Source: Eledone cirrhosa
Taxonomy: Eukaryota
Direction: 5' to 3'
Assembly: GCA_964016885.1 (NCBI GenBank)
Contig: OZ024743.1
Span: 41,478,001-41,542,000, forward strand
DNA length: 64,000 bases
Part shown: positions 1-64,000 of the stretch, piece after piece
Layout: each line of letters opens with the position of its first letter
Numbering within the stretch: position 1 is the stretch's first letter
The notes under the pieces: model-generated
Seen by the model: the letters and a program-made list of their open reading frames with translations, nothing else
The model's database searches: none
What the model was told of the DNA's origin: nothing
Program-made: the position numbers and the translations under genes

Positions 1-135
1 ATGTTGCCAATAAGAAACACACGCACCAGTTGCTTTCACTTCAATTTAATTTATTAAATATTTATAAATTTACAAATTTATAAATTTCTGGTTGGTTGGT
101 TGGTTCCACAACCAGATAGTTGTTTATATATATAT

Positions 136-180
136 AGTCATAGTTCTTTCGTCACACACTCTGTGACCTCTTCAGTGACT
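136..180 (-). ncRNA. minimal type I hammerhead ribozyme motif (mirror copy of 871..915)
   Basis: Reverse complement of 871..915. Confidence 0.7.
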
Positions 181-372
181 GGGGATTTCTTTCTTCGTTT
201 CTGTGCCTTTCCTTTCTTCTATCCTACGCCATTTTGTTTGTGTGTGGGTTGCGTGCTCAGTTTGCGCATGCGCCACATCCGGGTGTCTGTGTGTGTTTGT
301 GTTCATTTTTCTATTTTTCTATTTATATTTTTTTTTATTTGTTTGTTTATTTATTTATTTATTGTTGGTTGA

Positions 373-585
373 TACCTCCAAGATAATAAAGAATCATCTG
401 TACTCTACCAACATGCTAAGATAGAACACAGGGGTAAATTAGAGAGCATAGAAATAAAAATAGAATCCACACACAAGAAAGACGCAATGTTTAGGCAAAT
501 TACAGAGGCAGTAAGCATAAAAGAATTAAAACCAAAATTAAATAGAAAATATGAGTGGAACAGCAACATCACAACTTACAATTAA
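373..585 (+). pseudogene. C-terminal fragment of PLE GIY-YIG endonuclease
   Basis: Manual translation YLQDNKESSVLYQHAKIEH...FRQITEAVSIKELKPKLNRKYEW...* fits the S.L..H...H / R.I.EA..I....P.LN pattern of PLE GIY-YIG domains. Confidence 0.75.
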
Positions 586-870
586 GGACAAAATGAAAAC
601 ACACACACACATCGAACAAACAACTTACAATTGAAAACACACACAAAATGAAAACACACACACACATAGAACAAACAACCAACCAACAATAAATAAATAA
701 ATAAACAAACAAATAAAAAAAAATATAAATAGAAAAATAGAAAAATGAACACAAACACACACAGACACCCGGATGTGGCGCATGCGCAAACTGAGCACGC
801 AACCCACACACAAACAAAATGGCGTAGGATAGAAGAAAGGAAAGGCACAGAAACGAAGAAAGAAATCCCC

Positions 871-915
871 AGTCACTGAAGAGGTCACAGAGTGTGTGAC
901 GAAAGAACTATGACT
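871..915 (+). ncRNA. minimal type I hammerhead ribozyme motif
   Basis: agtca-CTGAAGA-g-gtcaca(gagtg)tgtgac-GAAA-gaac-TA-tgact. Stem I agtca/tgact, 6-bp stem II, conserved core. Confidence 0.72.
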
Positions 916-1299
916 ATATATATATAAACAACTATCTGGTTGTGGAACCAACCAACCAACCAGAAATTTATAAATTTGTAAATTTATAAATATTTAATAA
1001 ATTAAATTGAAGTGAAAGCAACTGGTGCGTGTGTTTCTTATTGGCAACATGACCCTCCCAAAGTATAACAATATCGGTTTCAACACACGATTTCAGATAA
1101 AGAATCTTGCTAAACAAATTCAGAAACGATATATATATATATATTTATATTTATTCAGGTTTGAGGTTCACCACTGTATAGAGCTGGTTTATTCCGTATG
1201 GTCAATCGTAATGCAATAATATAGAGAGTACTCAACGTAAAGCAGTTCAACCGTCTTTGTTTTTGTAGTTGGTGGTGCTATTACGGAGTTAAATATTAT

Positions 1300-1502
1300 A
1301 ATGAAATGACAGGAGGCTGGATTTGTGTAAATCCTTGAAAGGTTTATTATACTATGATCATTTCAATGACCGGGTTCCGTATGAATCCGGTGATATCACC
1401 TGATGATATCACCGGATTCATACGGAACCCGGTCATTGAAATGATCATAGTATAATAAACCTTTCAAGGATTTACACAAATCCAGCCTCCTGTCATTTCA
1501 TT
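1300..1502. repeat. perfect 99-bp-arm palindrome, probably a PLE terminus
   Basis: 1300..1398 is the reverse complement of 1404..1502 with loop cctga. CTGATGA...GAAA-tgatca-TA lies at 1400..1449, followed by AATAAA and (TA)n. Confidence 0.85.
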
Positions 1503-1504
1503 GT

Positions 1505-1588
<84 letters not shown>

Positions 1589-1914
1589 TATAAATATTGA
1601 TTGTTAGTTCTTGTATCTCATTCTGTTATTTTGCCCGATAAAATATCTATATGTGTCATTTAGCGGTGCGCTGATATGAATATTTTTTCATATCCAATTG
1701 AGGTCTTAGCACGTAGCTTGAATTCTTGTTAGAGTTCAACGACTTGCGCATGTATTGATTTTGGCGGTAGCCTCCTCCCTCCCATTGTCGGGACAATGTG
1801 AGATTTTCTTTAGAACTGCTGGTCTAACAACCTATCAGCTCCCTCAAACACTGATGCTGATTATCGCTAATTATTGATGTTGATTTGGTTATCAATATTA
1901 GTATTATTGGGTTA

Positions 1915-2037
1915 CCCACTGAAGATTTATAAGAGCCCACTTTAATAAGTATCTGTTGATCTTATACAAGCTCCTACATAACTTGGTATATTTTCAGCCT
2001 ACTTGTAGGAATCTTATAATGAAACGAGTCGTCTGGG
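1915..2037 (+). ncRNA. type I hammerhead motif with long stem II
   Basis: ccca-CTGAAGA-t-ttataaga...tcttataa-t-GAAA-cgagtcg-TC-tggg. Confidence 0.65.
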
Positions 2038-2191
2038 AAATGATATATTTGATATAACTCATATGAAATAATACAGCCAATTATCCGCACAATACAATAT
2101 AGTTAGCACCCCAAACGTTTAATTGGGAATATACTTAGGCATTTCCTAATGTTTGTTGAGTGAGTTGGAATTTGGCCGGAGTATCGCTTTC

Positions 2192-2303
<112 letters not shown>

Positions 2304-2453
2304 GGTCCATCTGGTTCCTTACCACATTTCCTTCGTTTTATATATATATATATACATATATATAATGAAAAATTTGAACAGGGACAGAACAGAGAGGCAG
2401 TACAATAAATGTTTATTAAATTCACGCTCAGGAGAGTGGGGGGTAGGTGGGGG

Positions 2454-2485
2454 ACGACGTTTCGGGCATAAGCCCTTCCTCAGGT
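2454..2485 (-). ncRNA. PLE-type hammerhead-like motif with weak stem I
   Basis: Minus strand ac-CTGAGGA-a-gggc(ttat)gccc-GAAA-CG-TC-gt, with AATAAA downstream. Confidence 0.5.
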
Positions 2486-3545
2486 GAGAAGTGTGTGGGA
2501 ACAGAGTTCAAAAGGTGTGTAGGGGAGTGGTGGAGAGACATATAGCGAAAGGAAACGGTGCGAATGAAAAATTAACAAATAAAGACAAAAAATATAAAAA
2601 AATAAAAATAAAGCATGATCAAGATACAAGGAATAAGAACATTTAAATATAAAGGCATGATCAAAATAAACTGAAATTAAAAGGGGGGTAAACAGGTGGT
2701 GGAAGGTGTGGAGTGAGTAGGGGTGGTGGCGGGTGGAATGGGGAGAGGGAGACGGGGTGTCCGAGCGGGGAGGGTTGAAGGTGGTGTGTGTGTGTAGGTG
2801 TGCGTGTGTGTGTGTGTGTGTGTATGTGAAAGTGAGGGTTGGGGGAAGAACGGGGTTGCATGTTCAGGAAGAGGTGTGTGTGGGAGTTGTTTTTGTGGGT
2901 CGGAGTGTCTGTGCGTGTGTGGATAGGGGGGTGGGGGGAGAGGAATCAGGAGGCTGAGGGTGTAAATATGTGGTGGGAAGCACGTGTGTGTGGGTTTTAA
3001 GCGTGTTGTGGGTGTGGGTGGCGTGTGGATAAAAAAAATGTTTTGGGTGTGTGTGTGGGTGAGTTATATAGGTGATGGCGTAAGAGGATGGTTGAAAAGT
3101 TGGTAAGTTCCACGGATGTTTGGAGATTTGGTTATAAGTCAATTTCGCGTGTGGGTAATCCAAGAAGCGGTGGTCGGAAGAGGAGAGATGTGGGGTGCGC
3201 GCGCAACAGGAAGTGGTCAGCAGTGGGAGTGCTGTGGTCAGTTGGTGCTGGGAGGTGGTGGGAAGGGCATAGCAGCAGTCGGTGGAATGGTAGGGAGGCG
3301 AGGATGGGTAGGTGTGAGAGTTGGAGTGAGGAGGGTGTGTGTGTGTGTGTGTGTGTATTAGTAGGGGTGTTAGTATACGGGGGTGGGGAGGGGTGGAATG
3401 CAGGTGTGAGTGGGGGTTAGTGGTGGTAGGGTGTGTAGAGTTGGTGGTGTACGAGGGTGTGTGGGTACGTGTGCGTGGGGTTGGGGGGTGTTAGTGGTGT
3501 TAGTTGCGTGTGGGGTAGGTGGTGTAAGTGGGTGCGTGTGCGCGT

Positions 3546-3622
<77 letters not shown>

Positions 3623-3933
3623 CTCTGCCTCTCTATCTGTTTGTCTGTTTGTCTAAATATCTGTCACCAGACTTCTATTGGGATGTGTGTTTCCTTTTCT
3701 GAATGTTTATCTTGTCCGAAGATGGAGACATTGGTATAAATGTGTAAGTAGATAAATATGGCTTGCCAGTCATTATTTGAACTAACTATAACACGAACTA
3801 CACAGTGGTATAGACAGCTCCTGCCCGACGTTCTTTTAGGTTTCCTCCCGGAGCCTTGACAATGGATGGTATATTTGACATATAGGCAATAATAAATATT
3901 TCCAAGGTAAAAATAAATGTTTTTTTTTTCTTT

Positions 3934-4066
3934 AGTTAACTTTGCCTTTCATCCTTATGGGGTCGATGAAATATATTTCCAGTAATGCAATGGCATCGAT
4001 TTAATCGACTTTCCTCTCCTCCAAATTACTGGCCTTGAGCCTATATTAGTAATACTTATTAATAAT
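3934..4066 (+). mobile_element. SINE 3' part (octopus-type tRNA SINE)
   Basis: gttaactttgcctttcatcctta.ggggtcgat...ctggccttg shared with 5152.., 61965.. and 63855.. Confidence 0.8.
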
Positions 4067-4514
4067 TATTCTAACACGTGTTCTATGCAACATAATAACT
4101 TTGGCATAAGAAATCGGGAATATTATTCAGTAGATTAATTCATACTTCCAGGGATGGTGTAGGCGTCGACATTTATACAATCGTTGCGGTAAGTTCATAG
4201 TTTATGTTTAGTGAGGATCCATGAATGTCGAGGCTTGGCATCAGTGGTTGATAATATATAGAGATAAGTCAATAAGTGACGAGTTATATTTTGGTTGTGA
4301 ACGAAACTATCAGAGACTGGTAATTTGATGTGTATCTAAACAATTCATAGGCAACATGTTGTCACTGTTGGATTTTAATATTTAAGGCTGGTCTGTGATG
4401 CGTGTTTAGATGCAATTTGCTAGTTGTGTTCCGATCGAAATAAGTTAATTTCTAAAAAACAAAGGTTAGAGTTATAGTATTGTCCCTTACATTGGTATCA
4501 TTCACTAAGAGATA

Positions 4515-5030
4515 TATTTCTTTATTTGCTACTAGGGCGCACAAGAAAAGGGGACAATACAAAGACATATGCCGGGGATTTTACAAACAAATTCAACAAT
4601 AGAAATCCCCAATAGGAGGGAGGCGTTACGAATGGGTTGTTTTATACCCCGTAGATAGAACAACCGTCAAGTCTAGGAGCATGTTGTGCAAGTGCTCCTC
4701 TCTTCCTTTTACTCTCTTCTTCAAACTACAGGTTTATATACAGAAGAGGCCCAATCACTCGGGCCATTTTTGCCACATTCACCCACATTTCAGTAAATTT
4801 ACTGGGGTGCAGTGCCTCTCTTTCCACTCTGATTCATTCTCCTTCTAAAGTGATACCTAAAGAAGGGAATGAGTTGTTGTCCGGAGGCAAAGGCATCTGT
4901 CCTCAGTCTTCTCAATCTTGTCCACCATATAACCTCTTTTATCTGAGCCAATATACAGAGGAAAAATGCCTCTTTTTCGTTTTTGAAAGAAGGTGGCGGT
5001 TTGATCCTTACTATGGACTCGGCAGTCCTA
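4515..5030 (-). mobile_element. 5'-truncated Tx1-like LINE with 12-bp target-site duplication
   Basis: Minus strand translates ESIVRIKPPPSF...KEVIWWTRL...IRVEREAL...WVNVAKMARV, homologous to the ORF2 C-terminus of the array copies. Ends aataaagaaat. cactaagagata at 4503..4514 and 5031..5042. Confidence 0.85.
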
Positions 5031-5151
5031 CACTAAGAGATAATTATGATGTTTATATGTAGTTTCGATGTCGAATTATGAGCAATAGATATACATGTTG
5101 AATATGGATAGATGATGTGTAGAGACATTTTCGTAAGAAACTGATCTTTTA

Positions 5152-5332
5152 TGGCAGTATCGGTAGAGAGTCGGACGCCATGCTTTGACGCATAGAGTTA
5201 CGGCCCTTTCCATTCTGAGTTCAAATCCCGTCAAGGTTAACTTTGCCTTTCATCCTTACGGGGTCGATAAAATAAAGTACTAGTAATGTACTGGATAATT
5301 GCTGGCCTTGTGCCAAAAGTAGAAACAATTAT
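5152..5332 (+). mobile_element. tRNA-derived SINE
   Basis: A-box-like TGGCAGTATCGGT, B-box GAGTTCAAATCCC, body shared with other copies in the window. Confidence 0.85.
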
Positions 5333-5583
5333 CTAATGCGTCTTAATTCAGAATCAGAGGGGCAGATAAGTCTTATCGATAGATTTATATTGAAGTTGAT
5401 TATATGGTCTTGTAGGTGGAAGGTAGGCTGCCTAGGTCTGAAAGGTACTATACGATTTGCAAGTCCTAATTTTTTGACAATCGCTTGTCCCTGACTTTCA
5501 TAATGACTGACTTATCTAATATTTTGTATTTGTTATGTAACTTCAGATATATGAATTTCTGAAAAAGCGTCATAGGTTATCCA

Positions 5584-5735
<152 letters not shown>

Positions 5736-5909
5736 TTGCATTGTACCGAGCAGGAAGATCACAAATCAGATTAGTACTTGATACGTGATGAGATACAGAG
5801 TGGATATATTAATGACGTAAAGTTCTGATCACGATCTCGGGCGCTTTCAAATTGAAGAGCTGAAATCGCTTGAGCTCACGGTCAGACTTTTACTTCCTCT
5901 CTCTCTCTC

Positions 5910-5998
<89 letters not shown>

Positions 5999-6258
5999 CA
6001 AAGGCATGTATTGAGTTAGAAACTCAAAATAGTCTCGTTACAATTAATTAGCTCTAGGAAAGAGGTTTTTGCGAGCCGTATAATTATAACTCAACAAAAA
6101 AGAAAAACGAACACATATACATATATGTGTTCAAATCGTAATGAACCAGATTCACCAAGGTGAAAAGAATACTAACTACAGACAATAGGGTTTGCTAGAC
6201 TCAATTTAAGAATAAATCAAGAAAAAAAATACAAAACAGAATTGTGCTAACTACCGAT

Positions 6259-6338
6259 CACCCGGACAGTTTTTATAATACTGTTTCGCAATATTAATTG
6301 TGAAGAGGAATTCGAAAATTCTAGCTCATCAGTGGCTG
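6259..6338 (-). ncRNA. degenerate type I hammerhead motif
   Basis: Minus strand cagcca-CTGATGA-gc...gc-GAAA-cagt(attataaaa)actg-TC-cgggtg. Confidence 0.55.
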
Positions 6339-6407
6339 AAGAATTATTAGTATCCTGGTCACTTCTAAATATATAAAAAAAAACTGGATAGTGTGCGTAT
6401 ATATAAC

Positions 6408-6475
6408 GTACATGGGAGTCGAACCCACATCTTTGGTTATCCAGACCACTGTGCTACCATTACACCAACACACCA
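6408..6475 (-). pseudogene. tRNA-like sequence (SINE head or pseudo-tRNA)
   Basis: Minus strand TGGTGTAATGGTAGCAC...TGGT-CTGGATA-ACCA...GTGGGTTCGACTCCCAT. D, anticodon and T arms pair; the acceptor stem is poor. Confidence 0.6.
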
Positions 6476-6476
6476 A

Positions 6477-6805
6477 CCATCTCCTTCCATTCAAATTAGA
6501 AGCTAGATTCTTAGCACGTATAAATGACAAGTAAGTATGTTTTGAAACAGTGAGCAGGTTTGAAATTAGAAAATAGAATAGCATTCACCGTATTTTTGAC
6601 TAAAGAAATGTTAGCCTGATAATGGGGTTTAGAACCCTCAGATAAATGGAAAAAGATGAGTATTGACGTACATGGGAGTCGAACCCACATCTTTGGTTAT
6701 CCATTCGATTTCCTAATTTCAAACCTGCTCACTGTTTCAAAACATGCTTACTTGTCATTTATACTTGCTAAGAATGTAGCTTCTAATTTGAATGGAAGGA
6801 GATGG
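6477..6805. repeat. ~105-bp inverted repeat
   Basis: 6477..6581 approximates the reverse complement of 6702..6805. A 38-bp direct repeat also lies at 6406..6443 and 6666..6703. Confidence 0.85.
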
Positions 6806-6998
6806 CCGAAGTCTATCAAAGTTACAAAGTTATATATATATAATATTTATCTATTTTATCATTTATTTCTAATCAAATCTTCTGGTGAAGGTCTAGAGTC
6901 CGAAACGTTATGTCACTTGTCCTGCCACTTCAATCGTTAAAGCAATATCATTTTTCAATATATTGTGTCGTTTGCTTTGGTATTTCTGTTTACCTTAT

Positions 6999-7036
<38 letters not shown>

Positions 7037-7094
7037 TTATATATATATGTATACTCAAATATAAATATATACTCAAATATATATATATACTCAA

Positions 7095-7177
<83 letters not shown>

Positions 7178-7239
7178 CATATATATATTTAAATCTGTAT
7201 ACACTCACAGACACACACACATAGACATATGTATGTATG

Positions 7240-7277
<38 letters not shown>

Positions 7278-7782
7278 TGGAAAATGTTAACAGGTCAACA
7301 TTGACGAACATTAGAAATAGCAATCGGAGCAATGTTTCAAAAGCATTTCTAAATGTTAAGTAAAACTCACGTATGTGATTCTCTGATCAATAATTAGCTA
7401 CTGAACTTTTATCCTAACATTATTTGACACTCTCAAACAACTGGACATATTGGACAAAACTCCACTTCCATCAGTGAACATTGGCTGCAATTTTCTGACA
7501 TTTGATATTAAAAGAATTATAGAAACCAAGTAATACATAAGGTGTAAGTATAAAGATTCCATTCGCTATTAAGAGATGTACGATATTTTGCTTAGATGAT
7601 ATACAGATAGTATTTACTGCAGACATTATTGAACTTCAACTCTGAGAATGCTTGAAAGTGAAATGTGATGCATTCTACCTTTGTCAGTTCAGAAATCGCA
7701 TGCTGCAGTTGTTCGAACCAGGGAAACATAACCGCATTCCAGTTCGTCTAAATTCTGTAACAAACCTTTTAAGGTTCGTTAG

Positions 7783-8032
7783 GCCGGTGCATATCCCGGT
7801 TTCAGGGCGTCAAGCGACTGAGAGTAAAAACCTTCCCCCTGGACAGGGTGCCAGTCCATCACAGAGTTAAACCCCCAGCGATTGCTGGGACTCATTTTCA
7901 GTTGAGTATACTGGAGCAACTTGAAATGAAGTGTCTTATTCAAAAACACAACACGCAACCCAGCTAAAGCATCGAACCCACGACACTATGATCGTAAGTC
8001 CAACACCCTGATCACTAGGCCACGTGCCTCCA
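7783..8032 (-). mobile_element. tRNA-derived SINE (second family)
   Basis: Minus strand begins GTGGAGGCACGTGGCCTAGTG...GGGTTCGAT (A/B boxes), followed by a SINE-type core (AAGACACTTCATTTCA...GATGGACTGGCACCCTGTCCAGGG). Confidence 0.75.
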
Positions 8033-9268
8033 CAATCAGATATATCTTTAAAATATTTCTGGGGAAGCTTGATTGTGATGCATTTTATGAGAAGTCTGGT
8101 CCTTTGAAATTACAGTTACATCTTATTTTCACTATCTGATTCGTTTGAAGCAATGTGATATGAAATACGTTGTTGAAGTACAAAACTCAAGGATCAGTCA
8201 CAGAATGCAAACTGCAACCCTACGATCATGAATCGAACACTAGTACATCTAATCCATGCGCCTCGCCAATTTGTTATACAGTGACAAATACTATTGTCAG
8301 TGAAATATCAGAGAAGCACGTTTTGAATATTGCGTGTATATTATGTTTTAACAATACACTAGAAATTTTAAACTTAGCTCATGGACACTAGGCTGGGAGT
8401 TACTGTGCTCAGTGATACGTTCCAACATCCCTTTCACATGTGAACACGGTTGGTTAGTTTATTCTGATTATGAGTATAAAGGAAGAGTTTTCTATTCCTG
8501 TCGCTGCCATATTTCACCTTATGACAATCTATTCGGCTAGCAAACATGAGTTTTACGTGTATTTCCAAGAGCTAATGTTTTCACATACACCGTATCTTGC
8601 TGAACACCCTCAGGACAAGGTTAACGATGCACGGGCTTATAGAATGCGCAGTGACATGCATGGTATTATAACGAGTAGGTTAATCCATTGATCAAACAAT
8701 TGGGAGACTGGGCATCGGAAGATACGGAAGGCCTAAACAGCAATGTAATTTATGAGGAAATTGTAATGTGCGTGTGTAGGGTGACACACGGAGATAATTC
8801 ATTTACATAAAAGGGGTCATCTGTAGTGGAAAAAAAAACAACCAATGTTGAAGTAGAAAATGTATCCCAAAATATATTATATTCCACATCGAATTAATCA
8901 ATACAGAAGGTATTTTGAAAAACGTCATTAGAAATGTTTTTTGAAGTTTTCGATTGATAAAAATTTAAGGTATGTATGTAAGTAAGTATGTATGTATGTA
9001 TATGTGTATCTATGTATGTATGTATATATGTATGCATGCATGTATGTATGTATGTATGTATGTATTTATGTATGTATGTATGTATGTATGTATGTATGTA
9101 TGTATGTATGTACGGGCTTGTGTATGTGCATAACTATATGCACATACATCAATATAGAAATATATATGTATAAATATATACGTGTAGATATATCACTAAG
9201 CATTTATATACACTTTTGTATATGTGCGTGTGTCTGTGTGTGTCTCTTTGCGTGTATATATGAATATA

Positions 9269-9325
<57 letters not shown>

Positions 9326-9475
9326 TGTCAATTTATATGTATACATATATATATATACATATATATGCATACATATAAATTGACACCTCGTCCGTAATCA
9401 TTATAGTTATATTTATTATCATCATCAATATTATTATTACTATTATACACACACACACGCACGCGCGCACGCATG

Positions 9476-9565
<90 letters not shown>

Positions 9566-10149
9566 ATTAGTTTAAGGGAGACATTTGTGTAGATCTATGC
9601 ATTGTAATGGGAATTTAAAGCTAATGTAAAAAAATAATAGCAATAAGCAGTAAGCCTCAATAAATAGAGAATTCGTTTTCGTTTGACAAGAAACAAGGCT
9701 AACACATTCTAATGGAGGCTTATACTCCAGTGAATAAGCCATAATATATTATTATTGGATCGTATTTCATCGAACTGGAAATGGATTAAATGGGAAATAA
9801 AACCAATTGATTTTGAACTAAAATCTTAATGGGGATATTTCAAATAATTTACTCCATTTAATCCGACATTCGAAGGTTTCGGCTAACATGATCCTTTCTC
9901 AATGACAATATTTATGAAATAATAAGCTAAATTTATTTAATACAATACAAAAAAAAAACATTATTAAAGTAATATATATATAAAGCGTATTGGATAGGTT
10001 CGTAGCAGTATGTTTCGATAAAATTAGTGGGAAGAACCTTTTATAAGGTTGATGGAAACATTTCTAACGTAGTGAAAACCACATTTTATATTAAAAAAAT
10101 GATGTAAAAAATGTTATAACGATGTGGGAGACATCAATTATGAGGTTGT

Positions 10150-12320
10150 AGGGAATATATTTTACATTGCAATGAGAAAGTACCTGTTACAGTTTGTGTG
10201 TGATAATGGGAAATGCAAGTTATAAGTTAGTGGGGGATATATATATCAGATATATCGAATCAAACACATTCCAGGTGTTACAGGTAAATATAACTGTAAA
10301 ATGTAATGTTAATGGTATGCCATCAGCTTGCAATCCAAATAGAGTGATCAATTTTATATATCATACTGCCTATCTAAAATCATATGTAGAAACATCTTGT
10401 GAATGTTAGTTACATTGGTCAATACTTATCTGGTGAAGATTGTGCTACAGATGTTTTACATTCCCACAGCAGAGCAGTGCAATACATACGATGGGTTACA
10501 ACTGTTAACTGACCATATTTACTTTGAAATGGTATTTGATATATTTCCGAATCCATGAATGGGGATTACTAACATAATTCTTTTTGTAATCAATTCATTT
10601 GGATATCTACGTTTATTATAACAGTACCAAGCTTTGATCTTGGGCAGGTAAGTTGAAACCATGACTTTCTGTCTTTAGCCCAGATCTACGTAGACTATGA
10701 TGAATGTGCTTCTGATCAAAACCAGCTTGTTTGCTGTGGGTCACATATTTGTCATGCAGAGATTTCTAACACCACCTCGATGTTAATTTGTCATGCCCAT
10801 GTTATTTAGCCATTAATGTTACGTTTTTGTAGCAACAATTGCCACAGTTCCATCAGTCTGTCCAGCCTGGTTATTTGCCATGAGATTCGTAGCAGTAGTT
10901 GGCTCTCCTTCAAGATCGAATGACACCTCTTACTGCTCTCATATTTTTCAACGTGTTTCAGCAACCTGTGGTTTGTTGCTTCAAGATATTTGGCTAGTCC
11001 AAATGTGGAGTATTGTAAGACAGTTCAAACTGGGTCCAGACACTGCCTCCTGAGTTCTGGAAAGGAAAAGACGATCCATATTTGCCTTTGGGAGGTGGCT
11101 ATCATTGCAAGTCAGCAACGTACGATTTTCTGTGTCCATTCAATTCATTTCACTGATATTTCACACCAACACATGGAAGCTATAAGTAACAACAGGAATT
11201 GCTAAGGAATGTATGGCTAACACCTAGATATGTCCATTTAGATCAGATTTCAGAACTTCTCGTACTCTCCTAAAACATTCCTTCATTATTTTATCTTTTA
11301 TGATTACAGGCAATATGCCGGTGCCTTCATTAAACCTAGGTATACCTAGGATTGATCCTGCTAAAGTTCTTTTATATCTGATTCAACATCCAGTTCAACT
11401 GAATTTGAGTTTATCAACTTACCTTTCATGGAAGTGGCCCTGGCACATTTACCAAGCCCACATTCTATTTGGGTGTCTTCACCGAATTCTTTCACAGTAC
11501 TTGAACGACCCTCAACCTCATCATTGTCTTTGCCATATCATTTTATAATATAAAAGAGATGGCTAATCTTCCTGTTGACAATTTGATATCAGTAACTTGT
11601 TCTCGTCAGTTTGACAGTAAGGGGTTTTAGAGGAATGTAAAATATCAGTGTTAGAAGTAAGTCACCATGGAAAATTCAACAGTTAGTGTTAATATTGTTT
11701 GAACTTACTACTCCATTGCTATTGTATAATTGGATATTCATATTCTACAATAACTCATATTTTAGAAGGTTTAAAATTGCAGGGGGAATTTTTAAAATAT
11801 CCAGCAATTTTAGAATCCGTGAATATGGTTTATTGACAAGCCATTTTGTAATGAATCCACGCGGGTCTTAGATTTCTGCGCTGGTTATGAAAGATCTCAA
11901 TAACATAGGATTAATTAAGAGTTCATCATTACATACTATGAACCTTGTCGGTACCCTTTTTGTTCAATAGGGAACATATTCTTCTTTCTAAGTGTATGTT
12001 TTCTCATTGATGGATGTTAAAACATTATAAGTGGTGGATATACAATTTTTTTTTTTATCTAGGATTTCATGATCGTTTTGTAGTAGGTACGTAATACCAC
12101 TTACTATCCTGTCAGGTGTTTTTTTTTGTTTTTTTTCAAGATTTATCATAATTTCAAGCTGGACTAAATGTTTTGTGTGCGGACGACAACGACGAAAGCT
12201 AGAAATTTCGCACTGTTTTATCAGATCTCCGCTTATAAAACTTTGTGAGTGACATCCTTTGTGCTGCTATAGAGATGTTGTCCCATGCTTGATCTTTCAA
12301 CCAATTGTAGGATTCATCTA
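10150..12320 (-). pseudogene. ancient degenerate R4/Dong-like retrotransposon
   Basis: Minus-strand peptides such as IVSGITYLL, NMFPIEQKG, DELLINPML and HLPKANMDRLFL are collinear with the intact ORF at 22986..26636. Many stops and frameshifts; boundaries approximate. Confidence 0.7.
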
Positions 12321-12324
12321 AGGA

Positions 12325-12534
12325 GGACACACTGCGCTGCTTTCAACCAGTTTGTTGAAAGGTGGGTGAGATTGGTGAGCATGATCCGTGTGAATGGGCT
12401 TGCCTTGAATATACCCCTTTAGGGTGTAGGAGAACAACTGGAAGGAGGCACTTTGACCTAGAGGTCAGGGTGACCGTGGCCTTTTGTGGGCTTTCTCCAC
12501 GATTGACACTTGGAGTCTCTCCAGCTTTAGGAAA
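12325..12534 (+). mobile_element. Tx1 3'-end fragment (ORF2 end and part of 3' UTR)
   Basis: tttgttgaaaggtgggtgag...gtgaatggg and a 3' UTR similar to the other copies. Confidence 0.7.
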
Positions 12535-14643
12535 TTTGTTATGTTTGGACGTGACCAACAGTGAAAGCTATGCTATTAGGCTAGTGGCTGTTTATGCCCG
12601 TCAGGGGGAGGGCGGCCTGATTTCTTCAGGTGAATGGAGATTTCGTAGGAACGTCGCGTTCTTTAATGTTAGAGGGCGATTGGAATAGGATCTTGGATGC
12701 ACGCTGGGATTGTGTGGGATTAGCAGATAGTGGAGTAGAGTGCAAATACCTCACAAACCTGCTCAGGCGTATCCATCTCCCTGACATTTAACGACTAAAT
12801 TTCCCGAATATACCAATGTGGACACGGACAAACCACATCGCTTCATCCAGATCGTATCTAGAGTAATTTGTAAGGAAATAGATACATATTTCTAGCATGG
12901 GTTGTCCACAATTAAAGATAGACGACTACACAGACCACAGATTCGTGATCTGTGTTCTCGACTTAGATAGGCTTCATAGACTGGGACCCAGCTACTGGAA
13001 GTTGAACGCGTCGCTGACAACGCGCAAAGCCTACACAGACCAAATTAACGAACTAGTTAAACAGGCGTTGACAGAGGGAGTCGTCAATAACAAATGGTGG
13101 TTCTTCCTGAAAAGGGTGATTAGAATAGAGTACATTAGATTTAGTAAGGTATTAGCAATAGAGAAAATAGAGGGAGAACTTGTTAGCAAACTAGACGGGG
13201 TGCCTAGTAAAGCCATCGCAACCAACGTGCTAGCGGCGAAATTGGCCCGCGACCAATTCTTCAAAGCAAAGCACGAAAGTTGCGTTGTCAGAGCTAAGGC
13301 GCGTGCTCTCAGACACGAGGGGTAGAAAGCCGTTTGGTGGGTGCGAGTGGCATAGGTAGAGGCACGGGTGGGTCCTTGATCAATTTAGGTCAGTCGAAAG
13401 CTTTCGATAGGCTGGAACATCGTTATCTGGCGGCCGGTTTCTGGCCCGTCGTCAGAGACTGGATGGGTGCCATGCACAGTGACATCTTATCTGTGGTAAG
13501 AGTGAAGGTCATCTTTCGGAAACATTCAAAATCATGCGCTCGGTCGACCAAGAATGTATTGACTCTCGAGCCATTACTGCACAGACTGGAGACGTTGAGC
13601 GGCGTCCCGTACGCACTGGGATGCGGGAGAACCGCGTCAGCATATGCCGACGAATTCACCGTAGTTGTGTCAGCGCCAAACACATTTAGACGATCGGCAC
13701 TACACAGAGAATACGAGGCTGTTACAGGAACAATGATTGACTACGAAAAGTAGGTGTTCCTGCGGCTCAGCATCTGCAGATGCAGGTCCATGTCGTTCAA
13801 CAGCGTCGTCGTGCTAGGGGTCTGGTTCCATCCGGACCTCCAGGCGGACACATTGGGATGAGGTAACTCGCAAGATGTCCTCTTTCACCCAGAAATTGGC
13901 CGAGAGGACTCTATCCCTTAAGGTCAAGCGTATGTGGCGAATGCGATAACATCTAAAGGCATGGAAGTTCCGGCAACTGGCCATGTTCGAGATGCATGCT
14001 GGGCGACGAAACCGTCCTGCATGCACGCGTCCAATGTCTGAGCATTGCTGACTTGTGGGTTTTGTCGAACACTGCTGCCACGTTTAGGACGGATCCGGCT
14101 ATCAGCTGAGGGCATCGTGAGGATTGCCCCAGCGCCTTCCTTTAGCCGGGGAGGGAAGGCGTTTTTTCTGGCTGGTCGCAATGGTGAAGGAGGTCCTGTC
14201 TTGGACGCGTTTGAAAGGGCTGAAGACGAGCACGTACATCTTCGGTGATACTCAGATTATCTTTTTCAAATTTCATTTGAAAAGGAAAATCAGGATGGAG
14301 AGAGATGTGCGCCCTAACCAGCAATTTGTTGAAATATGGGTGTGAGAGGCAAGCATGCCCCTAGTGAATGGGCCTGCTCTGAGTATGTACCTGTAGATTA
14401 GAGATGGAGAGGGCTTTTGCCCTGATGATTAGTGTCACCGTGGTTTTTTTAATGGGCTTTATCCACAAGTGACCGTCAGATGTCTCCAACCCCTATTGGG
14501 GAATTTCCCTTTGTTTCTTTTTTTGTCATTTCCTTTGTTTTTTTAATTTACACGCAGAAATGCCCACTGTACTGACCTGTACCGACCTGTCCTGCCCTTT
14601 AATTTTATACTTTATGTCAACGCTCTTGGTCAATAAAAAAAAA

Positions 14644-14644
<1 letters not shown>
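12535..14644 (+). mobile_element. degenerate, internally deleted Tx1 copy (APE-RT remnants)
   Basis: Fragments RLVAVYA, YTDHRF, QSKAFDR, AYADEF, FHLKRKIR; 3' UTR, then (ATT)n at 14645..14683. Confidence 0.85.
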
Positions 14645-14683
<39 letters not shown>

Positions 14684-17468
14684 GGCGACCTACGTAGGAA
14701 ATCGTATCATCGTGAGCTCCGCAAAGGTTTGTTGTTTTAAGTTGTTTCAAATTGCTATTTATGGAAAAACTTTGTTGTTAAGTGTTCATGAGGGCACAAC
14801 ATTTGCTTTCGGAAAAGGACACTCAAAAAGATTGGGGCCTTGAGCCCAAAATTTAAACTTTTATAATTATCAAACAAAAAATTTCTTTCAAAAAATCATG
14901 GATGACCTACAGCTACACCAAGCAGCTGAGAGCTTTCCTCACAAACTAACACTTCACACCAACAACACCATTGTAAATACCACTACGTTTGCCAAGACTA
15001 AAAATATAAGCAGTAGCAATAATATAAATTTGTCTCATGCAGACATTCATTTCCCGCCATTACCAATGACTGCAGATGTTGAAGCCGCCACCTCCACCAC
15101 CACCACAGCGACAACAGAAACAAAAGAAAAAAATAAATTATCTCGTGATATCGAAATGGATTCACACAGAATCGATTCTTCCAAACCGAATACCACTGAC
15201 GCCAGCACCACGACAAATGAAACTAAAAATAACAATAACAAAAATAACAATAACAACAACAGCAACAACAACAATGAGAATAACAACAAGAACCTCAACA
15301 CCACCGTGAGGTTTGACAAAGCAGCCAAAAAATGCGAAACAATCCAGGTAACTCAGGAGGAATTAGATGAAGCCAAGAGAATGGTAAAGAAAGATGGGTA
15401 CAGGGTCAGCCCCCCCCCCACACACACACATACACACCTAATAAAATGGAGCATCGGCGGCTATGCACCGTGTTTTTCGGACGATTAACATAAAATCGGA
15501 TGCCCGTTCCGAGTGGAACGGGCATCCGAGTCACAAATGCAAAAGTCTTTGAGACATGTGTGGGCAACAAAAAATAGCCACATCAGACGTGGGCAGAAAT
15601 ATGGAACCGTGGACGTATTCTTTGGAACACCACAGGAGGTCAGAGAGCACTCCATGGCCCCATTAAGAAGCGACGACTTCACACTCGTCCCAAGCTATTG
15701 TGGCGGCCAGAGACTCGTAAAGATCAGGGTGACCCACGTTCCACCGGCCATCGAAATTCCCTGGCTAATGGCTGACGTCCTCGCCGGCATCGAGGCCAAC
15801 ACCAAAATAATCGAAATAACAAAAGAAAAGCAGGAGAACTGGTCCAAATCTGGGATGGAGCTCCTGATCAAAGCGGACCAAAAAAGGATTGGTGAGATCC
15901 CAGAGGTAATAGACCTCACTGACAGCAGCCAGCTCACCATAATCGTCGAGGGTAGAAGGTCTAGGTGTGTCGTTTGTGGTGAAGGAACCCACATAAGGAC
16001 TTTATGCCCTCAGGCTAAAAAGTTGAGACCACCTGTCTTACCCACCCCAGCGACTCAACCATCAATACCACCGGACCATCAGACGGACAAAAACTGGGAC
16101 GAGGTGATGAGCAGGGTGCTTCTCTCACCCAGAAATGGGCGGAGAGGAAGCTATCCCTGAAAGGTCGAGCGGAGGTGGCTAACGGGTAAATCGCGTCCGT
16201 CATCTACTACCGCCTGACCGTCGTACCTTGTCCTAAGCCCCGCCTGACTGCGCTGGAGCGTTTGCTCTTTCGCTTTTTGTGGAAGGGACGCGCTCCGATG
16301 GTCAGGCGGTACATCTGCTGTCAACACCCGCTACGTGGAGGGCTGGGAATGCCGTGGCTGATGATGCGCAGACACACGCTCAGGCTACGACATCTCCACC
16401 CCTTCCTCGACGGTGATAAGGTTTGGTCTCCGTTTTGCTAGACACCTCTTTCACCAGCTCGTCTCCTTGACGGAGCTGCAGGCCAGGGTCAAGCGAAGAC
16501 CGAGAGGGAGCGCTTGGAGACTGGAATGTCTTCAGGCGCTCACAGCCCTCGACCAATCGGGCAATGTGATCGGTGGAAACTCCAACTTGGCGTTCTATAG
16601 AGGATTAGTGGAGGGGAAGAGCGACGATGTACCTGGGGAAACTCTAGGCGTCGATGAAAATCAACTAGCCAATCTCTTCGGAAGAACTTTCGGGCCGGGG
16701 TCTATGGACAACTTCCAGAAATCTTTGGCCTGGCAGAGCTACCGAGGAGCTTTGCCAGTTCGGGATAAACTCTACAGGCATGGAGGTGCCGTCAGCCGGG
16801 CATGTCCGAGATGCGCGCAGGGCGACGAAACCGTCCTGCACGCACTCGTCCAGTGTCGAGCATTGCTGACTTGTGGGTTTATGTCGAACACCTGCTGTCG
16901 CGTGTGGGTCGGATACGGCTATCAGCTGAGTCAATCGTGCGGATTGCCCCGCCCTCTACCTTTTTCCGGGAAGAGCAGGCAGTTTTTATCTGTCTGGTGG
17001 CCATGGCGAAAGAGATAGTATGGTGGACACGTTTGAAAGGGCTGAAGACGAGCACTTTCCTCTTCGGTGATGCCCTGATTAACTTTTTCAAATTTCATTT
17101 GAAGAGGAAAATCAGGGTAGAAAGGGAAGTGCTCTCTTCCCAGCATTTTGTTGAAAGATGGGTGAGAGAGGCAAGAATGGCCCGAATGAATGGGCCTACT
17201 CTTAGTATGTGTCTGTAAATTAAAGGTGGAAAACTGGGAGAGGGCACTTGCCCTGGTGGTCGGGGTCACTGTGGCTTTTTAATGGGATTTCTCCACCAAT
17301 GTCCCTCGGAAGTCACCCCCCTATTGGGGACTTTTTTCATTGTTCTATTATAACATCCTGTTTCTTGTTTTTTTTACACGCAGAAATGCCCATTTGTACC
17401 GCCCTGTATTGTCCTGTACTGTCCTTAATGTCTACTTTATGTAAACCCTTGTGGTTAATAAAGAAATC
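14684..17468 (+). mobile_element. Tx1 copy, ORF1 type B, with ~3 kb internal deletion
   Basis: 5' end ggcgacctacgtag matches 46792... ORF1 with CVVCGEGTHIRTLC knuckle jumps at ~16071 into the post-YADD part of ORF2. Ends aataaagaaatc(att)n. Confidence 0.88.
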
Positions 17469-17489
17469 ATTATTATTATTATCATTATT

Positions 17490-20400
17490 GAATGCTATGA
17501 TTTGCGGAAGCTCGGCTCTGTAAGGTATTGTAAATTTTGACCGCTATAACAATTATAAATTGTTTAAAACTTTAACCAACTTGTAGACAAAAACACCCTC
17601 CTCCTCGTGAGAGGGGTCTTTCTGCCCGTTATTCAGCTCTACGTGGTTAAATAACCGCTTATTGGGGTTTTGTGCCCAATATTTATTTTAAACAAAAAAA
17701 AACAAAACATGGCTACGAAAAGGAATTTTCATAGGTCACTGCCACTCATTCCGTCTTCTTCTTCCTCAATCGTCACTATAGCAGAGAGAAGATTGTCTCT
17801 CTCCCTCCCTTCTCTTTCGCAAGCGACGCCAGAAAAGAAACATCACGTGCAAAGCGTGCAAGATTTCTCCACGACGACGACAGCGACGAAAAAGGTGTGC
17901 GGGAATTCGTCTGACGTCTGACGTCAAGAATAATAGCAGTAGCAGCCGTAATAACAGCAGCAACAGTGACAAGGAAAACAACAGTAGCAGCCGCAACAAC
18001 ATCATCAGCAGCATAAACAACAACAGCATTAGCAGCAACAACAACAGCAGCAGCAGCAGCAGCAGCAACGACAACAACAACCACAGCAACAGCGGCGGCG
18101 GCAGTAGTCGTAGTACCTGCAGCAACAACAAAAGTAACAGCAGCTCTGACGACAACAACAACAGCAGCAAAGAAAAACCAATCTGGTTTGCAGGTATCGC
18201 AAAGAACCTGGAAACCATCCTCATAACAAATGAGGAATTAGAGGAAGCGAAGAAGATAGTGACAAAAATTCGACACCGAGCAATCTGCAAGGCAGCCGAA
18301 AAATTGTTCGAAACCCAACAGCAATGTACGGTCACGTACCGCAAAGTAAGTACAAAATCCCGTAGGGTTGAAAGAGCCATAGAGGCTCAAATACAAAAAG
18401 CCTTGGGCTCTGTGTGGCAGCGGAAAACGCACATCACCCGAGGCAAGAAATATGCCACCGTAGACGTACTTTTTGCCACACCCCAGGAGGCAAAGGCTCA
18501 ATCATTAGTGTCCCTAAGGAGCGAGGAAATGGTGTTGGCGCCCTCCTACTGCGGGCAAAAAATTGTGAGGGTCAAACTGACCCCCCCCCCGTCCCGAGAT
18601 GGCCCCTTCTTCGGAAATCAAAAACAGCAGCAGCAGTGGAAGTATTAACAACAACAACAGCAATACCAAATGCAGCTGCAACAGAGACTCCAGTGCAAAT
18701 ATCACCAACAACAACAAGTGAAAGAGTGGAGTTGGTATCCCTCCCCGACCTCACAGAATCAGACCTGGAGTGTGAGGTGGGAGAGGGATGGCAAAAGGTC
18801 GTAAGAAGGCACAAACGCAGAAGCAGCGCATCGTCGCCTTCGAAAAGGGAGGAAAGGAATGAAAAAATGGTAAAGGCTACTGCAAAGAGACTCACAGCAG
18901 CAACACCACCAACACCATCACCACCCACACTAACACCACCATCACCACCGGCGACAACCCTACCGCCAACAACAACAACACCTTCAACACCACCACCACA
19001 AGCACCAACATCGCAAACATAACAACAAAACACACACACCCAGCAACAACGACAAGAAAATAGCAGAACCACACCCCCAACCCCAGAAAAACAAATGCAC
19101 GGCAATAAATTTAACAACAAGAAACTAATGACTTACATAATTGAACACACAGACATTTCACAACACGACTACATAATACCAGCACCAATCAAAACGCCAA
19201 CTAACATAAGACTGCTAAAAATAGCACAGAAAGAATACACAAACATTAAAACGAAATTCCCCAGCGCAGTTGGTGATTTCAGAGACCTAGGAGGGACTCT
19301 CAACCGAAGAGTATATTCGGACATACTCATAGAAGAGCTGACGACCAGCCGAAGGGACGATTCAACGGTCCCTTCACCAGACGATCAAGTGAAAAGGGAT
19401 GGAAAAAACATCCCTCCTCTACGAAAAGTACGGTAAGTGGTCTTTCCCATCTTTTCCACTCTATTTTAAACATGACCTCACTCAGAATAGGCAGCATAAA
19501 TGCGCATGGCTTGGGGTCGTCATGGAAGCAGGGTCACCTGCTCAACGACCTCAGGTCACTAAACATAGATGTAGTGGCCATCAGCGAGACCAGAATCTCC
19601 GAAGCACGGGCCTTCGCACCGATCTTCGGCGGCTACGATGTGTACGCATCTCCCAGCCGTCCTGGATCGGGAGGTCGAGTTGCTGTGCTTTTTCGGAGAG
19701 GTTTGGATCTCGCCATACGGGCCATCTTCCTGGACCCAGAGGGTAAGTTGGTGATGCTGGACGTGACCAGCGGAGACGGGCAAGCTTTCAGGCTAGTGGC
19801 CGTCTATGCACCGACAGGAGCAGGGCGGCCTGATTTCTTCTGGAGTCTGGAGACCTTTCTTGGAACGTCACGCTCTTTAGTGTTAGTGGGCGACTGGAAC
19901 GGGATCTTAGATGCACGCTGGGACTGTGTGGGATTAGCGGATAGGGGTGGAGGTTGCAAGAGCCTCACCAACCTGCTCAGGCGTTTTGAACTGTTTGACA
20001 GGTACCCATTGGATTTCCCGTATGTGCCAATGTGGACTTGGACAAATCGCATAGGGTCATCCAGATCATATCTAGATATAGTATTTTGTAGGGAAATAGA
20101 TATGTCTAGCATGGGATGTCCACAATTCAAGATAGTCAGCTACACGGACCATAAATTCGCGATCTGTGTGCTTGACTTAGATAGGCTTCATAGACGAGGA
20201 CCCGGCTACTGGAAGCTAAACGCGTCCTTACCAGCGCGCAAGACCTACAGAGACCGGATTAGCGAACTAGTTAAGCGGGCGTTGACGGGGGCCATCGTCA
20301 ACAACAAGTGGTGGTTTGCTCTGAAAAGAGCGATTAGAATAGAATCGATTAGGTTTAGTAAGGCTTTAGCAATAGAGAAAAATAGAGCAGAGGGAGAATA

Positions 20401-22821
20401 GTTAGAAAATTAGACGAGGCGCTTAGCAAAAGGATTGCGACCGATGTGCTTGGGGCGAAATTGGCCCTTGACCAATTCTTCAATGCAAAGCACGAAGGCT
20501 GCGTTATCAGAGCTAGAGTGCGTGCTCTCAGACACGAGGGGACGAAAGCCGTTCAATGGGCCCAAGTGGCGGAGGTGCGTCGTGGCAACAAAGCCAAGAT
20601 CCGGTCTTTGGTGGTCCACGACGGGCGCATGCTACTCGATCCCGGGCAAATGTGTGAAGCTTTTCAGCGACACTTCGCTCAGCTGTTCGGGGGCAACGGT
20701 GGGCCGGGTCGAGGGATGGACTTTAGTGTCTATCTCGACGAACTGCCGCGGAGTGTTGTGAAAAGTCGATAACAGCCGCTGAAGTAAGGGAGGCAATGAC
20801 TGGCTGCACAAGGGATCAATCACCTGGTTTGGTTCGTCTGCCCTATGAACTTTACGTACAGCTGCCAGACTCGTTCGGAGGCCTCTTGGCGGACGTCTAC
20901 TGCAACTGGCAACAGAACGGCAGATTTCCCAGTTCTGTGAGCCGAGAAGCTGGGGCACTGCTGAGAAAGGATCCGAACAAGGAAATAACATAGATAATTT
21001 CCGGCCCATAACTCTGCTAGACACAGAGTTCAAGATGTTGTCCAAGGTGCTAGCAAAGAGGTTGGCGCTTTTCGTTGGTGGTCTGGTGGGAGAGGCGCAG
21101 ACATGCGCCATTCCCGACAGATCCACCCACGACAACCTCCACCTCATGCGATACATCGTAGAGAGGGTAGCTAGGGAACCTGGCACGGGTGGGTCCTTGA
21201 TCAATTTAGATCAGTCGAAAGCTTTCGATAGGGTCGACCATCGTTACCTAGCGGCAGTCCTGAGGGCGGCTGGCTTTGGGCCCGTCTTCAGAGGCTGGAT
21301 CGCTGCCATCCACAGCGCATCTGCTCTGTGGTGAGAGTGAACGGTCACCTTTCGGAACCGTTCAACATCATGCGCTCGGTCCGCCAAGGATGTCCCCTCT
21401 CGTCCCTCTTGTACGTATTGCCTCTGGAGCCATTACTGCACAAACTGGAGACGTTGAGGGGCGTCCCGCGCGAGCTAGGATGCGGAAGATCCGTGTCAGC
21501 ATATGCGGACGATATCACCGTAGTGGTGTCGAACGCCAAACACATCGAGGCGATCGGCACTACACTAAGAGAATACGAAGCGGTGACAGGAGCAATGATC
21601 AACCAGAAAAAGTCAGTGGGCCTGCAGCTCTGCACCTGGAGAGGCAGGTCCATGCCGTCCAACAGCGTCGTCGGACGCTGGACGGACGGACCGGTTAAAT
21701 TGCTAGGGGTCTGGTTCGGTCCGGACCTCCAGACGGACACAAACTGGGACGAGATGATGAGCAGGGTGGCTTCTCTCACCCAGAAATGGGCGGGGAGGAA
21801 GTTATCCCTGAAAGGTCGAGCGGAGGTGGCTAACGCGTACATCGCGTCTGTCATCTGCTACCGCCTGACCGTCGTACCTTGTCCGAAGCCCCCCGCCCCC
21901 TGACTGCGCTGGAGCGTTTGCTCTTTGGCTTTTTGTGGAAGGGACGCGCTCCGATGGTTAGTGGAGGGAAAGAGCGACGACGTACTTGGAGAAACTCTAG
22001 GCGTCACGAAAATCAACTAGCCAATCTCTCCGGAAGAACTTTCGGGCCGGGACCTATGGACAATTACCAGAAATCTCTGGCCTGGCAGTGCTACCGAGGA
22101 GCCTTGCCAGTTTGGGATAAACTCTACAGGCATGGATGTGCCGTCAGTCGGGCATGTCCGAGATGCGCGCAGGGCGACGAAACCGTCCTGCACGCACTCT
22201 TCCAGTGTCCGAAAATTGCTGACTTGTGTGTTTATGTCGAACACTTGCTGTCGCGTGTAGGACGGATCCGGCTATCATCTGAGTACATCGTTAGGATTGC
22301 CCCGCCCTCTTCCTTTAGCCGGGAAGGGCAGGAAGTTTTTATCTGTCTGGTGGCCATGGCGAAAGAGATAGTATGGTGGACACGTTTGAAAGGGCTGAAG
22401 ACGAGCACTTACCTCTTCGGTGATGCCCTGATTGACTTTTTCAAATTTCATTTGAAAAGGAAAATCAGAGTAGAGAGGGAAGTGCTCTCTTCCCAGCATT
22501 TTATTGAAAGATGGGTGAGAGAAGCAAGAATAACCCAAGTGAATGGGCCTACTCTGAGTACGTATCTGTAAATTAAAGGTGGAAAACTGGGAGAGGGCAC
22601 TTGCCTTGGTGGTCAGGGTCACTGTGGCCTTTTACTGGGCTTTCACCACAAATGTCCCTCCGAAGCCTCCCCCCTATTGGGGAATTTTTCATTGTTATTT
22701 TTTGTTACATCCTCTGTTTTTGTTTTTTACACGCAGAAATGCCCATTTGTACAATCCTGTATTGTCTTGCACTGTCCTTAATGTCTACTTTATGTAAACC
22801 CTTGTGGTTAATAAAGAAATC
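17490..22821 (+). mobile_element. Tx1 copy type A, both ends present, disrupted
   Basis: Closely similar to 27762..33793. ORF1 17709..19436 and ORF2 19472..22571 carry stops, frameshifts and deletions at ~18610 and ~21958. Confidence 0.92.
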
Positions 22822-22845
22822 ATTATTATTATTATTATTATTATT

Positions 22846-25800
22846 TGCATTTATCTTGCTTTATGTTTATACGAGTTATCACCAAGTCACAACCAGTGAC
22901 CTCAAGAGACAACAAGGTCCGCCATGTTCAAGAAAGAACACACATATTCACACATGCATCCTTAGTGTTTAGACTTGTGATGTACTTATATTGACAGGAT
23001 CTTCCTTAGTATATGGGCAGTTCCCATTAGTACTATCTTTTGTATTTCTCCTATACGCGGGTTTCCTGGGATTTGCGATAAGTAGTCGTTAGACCCCTTA
23101 GGTATCATTCCCAGAGCGCCTACAACCACTGGTATTGTTTTAGTTCTCAATTTCCACATTTTTCCAATTTCTATCTCCAGGTCCTTATACTTGCTCAATT
23201 TTTCAAATGTTTTTATAGATACATTCTTGTCTATTGGAACAGACATATCAATTAGCAGGCATACCCTCCTTTGAAAGTCCTTCAATATTATATCAGGTCT
23301 ATTTGCATCTATTTTTCGGTCTGTTTGGATGCTAAAGTTCCACAAGATTGAGATGTGATCTTTTTCAAGTATGGGAGGTGGTTGATGCTCCCACCAATTC
23401 TTTTGATGGGGCACGTCAAAATGCTTACACATTATCCAATGTATGTATTGTGCAGCTATGTCATGCCTGTTTAGGTATTCGGTTGGAGCTATAGGACTGC
23501 ACATTGAAATTATATGGTCAATGGTCTCTGGTTGTTTTTTGCATACATGGCATAATGGGCTGCACCCATTTTTTATTATGTTGGCTTGGTAATTTTTTGT
23601 TGGCAGACACTGATCTTGTGCGGATATAATCAGTCCTTCAGTCTCCGATTTCAGTCCAGAGGATGCCAACCACTGATGGGTTAAAGTTTTGTCAACATCA
23701 GGATTGTTAGCTCGCTCTGGGTATTTTACATACAGAGGCTTTTCTTGCCATTTCTTAGCCAGTTTCTGTAGCAGTTCTTTCTTTGCAGTTACTTTTACCT
23801 GCTTTGCTTTTTCTGTGTTTTCCATTTCAGCAGTAAATGGGACTTCTGAAATTTGTAGTCCATTACTGTATCTTTGTGCATCTTTTGTAATGGAATATGA
23901 TCTTTTGGTGCTTTCGTGTTTCAAAACGAGTTTGATCATCCAATCATGTGATTCCCTTAGATATGTGGATAATCCAATTGTTGCAGTTTTCAACGCAATG
24001 TCTAACTGGATTAACCCACGTCCTCCTTCTTTCCTAGGGAGATATATTCTATCTATGTCTGCCTTAGGGTGATGCATTCTGTGCATGGTTAAGAATTTTC
24101 GGATTTTTGTATCGAGCCTACGGATCTCTGTGCTTGACCAGTTGATGACATTGTAACTGTAGGTTACTACTGGTATGGCAAGCGTGTTTATGGCATCGAT
24201 CCTATTCCTTGCATTCAATTCCGTTCTTAAGATTGCTCTGACTCTGCGGTAAGATTCCTTCCTTATCCTTTCCCTCATTGTCGAGTGCTTGATTCCGTCT
24301 CCTTCACAAACACCTAGATATTTGTAAGTTTGTTCTTGATCAAGCTCTCTTATCACGTTCCTCCGATCAAGATTAATGTCTGAACTCTTCAGCAGCTTTC
24401 CTCTGGTGAACGTTGCTTTGGCGCATTTATCCAGTCCAAACTCCATTTTAATGTCATCACTGAACTGCTTCACAGTGGATAATAGCCCTTGCAATTGTTC
24501 ATCATTTTTTGCAAATAGTTTCAGGTCATCCATGTAGAACAGGTGATTAATGGTTTTGTCATAGACTCTATATCCATGTTTTGTTTCATTGAGCATTTTA
24601 CTTAATGGTATAAGTGCGATGCAGAATAAAAGCGGTGATAAAGAGTCACCCTGAACAATTCCACAATTAATGTTAACTTCTCCAGCTTCCAGTGATTTTG
24701 TTTCACTATTCAAAAGGAGTGTCGTTCTCCATGTCCTCATACTGAATGACAAAAACCTCCTGACAACGGGGGATATTTTGAAAATCTCTAAACATTTTTC
24801 AATCCAACTGTGTGGCAAACTATCAAATGCTTTTTTATAATCTATCCAAGCAATCGATAGATTTTTGTGTCTATTATGACAATCTTCCAGTATCATTTTG
24901 TTAACCAGAAGCTGATCCTTACAGCCATATGAGCCTCGTTTACACCCTTTCTGCTCAATGGGAAATAGGTCATTTGTTATCAGGTGGTCATATGTGTATT
25001 CAGTTAGGACTGATGTTAAAATTTTATACATTGTGGTCAAGCAGGTTATCGGTCTGTAATTTTTGGGATTGTTTGTCTCATCATTCTTCGGTAGCAGGAA
25101 TGTAATGCCGTTAACTAGCCATGATGGTATCTTTTCTGGCTCCTTAACTATTTCATTGTAAAGTTGGGCTAACAGCTCATGAGACTCTGTGAAGGCATTT
25201 ATCCAAAAGTTTTGTATTTTGTCTTTTCCTGGGGATTTCCATTTGCTGGTTTTTCTTAGAGCCAAGCGCAGCTGTTCAACTGTTATATTTTCCCATGTTT
25301 GTTCTTCAAGGTGAGCTGTTTCTTTCATTTGTCTGTCTATCCATGGGGCATGTATGTTATGAACTTTTTCTTCGACCCAGATCTTTTCCCAGAATTCTTG
25401 CACTTCCTCCTTGGGTGGTATTGATTTAGCAGTTATTGTTGACTTACCAATTTTTCTGTAGAAGTTTCTTTGGTTGTTTTTGAACATATTATTGTCCTTA
25501 TAGAATCTAGATCGTTTTTCAAAGCGCCTTATACGAGCAGCTTTGGCCGACACTTTTTGCTTGATTGTTTCTATCAGCATGTCTATGTCACATGTTGATC
25601 TTATACTGTACTTTTTTTTCAATTTTCTAAGTTTAGTTTGTTTAACATGTTCACCTACTTTATAGTTTGTTAAAATTTCTATGTCAGATCGGAGAAGGTT
25701 TATTTGGCGATTGATGTTATCTTGCCAAGTAGATTTCTTGTGGGAATTCCTTTGTTTTTTCATCTTCACTCCACATAAGTGAGTGGTGACTTTAGCCGAT

Positions 25801-27741
25801 GCATAATAGAGATGATTTAAGTCAGTAATGTTTATTTTGTTTGTGATGATAATGTTTTTGAGAATTATGTTAGTCTTGTGTATTATCTTTTGGTTCTGTT
25901 TGGAGTTCTGGATATTAGGGAGGGTGTCTCGTTCCCCCATGTCAGATTCTTTCATTTTCATCCATTCGATCATAATTTCATCCTTCAAGTTGGCAAGTTC
26001 ATTCTCATTCATTTCTTTATCATTTACGATCTCATTATTTTCATTTGGAGTTTCATCCTGAGCATGCACTCCCTCCACTTTTTCGCTCCTTTCTTTAATT
26101 TGTTCTGTTGCCAGTGATTCCGCCCCAACTCTGGGATTCGAAGTGTTACAGTTTACCTCGTTCCCACCGACACATGCCTCATCCTCCCTTCGCTGACTTT
26201 GTGCTACTAGCTTGATCTGATCAATTTCTATATCAGTTAGTAACTTTTTTCTTACAATATTTCTTCGTATATTGGCTAGTTTGTTACTGTCAATATAGCC
26301 TCTGTTTTCGGGATGTTTCTTTTTCCAGTTGATATATGTTTGCTCTGTATTCGATGTATTTGATGGGTAGTACATGGCAGTGTAGAAAGCCTCAAGGACT
26401 TCTTTATTATCTTCCCTTGACCATTTTTCTCTCTTTTTCTTTGGATTTCTTGGTGGTGAGCATGGAGGGCCAACAGTAGGAGTATTCCGGTTATGGGAGG
26501 TCTCCAGCTCCGAAGTGATGGGAAGGTTTGAACCATTAGCTGATTTTTCGACCCCAGTCTGGTTCCTCTCTGAGGGACGCGGCCCTTTTTTACCCGGGTG
26601 ACGGCCGATCCGGTATGAGATTTCATCATTAGACATCTACTTTATTTTGTCGCGTTTTATCCTTATCCGCCAAGGGGTAATCTTTTCGTGTTACCACTTC
26701 TAGAACGAGTGTCAACCAAGACTAGAGGGGTCGTTCTCCCCTAGAGACATGGCTATTCCCCGCCGGCCGCCATCCCGGTATTTCTTGGTCACGGGGTTTT
26801 CTTTTTGTTGTTTTTTTTAAATTGTTATTATCATGAGTGGTTCCTTAATGTGAGCATTGCGTGGCTTAAGAATGAAATTATTAATAATTGTCTCCACTCC
26901 AGGGACAAGGCCAGCAATCACCCAGTGCATTACAATAATATAATATACTTTTTGTTGTAGTTGGCTGTTATTGCTGCTGGCTATGTCGGTGGTGGTGCCG
27001 GGGCTTTTTATATTGTTGGTGAGGAAGGGGTGAGCCAGCAGTCCCATAATTGTTGATGTAGACGTTTGTCCGTGGCAAGGTCACCAAGTCAATCTATTTA
27101 TATCTTTTGCTAGCCTTTCTCTTGTCTAGTGCTACCACCACCTTCCCTTTTCTCTCTCAAGTTAACAGGGGAATAGTGTCAGTAGCATTGAATGAGTGGT
27201 GGCGGCGATGATGGATGTGGTGGGGTGGTGGCAGCGGTGGTGTTGTGGTTACTGATATAATATCTATGAGTTTGTGTTCGTATGTTTAATATATATTTTC
27301 ATTATATTTTGTGTTGACATATTCCCGTAAAATTTGAATTAAACATTTTTTTAAATTTGAGACAATAATAATAGTAATTATTATTATGATGCCGGTGAAG
27401 TTGCCGTTATATTTAGTGTGATGGGATAGGTAGTGTATCAAGTTTCTGGTGTTGGTGAAATTGAAATTGCCGCTGTTCTATATAGTGTGTAGACAGAGGG
27501 TGTTTTGTTCCATTTATAACCATTTTCTTTTTTTGAATACAAAATATATAATACATAATTGAATATTTGAGCGATACAACAATATAATATGGATCCGAAA
27601 CTTTATGGGACCTCATTCGGTGCCTTTATGCAACATTTGTGCTAAGAATTGTTCTTTCACAATTGATTTAAATATGTTAAAAATCAAAAAACTTACGGGA
27701 GCAATTTCGTGACGTTCTACCACCTCGTGCGTCTTCTTCCC
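22846..27741 (-). mobile_element. R4/Dong-clade site-specific non-LTR retrotransposon between (TAA)n tracts
   Basis: Intact single ORF; 3' end abuts (TAA)n at 22822..22845. The 5' boundary at 27741 (next TAA tract) is inferred; the minimum extent is about 26800. Confidence 0.8.
22986..26636 (-). CDS. R4/Dong-type polyprotein: RT, CCHC motif, restriction-like (PD..D..K) endonuclease; 1216 aa
   Basis: GIVQGDSLSP, FYMDDL, CHVC..ETIDHIISMC, RHD, RPDIILKD...LIDMSVP...KY; no stops. Confidence 0.95.
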   Translation of the reverse strand: MSNDEISYRIGRHPGKKGPRPSERNQTGVEKSANGSNLPITSELETSHNRNTPTVGPPCSPPRNPKKKREKWSREDNKEVLEAFYTAMYYPSNTSNTEQTYINWKKKHPENRGYIDSNKLANIRRNIVRKKLLTDIEIDQIKLVAQSQRREDEACVGGNEVNCNTSNPRVGAESLATEQIKERSEKVEGVHAQDETPNENNEIVNDKEMNENELANLKDEIMIEWMKMKESDMGERDTLPNIQNSKQNQKIIHKTNIILKNIIITNKINITDLNHLYYASAKVTTHLCGVKMKKQRNSHKKSTWQDNINRQINLLRSDIEILTNYKVGEHVKQTKLRKLKKKYSIRSTCDIDMLIETIKQKVSAKAARIRRFEKRSRFYKDNNMFKNNQRNFYRKIGKSTITAKSIPPKEEVQEFWEKIWVEEKVHNIHAPWIDRQMKETAHLEEQTWENITVEQLRLALRKTSKWKSPGKDKIQNFWINAFTESHELLAQLYNEIVKEPEKIPSWLVNGITFLLPKNDETNNPKNYRPITCLTTMYKILTSVLTEYTYDHLITNDLFPIEQKGCKRGSYGCKDQLLVNKMILEDCHNRHKNLSIAWIDYKKAFDSLPHSWIEKCLEIFKISPVVRRFLSFSMRTWRTTLLLNSETKSLEAGEVNINCGIVQGDSLSPLLFCIALIPLSKMLNETKHGYRVYDKTINHLFYMDDLKLFAKNDEQLQGLLSTVKQFSDDIKMEFGLDKCAKATFTRGKLLKSSDINLDRRNVIRELDQEQTYKYLGVCEGDGIKHSTMRERIRKESYRRVRAILRTELNARNRIDAINTLAIPVVTYSYNVINWSSTEIRRLDTKIRKFLTMHRMHHPKADIDRIYLPRKEGGRGLIQLDIALKTATIGLSTYLRESHDWMIKLVLKHESTKRSYSITKDAQRYSNGLQISEVPFTAEMENTEKAKQVKVTAKKELLQKLAKKWQEKPLYVKYPERANNPDVDKTLTHQWLASSGLKSETEGLIISAQDQCLPTKNYQANIIKNGCSPLCHVCKKQPETIDHIISMCSPIAPTEYLNRHDIAAQYIHWIMCKHFDVPHQKNWWEHQPPPILEKDHISILWNFSIQTDRKIDANRPDIILKDFQRRVCLLIDMSVPIDKNVSIKTFEKLSKYKDLEIEIGKMWKLRTKTIPVVVGALGMIPKGSNDYLSQIPGNPRIGEIQKIVLMGTAHILRKILSI

Positions 27742-27976
27742 TTATTATTATTATTATTATTGAATGCCATGGTTGACGGAGGCTCGGCTCTGTAAGGTAT
27801 AGTAATTTTTAACCGTTAAAACAATTGTAAATTGTTTAAAACTTGAACCAAATTGTTGATAAAGACACCCTCCTCCTCGTGAGAGGGGTCTTTCTGTCCG
27901 TTATTTGGCCCTTCGGGGTTAAATAACCAGTTATTGGGGTTTTGTACCCAAAATTTCATTTTAAACAAAAAACAAC

Positions 27977-30073
27977 ATGGCTACGAAAAAGAAATTTCAT
28001 ACGTCATTCCCACTCATTCCGTCTTCTTCTTCCTCAATCATCACTACAGCAGAGAGAAGATTGTCTCTCTCCCTCCCTTCTTTAAATGTGTCTCTCTCCC
28101 TCCATTCTCTTTCGCAAGTGACGAAAGAAAAGAAAAGTCTCGTGCAAAGCGTGCAAGGTTTCTCCACGACGACGACGACAGCGACGAAACAGGTGTGCGG
28201 GAAATACGAAAACCCAGTTCATTCGTCTGACGTCAGGAATAATAGCAGTAGCAGCCGTAATAACAACAGCAACAGTGACAATGAAAACAACAGTAGCAGC
28301 CGCAACAGCATCACCAGCAGCATAAACAACAACAGCATTAGCAACAGCAACACCAACAACAACCACAGCAACAGCGGCGGAGGCAGTAGTCGTAGTACCT
28401 GCAGCAACAACAAAAGTACCAGCAGCTCTGACGACAACAACAACAGCAGAGAAAAACCAATCTCATTTGCAGGTATTGCGAAAAACTTGGAAACAATCCT
28501 CATAACAAATGAGGAATTAGAGGAAGCGAAGAAGATGGTGACAAAGAACGGACACCGAGCAATCTGCAAGGCAGCGAAAAAATTTTTCGAAACCCAAGAG
28601 CACTGTACGGTCACGTACCGTACAGTAAGTACAAAATCCCGTAGGGTGGAAAGAGCCACAGAGGCCCAAATACAAAAAGCCTTGGGGTCTGTGTGGCAGA
28701 GGAAAACGCACATCACCCGAGGCAAAAAATACGCCACCGTAGACGTACTTTTTGCCACACCCCAGGAGGCAAAGGCCCAATCAGTAGTGACCCTAAGGAG
28801 CGAGGAAATGGTGTTGGTGCCCTCCTACTGCGGGCAAAAAATTGTGAGGGTCAAACTGACCCACGTCCCACCCGGAATGACCCCTTCTTGGCTGGCCGCG
28901 TCTGTCCTCGTCGGAATCGAGGACAAAACAACTGTACTGCAAGTACAGAAAAAAGTAAGAGAAGATTGGGTCGGCTCCTCCATTGAGATGCTAATCCAAA
29001 CCAACCAGGAGTGCATCGAAGCTATCCCGGATGTGATAGACTTCGATAACGGCACTCAACTGCCCATAAGTGTTGAGGGCAAACGCCCGAAATGCTTTCG
29101 CTGTGGATCGAAGACTCACCTCAGGGCCTTCTGCAACGAGAAGACCCTGAGAAAGGAGAAAACCCCCCTCCTTCCGAATCCGGTTCCACGGCTACCAGCA
29201 ACAGGACAAGCGGCAACCAGGAACGATAGGTCCGTGGCACCCATACCCACTCCACGGAAATCAAAGACAGCAGCAGCAGTGGAAATATTAACAACAACAA
29301 CAGCAATACCAAATGCAGCTGCAACAGAGACTCCAGTGCAAACATCACCAACAACAACAAGTGAAAGAGTGGAGCTAGTACCCCTCCCCGACCTTACAGA
29401 ATCAGACATGGAGTGTGAGGTGGGAGAGGGATGGCAAAAGGTCGCAAGAAGGCACAAACGCAGAAGCAGCGCATCGTCGCCTTTGAAAAGGGAGGAAAGA
29501 AATGAGAAAAGGATAAAGTCTACTGCAAAGAGACCCACAGCAGCAACACCACCAACACCATCACCACCCACACCAGCACCACCATCACCACCGGCGACAA
29601 CCCCACCGCCAACAACACCTTCAACACCACCACCACAAGCACCAACATCGCAAACACAACAACAAAACACACACACCCAGCAACAACGACAAGAAAATAG
29701 CAGAACCACACCCCACCCCCAGAAAAACAAATGCACGGCAATAAACACACACAACAAGAAACTAATGACTTACATAATTGAACACACAGACATTTCACAA
29801 CAGGACTACATAATACCAGCACCAATCAAAACGCCAACTAACATAAGACTGCTAAAAATAGCACAGAAACAATACACAAACATTAAAACGAAATTCCCCA
29901 ACGCAGTTGGTGATTTCAGGGACCTAGGAGGAACCATTAATCGAAGAGTATATTCAGACATTCTCTTAGAAGAGCCGACGACCAGCCGAAGGGACGATTC
30001 AACGGTCCCTTCACCAGACGATCAAGTGAAAAGGGATGTAAAAACCATCCCTCCTCTACCAAAAGTACGGTAA
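27977..30073 (+). CDS. Tx1 ORF1 protein (gag-like, CCHC zinc knuckle), 698 aa
   Basis: CFRCGSKTHLRAFC (CX2CX4HX4C) at 29093..29134; N/S-rich and P/T-rich linkers; homologues in four other copies. Confidence 0.92.
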   Translation: MATKKKFHTSFPLIPSSSSSIITTAERRLSLSLPSLNVSLSLHSLSQVTKEKKSLVQSVQGFSTTTTTATKQVCGKYENPVHSSDVRNNSSSSRNNNSNSDNENNSSSRNSITSSINNNSISNSNTNNNHSNSGGGSSRSTCSNNKSTSSSDDNNNSREKPISFAGIAKNLETILITNEELEEAKKMVTKNGHRAICKAAKKFFETQEHCTVTYRTVSTKSRRVERATEAQIQKALGSVWQRKTHITRGKKYATVDVLFATPQEAKAQSVVTLRSEEMVLVPSYCGQKIVRVKLTHVPPGMTPSWLAASVLVGIEDKTTVLQVQKKVREDWVGSSIEMLIQTNQECIEAIPDVIDFDNGTQLPISVEGKRPKCFRCGSKTHLRAFCNEKTLRKEKTPLLPNPVPRLPATGQAATRNDRSVAPIPTPRKSKTAAAVEILTTTTAIPNAAATETPVQTSPTTTSERVELVPLPDLTESDMECEVGEGWQKVARRHKRRSSASSPLKREERNEKRIKSTAKRPTAATPPTPSPPTPAPPSPPATTPPPTTPSTPPPQAPTSQTQQQNTHTQQQRQENSRTTPHPQKNKCTAINTHNKKLMTYIIEHTDISQQDYIIPAPIKTPTNIRLLKIAQKQYTNIKTKFPNAVGDFRDLGGTINRRVYSDILLEEPTTSRRDDSTVPSPDDQVKRDVKTIPPLPKVR

Positions 30074-30122
30074 GTGGTCTTTCCCATCTTTTCCACTCTA
30101 TTTTAAACATGACCTCACTCAG
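30070..30122 (+). other. candidate 53-nt GT-AG intron spanning the ORF1 stop and ORF2 start
   Basis: cg|GTAAGT...pyrimidine tract...ctcactcAG|a; in-frame join; same arrangement at 19433..19485 and 48921..48972. Confidence 0.5.
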
Positions 30123-33100
30123 AATAGGCAGCATAAATGCGCGTGGCTTGGGGTCGTCATGGAAGCAGGGTCACCTGCTCAACGACCTCAGGTCACTAAA
30201 CATAGATGTAGTGGCCATCAGCGAGACCAGAATCTCCGAAGCACGGGCCTTCGCACCGATCTTCGGCGGCTACGATGTGTACGCATCTCCCAGCCGTCCT
30301 GGATCGGGTGGAGGAGTTGCTGTGCTTTTTCGGAGAGGTTTGGATCTCGCCATACGGGCCATCTTCCTGGACCCAGAGGGTAAGCTGGTGGTGCTGGACG
30401 TGACCAGCGGAGACGGGCAAGCTTTCAGGCTAGTGGCCGTCTATGCCCCGACAGGAGCAGGGCGGCCTGATTTCTTCCGGCGTCTGGAGACCTTTCTTGG
30501 AACGTCGCGCTCTTTAGTGTTAGTGGGCGACTGGAACGGGATCTTAGATGCACGCTGGGACTGTGTGGGATTAGCGGATAGGGGTGGAGGGTGCAAGAGC
30601 CTCACCAACCTGCTCAGGCGTTTTGAACTGTCTGACAGGTACCGATTGGATTTCCCGAATGTGCCAATGTGGACTTGGACAAACCGCATAGGGTCATCCA
30701 GATCATATCTAGATAGAGTATTTTGTAGGGAAATAGATAGGTCTAGCATAGGCTGTCCACAATTCAAGATAGTCAGCTACACGGACCACAAATTCGTGAT
30801 CTGTGTGCTTGACTTAGATAGGCTTCATAGACGAGGACCCGGCTACTGGAAGCTAAACGCGTCCTTACCAGCGCGCAAGGCCTACAGAGACCGAATTAGC
30901 GAACTAGTTAAGCGGGCGTTGACGGGGGCCATCGTCAACAACAAGTGGTGGTTTGCTCTGAAAAGAGCGATTAGAATAGAATCGATTAGATTTAGTAAGG
31001 CTTTAGCAATAGAGAAAAATAGAGCAGAGGGAGAACTAGTTACAAAATTAGACGAGGCGCTTAGCAAAGGCATTGCGACCGACGTGCTTGCGGCGAAATT
31101 GGCCCTTGACCAATTCTTCAATGCAAAGCACGAAGGCTGCGTTGTCAGAGCAAGGGTGCGTGCTCTCAGACACGAGGGGACGAAAGCCGTTCAATGGGCC
31201 CGAGTGGCGGAGGCGCGTCGTGGCAACAAAGCCACGATCCGGTCTTTGGTGGACCACGACGGGCGCATGCTACTCGATCCCGGGCAAATGTGTGAAGCTT
31301 TTCAGCGACACTTCGCTCAGCTGTTCGGGGGCAGCGGTGGGCCGGGTAGAGGGATGGACTTTAGTGTCTACCTCGACGGACTGCCGCGGCTCTCGGCCAC
31401 TGAGGCGAAGTGTGGCCGAAAAGCAGATAACAGCCGCTGAAGTAAGGGAGGCAATGACTGGCTGCACAAGGGGTAAATCGCCTGGTTTGGATGGTCTGCC
31501 CTATGAACTTTACGTACAAATGCCAAACTTGTTCGGAGGCCTCTTGGCGGACGTCTACTGCAACTGGCAACAGAACGGGAGAATTCCCAGTTCTGTGAGC
31601 CGAGGAGCGGTGGCACTGCTGAGAAAGGATCCGAACAAGGGGGATAACATAGACAATTTCCGGCCCATAACTCTGCTAAACACAGAGTTTAAGATTTTGG
31701 CCAAGGTGCTAGCAAAGAGGTTGGCGCTTGTCGTTGGTGGTCTGGTGGGAGAGGCGCAGACATGCGCCATTCCCGACAGATCCATCCACGACAACCTCCA
31801 CCTCATGCGATACATCGTAGAGAGGGTAGCTAGGGAACCTGGCACGGGTGGGTCCTTGATCAATTTAGATCAGTCGAAAGCTTTCGATAGGGTCGACCAT
31901 CGTTACCTAGCGGCAGTCCTGAGGGCGGCTGGCTTTGGGTCCGTCTTCAGAGGCTGGATCGCTGCCATGCACAGCGACATCTGCTCTGTGGTGAGAGTGA
32001 ACGGTCACCTGTCGGAACCGTTCAACATCATGCGCTCGGTCCGCCAAGGATGTCCCCTCTCGTCCCTCTTGTACGTATTGACTCTCGAGCCATTACTGCA
32101 CAAACTGGAGACGTTGAGGGGAGTCCCGCGCGAACTAGGATGCGGAAGATCAGTGTCAGCATATGCGGACGATGTCACCGTAGTGGTGTCGAGCGCCAAA
32201 CACATCGAGGCGATCGGCACTACACTAAGAGAATACGAAGCGGTGACAGGAGCAATGATCAACCACGAAAAGTCAGTGGGCCTGCAGCTCGGCACCTGGA
32301 GAGGCAGGTCCATGCCGTCCAACAGCGTCGTCGGACGCTGGACGGACGGACCGGTTAAATTGCTAGGGGTCTGGTTCGGTCCGGACCTCCAGACGGACAA
32401 AAACTGGGACGAGGTGACGAGCAGGGTGGCTTCTCTCACCCAGAAATGGGCGGAGAGGAAGCTATCCCTGAAAGGTCGAGCGGAGGTGGCTAACGCGTAC
32501 ATCGCGTCCGTCATCTGCTACCGCCTGACCGTCGTACCTTGTCCTAAGCCTCGCCTGACTGTGCTGGAGCGTTTGCTCTTTCGCTTTTTGTGGAAGGGAC
32601 GCGCTCCGATGGTCAGGCGGTCCATCTGTTGTCAACACCCGCTACGTGGAGGGCTGGGCATGCCGTGGCTGATGATGCGCAGGCACGCGCTCAGGCTACG
32701 ACATCTCCACCTCTTCCTCGACGGTGATCAGGTGTGGTCGCCGTTTGCTAGACGCGTGTTTCCCCAGCTCGTTTCCTTGACGGAGCTGCAGTCCTGGGTC
32801 AAGCGAAGACCGAGAGGGAGCGCCTGGAGACTGGAATGTCTTCAGGCGCTCACAGCCCTCGACCAATCGGGCAATGTGATCGGTGGAAACTCCACCTCGG
32901 CGTTCTATAGAGGATTAGTGGAGGGGAAGAGCGACGACGTACTTGGGGAAACTCTAGGCGTCGACGAAAATCAACTAGCCAATCTCTTCGGAAGAACTTT
33001 CGGGCCAGGGCCTATGGACACCTTCCAGAAATCTCTGGCCTGGCAGTGCTACCGAGGAGCCTTGCCAGTTCGGGATAAACTCTACAGGCATGGAGGTGCC

Positions 33101-33529
33101 GTCAGCCGGGCATGTCCGAGATGCGCGCAGGGCGACGAAACCGTCCTGCACGCACTCGTCCAGTGTCCGAAAATTGCTGACTTGTGGGTTTATGTCGAAC
33201 ACCTGCTGTCGCGTTTAGGACGGATCCGGCTATCATCTGAGTCCATCGTGAGGATTGCCCCGCCCTCCTCCTTTAGCCGGGAAGGGCAGGCAGTTTTTAT
33301 CTGCCTGGTGGCCATGGCGAAAGAGATAGTATGGTGGACACGTTTGAAAGGGCTTAAGACGAGCACTTACCTCTTCGGTGATGCTCTGATTGACTTTTTC
33401 AAATTTCATTTGAAAAGGAAAATCAGAGTAGAGAGGGAAGTGCTCTCTTCCCAGCATTTTGTTGAAAGATGGGTGAGAGAAGCAAGAATGGCCCGAGTGA
33501 ATGGGCCTACTCTGAGCATATATCTGTAA
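30109..33529 (+). CDS. Tx1 ORF2 (APE, RT, C-terminal CCHC), split by a single +1 indel at ~31416
   Basis: SINARG, ISET, VYAP, GDWN, YLDR, TDH (APE); QSKAFDRV, RQGCPLS, AYADD (RT); CPRC..ETVLHALVQC. Compare tgtggccgaa here with tgttgcgaa at ~50286. Confidence 0.9.
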
Positions 33530-33835
33530 ATTAAAGGTGGAAAACTGGGAGAGGGCACTTGCCTTGGTGGTCAGGGTCATTGTGGCTTTTTACTGGGCTT
33601 TCTCCACAAATGTCCCTCCGAAGTCTCCCCCCTATTGGGGAATTTTTCATTGTTATTTTCATTGCTATTTTTGTTACATCCTCTGTTTTTGTTTTTTTTT
33701 ACACGCAGAAATGCCCATTTGTACCGTCCTGCATTGTCCTGCACTGTCCTTAATGTCTACTTTATGTAAACCCTTGTGGTTAATAAAGAAATCATTATTA
33801 TTATTATTATTATTAATATTATTATTATTATTATT

Positions 33836-36800
33836 GAAGGTGAAGCCACGCTTCTCATCGCCTCCTGTTTTTTTCAACAGTTCTAAGCCTTTTATTCAAG
33901 TTTTAAACTTGATAAAGGTTTAGAAGAAGTGACTATCCTAATATAGGGGTTCACACATTAATAATACGGCACCCCTTTACGGGGTGTCGTATTATGTAAA
34001 AATATTATTTGTAAAAAGAATTTCTTTGAACATAGATAACACAAGAAAGAGAGAGAGAGAGCCCTGTCAGACAACACATAGAGAGTGAGACTTTGTCAAC
34101 ATATCAACAAGACAGCATTCTAGCGAAGGTAAATATAAAAGAAAATATTACGAAGGAAAAGAGAAACGATATCATTTTTAATGATATTTTTACATATTTA
34201 AAATTACCAAATATTCCTAACACAAACAATACCAACAATAACACCAACAACAACACCAACACCAACACCATCAATAACAACAACAACAACAAAAATAACA
34301 GCGGTAAGGTAGAGAACGACAATGACAATAATAACAGCCACAACAACAATAATAGTAGGAACAGTATCAACAAAAACAACAATAATAACAACAGCCACAA
34401 TAACAGTAACAACAGCAACAGTATCAACGAAAACAACAACAATTACACCGATACGTGTAACAGCGATCTCAGCACCACCAGCAAGACCAGTAGCGGCAGC
34501 AATAGTGGTACCACTGTAAAGAGACCAATTCTTTTGCAGGTGTGGCCCGAAATATCGAAACAGTGTTAGTCACAGGGGAGGACATGGCAGTCGCAAGGGC
34601 CATGGTGACAAGAAACGCCAATAGAGTTTCCCTAAAACCTCCACCCGATTTGTTTAAGGACCAGCAGCTACGGACGGTGACTTACCGCACCGTAAGCAAA
34701 ATGTCACATCAAGTGGAGAGAGCCACGGAGGCACAAATCCAAAAGGCCTTGGGGTGCGTCTGGGCACGCAAATTCTACATCACCCGAGGCAGAAAGTACG
34801 CCACAGTAGACGTACATTTCGCCACATCCCAAGAAGCGAAGTCTCACTCTTTGGAAACCCTAAAGAGTGAGGAGATAGTCTTGGTGCTCTCCTACTTCGG
34901 GCAGTAAATTGTGATGGTCAAAGTGACACAGGTCCCACCCGACGTGCCCATACCATGGCTGGCTGCGTCTGTCCTTGCTGGAATCGAGAACAAGACGACC
35001 ATGCTGCAAGTAGAGAAAATAGAGAGAGAGTGAGATCTGCTCAGGTATCGGCATGCAAATGATTATACAACCTGACCAGTAGTGTATCGACGCTATCCCA
35101 GATATCATAGACCTCGAGGAAGGACTCCAACTTCCTATAAGCGTGGAAGGAAGACGGCCAAAATGTTACCTCTGTGGGTCAAATGGTCACCTAAGGGCCT
35201 TTTGCCCTATCTGCAGAAGATAGCTTAGAAGAAGGCCGCTCTCATTCCAATGCCTTGTCCACTGCTACCAAGAGCAGGGCAGGTAACAAACGCAGAAGCC
35301 CCTTCCACGGTGAGTAGGAGGGCAACGTCCATGGCACCCGTACCAAGGCCACGGACAACTAAAGCAGCATCATCAGTAGCGGCAACACCAGTAGCTACAT
35401 TTGCAGTAGTTGCACCAGCAAGAAAATCGCCGGAGAGGGCTCCACTACCACCAACAACAGCCGTGGAGCACATACCCCTCCCATACGCCACGGAATCCGA
35501 CATGGAGTAGGAGGCTGGAGTGAAATGGCAAACGGTCTGCCACAAAAAAGAAAAAAAAACGCTTAGCTTCACCCTCCAAAACCGAAGGCATACAAAGAGG
35601 GGTAAATGCTGCAAGGAGACTTGCAGCAACACCACCACCATCACCATCACCATCACCACCACTAGCACCACCGCCAACAACAACCACACCACCACCAGCA
35701 TCGCGAAAAACACCAACATCGCAAACACAACAAAACACACACACCCAACAGCAACAAGAAGAAAACAGCAACAAAATCACCCCTCCAGCCCAAAAGTACA
35801 CAGCCATAAACATGGCAAATAAAGAACTCATAGAACTTATAAAGCAGCACACAGACATCACAGAAACGTACTACTACAGCCCACCAACACCAAGAACTCT
35901 CCCGAAAAACATAAGCATCATTGATATCAAAATAGAACAGTACAATCTTTTAAAACAAAAATTCCCTAACGCAGTTGGAGACTTCAGAGGGTCGGTTACC
36001 AAGAGAATATACACTGACATCCTCTTGGAAACACCCATGACTAGCTGTCAACAGTAAAAACTTTTAAAACAAAAATTCCCCAACGCAGTTGGAGACTTCA
36101 GAGCATCGGTTACCAAGACGATATACACTGACATCCTCTTGGAAACACACATGACTACTGTCTCTACATCACACGATCAAGGTAAGTGACCCTTTCTCAC
36201 TTGCCCCGTTTCTCATCCAACCTGGCTGTACTTAGAATAGGCCGTATAAATGTACGTGGCCTGGGGTCATCTTGGAAGCAGAGTCACATTGTCAACGACC
36301 TCAGGTCACGAAACATAGGCGTGGTGGCCATCAGCGAGACAAGATTCTCTGAAGCACGAGCCTTCGCACCGACCTTCGGCTGCCACAATGTATACGCATC
36401 TCCCAGCCGTCCAGGATCGAGGGGAGATGTTGCCCTCCTTTTTTAAAGAGGCTTGGATCTCTTCATACGAGCCATCTTCGATCCGAGCCATTCATGGAGC
36501 CTGAAGGTAAGTCAGTGGTGCTGGACGTGACCGGCAGAGAAGGCAATGCTTTCAGGCTAGTAGCCGTCTACGCCTCAACTGGGACAGGCTGGCTAGATTT
36601 CTTCAGACGTCTAGATACCTCTCTTGGGACGTCCGGCTCTTTAGTGTTAGAGGGCGACTGGAACGGTATCTTGGATGCACGCTGCGATTTTGTGGTGCTA
36701 GTGGATAGGGGAGGAGGGTGCAAGAGCCTCACCAACCTGCTCAGACGTTTTGAACTGTCTGCCAAGTATCAACTCGATCACCCGAATGTGCCAATGTGGA

Positions 36801-39800
36801 CATGGGCAAACCGCATCGGGTCATCCAAATCGTATCTCGATAGGTTGTTCTGCAGAGAACTAGATAAGTTTAGTACAAGTTGTCTACAATTTAAAATAGT
36901 CGACTACACAGACCACGAATTTGTGATCTGTAAGATCGCCATAGACAGACTTTATAGACAAGGACCCGGTTACTGGAAGCTGAACGCGTCTTCCCGGCGC
37001 GCAAGGCCTACGGAGACCAGATTAGCGTATTAGTGAAGCGGGCGTTAACGGGAGCGGTTGTCAACAACAGGTGGTGGTTTGACCTGAAAAGGGCAATTAA
37101 AGTAGAGTCCATTAGGTTTAGCAAAAGACTAGTAATAGAGGAAATAGGGTAGATGGAGAGCTAGTTAGAAAGCTAGAAGAGGCGTTAAGGACAGGCATCG
37201 CAACCGACGTGCTTGCGGCGAGATTGGCACTCGACCAATTCTTGAACGCAAAACACGAAGGCTGCGTTGTCAGAGCTAAAACGCGTGATCTGAAACACGA
37301 GGGGACGAAAGCCGTCCAATGGGCCGGGGTGGCAGAGGGGAGACGTGGCAACAAAGCCACAATTTAGTCTTTGTCTGACCAAAATGGGCGCGTGTTGCTC
37401 GAACCCAAGCAGATGTGTGTGGCTTTTCAGCAACACTTTGCTGAAATGTTCGCGAGCAGCGGCGGGCCGGATCAGAATATGGACTTCAGTGCATACGTCG
37501 TCGGACTACCTGGGCTCACGACGACCGCAGCAAAGTATTGCGAAAAGCCAATAATGGCCGGTGAAATACGGGAGGTGATGGCAAAGTGCACGAGAGGTAA
37601 ATCGCCAGGTTTGGATGGTCTGCCCTACGAGGTTTATGCATTTATGCCAGACTTGTTCGGTAATCTCTTGGCAGACGTCTACTGCAATTGGCAGCAGAAC
37701 GGGAGCATTCCCAGTTTTGCGAGCCGGAGAGCAGTGGCACTGCTGAGAAAAGACCTGAACAAGGGGGATGTTATCGATAACTTCAGACCCATAACTTTTC
37801 TAAATGCAGAGTTCAAGATTATGGCCAAGGTGTTAGCAACGAGATTTGCGCTTGTCGTCGGGGATCTGGTGCGAGAGGCGCAGACATGTGCCATTCCGGA
37901 CAGATCCATACACGACAACCTCAACCTCATGCGATCCATCATAGAGAGGGTGGTTAAGGAACCTGCACCGGTGGAGCCCTGATCAACTTGGATAAAACCA
38001 GACCATTCGATAGGGTCGACCATCGTACCTGATGGCGGTCCTCGAGGCAGCCGGTTTCAGGCCCGTTTTCTGGGGTTGGGTCGCTGCGATGTAGAGCGAC
38101 ATCTGCTCGGTTATGAGGGTGAACAGTCACCTGACCCAGCCGTTCAGCATCATGTGCTCGGTCCGTCAGCGTTGTTCTGTCTTGTATGTATTGGCTCTCG
38201 AGCCGTTACTGCACACACTGGGGGCGATGAGGGGCGTCCCACGCGAACAAGGATGCGGGAAATCCGAGTCGGCTTACACCGACAACATCACCGTGGTGCT
38301 GTCGAGTACCAGATACGTCCAGATGCTCGGCACCGCTCTCAACAATTACGAAGCGGTGACAGGAGCAAAGATAAACCAAGAAAAGTCGGTGGGCTTACAG
38401 TTCGGCACCTGGAGAGGCAAGTCCATGCCGTCCGACAGCGTCGTGGGGCGTTGGACAGTTAAATTGCTCGGGTTCTGGTTCGGACCGGACCTCCAGATAG
38501 AAAAAAAAACTGGAGCGTGGTGACGTGCAAGGTAGCCTCCCTCACCCAGAAATGGGCCGAGAGGAAGCTGTCCCTGAAAGGCCGGGCGGAGGTGGCGAAT
38601 GCGTACAGCGCATGCGTCATCTGCTACCGCTTCACCGTCGTCCCTTGCCCCGGCCCAACTCTCACCAAAATAGAGCGCCTTCTCTTCCGCCTTTTGTGGA
38701 AAGGATGCGCTCCCATGATCAGACGATCCATCTGCTTTCAAAACCTGTTGCGTGGAGGACTGGGCATGCCATGGCTGATGGTACGCAAACTTGCGCTGAG
38801 GCTGCGACATCTCTGGTGGTTGCTTGACGGTGAACAGGTGTGGTCGCCGTTTGCTAGGCACGTTTTCCCATACTCTTCTCCTTGACGGAGCTGCAATCCT
38901 GGGTCAGGAAAAGACCGAGGGATAGCGCTTGGAAACTGGAATGTCTTCAGGCGCTTACCACCCTCTGCCATCTGGGCACCAGTATCGGTGGAACATCCAC
39001 CTAGGCGTTCTATAGAGGACTAGTGGAGGGGAAGAACGACGACGTTCTCGGATAGATCCTGGGCGTCGGAGAACTTTCAGCCCAGGACCTATGGATAACT
39101 TCCAGAAATCCCTGGCCTGGCAGTGCTACCGGGGAACGTTGCCGGTTCGAGATAAGCTCTACAGGCACGGAAGTGCCGTCAGCCGAGCCTGTCCGAGATA
39201 CGCGCAGAGCGACGAAAACGTCGTGCACGAACTCGTTTAGTGCCCGTGCATTGTGGAACTATGTCGAACAGTTGCTGTCGCGGGTAGGACCGATCCAATT
39301 ATCGACTGAGTCCATTGTGTAGATGGTCTTACCGTCTTCCTTCGAGGAGGAAGGGCAGGCAGTTTTCATCTGCCTGGTGGCCATGGCGAAAGAGATTGTG
39401 TGGTGGTCAAGGTTGAAAGGGTTAACGACAGACACTTTCTTCTTCGGTGAATCCCTGATTAACACTTTCAAGTTACATTTGAAGAGGAACATCAGGGTGG
39501 AAAGGCAAGTGCTGTCTTCTAGCAAGTTTGTTGAAAGGTGGGTGAATGTAACGAGAATAGTCCGAGTGAACGGGACCGCTCTGAATATACACTTGTAGTT
39601 TTAGGTATGGAAAAATTGAGAGAGGGCGCTTGCCCTAGTGGTCTGGGTGGTCTTGGTCTTTTGTGTGGTTTTCGCCAAGAGTAACCCTCGGAGGTTTCCC
39701 CACTATTGGGCAATTTTTCATTCTTTGAAATTTCATTTTTATCGTTTATATATATATATGTTTTTATGTATTTTATTCTTTTTCTTTTCTTATATAAATA

Positions 39801-39905
39801 ATAAAATCTTTACGCCCACAAAACCCAAATCGTTCCGTCCTGTACCGTCCTGTGCCGTCTGTAATGTTTTTCTTGATGTCAGCCCTTGTGGCCAATAAAG
39901 AAATC
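33836..39905 (+). mobile_element. Tx1 copy type C, full length, degenerate
   Basis: Distinct 5' UTR (gaaggtgaagcc...), ORF1 remnants with CYLCGSNGHLRAFC, APE/RT remnants, ends aataaagaaatc(att)n. Confidence 0.9.
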
Positions 39906-39914
39906 ATTATTATT

Positions 39915-39951
39915 ATGTCTACTTTATGTGAACCCTTGTGGTTATTAAAGA

Positions 39952-39954
<3 letters not shown>
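39915..39954 (+). mobile_element. 40-nt Tx1 (type A) 3'-terminal fragment
   Basis: atgtctactttatgtgaacccttgtggttattaaagaaa between two ATT tracts. Confidence 0.75.
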
Positions 39955-40006
<52 letters not shown>

Positions 40007-40010
40007 ATAA

Positions 40011-40541
40011 TGAGTCCATCGTGAGGATTGCCTAACCCTCTTCCTTTAGCCGGGAAGGGCAGGCAGTTTTTATCTCACTGGTGGCCATGGCGAAAGAGAT
40101 AGTATGGTGGACACGTTTGAAAGGGCTGAAGACGAGCACTTACCTCTCGAAGCCCTGATTAACTTTTTCAAATTTCATCTGAAAAGGAAAATCAGGGTAG
40201 AGAGGGAAGTGCTCTCTTCCCAGCATTTTGTTGAAAGATGGGTGAGAGAAGCAAGTATGGCCCGAATGAATGGGCCTTCTCTGAGTATGTGTCTGTAAAT
40301 TAAAGGTGGAAAACTGGGAGAGGGCACTTGCCCTGGTGGTCAGGGCCACTGTGGTCTTTTAATGGGCTTTCTCCACAAATGTCCCTCGGAAGTCTCCCCC
40401 CTATTGGGGAATTTTTCTTTGTTATTTTATTTCATCCTCTGTTTTTTTTACACGCAGAAATGCCCATTTGTACCGTCCTGTATTGTCCTGTACTGTCCTT
40501 AATGTCTACTTTATGTAAACCCTTGTGGTTAATAAAGAAAA

Positions 40542-40542
<1 letters not shown>
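40011..40542 (+). mobile_element. 5'-truncated Tx1 copy
   Basis: ORF2 C-terminus and 3' UTR between ATT tracts. Confidence 0.9.
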
Positions 40543-40593
<51 letters not shown>

Positions 40594-41020
40594 GTTCTTT
40601 GAGTCTCAGTCATTGATGTTAGTTCACCTGAAAGTTTGTTGAAATGAATATCAAGCCACTACCTGCAACCTCAGATATTCAGGACGTATCGGAGCGTTCT
40701 TGCTGTTCCCAGCAAGCATGCCTTTTGAAGCGTTCCAAAAAGCTTGAAGGGGCCAATTTTCTTTAACCATCCCTGGAAACTTTTTGAGATAGTCCCTAGT
40801 GCGCCTATGACAATCGGGACCACTTTGACTTCATGGCAGTTCCAAATCCTTTTTACCTCCGATTTTAAGTCCTGGTATCGGTTAATTTTCTCCCTCTCCT
40901 TCTCTTGCACTCTCGTGTCGAATTGGCAGGCCACATCCACAATCAGGCACGATCTTTTTTCTTTGTCCAAAACCACCAGGTCAGGTCTATTGTGTTCCAG
41001 TTTCTTGTCCGTCTGTATCC

Positions 41021-41021
<1 letters not shown>
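40594..41021 (-). mobile_element. 5'-truncated R4/Dong-like copy (second family; RLE domain)
   Basis: RIQTDKKLEHNRPDLVV...IVDVAC...KINRYQDL...GALG; bounded by (TAA)n. Confidence 0.9.
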
Positions 41022-41066
<45 letters not shown>

Positions 41067-41067
<1 letters not shown>

Positions 41068-44000
41068 GCCGCACATGTGTGAAGACAGACAAGTCTGCGG
41101 GGGAAAAGGTACGTAGCTTTAAACTGTTTTAAATTGTCTTTTTTTTGTATTTCCTTGTCATTAAAGAAACTTAAGGTACACATCTTGATTTAAAGAGGGG
41201 GCTACCTCTCAATATTTGGGCTTTAAGCCCGAATATTGAGATTTATTTTTTAAAAACTTCGAAAAAAATCGCTTCCCCACCAAAAAAAAAAAAATTATGG
41301 AAATTTTCAACCTTGAAACGGTAAACAAAGTTCAGGTCAAAAGTTTAAAGGCAGCCACTGCAGATTTCATCACGACTACGACGGCTACAGTCATGCCTGT
41401 CATCCACTCTACTGAATGTGAAGGCAAAACTAAAAAGCTACCATCACAATCTTCTGCCATAGCAGCAGTATCATGTGAAAACAGCATCACCACCACCGCC
41501 AGGAAAGCTCTCCCACTCCCCCTACCCCCCAATTATACACATAGACAAAAAAATAAATAAATGCACACACAGACACAGAGACACTCACAGACACAGACCC
41601 TTTGTCTTCCAGCAGCGAAGATGAAGGAAAACCCAAAAGTGCAAAAAAACAGAGAAAACTCACAAAAAAAAAGCCCCAACAAAACACAAAAACCCACACA
41701 ACAAAAAATACAGACACCATTAACGCAAACACTTCCCCAATAACATCAGCATCATCAGCAACATCGACACCACCTCCACAATCCCCGAAACGCAAACAAC
41801 CTAAACAAACACAAGTACAAATAAACACACAAATACCTGAAATTGCAGACACCACACCTACAACAAACATAGACATACCCGAAACAACACCACCAAAACC
41901 ATCGCCACCACCTTCACCAAAACGAAAACAAATAAACCCACACCGACAAAATGTTAAAAACTTCGTGATTGTCAGAAGGGCCAACGATAAACTGATGGCC
42001 CTCTTAGCGCGAAGCGAGGACATTCAAACAGAGGGGGAGATTTTTGAAATGAGCACATTTTGCGTGCCAGAAGATTTGCTTCTGGTCCGAATGTCACTCA
42101 ATTCCTTCAAAGAAATTCAGGAGAGCTTTCCTCAAGACGTGGGAAACCCGAATGTGAAAACCACATCAAGACTTTTAAAGGGGTTCCCAAAAGAAACCCC
42201 ACCAACCATGGAGATCGAACCACCCGACCTTCACAAGACCCGGGAGGTAAGTAAACCTTCCTTCTCTCTCTCTTAGCTTACCAATATGGCCATATTAAGA
42301 GTAGGAAGTTTAAATGTTCGCGGCCTGGGGTCACCCTGGAAGCAGGGTCGCCTGCTCAACGACCTCCGGTCGCTGGAAATGGATGTGATTGCCGTAAGCG
42401 AGACCAGAATTTCCGACACACGCGTACTTGCCCCCATTTTCGACGACTATCAGATCTTCGCATCTGTTAGCAGGCCAGGAATGGAGGGTGGGGTGGCAGT
42501 GCTGTTTAGGAAAGGACTGGATCTCGAGGTAAGGTCAATCTTCCGGGACCCAGACGGTAAGTTGGTGGTCTTGGATGTGAGCAGTAGCGAAGGTGGTGCC
42601 TTTAGACTGCTGGCCGTCTACGCCCCTACAGGGGCCGGACGACCTGACATCTTTAGGCGCCTGGAGACCTTTCTGGGTACGTCTCGCCCTTTACTGTTAG
42701 CGGGGAACTGGAATGGCATCTTAGACGCACGCTGGGATTGTGTGGGAGTAGCCGATAGGAGCCGGGGGTGCAAAAGCCTCAAGCACCTACTCAGCCAGTT
42801 CCAACTGTCTGACAGGTATCGACTAGATTTCCCCAATGTGCCAGTATGGACATGGACCAATCGAATGGGGTCATCTAGATCGTATATAGACAGAATCTTC
42901 ATTAGGAAAATACATAGAAATAGTGTGGGCTGTCCACTTTTTAAAACGGTCGCCTATTCAGATCACAAATTTTTGATCTGTACGGTCGACCTAAATAAAA
43001 TGCATAGGTTAGGACCGGGTTACTGGAAGCTGAACATGTCATTTCCGGCACGTAAGGCTTACAGGGACCGAGTCAACAAGTTAGTTAAGCAAAAGTTGAC
43101 AGGGGGGATCATCAACAACATATGGTGGGGGGCTCTCAAAAGAGAGATTAGAGTAACTTCGATAGAGTTCAGCAAAGAACTAGCGTTAGAGAAAAATAGA
43201 AAGGAGTGGGAGCTGGTAGATAAGTTAGACGAGGCTATTTGTAGTGGCATCGCAACTGACGTGCTAGCGGCGAGAATGGCATTAGACCATTTCTTCAATG
43301 TCAAACACGAAGGTTGCATTGTCAGAGCTAAGGCGCGTGCGCTGCGAAACGAGGGAACTAAAGCTGTTCGATGGGCCCGCGTGGCGGAGGCGCAGCGTGG
43401 TAATAAAACCACAATTCGGTCTTTGGCGGCCCGAGATGGACACGAGATAAGCGATTCCAAGCGGATGTATGAGGCCTTTCGCCAGCACTTTGCTCCGCGC
43501 ATCTCGACGGTCGACGCTGAGCGCTGCGAAAGGCCGATTACTTCAGCCGAAATTCAGGATGCCCTTGTCGGCTGCATGAGGCGCAAGTCACCCGGTTTGG
43601 ATGGCCTGCCCTACGAGCTTTACGTAAATATGCCAGACTTGTTCTCCGAACTCCTCGAAGCACTCTATTGTAACTGGCAGCAGAATGGGAGTATTCCCAG
43701 TTCTGTGAGCAGGGGAGTAGCGACGCTGATAAGGAAAGACGAGAACAAGAGCGATACATTAGACAACTTCAGGTCCATAACTCTGCTCAACACAGAGTTT
43801 AAGATTTTGGCCAAGGTGTTAGCAAAGAGATTGGCGCTTGTCGTCGAGGATTTGGTTGGGGAGGCGCAAACTTGCGCAATCCCAGCCAGGTCCATACACG
43901 ACAATCTCCACCTCATGCGATACATCATAGAGAGGGTAGGGTGTAAACCTGGCTTCGGTGGGGGCACTGATCAATTTAGATCAATCGAAAGCATTCGATA

Positions 44001-45920
44001 GGTTCGACCATCGGTATCTGGAGTTTGTCCTCAAAGCAGCTGGCTTCGGCCCTGTCTTTAGAAGCTGGATCGTTGCAATGCACAGCGGCACACGCTCGGT
44101 GGTCAAGGTTAATGGCCACCTCTCGGAACCATTTCGGCTCTCCCGATCGGTCCGTCAAGGGTGCCCTCTCTCTTCCCTTCTGTACGTATTGACTCTCGAG
44201 CCTTTACTGCGGAAGCTGGAGCTGTTGCAGGGCATCCCGCTCGAACCGGGACGTGGTAAGGCGGTGTCGGCCTATGCGGACGACATCACCGTGATGGTGT
44301 CGAACACCTCAGAAATCGAGGTGGTCGGCACCTTATTGAAGGAATATGAAAGGTTGACAGGAGCCAACCTTAACCCGGAAAAGTCGGTGGGCTTGCAGCT
44401 CGGAACCTGAAGAGACAAGCCCATGCCGTCCAACAGCGTCGTGGGGCGCTGGACGGACGGACCAGTAAAGTTGCTCGGGGTTTGGTTCGGACCAGACCTC
44501 CAGGTGGAAAAGAATTGGGACGAGGTAATGAGCAGAGTAGCCAGTCTCACCCAAAAATGGGCTGGGAAGAAGCTATCACTGAAAGGTTGCGCGGAGTTGG
44601 CGAATACGTACATCGCGTCTGTCATCTACTACCGCCTAACCGTCGTGCCTTGCCCCCGTCCGCGCCTCGTCAAGTTGGAACGGCTCCTCTTCAAATTATT
44701 GTGGAGGGGACAAGTTCCGTTGGTGAGGCGGTCCATCTGCTGCCAGCACCCTCTACGCGGAGGGCTGGGCATGGCGTGGCTAATGATGCGCAGACATGCG
44801 TTGAGGCTGCGACATCTCCAGATATTCTGCCTCAATTGTGAACAGGTGTGGTCGCCGTTTATCAGACAGGCCTTTCCGCAGCTCATTTCTTTGACTGAGC
44901 TGCAGTCCTGGGTCAAGACGAGACCGAGCTTGGGTGACTGGCACCTGGAATGTTGCCAGGCACTCACTGCCCTCTACCAAGCGGGCAATGCGATCAGTGG
45001 AACTTCCACTCTCGAGTTCTATAGAGGATTAGTGGTGGGCAAGTGCGATGACGCACTCGGAGAAGCTTTGGGCCTCGACGAAGTCGAACTGACCAGTCAG
45101 TACCGGAGGACTTTTGAGCCGGGGACGATGGACAATTTCCAGAAGTCCCTCGCTTGGCAGTGCTACCGGGGGGCATTGCCGGTTCGGGATAAACTCTACA
45201 GGTACGGAAGTGCTGTCAGACGGACCTGCCCAAGATGCGCACAGAACGACGAAACCGTTCTGCACGCACTTGTCCAATGTCCGTGCATTACTGACTTGTG
45301 GAGTTATGTCGAACAGCTACTGTCGCGTGTGGAACGAATCCGGCTATCGACCGAGTCCATAGTGAAGATCGAGCCGCCACCTTCCTTAGGTCAGGAAGAG
45401 CAGGACATTTTCCTCTGTCTGGTGGCAGTTGAGAAAGAGATTATACGGTGGACCAGGTTGAAAGGACTAAAGACAGACACTTTTCTCTCCGGCCAATCCC
45501 TCATCAACTTCTTCAAGTTTCACCTGGAAAGGAGGGTAGGGTGGAGAGAGAAGTGCTGCCCCCCAGTACATTTGCTAATAGGTGGGTGAATGTGGCGAGA
45601 ATGGCTCGTGTGAATGGGCCTACTCTGACCATGCGCCTATAGGCTGGCTAACTTGAGGAGAGGGGTGCTCTCCTGGGTGCCCTAGAAGCGCAGGGTGGTT
45701 CAGGATTGGTGGGGTACCCGAATCACCCCAGGGTCGTCTACCCCCTATCGGGGAATTTATTTTGTTATATTTATGCATAGTTTATTTTATATTTTTATAT
45801 TTTCATTGTTAAATTAGTCTTGCCATTGTGCACTTTTACTCGACCTAATTGTAAACCCCCACTGTCCCTGTCTTTGTATTGTCCCCTACATGTCGGCCCT
45901 TGTGGCTAATAAATGAAATC
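41067..45920 (+). mobile_element. Tx1 copy type D (short ORF1 41297..42276; ORF2 42286..45642 disrupted)
   Basis: SLNVRG, VSET, YSDH, AYADD, CPRC..HALVQC; ends aataaatgaaatc(att)n. Confidence 0.9.
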
Positions 45921-46012
45921 ATTATTATTATTATTGTTGTTGATATTCTTTGAGATTTTTGTGTCTATTATGACAATCTTCCAGTATCATTTTGTTAACC
46001 AGAAGCTGATCC

Positions 46013-46068
<56 letters not shown>

Positions 46069-46776
46069 GTTGTTGATATTCTTTGAGTCTCAGTCATTGA
46101 TGTTATTTACTTGGAAATTTTGTTGAAAAGAATATCAAGCGGCTACCTGCAGCCTCAGGACGTATCGGAGGGTTCTTGCTGTTCCCAGCAAGCATGCCTT
46201 TTGAAGTCTTCCAAAAAGCGGGGCTGGACTAATTTTCATTAACCATCCTTGGAAACTCTTTGAGATATTACCTAGTGCGTCTATGACAATCGGGACGACT
46301 CTGATTTTATGGCAGTTCCAAATCCTTTTTACCTCCCACTTTAAGTCCTGGTATCGGTTAATTTTCTCCATCTCCTTTTCTTGCACTCTCGTGTAAAATG
46401 GGCAGGCTACATCTACGATCAGGCATGCTCTTTTTTCCTTGTCCAAAACCACCAGGTCAGGCCTATTGTGTTCCAGTTTCTTGTCCGTCTGTATCCTAAA
46501 ATCCAATAGCACCTTCACCTGAAAGTTTTCTATCACCGACTCTGGCTTATGCTCATACCACTTCTCAGAATGTGGTAAATTGTTTACTTTGCATAGGTGC
46601 CAGTGGATCACTCTACCCATCACATCATATCTCCAGCCTTTATAGTGAGTCTGGGCTAGGTGTTTACACTCGGATACAATGTGATTTACAGTCTCCTTTC
46701 TCTCTCCACAGATCCTACACAGTGGGCTAGCCTCCTCCTTGTAAATATGGTGTTCCACGCACTTCGTTCTGAGGGC
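46069..46776 (-). mobile_element. 5'-truncated R4/Dong-like copy (second family; CCHC and RLE)
   Basis: ALRTK...CRICGERKETVNHIVSEC...RPDLVV...DVACP; bounded by (TAA)n. Confidence 0.9.
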
Positions 46777-46791
46777 ATTATTATTATTATT

Positions 46792-49700
46792 GGCGATCTA
46801 CGTAGTAAATCGTATCATCGTGAGCTCCGCAAAGGTTTGTTATTTTCAGTTATTTAAAATTGCCATTTATGGAAAATTTGTATTGTTAACTATATATAAG
46901 TGCACATACATTGATTGATGAAAAGGACACTCAAAAATATTGGGGCCTTGAGCCCAAAATTTAAACTTTTTATAATTATCAATCAAAAAATGTTTTCTTT
47001 GAAAAATAATGGATGACTCAGATTTAATCCTACCTCACAATCCAACACCTCACACCGACACCACCATTGTAAACATTGCTACGTTTGCCAACACTGGAAT
47101 TGTAAGCAGTAGCAATATTTTAAATTTGTCTCAGGCAGACGTTAATTTCCCGCCATTACCAATGACTGCAGGTGTTAAAGCCGCCCCCCCCCCACACCCC
47201 ACACACACACCACCACCAGAGCGACAACAAAAACAAAAGAAAAAAATTAACTCATGATATCGAAATGAATTCAACCAAAATGAACTATTCCATACCGAAC
47301 ACCACTGACACCACCACCACCACAACTGAAACTAAAATTAACAATAGCAAAAATAACGATAATAACAACAGCAACAATGAAATTAAGACAACTACCCTGA
47401 GTTTTGCCAGAGTAGCAAAAACGTGTGAAGCGATTCAGTTAACTCAGGAAGAATTAGACGAAACCAAAGGAATGGTAAAGAAAGATGGGTACAGGGTCAG
47501 CCCCCCTCCCACCTAATAAAATGGAGCAACGTCGCCTATGCACCGTGTCTTATCGGACAATAAACATACAATCGCGCCGAGTGGAACGGGCATCTGAGTC
47601 CCAAATCCAAAAAGCTTTGGGACATGTGTGGGCAAAAAAACCCACATCAGACGTGGGCAGAAGTATGGAACCGTGGACGTGTTCTTTGAAACACCACAGG
47701 AGGCCAGAGAACACTCCATGGCCCCATTAAGAAGTGACGACTTCACACTCATCCCAAGCTATTGTGGCCAGAGACTTGTGAAGATCAGGGTGACCCACGT
47801 TCCACCGGCCATCGAAATTCCCTGGCTAATGGCTGCCGTCCTCGCCGGCATCGAGGCGAACAACAAAATAATAGAAATAGCAAAAGAAAAGCAGGAGAAC
47901 TAGTCCGGGTCTGGAATGGAGCTCCTGATCCAAGCAGACAATAAAAGCATTGAAGAGATCCCAGAGGTAATATACCTCACTGACAGCAGCCACCTCACCG
48001 TAGTCGTCGAGGGCAGAAGACCTAGGTGTGTCGTTTGTGGTGAAGGAATCTACCTAAGCGCTTTCTGCCCTCAGGCTAAAAGGTTGAGGCCACCTCTCTT
48101 ACCCACCCCAGTGACTCAACCATCAACACCACCAGCAGCAGAAAGGGCAGCAACAACTGTAGCAGCAACAACAGAAGCAACTGTAACAGCAACAACCCCA
48201 GCAACAGTAGCAAAACAAACACCACCACCACCCAACGTCCTAGAACTAGCACCAGCGCCTACACCATCCACCAGGCCACAAACAAAACCAACGCCTGTGG
48301 AGGATTTTCCACTCCCCGGCTAATCGCAACTGGAGACAGATTGTGAAGACGAGGAGTGGGAAACCGAATCAGGAAAAAAGAAAATAAAAAACAAAAAAGA
48401 AAAAATTCTCTTCCTCCCCCCTCAAAAAACAAAATACAGAGGGAAACAAATAAATTATCGAACAAGAAAGTTAAGACAGATATGCCACCATCTACACCAG
48501 CATCACCAACCCCATCACCACAAACACCAATACCATCACCATCATTAACCCCAACACCACCATCACCAACACCACAACATTCACCAAAAAGCGTAACAGG
48601 TACAAACCCACAACAGACGCAAACAAAACAAAACAACCAAAACGATACACACTACACAGCATTAAATTTGAACAACAACCAATTATTACACTACATGAAA
48701 AACAACACCAGCATCACAGAAAAAGACTACACAACAACCCACACATACAAATCACTCGCATCACACAGAAAACGTACATGACACTAAAACAAAAAATCAC
48801 CAAAGACATCGGAGACTTCCGACAAACAGTCTCCAGGGGGATTTATAAGGACATCCTTCCGGAGGAGGCCACAAGCAGTGAAAAGGATGGACAAACCATC
48901 CTTCCTCTACGAGAAGTAAGGTAAGTGGTCTTTCCCATCTTTTCCACTCCATTTCAACATGACCTCAATCAGAATAGGCAGCATAAATGCACGTGGCTTG
49001 GGGTCGTCATGGAAGCAGGGCCACCTGCTCAACGACCCCAGGTCACTAAACATAGATGTAGTGGCTATCAGCGAGACCAGAATCTCTGAAGCACGGGCCT
49101 TCGCACCGATCTTCGGCGGCTACGATGTGTACGATTTGTCCATCCTTTTCACTGCTTGTGGTCTCCTCCAGTCGTCCTGGATCGGGCGGAGGAGTTGCTG
49201 TGCTTTTTCGGAGAGGTTTGGATCTCGCCATACGAGCCATCTTCCTGGACCCAGAAGGTAAGTTGGTGGTGCTAGACGTGACCAGCGGAGACGGGCAAGC
49301 TTTCAGGCTAGTGGCCGTCTATGCCCCGACAGGAGCAAGGCGGCCTGATTTCTTCCGGCGTCTGGCGACCTTTCTTGGAACGTCCCGCTCTTTAGTGTTA
49401 GTGGGCGACTGGAACGGGATCTTAGATGCAAACTGGCACTGTGTGGGATTAGCGGATAGGGGAGGAGGGTGCAAGAGCCTCACCAACCTGCTCAGGCGTT
49501 TTGAACTGTCTGACAGGTACCCATTGGATTTCCCGAATGTGCCAATGTGGACTTGGACAAATCGCATAGGGTCATCCAGATCATATCTAGATAGAGTATT
49601 TTGTAGAGAAATAGATAGGTCTAGCATAGGCTGACCACAATTCAAGATAGTCAGCTACATGGACCACACATTCGTGATCTGTGTACTTGACTTAGATAGG

Positions 49701-52641
49701 CTTCATAGACGAGGACCCGGCTACTGGAAGCTAACGCGTCCTTACCAGCGCGCAAGGCCTACAGAGACCTGATTAGCGAACTAGTTAAGCGGGCGTTGAC
49801 CGGGGCCATAGTCAACCACAAGTGGTGGTTTGCTCTGAAAAGATAATTAGAATAGAGTCCATTAGTTTTAGTAAGGCTTTAGCAATAGAGAAAAATAGAG
49901 CAGAGGGAGAACTAGTTAGAAAATTAGACGAGGCGCTTAGCAAAGGCATCGCGACCCACGTTCTTGCGGCGAAAATGGCCCATGACCAATTCTTCAATGC
50001 AAAGCACGAAGGCTGCGTTGTCAGAGCTAGGGTGCGTGCTCTCAGACACGAGGGGACGAAAGCCGTTCAATGGGCCTGAGTGGCGGAGGTGCATCGTGGC
50101 AACAAAGCCACGATCCTGTCTTTGGTGGACCTGGACCGGCGCATGCTACTCGATCCCGAGCAAATGCGTGAAGCTCTTCAGCGACACTTCGCTCAGTTGT
50201 TCGGGGGCAACGGCGGGCCGGATCGAGGATGGACTTTAGTGTCTACCTCGACGGCCTGCCGCAGCTCTCGGCCACTGAGGCGGAGTGTTGCGAAAAGCCG
50301 ATAACAGCCGCTGAAGTACGGGAGGCAATGTCTAGCTGCACAAGGGGTAAATCGCCTGGTTTGGATGGTCTGCCCTATGAACTTTACGTACATATGCCAG
50401 ACTTGTTCGGAGGCCTCTTGGCGGACGTCTACTGCAGCTGGCAAAAGAACGGGAGTTCTGTGAGCCGAGGAGCTGTGGCGCTGCTGAGAAAGGATCCGAA
50501 CAAGGGGGATAACATAGATAATTTCCGGCCCATAACTCTGCTAAACACAGAGTTCAAGATTTTGGCCGAGGTGCTATCAAAATGGTTGGCGCTTGTCGTT
50601 GGTGGTCTGGTGAGAGAGGCGCAGACATGCGCCATTCCCGACAGATCCATCCACGACAACCTCCACCTGATGCGATACATCGTAGAGTGGGTAGCTAGGG
50701 AACCTGTCACGGGTGGGTCCTTGATCAATTTAGATCAGTCGAAAGCTTTCGATAGGGTCGACCATCGTTACCTAGCGGCAGTCCTGAGGGCGGCTGGCTT
50801 TGGGCCCGTCTTCAGAGGCTTGATCGCTGCCATGCACAGCGACATCTGCTCTGTGGTGAGAATGAACGGTCACCTTTCGGAACCGTTCAACATCATGTGC
50901 TCGGTCCGCCAAGGATGTCCCTCTCGTCCCTCTTGTACGTATTGACTCTCCTAGCCATTACTGCACAAACTGGAGACGTTGAGGGGCGTCCCGCGCGAAC
51001 TAGGATGCGGAAGGTCCGTGTCAGCATATGCGGACGATGTCACCGTAGTGGTGTCGAAAGCCAAACACATCGAGGCGATCGGAACTACACTAAGAGAATA
51101 CGAAGCGGTGACAGGAGCAATGATCAACCAGGAAAAGTCAGTGGGCCTGTAGTTCGGCACCTGGAGAGGCATGTCCATGCCGTCCAACAGCGTTGTCGGG
51201 CGCTGGACGGACGGACCAGTCAAGTTGCTCGGGGTCTGGTTCGGTCCGGATGTCCAGACGGACAAAAACTGGGACGAGGTGACGAGCAAGGTGGCTTCTC
51301 TCACCCAGAAATGGGTCGAGAGGAAGCTATCCCTGAAAGGTCGAGCGGAGGTGGCTAACGCGTATATCGCCTCCGTCATCTACTACCGCCTGACCGTCGT
51401 ACCTTGTCCTAAGCCTCGCCTGACTGCGCTGGAGCATTTGCTCTTTCGCTTTTTGTTGAAGGGACGCGCTCCGATGGTCAGGCGGTCCATCTGCTGTCAA
51501 CACCCGCTACGTGGAGGGCTGGGAATGCCGTGGCTGATGATGCGTAGACACGCGCTCAGGCTACGACATCTCCACCTGTTCTTCGACGGTGATCAGATGT
51601 GGTTGCCGTTTGCTAGACACATTTCCCCAGCTCGTCTCCTTGACGGAGCTGCAGTCCTGGGTCAAGCGAAGACCGAGAGGGAGCGCTTGGAGACTGGAAT
51701 GTCTTCAGGCGCTCACAGCCCTCAACCAATCCGGCAATGTGATCGGTGGAAACTCCACCTTGCCGTTCTATAGAGGATTAGTGGAAGGGAAGAGCGACGA
51801 CGTACTTTGGGAAACTCTAGGCGTCGACGAAAATCAACTAGCCAATCTCTTCGGAAGAACTTTCGGGCCGGGGCCTATGGACAACTTCCAGAAATCCCTG
51901 GCCTGGCAGTGCTACCGAGGAGCTTTGCCAGTTCGGGATAAACTCTACAGGCATGGAGGTGCCGTCAGCGGGGCATGTCCGAGATGCGTGCAGGGCGACG
52001 AAACCGTCCTGCACGCACACGTCCAGTGTCTAGAGCATTGCTGACTTGTGGGTTTATGTTGAACACCTGCTGTCGCGTGTGGGACGGATCCAGCTATCAG
52101 CTGGGTCCATCGTGAGGATTGCCCCGCCCTCTTCCTTTAGCCGGGAAGGGCAGGCAGTTTTTACCGGTCTGGTGGCCATGGCGAAAGAGATAGTATGGTG
52201 GACACGTTTGAAAGGGCTGAAGACGAGCACTAACCTCTCGAAGCCCTGATTAACTTTTTCAAATTTCATCTGAAAAGGAAAATCAGGGTAGAGAGGGAAG
52301 TGCTCTCTTCCCAGCATTTTGTTGAAAGATGGGTGAGAGAGGCAAGAATGGCTCGAGTGAATGGGCCTACTCTGAGTATGTGTCTGTAAATTAAAGGTGG
52401 AAAACTGGGAGAGGGCACTTGCCCTGGAGGTCAGGGTCACTGTGGCTTTTTAATGGGCTTTCTCCACGAATGTCCCTCGGAAGTTTCCCCCTAATGGGGA
52501 ATTTTTTCATTGTTCTATTATTACATCCTCTGTTTCTTGTTTTTTTTTACACGCAGAAATGCCCATTTGTACAATCCTGTATTGTCCTGTACTGTCCTTA
52601 ATGTCTACTTTATATAAACCCTTGTGGTTAATAAAGAAATC
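46792..52641 (+). mobile_element. Tx1 copy with type B 5' UTR/ORF1 and type A ORF2; full length, disrupted
   Basis: ORF1 47009..48924 and ORF2 48959..52389 with stops and frameshifts; tail is (ATT)n then (GTA)n to ~52751. Confidence 0.92.
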
Positions 52642-52683
52642 ATTATTATTATTATTATTATTATTATTGTTGTAGTAGTAGTT

Positions 52684-52752
<69 letters not shown>

Positions 52753-53410
52753 ATATTAACACTCCGAACACAAAACAATACTTGTCCCAGAACCAAATTA
52801 AAAGTGAATTGTTGAAATGTGAAGCAATATTGATCTATTTTAATTGTCATTGCTTTAAATCAGCCGTTGGGATGGCACTTGACCATGTGTTCGATCAACT
52901 GAATGACCAACACCTTACAAATGTTTTGAACATTACATAAACATGTGTAACTTGAATGTACTTCTGTAGTGAGAATCACGGTGTTATTGTGAATTATAGC
53001 TGCAGCTTTGAATTGCAAGCACAGTGCTCTGGAAGAAATACGGAGGCATTTACTCCGATGAGCTAACGACAATTGGTTGAAAACAGAAGAGTGAAGTTAG
53101 AATAAAAATTAGAATAAAAACAAAATCGGAAGATTACTAAGAATCTTTGCAATATACAAAATAATTGACTAGGGAAATTTTACCACTGACGCCTTAATTG
53201 TAAAGATCAAATACATACATATACACATATACAAACACACTTCCACCAACACATTTTCCTGTGGGTGTATGAATATGCGTGTATCCGTGGTTCAATCGGG
53301 GTAACCACAGTAAATTAATGTACTCAATACATAGCAGCGTATAAATATTTAATATACATTTGGCTTCTACAGGACTAGAACATTCATTCGAAGGAAGTCA
53401 TTAGGAAAAC

Positions 53411-53456
<46 letters not shown>

Positions 53457-53531
53457 CAGATTAAAGTTTAAACAATGAATCGCTGCTTTCACTCTTAACG
53501 GGATCTTCTAAAACTATATATATATATATAT

Positions 53532-54265
53532 AGAAAAAAGAGATGAAATCGAAAATGCAACTGGAGTCTTATTTTTTTTTTTAAATATATATATTTATTT
53601 GGTTCCTTTACCGGTTTCGCAGTTCTTCTGCTTTTCAAAAGGTGAGTTGAGATGGAGGGTCTGTGGTTCTTCTCACATCTGGTTAGTCTCTGAATGTTAC
53701 TTGTTTTATATGGAAAAAGTGGCTCGAAATGCCAGGTTTTTCGAGAAGTAATTTGATTGGTTTGTAAATAATTATAATAAGTTTCGCGCCAGTTCGCGTT
53801 ACAATAGTTCTTCAAATAAGAGGGGGGGGGGGGGGGGTTGTCACAGGTTGTTTTTTCATATATGAGTGTTTGAATTTCTTTTTACTTGAAAAAAGGAGGC
53901 TCACGAAGGCCTTTTTTTTGGTGGGTTATAAATGAATTTATGGCTGTCAGGTGAACAAATTTTCATTAAATTTGTGTGCCCTTATTTGGAAATCCATTCA
54001 GTAGCCTTTTTAGAGAATTTTTTTATAATTATTGACAAACCAATCAAATTACTTCTCGAAAAACCTGGCATTTCGAGCCACTTTTTCCATATAAAACAAG
54101 TAACATTCAGAGACCAACCAGATGTGAGAAAAACCACAGACCCTCCATCTCAACTCACCTTTTGAAAAGCAGAAGAAATGCGAAACCGGTTAAGGAACCA
54201 AATAAATATATATATTTAAAAAAAAATAAGACTCCAGTTGCATTTTCGATTTCATCTCTTTTTCT
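53532..54265. mobile_element. PLE remnant with ~245-bp inverted repeats
   Basis: 53532..53777 approximates the reverse complement of 54023..54265. Each arm has a variant hammerhead. Spacer peptide LSGEQIFIKFVCPYL weakly resembles a GIY-YIG C-terminus. Confidence 0.7.
53605..53642 (-). ncRNA. minimal hammerhead, U3-A8 core variant
   Basis: cctt-TTGAAAA-gcag(aagaa)ctgc-GAAA-ccgg-TA-aagg; mutated mirror copy at 54158..54195 (+). Confidence 0.65.
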
Positions 54266-54329
54266 TTATACTTTCACTCGTGTAGGACACCTCGGTTATT
54301 TTTCATTTTGTAAAAAAAACCTCACTTTC

Positions 54330-54368
<39 letters not shown>

Positions 54369-54403
54369 GTGTGTGTGTGTGCGTGTGTGCGTGTGTGTGT
54401 GTG

Positions 54404-54510
<107 letters not shown>

Positions 54511-54998
54511 AAGGGTGTTGTTAACAAAAACAGAGAATACTGTATCAGGCGGCTGGAGGGAAGGAAAAATTAAGGAAAAAAGAAAAAGTCAGCACAAACA
54601 GTCATGTGGATAGTAGACACCATGGCGACCAAACAACTTTGCAACACAACAGAAACCACAAGATGGAAGATATAAGAACGGAAGAAAATCAATAATAATG
54701 TTATGTCTGTAGGGTGAGGGGGGGATTGATGTAAGTTATGGTGTGAGAGAACAGGTAGATGGCGTGTGCATGTGTGTCAGTGTGTGAGAGAGATAGAATA
54801 AGAGTGTTAGTGTGAGAAAAGGGAGATAGAGAGAAAGAGAAAGTGAGAGCGAATGTAAGTGATGCGAAAGAGAGTAAGAAACAGAGTGTGCCTGATGAAG
54901 ATTCAGACAATGATATAGAGAAAGAAAGAGAGATAGAGAGGGAGAAATGAGAAAGAGAGAGATTGAGAGGGAGAGATATATAGAGAGAGAGACAGAGA

Positions 54999-55095
<97 letters not shown>

Positions 55096-55770
55096 TATGT
55101 TAAATAATACATTATTTAGAAAATGTTGAGCAACATCAAACAAGTTGAAGTATTGTTTACATTTCAACATACATCCTATTTCAGATTTATCTCAACATCT
55201 TAAGAGATGGTAAGGGAAGAAAATTGAGCACCCATGGCCGTTTTAATTCGCTTGTTACTATAATTTTATTGAAACAAATTGTGTATGATTTTAAAATAGT
55301 CTATAACTAATATATTGTCTCAGAAATAAATTAGTTATAGACAATTTTAAAATTATGATAGGAGCCTTTGAATAAAACAAAATGTATTGTATTATATAAC
55401 CCGGGCAACTCTGCTTTGAGCAGTTAGGTAAGAAAAGTATCTAGGACTACTTAAACTGGTGAAACAAAGGGCTATTTTTTCCGCTGCCTGAATGGTCAAA
55501 ACTCACAATAACCAGGTTGTGATATTCCATTTATGTCTACCACCCCAAAATAAGAATGGTTCACCGGACGAGAATCTTGCATAAAATCTACCTGTACAGA
55601 GTTTCATTAATAAATGCGAGGTTATAGTAGAAAGAAAAGGAAAGTGAATATACTTTTCTGATGATGTTGCGTATTAGAATTGATCCGGTAGCACAATAAT
55701 TACGGAAACTTACGTATAGATAATTATCCAACTTTTATTTTACATATATTTATAAATAAATATCTTTAAT

Positions 55771-55809
<39 letters not shown>

Positions 55810-55849
55810 ACAAACAAATACACATGCACACACACATATTCGCTCACAT

Positions 55850-55892
<43 letters not shown>

Positions 55893-56240
55893 GTATTTGC
55901 TGGCATGGGCGTGCATCTGTGCGCTTATGTTAGTTGATATATTAAATTATCTATATTTATCTCCAAATCACTGATTTGTCGAGCAAACTTGTCAAAACCA
56001 CTTCTAAAAAAATTTTTTTTTGGGGTGTTAGTAGGCGTCAGTCATCTTACCATCCCATTCCTTCTAACTAGCCTCTGTGTCACGTGATTGATTCTTTAGA
56101 ATCGGCCATTTGACTTGAAGCAGTGAGAATTTCGGTACATAGAATCCAGTCCTCGCAAGCTGTTCGATCTACCGAATTATTATTATTTTTATATGAGCCG
56201 CCAGTGTCCGCGCATTGCCTGGAGACTTAACTGAGAATAG

Positions 56241-56322
56241 ACTCCCTGATGACGCAATGAATTCTCGACAGTTGGATTACGTAACTGTCTTTATCCCATT
56301 GCAGAAACTAATTAGTTGGAGT
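56241..56322 (+). ncRNA. type I hammerhead motif
   Basis: actcc-CTGATGA-cgcaatg...cattgca-GAAA-ctaattag-TT-ggagt. Confidence 0.72.
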
Positions 56323-56388
56323 GAAAATTTAAGTAAGAAAAAAATTTTTTTTAAATTTTTTTAAAAAAATATTTTCTTATTTTACGTC

Positions 56389-56499
<111 letters not shown>

Positions 56500-56649
56500 T
56501 ATATACATATATGTTGGTGCATATATATAGTTAATACAAAAAGAAAACCAGGATGGCTATTCCAAATTCGTCTTTAATCTCAACAATTATATTTGTATAA
56601 GATATTTATGCTGTGGCCTACAGAGTTTTCAGTTGTAAGCGTCTAAATA

Positions 56650-57510
56650 CATTGGAGTACACTTTTCATTGGACTTGGATTCCTGCATAATGTAGACTCT
56701 AATAACGCATTGAGCTTTAATCACCTTATCAAAAACACTAGTTGGTCTTGCCCGTAATATATGTCCTAAAACATTCTAACCGAGGGTCCATAGTGATGGA
56801 ATTGTGATTTCCCAATTCGGAGAAGTAGCAGCTCTAACAAGACCCACTCTCTGATCTCCGAGCTACGGACACTTTTGAGTAACGTTACTCCTCAGACCCA
56901 TCGGAGGAACACAATTTCGATTGTTTGCATTCGTGATCATATTCTTTCGGTCTTGACCATAGGTAAGGTTTGGCAGGAATATCAAATTGAAGATAGATTT
57001 TGGCTTTGACGCATACCTGTTTCTTCTGGTTACTGATTCTGAAGTTAGCACATTACTGCATCAGCTTCTGCAATTCTTGCACTTAACTCAGCCTCCTGCT
57101 TTCAATAAATAGTTCACACAGCACCTAGATACTTGAATTTCTCTACCTGCTTCAGTGCAACTCCATTCACATGTATAGTACACTGCACAGGCTTCCATGA
57201 GAGTCCGAGTGACTCAGTTTTCGCAGCACTGATTTTCATTCCAGGCATGCATAACTGGGCATCAAACCTATCAAGTGCAAGTCAAAGATAATCTTCTGTT
57301 GAGTTAAGTAACACCATGTCGTCTGCAAATTCCAGCCGACTGATTTTACACCTGACTCCCACATTTAATGGTTTCGATTTTGCATCATTTATTCGAACAC
57401 AAATACAGGAGCAGCCGTACAGAGACATCATGGCAGTAAGAAGCTGAGCATCGATTCCATACTCCTGCACAACCTTCCACGGCAGATCTCGTGGCCAACC
57501 CAAGCATTGT
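56650..57510 (-). pseudogene. degenerate RTE-clade LINE RT fragment
   Basis: YGIDAQLLTAMMSLY..CVRIN, LEFADDMVLL, GMKISAAKTE, LKQVEKFKYLG; internally deleted; boundaries approximate. Confidence 0.75.
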
Positions 57511-58059
57511 GGACAGAATTGGGTAGAGAGAGACTGCGTGGAAGCCCAAGTGATATATTGTAACTGTAATTCAATTGTCTAGCCTTATGTACTGTGTCAC
57601 ATAATTTGCTTTCTGAATTACATGATAGGCACACTTTCCCGTGGAATAATCAGCCCATGCAAAATAATTCATGAGTCACATATTCGCTTAATCGAACAAT
57701 AAAATCTTCATTGTTGTAACAGTTTAAAATGAAACTGAATTAAACCAGTGATGAGTCAATTAATTCAGTTTCATTTTAGACTTTTAACTTTATTTCATTT
57801 AGTTATCTCTGAATGTCTCTGAAGTCAAATTTTCAGCAACAAAAATATTTTATTATTGAATAAATTTCTTCTTCATTGTAACAAATTAAATCGTATTTCA
57901 TCAACATTTTAACAAATCCTAATATATAGAATAGTGTTGAATTTGTTTTCTAAACTCATATGGGTGATAATTTCATTGATTTGTTTGTTGATTTGTGTGT
58001 CGGGTTGGCAGTATTTTATATCGTCAATGACTACATTCATTTTAGATTAATAGTTTTAT

Positions 58060-58229
58060 TAGCCCGTAAGACGGACAGAACCACCCGAAGAAGACCCATG
58101 GGCAGACTCCTTGAAAAATTGTTGCATAACAGCCATGAGCTCAGCTAGTCTCACTTGGAGATCCAGCAGGAACAAGTGGCGACGGTTGCTTCTGCCATAA
58201 CCCTCAAGTAGTAGCAGCAGCAGCAGCAC

Positions 58230-58283
<54 letters not shown>
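58060..58283 (+). mobile_element. possible RTE-like 3' end with (TAG)n tail
   Basis: RRRPMGR... and LTW...RNKWRRLL* followed by (cag)n and (tag)n. Confidence 0.4.
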
Positions 58284-60589
58284 ATTTAGTTCAGTGCCTA
58301 AAATTCCTCGGCGGTGTATTCTTGGCTGGTAAACTTAATCCGCTGCTTCATTTTATTCCACCACCAGAGAATTTCGGACGTTCCTGTTAATTCCACGCTG
58401 TTACCAATATCCAGAGTAGTTCACCGATATATAGATACCTTCCCCGTGTCAGTCTCATTCCTCAGGAAACAGTAATATTTAGTAGATTGTTACTACCAAA
58501 GAAAGTATGAAATATTCTATCTATTTTCTACTATTGAAATAGATATTACAATATATTTATGTTTTTTATTTTCTATTTTTCTCTGATAAAATCATTTCTA
58601 ACTTTATCTTATTCTGAATGTCATCGGAATTTGGAGACGTGTATCGATTAGAATATATTCCCGATAATATTTCAATCACATAATCACACATATATGTATT
58701 TTAATCACGTAGGATTTCACTATTAACTGTGCGGATTTTCTACAGCAATTTTTGTATATTAGTTTTACTGTTCAAAGTTTATTTAAGGGTGAAATTGCGC
58801 TGACTTATAAGATCAATTCCTTCATTTATTTCCAATTATCTTACATATACGATTTAATTTACTCTCAATAGCTGCTCCTATAACACACTATAATCACACC
58901 ATGAGGTATATAGTATGATATTGCACTGATTTTTGAAAAGAGCAATGGTGTATGAGAATAACTCATGTTGCTATTGATTTCAATAAAGATTTGATTACAC
59001 AAAATCTCTATCAGTATTCAGTATTGATAAGGAACCCAACTGATAGTATTAAATATATCAAACACAGCATTGCTCTTAAATATTAAAGCTAAAGTAACGA
59101 TCAGGTACTTTTGGATGTTGCTGAAAATAATAACATTCAAAATGTTAACAGAAGCAGTGTAAGTCATTTAGATACGACCATATTTTGTTGAGAACACTAA
59201 ATGATTAAAATAATTTAATTACTATGATTAATAATTTAATTTTCTGTAAGAGATTAAGTCGAGTTGTATTACATAAAAGCCTACAATGTAAATGGATGAA
59301 CAATGATATTTTCTTTTTCTTTCTTTGTTAACGAGTGAAGGGCATTTATAATTAAGGCTTTTCTGAGCACCCATGTCTAGCATAAGAATGCTGTCTTCCA
59401 AGTGGTGACCTGGCTCTAATGTCTGTAACAAAAGACACTCCATTTACTTAGCCAATTGTGAGATGATAATGTCAAACCGAACGACGAAGTAAGTCTGCTA
59501 TCCAACTAAATAATTTTAATTAAGAAGATCCTGATAAAATATCGGAAAGTAACGCAACCAAGACACTAACAATTTCAATACACTCGACAAACAGTTTATT
59601 TTATGAAATGAATCCCGAAAGCTGACCTTGGTAAGACGTGAACTCAGAGCGCAAAGTTTCGTAGAAAATAGTGTGATCAATGTCCACCTACACTCTAAAT
59701 ACTACAATAATTCACCGTCTAGCAATATTGTGTCAGTGCGCAACTAAATATGAAACTTAAATGAATTTAGTCCATTATGAAATGAGTCACTTCTAATATG
59801 ATTCACAAATCAATAATATCACCAATATAATTTGAAGAATGAAGAGTCACTTCGAAGAATAATCAATTTGTAAAATAAAAGAATAGTTGAAAATCTGATG
59901 TGATATTTTTTTTTAACGATGAAGAGGAAATTCATCAAATAATAAAATAATTTGATTTCCGAATATTTTACTCTTGAGACAATCGGAGATAAAGTTAAAA
60001 GTGTAAAATGAAACTAAATTAAACCTGCAGAGGTAAACCAGTTCGGCTTTTGTGTAAGTTTAACAATATAAACAACCAGACTATTTCACGCAATATTACT
60101 TCTACAAAAATGGAAACCAATTGTAAGATCGTTATCTTTCCCGCTATATTCGTTTGAAAAGTGAGTTAATCTTTCACTTGAGAAATGTCTAACCAAATTC
60201 TGCAACTAAAATATTACAATTTAACATGTTTGATGATGCAATGACATATATTTGACAGCATTGCAAAACGACGAAGAATCAAAAAATAAAAAAAATAAAT
60301 AAAGAAACACAATAGAAAAATATTCAATATTCTGATGAATTGATAACTTGATGTAGAATATTATCAAAGCATTGAACAGTTCCACACAAAACGATGGTAT
60401 TGGAATGGAATGCAGTTACTTTTGATGCTGAGGGTTCCAATTTTTCGATAACGAAAACAGACTACTTTTAAAAAAAATTAGTATTCAAGTTGCTGAACAT
60501 TCCAGAGTTCCTTGCACTACTTAACGTACCATTGCATTTCTGCCTGAGTCAGCGACAAAAGGTTTGGTCATTTGAAAAACAGATACAAC

Positions 60590-60752
60590 CCATCCGACAG
60601 TCTTTTAATTTGTTTCTGTCTGCCTAATTTCATACACACGACTGTGGTCAGCCCGAGGCTATGGTAAATGATACTTGCACAAGATATCACGCAGTTTTAT
60701 TGGTCGTAAAATCTTATGATTACGAAGCCTAATTCTTAAATATTCATCCATG
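60590..60752 (-). mobile_element. degenerate SINE
   Basis: gtggtcagcccgaggctatggtaaatgatacttgcacaag resembles an abundant octopus SINE core (from memory). Confidence 0.5.
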
Positions 60753-61964
60753 TTGTATTAAAACTTTATTCAATATTATATCGTGTCGCACACGCCTAAT
60801 TGCTTCTAATTTAAGCACACTGCCAAAAATGCGTTTCGTGGAAAAAGAACGTTCATTGTAGCAAGACTAATGTTTCAATAGTTCAATATGTATTCGATCT
60901 ATAAAGGATGAAAGACATTTCTTCGATTTGAAGGTACCGTCCTCTACCCATCTATCAAGGAAACATCGAAAAGCGATCATTGTCACTGCGCATATGGTCT
61001 AACAGATAAAGAAATTATATTTTAGTAATATAAATCAATTAAGGTCCCGTAATTGTTGCAGCCATTCTAGAAGTTTCACTGTATGTCCATTAGAGCAATT
61101 CAATGGGCATTAGAAATACTTGAATATTCCAATCTATACCCCAATAATATACTTTCTGCTATTCTTTTAGGGTTTACACAATTAAATAACCCAGGTATCT
61201 CATCACAAATTATCCAACACCAATACTTCACAGTAACCAACAAATCGCTTCCGGCACGGATGAATGCCTGTCCATTCGTTAATCACTAATTGAAATAGCA
61301 GATAGATTATTTCGGCGATGTGGCGTAACTATATATTTCTCCTTCTAATTGACATTGAAATAAGGCTGATCACTGCAATTTCCCCGCCTCTTCCTTCTCT
61401 CTTTCTCTCATTATCACTGTATGTCTGTTTGTCTGTCTATATCTCTCTCTTTCTTTCTCTCACTCAGCGTGGGAATGAATGAGCAGTGGATGTATATCTA
61501 ATAAGATTTGAATATAACTCTCTTTGTTTTCCTCCAAATACAAAAACATCGATGATTAGAGTAACGAATTGGAAGGTGTATGTTATGGCAACAAAAATGC
61601 ACCCACACACATACGCAGGCAGAGACATACGCACAACACACACATATACACAGGAAGACACACACGCAGAAACACGCGCAGACAGAAATATATATATATG
61701 ATAAAAAAGTATATATTTCAAAATCAATGATCATCTAACTGGAATTAGTAAATATGAGTTCTGATTGCAGCACAGGAAATGTATCACACAAAGAGAGAGA
61801 CAGAGTGAGAGAGAGAGAAAAGAAAGAGAGCGAGAGGGGGAGGGAGGGAAAGAGGAAAGGAGGCACATACATATACATACAAACAGAAGTTAAATATTTA
61901 AATACTAATATAAGCATCCAAAATAGAAACTCTCGTCTATAGATTCAATCTTAATTGAAATAAT

Positions 61965-62149
61965 TGTTTCTACTTTAGGCACAAGGCCAGCAATTACCAC
62001 TGCATTACTGGTACTTTATTTTATCGACCCCGTAAGGATGAAAAGCATAGACAACCTCGGCGGGATTTGAACTCAGATCGTAAAGGGACGTAACTATGCT
62101 GGAAAGCATGGCGTCCGACACTCTACCGATACTGCCAATCCACCGCCCT
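61965..62149 (-). mobile_element. full tRNA-derived SINE with 16-bp target-site duplication
   Basis: Same family as 5152..5332; tcttaattgaaataat at 61949..61964 and 62150..62165. Confidence 0.85.
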
Positions 62150-62165
62150 TCTTAATTGAAATAAT

Positions 62166-62338
62166 GGTTTCTTATATAGGCACAATTTTGGGGGAGGGAA
62201 AAGTCGATTAAATCAATACCAGTGCATGACTGTTACTTTATTTTATCGACCCCGTAATGATGAAAGGCAAAGTTAACCTCGGCGGGATTTGAACTTAGAT
62301 TATAATGGGCCGTAATTCTAAGCTTTAAAGCAAGGCGT
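62166..62338 (-). mobile_element. SINE, 5'-truncated
   Basis: Same family body, with B-box AGTTCAAATCCCG on the minus strand. Confidence 0.8.
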
Positions 62339-62591
62339 TGAAATTGCAATTTGAGACTTTCAAAATATTTATTTATAATGATTTATGACTTTATCGGTTG
62401 CACAAGTTTCATGATTCTCAATCGTCAAGACAGATGGATGAATATGTGGCTATGCCGACTTAAGTTAGAAGTAGGCATAGCCACACATTTCTCTATCTCT
62501 CTTGACATTTGAATATCAGGAAACTTGTGCAACCGGTAAAACATAAATTAATGGAAATAAATCTTCTGAAAGACTCCAACAGCAGTTTCAA
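62338..62591. repeat. imperfect ~255-bp palindrome (MITE or fold-back-like)
   Basis: ttgaaattgc...cggttgcacaagtttc...tgtggctatgcc / ggcatagccaca...gaaacttgtgcaaccg...gcagtttcaa. Confidence 0.75.
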
Positions 62592-62677
62592 CTTCATTTA
62601 TATATATATATATATATATAGATATATATATACTTAGGAATGGAGCTCTGAATACATGAAGATATGTATAGTATATT

Positions 62678-63160
62678 TGGCAATATACTGTATGCTTAAT
62701 TAAAAACATTTTGAAGACCATGCGCTATTATTTTAAAGTAGTGACTATGTCACTTACTTCTTTTTTTAACAAACAAAGGGAGATAAGCTGACAGATCTGT
62801 TTCACACTGTTGTGATCATCAGAGCTTAGAATTCGCCGATGTTTGTTGAAAATTATAGATGCTGGAGCCTTATATGATTCCAGTAATAATCAGGAACTAC
62901 TAATTTTCAATTTTTACTGGACCGGCAATCGCTCTGTATATTCAATTCCTGATTATTACTGGAATTCTATAAGATCCAGCATTTATCATTTTCAACAAAC
63001 ACAGGCGAGTGCTAAGCTCTGATGATCACGAACAGTGTGAAACAGATCTGTCAGCTTATCTCCCTTCGTTTGTTGAAAAAAAGATGGAAGTAACATAGTC
63101 ATTACTTTAAAATACTAGCGCAAGGTCTTCAAAATGTTTTTAATTAAGCATACAGTATAT

Positions 63161-63165
<5 letters not shown>
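62678..63165. mobile_element. inverted PLE pseudo-LTR pair carrying hammerheads
   Basis: 62678..62896 approximates the reverse complement of 62946..63165; adjacent to (TA)n. Confidence 0.75.
63013..63058 (+). ncRNA. minimal type I hammerhead (GUC site); mirror copy at 62784..62828 (-)
   Basis: taagct-CTGATGA-tcacgaacagtgt-GAAA-cagatctg-TC-agctta. Confidence 0.75.
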
Positions 63166-63244
<79 letters not shown>

Positions 63245-63739
63245 GATAAAATGTGTATGTCAAACATGTTAAAGTTTGCTTCGATTATATATTTCTGGAT
63301 TATATATTTCAGTGATAGCCATTATTGGCCGTGACCTCATCAGGCAGTAAGAATACATATAGAGAAAACAGGTAAACATGATGTTGTAATGTGTTCTACC
63401 CTGTTAATTCATCGTTATGTCCAGCTCCTGGGTTTATTGTAAGTCCTCAAAAGAAACTGGAATCATATCGTTGAGTACTCCAACGTGCATACTGAGGTAT
63501 CGGTAAACAACCAACACATACTTAAAATTTATATACCAAAAGCTTATTTTGTTTATAAGCAGACAGTATTATTGATGTAGGGTTTTACCATCATTCCTGG
63601 GGTGCGTGTAAATATTACAATCATATCTTATTTTGTTTGACCCGGAAGTGGCGTTTCGCTAAATTCTACTCCTCATGAAATGCGATTCTCGCTAAATTTA
63701 TATGTGTATTTATATATATATATATTTATATATAGATAG

Positions 63740-63779
<40 letters not shown>

Positions 63780-63854
63780 TGAAAGAGAGATGGAGTGAGA
63801 GAGAGAGAGAGACAGAGATACATACAGACAGAGACATTTACAAATTGGTGAATT

Positions 63855-64000
63855 TGCAGTATCGGTAGAGTGTTGGACGCCATGCTTTCTAGCATAGTTA
63901 CGTCCCTTTACAGTCTGAGTTCAAATCCCGCCGAGGTTAACTTTGCCTTTCATCCTTACGGGGTCGCTAAAATAAAGTACCAGTAATGTACTGGGTAATT
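63855..64000 (+). mobile_element. tRNA-derived SINE (runs off the window)
   Basis: GCAGTATCGGTAGAG...GAGTTCAAATCCCG...ggggtcg. Confidence 0.85.

Follow-up and report, generated by a model that had tools for sequence, protein, structure and literature searches.

Tx1-like and Dong/R4-like elements share (ATT)n repeats in opposite orientations in Eledone cirrhosa

In Eledone cirrhosa, Tx1-like elements with an APE endonuclease and Dong/R4-like elements with an RLE endonuclease target the same (ATT)n repeat. Their orientations relative to the repeat are fixed and opposite genome-wide, and most copies have a repeat tract on both sides. The 64,000-nucleotide stretch analysed here (the window) contains a 40-kb array in which Tx1 elements lie along and Dong elements against (ATT)n. 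We interpret this array as the product of separate insertions, the two families priming from nicks in different strands, and assign this reading a probability of roughly 0.8.

Results

The window is free of N and is located 41 Mb inside a 379-Mb contig. For all 13 junctions that an earlier, sequence-only reading had described as (ATT)n, an (ATT/TTA/TAT)n tract begins at the stated coordinate; these tracts comprise 9-54 perfect nt. The background frequency of (ATT)5 in 600 kb of unselected genome is 1.5e-5 per position, which excludes chance as the source of these junctions. The segments between the tracts are nine Tx1-like (APE) pieces on the + strand (S0, S1, S2, S4, S5, S6, S7, S9 and S12) and four RLE pieces on the - strand (S3, S8, S10 and S11); the strict polarity claimed for the array thus has no exception.

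The leftmost segment, S0 (12325-14644, +), is an old, rearranged Tx1-like copy with about 78% identity to young copies. It consists of a 3' piece, EN and RT pieces with deletions, and a 3' end, has no ATT on its left side, and likely seeded the array by offering its 3' tract to further insertion. An (ATT)13 tract (14645-14683) joins its tail to the head of S1 (14684-17468, +), which has a type-A head, an internal deletion of about 3.1 kb and an intact 3' end. After (ATT)7 including one ATC (17469-17489) follows S2 (17490-22821, +), a frameshifted type-B copy with a deletion of about 300 nt and matches to EN, RT and zf-RVT. The (ATT)8 at 22822-22845 separates the tails of S2 and S3 (22846-27741, -), a full-length family A Dong/R4-like element with an ORF of 1216 aa (26636-22986) containing an RT, a CCHC motif and an RLE-type C-terminus. 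Across a 20-nt (TTA)n tract (27742-27761), S3 stands head-to-head with S4 (27762-33793, +), a full-length type-B Tx1 with an ORF1 of 702 aa (stop-to-stop) carrying one CCHC knuckle and an ORF2 split into two overlapping frames. Next come (ATT)14 with one interruption (33794-33835), the full-length but decayed type-C element S5 (33836-39905, +), (ATT)3A (39906-39915) and S6 (39916-39954, +). The latter is the tiny Tx1 3' end noted earlier, although it measures 39 rather than 40 nt.

To the right of (TAT)17 (39955-40005) is the 5'-truncated Tx1 S7 (40006-40542, +; homology begins at 40011), placed tail-to-tail across (ATT)17 (40543-40593) with S8 (40594-41020, -), a 5'-truncated Dong-like element of family B. 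The truncated 5' end of S8 faces the head of the type-D Tx1 S9 (41065-45920, +) across (TAT)14 (41021-41064). A tail-to-tail (ATT)5 tract (45921-45935) leads to S10 (45936-46012, -), a 77-nt chimera of a Dong-B 3' end and 60 nt identical to positions 24859-24918 of S3, likely the product of a template jump between two Dong families. It is followed by (TTA)18 (46013-46068), the 5'-truncated family B element S11 (46069-46776, -; CCHC and RLE-type motifs), a head-to-head (ATT)5 (46777-46791), and S12 (46792-52641, +), a full-length but frameshifted type-A Tx1. The array ends in a compound microsatellite, (ATT)9 followed by GTT and (GTA)27 (52642-52752). The bounds proposed earlier, 12325-52751, therefore take in host (GTA)27 on the right and lack ATT at the left end. 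Comparison of reads and contigs with the right junction skipped the repeat part; one sample matched, and only across unique flanking sequence (52766-53349). Since the junctions at 27742, 41021 and 46777 are head-to-head, their tracts belong to neither element's 3' tail. The four Tx1 5' types recognized previously are distinct (S1/S12, S2/S4, S5 and S9). The two Dong families also hold, A being S3 and B comprising S8 and S11 with a C-terminus 38-40% identical to that of S3, except that S10 combines both.

The labels Tx1-like and Dong/R4-like derive from domain structure and target rather than from a tree with named references. Pfam searches of the window frames and of an unbroken copy (L121) identified in Tx1 ORF2 an APE endonuclease (PF03372), an RT (PF00078) and a C-terminal zinc-binding domain (PF13966). 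In PDB, ORF2 matched human L1 ORF2p with an E value of 1e-52 and R2 with 1e-21, placing it nearer L1 than the RLE elements. A separate ORF1 with a CCHC knuckle is a feature of the Tx1 clade; one Cx2Cx4Hx4C is present in ORF1 of both S4 and L121, and ORF1 overlaps ORF2. The single, unbroken ORF of S3 encodes an RT, a CCHC motif and a PD-(D/E)xK-type C-terminal nuclease, with the motifs CxxC..H..C, RHD and RPD..D..K..KY in a translation aligned to R2, and its best PDB matches are R2 proteins (E 2e-25). No named Tx1 reference was found among the Tx1 homologs, and no named clade member among 13 Dong/R4-like homologs.

Heads were counted across the genome by sequence-pattern matching, and the enrichment of (ATT)n at dispersed 5' junctions that the sequence-only reading called for was observed. 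Five perfect in-phase ATT units directly precede 2419 of 2581 type-B Tx1 heads (162 have no such run), and ATTATT lies 18-22 nt upstream of the head motif in 2323/2372, a figure that may be a slight overcount because of the variable gap. The resulting specificity, 94-98% of type-B heads, exceeds the >20% of flanks used as a criterion in PMC4494074. The junction phase is TATT|G in 19/19 type-A and 40/41 type-B heads sampled. At the other end, ATT continues past 68 of 70 Tx1 3' ends; AATAAA sits 6 nt before the tract, and an A6 run follows the tract in 0/82. The upstream tract rarely falls below 15 nt, and the downstream (primer) side can be a single ATT (L110, L127). Target on both sides of every insertion, as had been proposed, applies to most copies but not to some truncated or older Tx1 copies that have no ATT on the 5' side (S0, L092/L237, L097, L115, L244). 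Some copies are found at ATT/CTT and ATT/GTA borders of compound host repeats (L127, L088 and the junction at 52642). A TSD would be hidden within the repeat, and the non-ATT sequence flanking L127 and L110 is either not duplicated or too short to judge. At L101, a 12-of-15 match seen by eye may be a decayed TSD.

Dong-A heads were counted on the forward strand only, because variable-gap patterns overcount on the reverse strand. TTATTA is present within 12 nt of 726 of 832 heads and absent from this interval in 106, and TAATAA is present in 5/832; among 1613 distinct Dong heads, TAATAA is nearby in 10. The target read on the Dong sense strand is therefore (TAA)n. Fifteen Dong-A alignments ended within 1.5 kb; 12 of these ends adjoin ATT, one adjoins (TTC)n and two continue as Dong. 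Dong 3' ends fall at ATTA|CAG in 26 of 34 cases. The 5' junctions are variable, as expected if the 5' end of the RNA coincides with that of the element. An Rfam search for an HDV-like 5' ribozyme gave nothing near threshold, and our own descriptor, used without a positive control, matched 0/31 Dong copies; both are weak tests.

We then considered neighbouring elements at sampled loci, which were the first listed on contig C1 rather than a random set, with some junctions counted from both sides. Sixty of 110 anchored element ends face another element, and polarity across the tract is kept in all 60 pairs of neighbours, extending the one-target, opposite-orientation claim beyond the array. Likewise, 17 of 30 (ATT)6+ tracts touch an element, with 28/28 sides polarized. 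A rough model predicts tens to about 100 arrays of at least 10 elements genome-wide. The idea that the array is a unique locus was rejected on these two grounds, the frequency of ends facing an element and the many arrays given by the model. The 600 kb of unselected sequence contained no full array and mostly sister-clade elements, indicating that arrays are patchy.

The copies within the array are not each other's closest relatives. For all eight copies with a relative in the window, the best 3'-end match lies outside the array (S4, 99.4% elsewhere versus 93.6% in the window; S8, 96.7% versus 87.3%). Array neighbours are 70-95% alike, and near-identical copies reside on contig C1, another chromosome, which argues against duplication and agrees with the earlier proposal of repeated independent insertion. 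The array copies gave no indication of having subsequently expanded through unequal exchange. The array likely grew because insertions leave fresh repeat on either side. Every insertion would split one tract into two, so that occupied tracts would keep drawing insertions. Long arrays may then represent the upper extreme of ordinary array growth, for which SINE-like elements with ATT tails could provide many of the seeds.

Discussion

How the two families choose strands is less certain than the polarity itself. From TPRT geometry, the A-rich strand (AAT/AAT) would prime Tx1 and the T-rich strand Dong, the latter with modal phase TTA/TT. Because T-A steps occur on both strands of the repeat, the families need differ only in the priming nick. 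Judged from sequence, 'opposite strands' would hold for that priming nick and reflect endonuclease specificity. The endonuclease would be the main site chooser, perhaps with help from RNA-DNA pairing over a few bases. It is possible, if rather doubtful, that polarity instead arises mainly from such pairing: the endonuclease would nick T-A steps in either strand, with priming confined to the one that can pair with the read-through RNA tail (AUU for Tx1, UAA for Dong). The T-A steps on both strands and the run-on of Tx1 3' ends as ATT favour this view, and the AATAAA ahead of the tract with no A6 after it is compatible with priming within read-through AUU. For SART1 and R1Bm, RNA pairing with the nicked strand has also been proposed (PMC7265360). 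Against it, the near-obligate long tract lies upstream, away from the primer side, which itself can be as short as 3 nt; this speaks for protein recognition. In addition, TRAS1/SART1 specificity moves with EN swaps (PMC7265360), and here a difference in target goes with greater divergence in EN than in RT.

The ATT families form one EN clade, with a stem of 0.355 versus 0.079 for RT, and the sister Tx1 clade targets (TATC)n and also (TA)n and (TC)n. For S9, identity to ATT-B is 72% in EN and 76-77% in RT, and identity to TATC families is 57-62% in EN and 78-79% in RT. Target thus appears to follow EN better than RT, which offers indirect support for choice by the endonuclease, drawn from a small number of copies, a single lineage switch and alignments anchored on the query. 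L224, which is TATC-flanked yet has the Ile at the loop tip found in the ATT clade, counts against the link.

Three other explanations concern the array as a whole. Shared polarity means that a single read-through transcript would be sense for Tx1 and antisense for Dong, and the array might be a trap kept by the host in the manner of a piRNA cluster. The geometry permits this, with Tx1 heads pointing into antisense Dong at 22822, 40543 and 45921, but we consider it improbable given that a neutral growth model already yields arrays this large. We judge it improbable, too, that the tracts are products carried by the elements (a co-transcribed upstream repeat plus a repeat tail) rather than targets. 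The very uniform Tx1 5' junctions do resemble those of R2, whose RNA retains upstream target (PMC3774820), and some tract lengthening may occur during insertion. However, 5'-truncated copies without a head are also ATT-flanked (12/15 Dong-A; S6-S8, S10 and S11), copies sit at the borders of compound host repeats, and the elements accumulate in one another's tracts without losing their polarity. It is barely credible that an N-free stretch with at least six families, differing truncation points, closer relatives on another chromosome and the same junction types genome-wide arose by tandem or segmental duplication or is an assembly artefact.

TRAS and SART are both APE-type elements of the R1 clade. 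In Bombyx mori, the site-specific LINEs TRAS1 and SART1 share a short tandem repeat as their target and enter it in opposite orientations; SART1 requires about 12 bp of repeat upstream and the TRAS1 EN nicks at T-A (PMC7265360). The elements described here likewise share one repeat in opposite orientation (60/60 neighbours). Unlike that telomeric, all-APE pair, they combine an APE element of the L1 group with an RLE element, and their repeat is interstitial, occurring as tens of thousands of scattered tracts. Dong elements of the R4 lineage (B. mori, DongAg and the snail DongBg) have a TAA-repeat target and a single RT-RLE ORF, according to the sections available of PMC3812793 and PMC3774820. 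Ours resemble them in the TAA target on the sense strand, the single ORF and the variable 5' junctions; those sections do not mention co-occupation by Tx1. Silkworm Dong is described there as having a self-cleaving 5' ribozyme; the two weak searches above detected none in our elements. Microsatellite-specific Tx1 families include Kibi (TC)n, Koshi (TTC)n and crocodilian (TTCC)n/(TTTC)n elements (PMC4494074). Like all of these, our Tx1-like elements belong to the L1 group, have two ORFs and an APE endonuclease, and target microsatellites strictly and in a set orientation; they differ in target, (ATT)n here and (TATC)n/(TA)n/(TC)n in the sister clade. ATT-specific Tx1 may already be catalogued, as PMC4494074 lists further targets. 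Double insertion is known to build TE tandems, as in R1 arrays (PMC5932611). As there, site preference leads to tandems with target at each junction and distinct 5' truncations; R1-type tandems are mostly one family, head-to-tail, whereas two classes and head-to-head and tail-to-tail junctions are found here. An APE and RLE pair sharing one interstitial repeat was not found in the literature searched, Repbase being outside its scope. Each ingredient is known separately, and the combination of two endonuclease classes on an interstitial repeat is what differs from TRAS/SART.

A broader scenario, which we regard as unlikely, is that APE and RLE elements converged to split a microsatellite by strand and built self-seeding, polarized mixed arrays genome-wide. 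Tx1 would have radiated over ATT, TATC, TA and TC through few EN surface residues, and read-through from Tx1 heads antisense to Dong would have created mutual-silencing loci. Our findings imply that a 3-nt repeat can serve two unrelated nuclease classes at once, in strictly opposite polarity and in thousands of young copies within one genome, and that such sharing is sufficient to produce 40-kb TE blocks with no duplication involved. Closely related Tx1 families whose microsatellite targets differ (about 60% EN identity) offer a natural panel for deciding between endonuclease and pairing, for which unbroken ORFs are at hand in L121 and S3.

Composition and junctions of the array

An (ATT)n tract, with 9–54 perfect nt, begins at each of the 13 junctions in the window for which the sequence-only reading had claimed one. 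BLAST of the segments between these tracts (S0–S12), together with Pfam, resolved nine Tx1-like (APE) pieces, all on the + strand, and four RLE pieces, all on the − strand, in agreement with the strands initially assigned. Three junctions (27742, 41021 and 46777) are head-to-head, with two 5′ ends facing across one tract, and these tracts are therefore not 3′ tails. No ATT is present where the array starts on the left (12325), a position occupied by S0, an old, rearranged copy; the right end is (ATT)9 GTT (GTA)27. An (ATT)4 tract at 56176–56187, 3.5 kb past the array, is apparently empty of elements.

The RLE segment S3 (family Dong-A) contains an unbroken ORF of 1216 aa, whose sole PDB relatives are R2 proteins. 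The two RLE families that had been proposed were recovered, with S8 and S11 forming a second one (Dong-B) that is 38–40% identical to S3 at the C-terminus. A 77-nt chimera at 45936–46012 joins a Dong-B 3′ end to 60 nt identical to internal Dong-A sequence (24859–24918), with a 2-nt overlap at the join, and is likely to reflect a template jump between the two. All four Tx1 5′ types described earlier were found among the window copies. Outside the window, the unbroken Tx1 copy L121 has EN, RT and zf-RVT domains (Pfam), and its closest PDB relative is human L1 ORF2p. Types A and B (heads at 14684, 17490, 27762 and 46792) are barely alignable in their heads and ORF1 starts. Despite the dissimilar heads, they have a common ORF2/3′ end that is 91–95% identical, which suggests 5′-module exchange. 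By eye, the unfolded type-B 5′ UTR appears to end in three hairpins (27860–27960), and similar ones were seen in types A and D. The type-C copy S5 contains a 114-nt tandem duplication (35936–36162) close to the ORF1/ORF2 boundary. Clade names are assigned by structure and target and not by a tree.

Target and polarity across the genome

The shared-target, opposite-polarity arrangement is real and genome-wide. Across the 3.0-Gb genome, where the window lies at C4:41,478,001–41,542,000, we counted 2372 occurrences of a type-B head motif, 2323 of them with ATTATT 18–22 nt upstream. With a 20-nt head pattern, five perfect in-phase ATT units directly precede 2419 of 2581 type-B heads; the background frequency of this tract, from 600 kb of unselected sequence, is 1.5e-5 per position. 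All 30 type-B head loci inspected read ATT|GAATG. The Dong-A head motif occurs 1613 times, and its flanks were counted on the forward strand only (reverse counts overcount), where TTATTA lies at most 12 nt away in 726 of 832 heads and TAATAA in 5. The 3′ motifs number 4797 for Dong-A and 16,285 for Tx1, the latter including a sister clade of Tx1 with other repeat targets. Another Tx1 or Dong piece faces 60 of 110 anchored ends across the tract (a tally that excludes 10 sister-clade loci among 30 Tx1 3′-motif loci), and all 60 keep the window polarity. Among the first 30 V(ATT)6 tracts on contig C1, 13 touch no element, 6 touch one and 11 touch two, and the element-touching sides are polarized in 28/28. 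These samples of ends and tracts are not random, being the earliest entries for C1, and they partly overlap. The 5′ junctions of dispersed copies are thus ATT-enriched and their orientation is fixed relative to the repeat, as the sequence-only reading had predicted.

Several single loci were also inspected. Within L201–L215, 10 Dong-A heads have TAATAA at most 12 nt away, three of them with at least 3 TAA units, and the L037/L201 head sits at an (AAT)n(ATT)n tract. At L127, L088 and L042, insertions are found where a compound microsatellite switches ATT/CTT, leaving at most a single ATT on one of the two sides. A type-B Tx1 at L126, cut at position 3620, is fused directly to internal Dong-B with no ATT tract between, probably by deletion across a junction.

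Strand choice and target recognition

TPRT uses as its primer the DNA strand that is complementary to the RNA, which would be the A-rich strand for Tx1 (on +) and the T-rich strand for Dong (on −). ATT continues at 68 of 70 Tx1 3′ ends and TATT precedes 59 of 60 type A and B heads, phases that would fit a T-A cut on either strand. In Dong-A, 26 of 34 3′ ends read ATTA|CAG; its heads are variable, with a direct TTA in 11 of 31. Because T-A steps exist on both strands of the repeat, the proposal that the two endonucleases nick opposite strands can be upheld only for the nick that primes.

Orientation could instead be set by pairing of the transcript tail with the target strand, as AATAAA lies 6 nt ahead of the tract in Tx1 3′ ends and an A6 run within 80 nt was found in 0 of 82 ends (not de-duplicated). 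Recognition by protein is favoured by the placement of the repeat, with the long tract upstream of Tx1 and a primer side as short as one ATT (L110, L127). SART1 likewise has an upstream requirement, of 12 bp (PMC7265360). Protein recognition is further favoured by the sister clade, which is ~70% identical, has (TATC)n, (TA)n or (TC)n flanks and builds its own tandems; by the grouping of the ATT families in one EN clade (stem 0.355 for EN versus 0.079 for RT); and by S9, whose EN is ATT-like and whose RT is equally near TATC and ATT families. Sister-clade examples with repeats at both ends are G000:C3:100,091,293–100,106,415 (L190–L191), L217, L222, L247, L251 and L253. The EN motifs of the sister clade are unlike those of the ATT clade; in the alignment, the segment that corresponds to the L1 betaB6-betaB5 loop (for its role see PMC1950540) is NR[I/M/T]GS among ATT copies and NRSG in most others, with L224 as an exception. 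The link between EN and target, which involves one lineage switch only, is only suggestive. Overall, we consider it more likely than not (probability roughly 0.6) that the endonuclease is the main determinant of target, with RNA–DNA pairing perhaps as a helper.

Origin and growth of the array

Local duplication, including the segmental duplication against which the sequence-only reading had cautioned, is an unlikely origin of the array, since all eight copies with an in-window relative have their best 3′-end match outside the window and truncation points differ among all copies. The best match is 99.4% elsewhere versus 93.6% in the window for S4 and 96.7% versus 87.3% for S8; the margin is small for S12 (93.5% versus 93.3%), and for S3, S5 and S9 the window contains no match of the 3′-end comparison length. 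We modeled growth by letting each of 25,000 insertions, a rough assumption, take a random tract and split it. With 30,000 starting tracts the facing fraction was 0.46, with 15 arrays of ten or more elements (largest 12); with 15,000 it was 0.62, with 131 such arrays (largest 23). The observed fraction, 0.55, lies between these values. Because random splitting yields arrays of this size, the 13-element array is, under the model, likely to be the expected tail of an ordinary growth process. ATT-clade elements are almost absent from the 600 kb of unselected sequence, which counts against uniform spread.

By eye, two short repeats supply, with their 3′ ends, many of the tracts that carry neither Tx1 nor Dong. 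The first, abundant and SINE-like, is ~190 nt long, ends in an ATT tail and has 10–20-nt TSDs starting with ATT-like bases (L101, L128, L269, L285 and many others); a piece of it lies inside the Dong-A 5′ UTR (~26867–26945), and its 3′ end is loosely like that of Tx1. The second, also ending in (ATT)n (L256, L257, L261, L262, L269, L284, L285), accounts for many of the tracts without Tx1/Dong. Tx1 or Dong copies sit after such tails at 7 of 110 ends (BLAST), and tails of the SINE-like repeat probably seed insertions.

Relation to known systems

Our full-text literature search returned neither APE and RLE co-targeting of one interstitial microsatellite nor an ATT-specific Tx1, although Repbase, subscription papers, and Fig. 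3 or the supplements of PMC4494074 may hold such a family. An Octopus vulgaris annotation describes Dong-R4 and L1-Tx1 families as recently active, with no target analysis noted there. The separate ingredients are each already known: Dong on TAA (PMC3812793, PMC3774820), Tx1 on microsatellites (Kibi on TC and Koshi on TTC; PMC4494074), opposite-direction pairs (TRAS/SART; PMC7265360) and tandems by double insertion (PMC5932611). The sharing of one target by APE and RLE elements, of which we found no account in print, is TRAS/SART-like in its working, though it is a different system.
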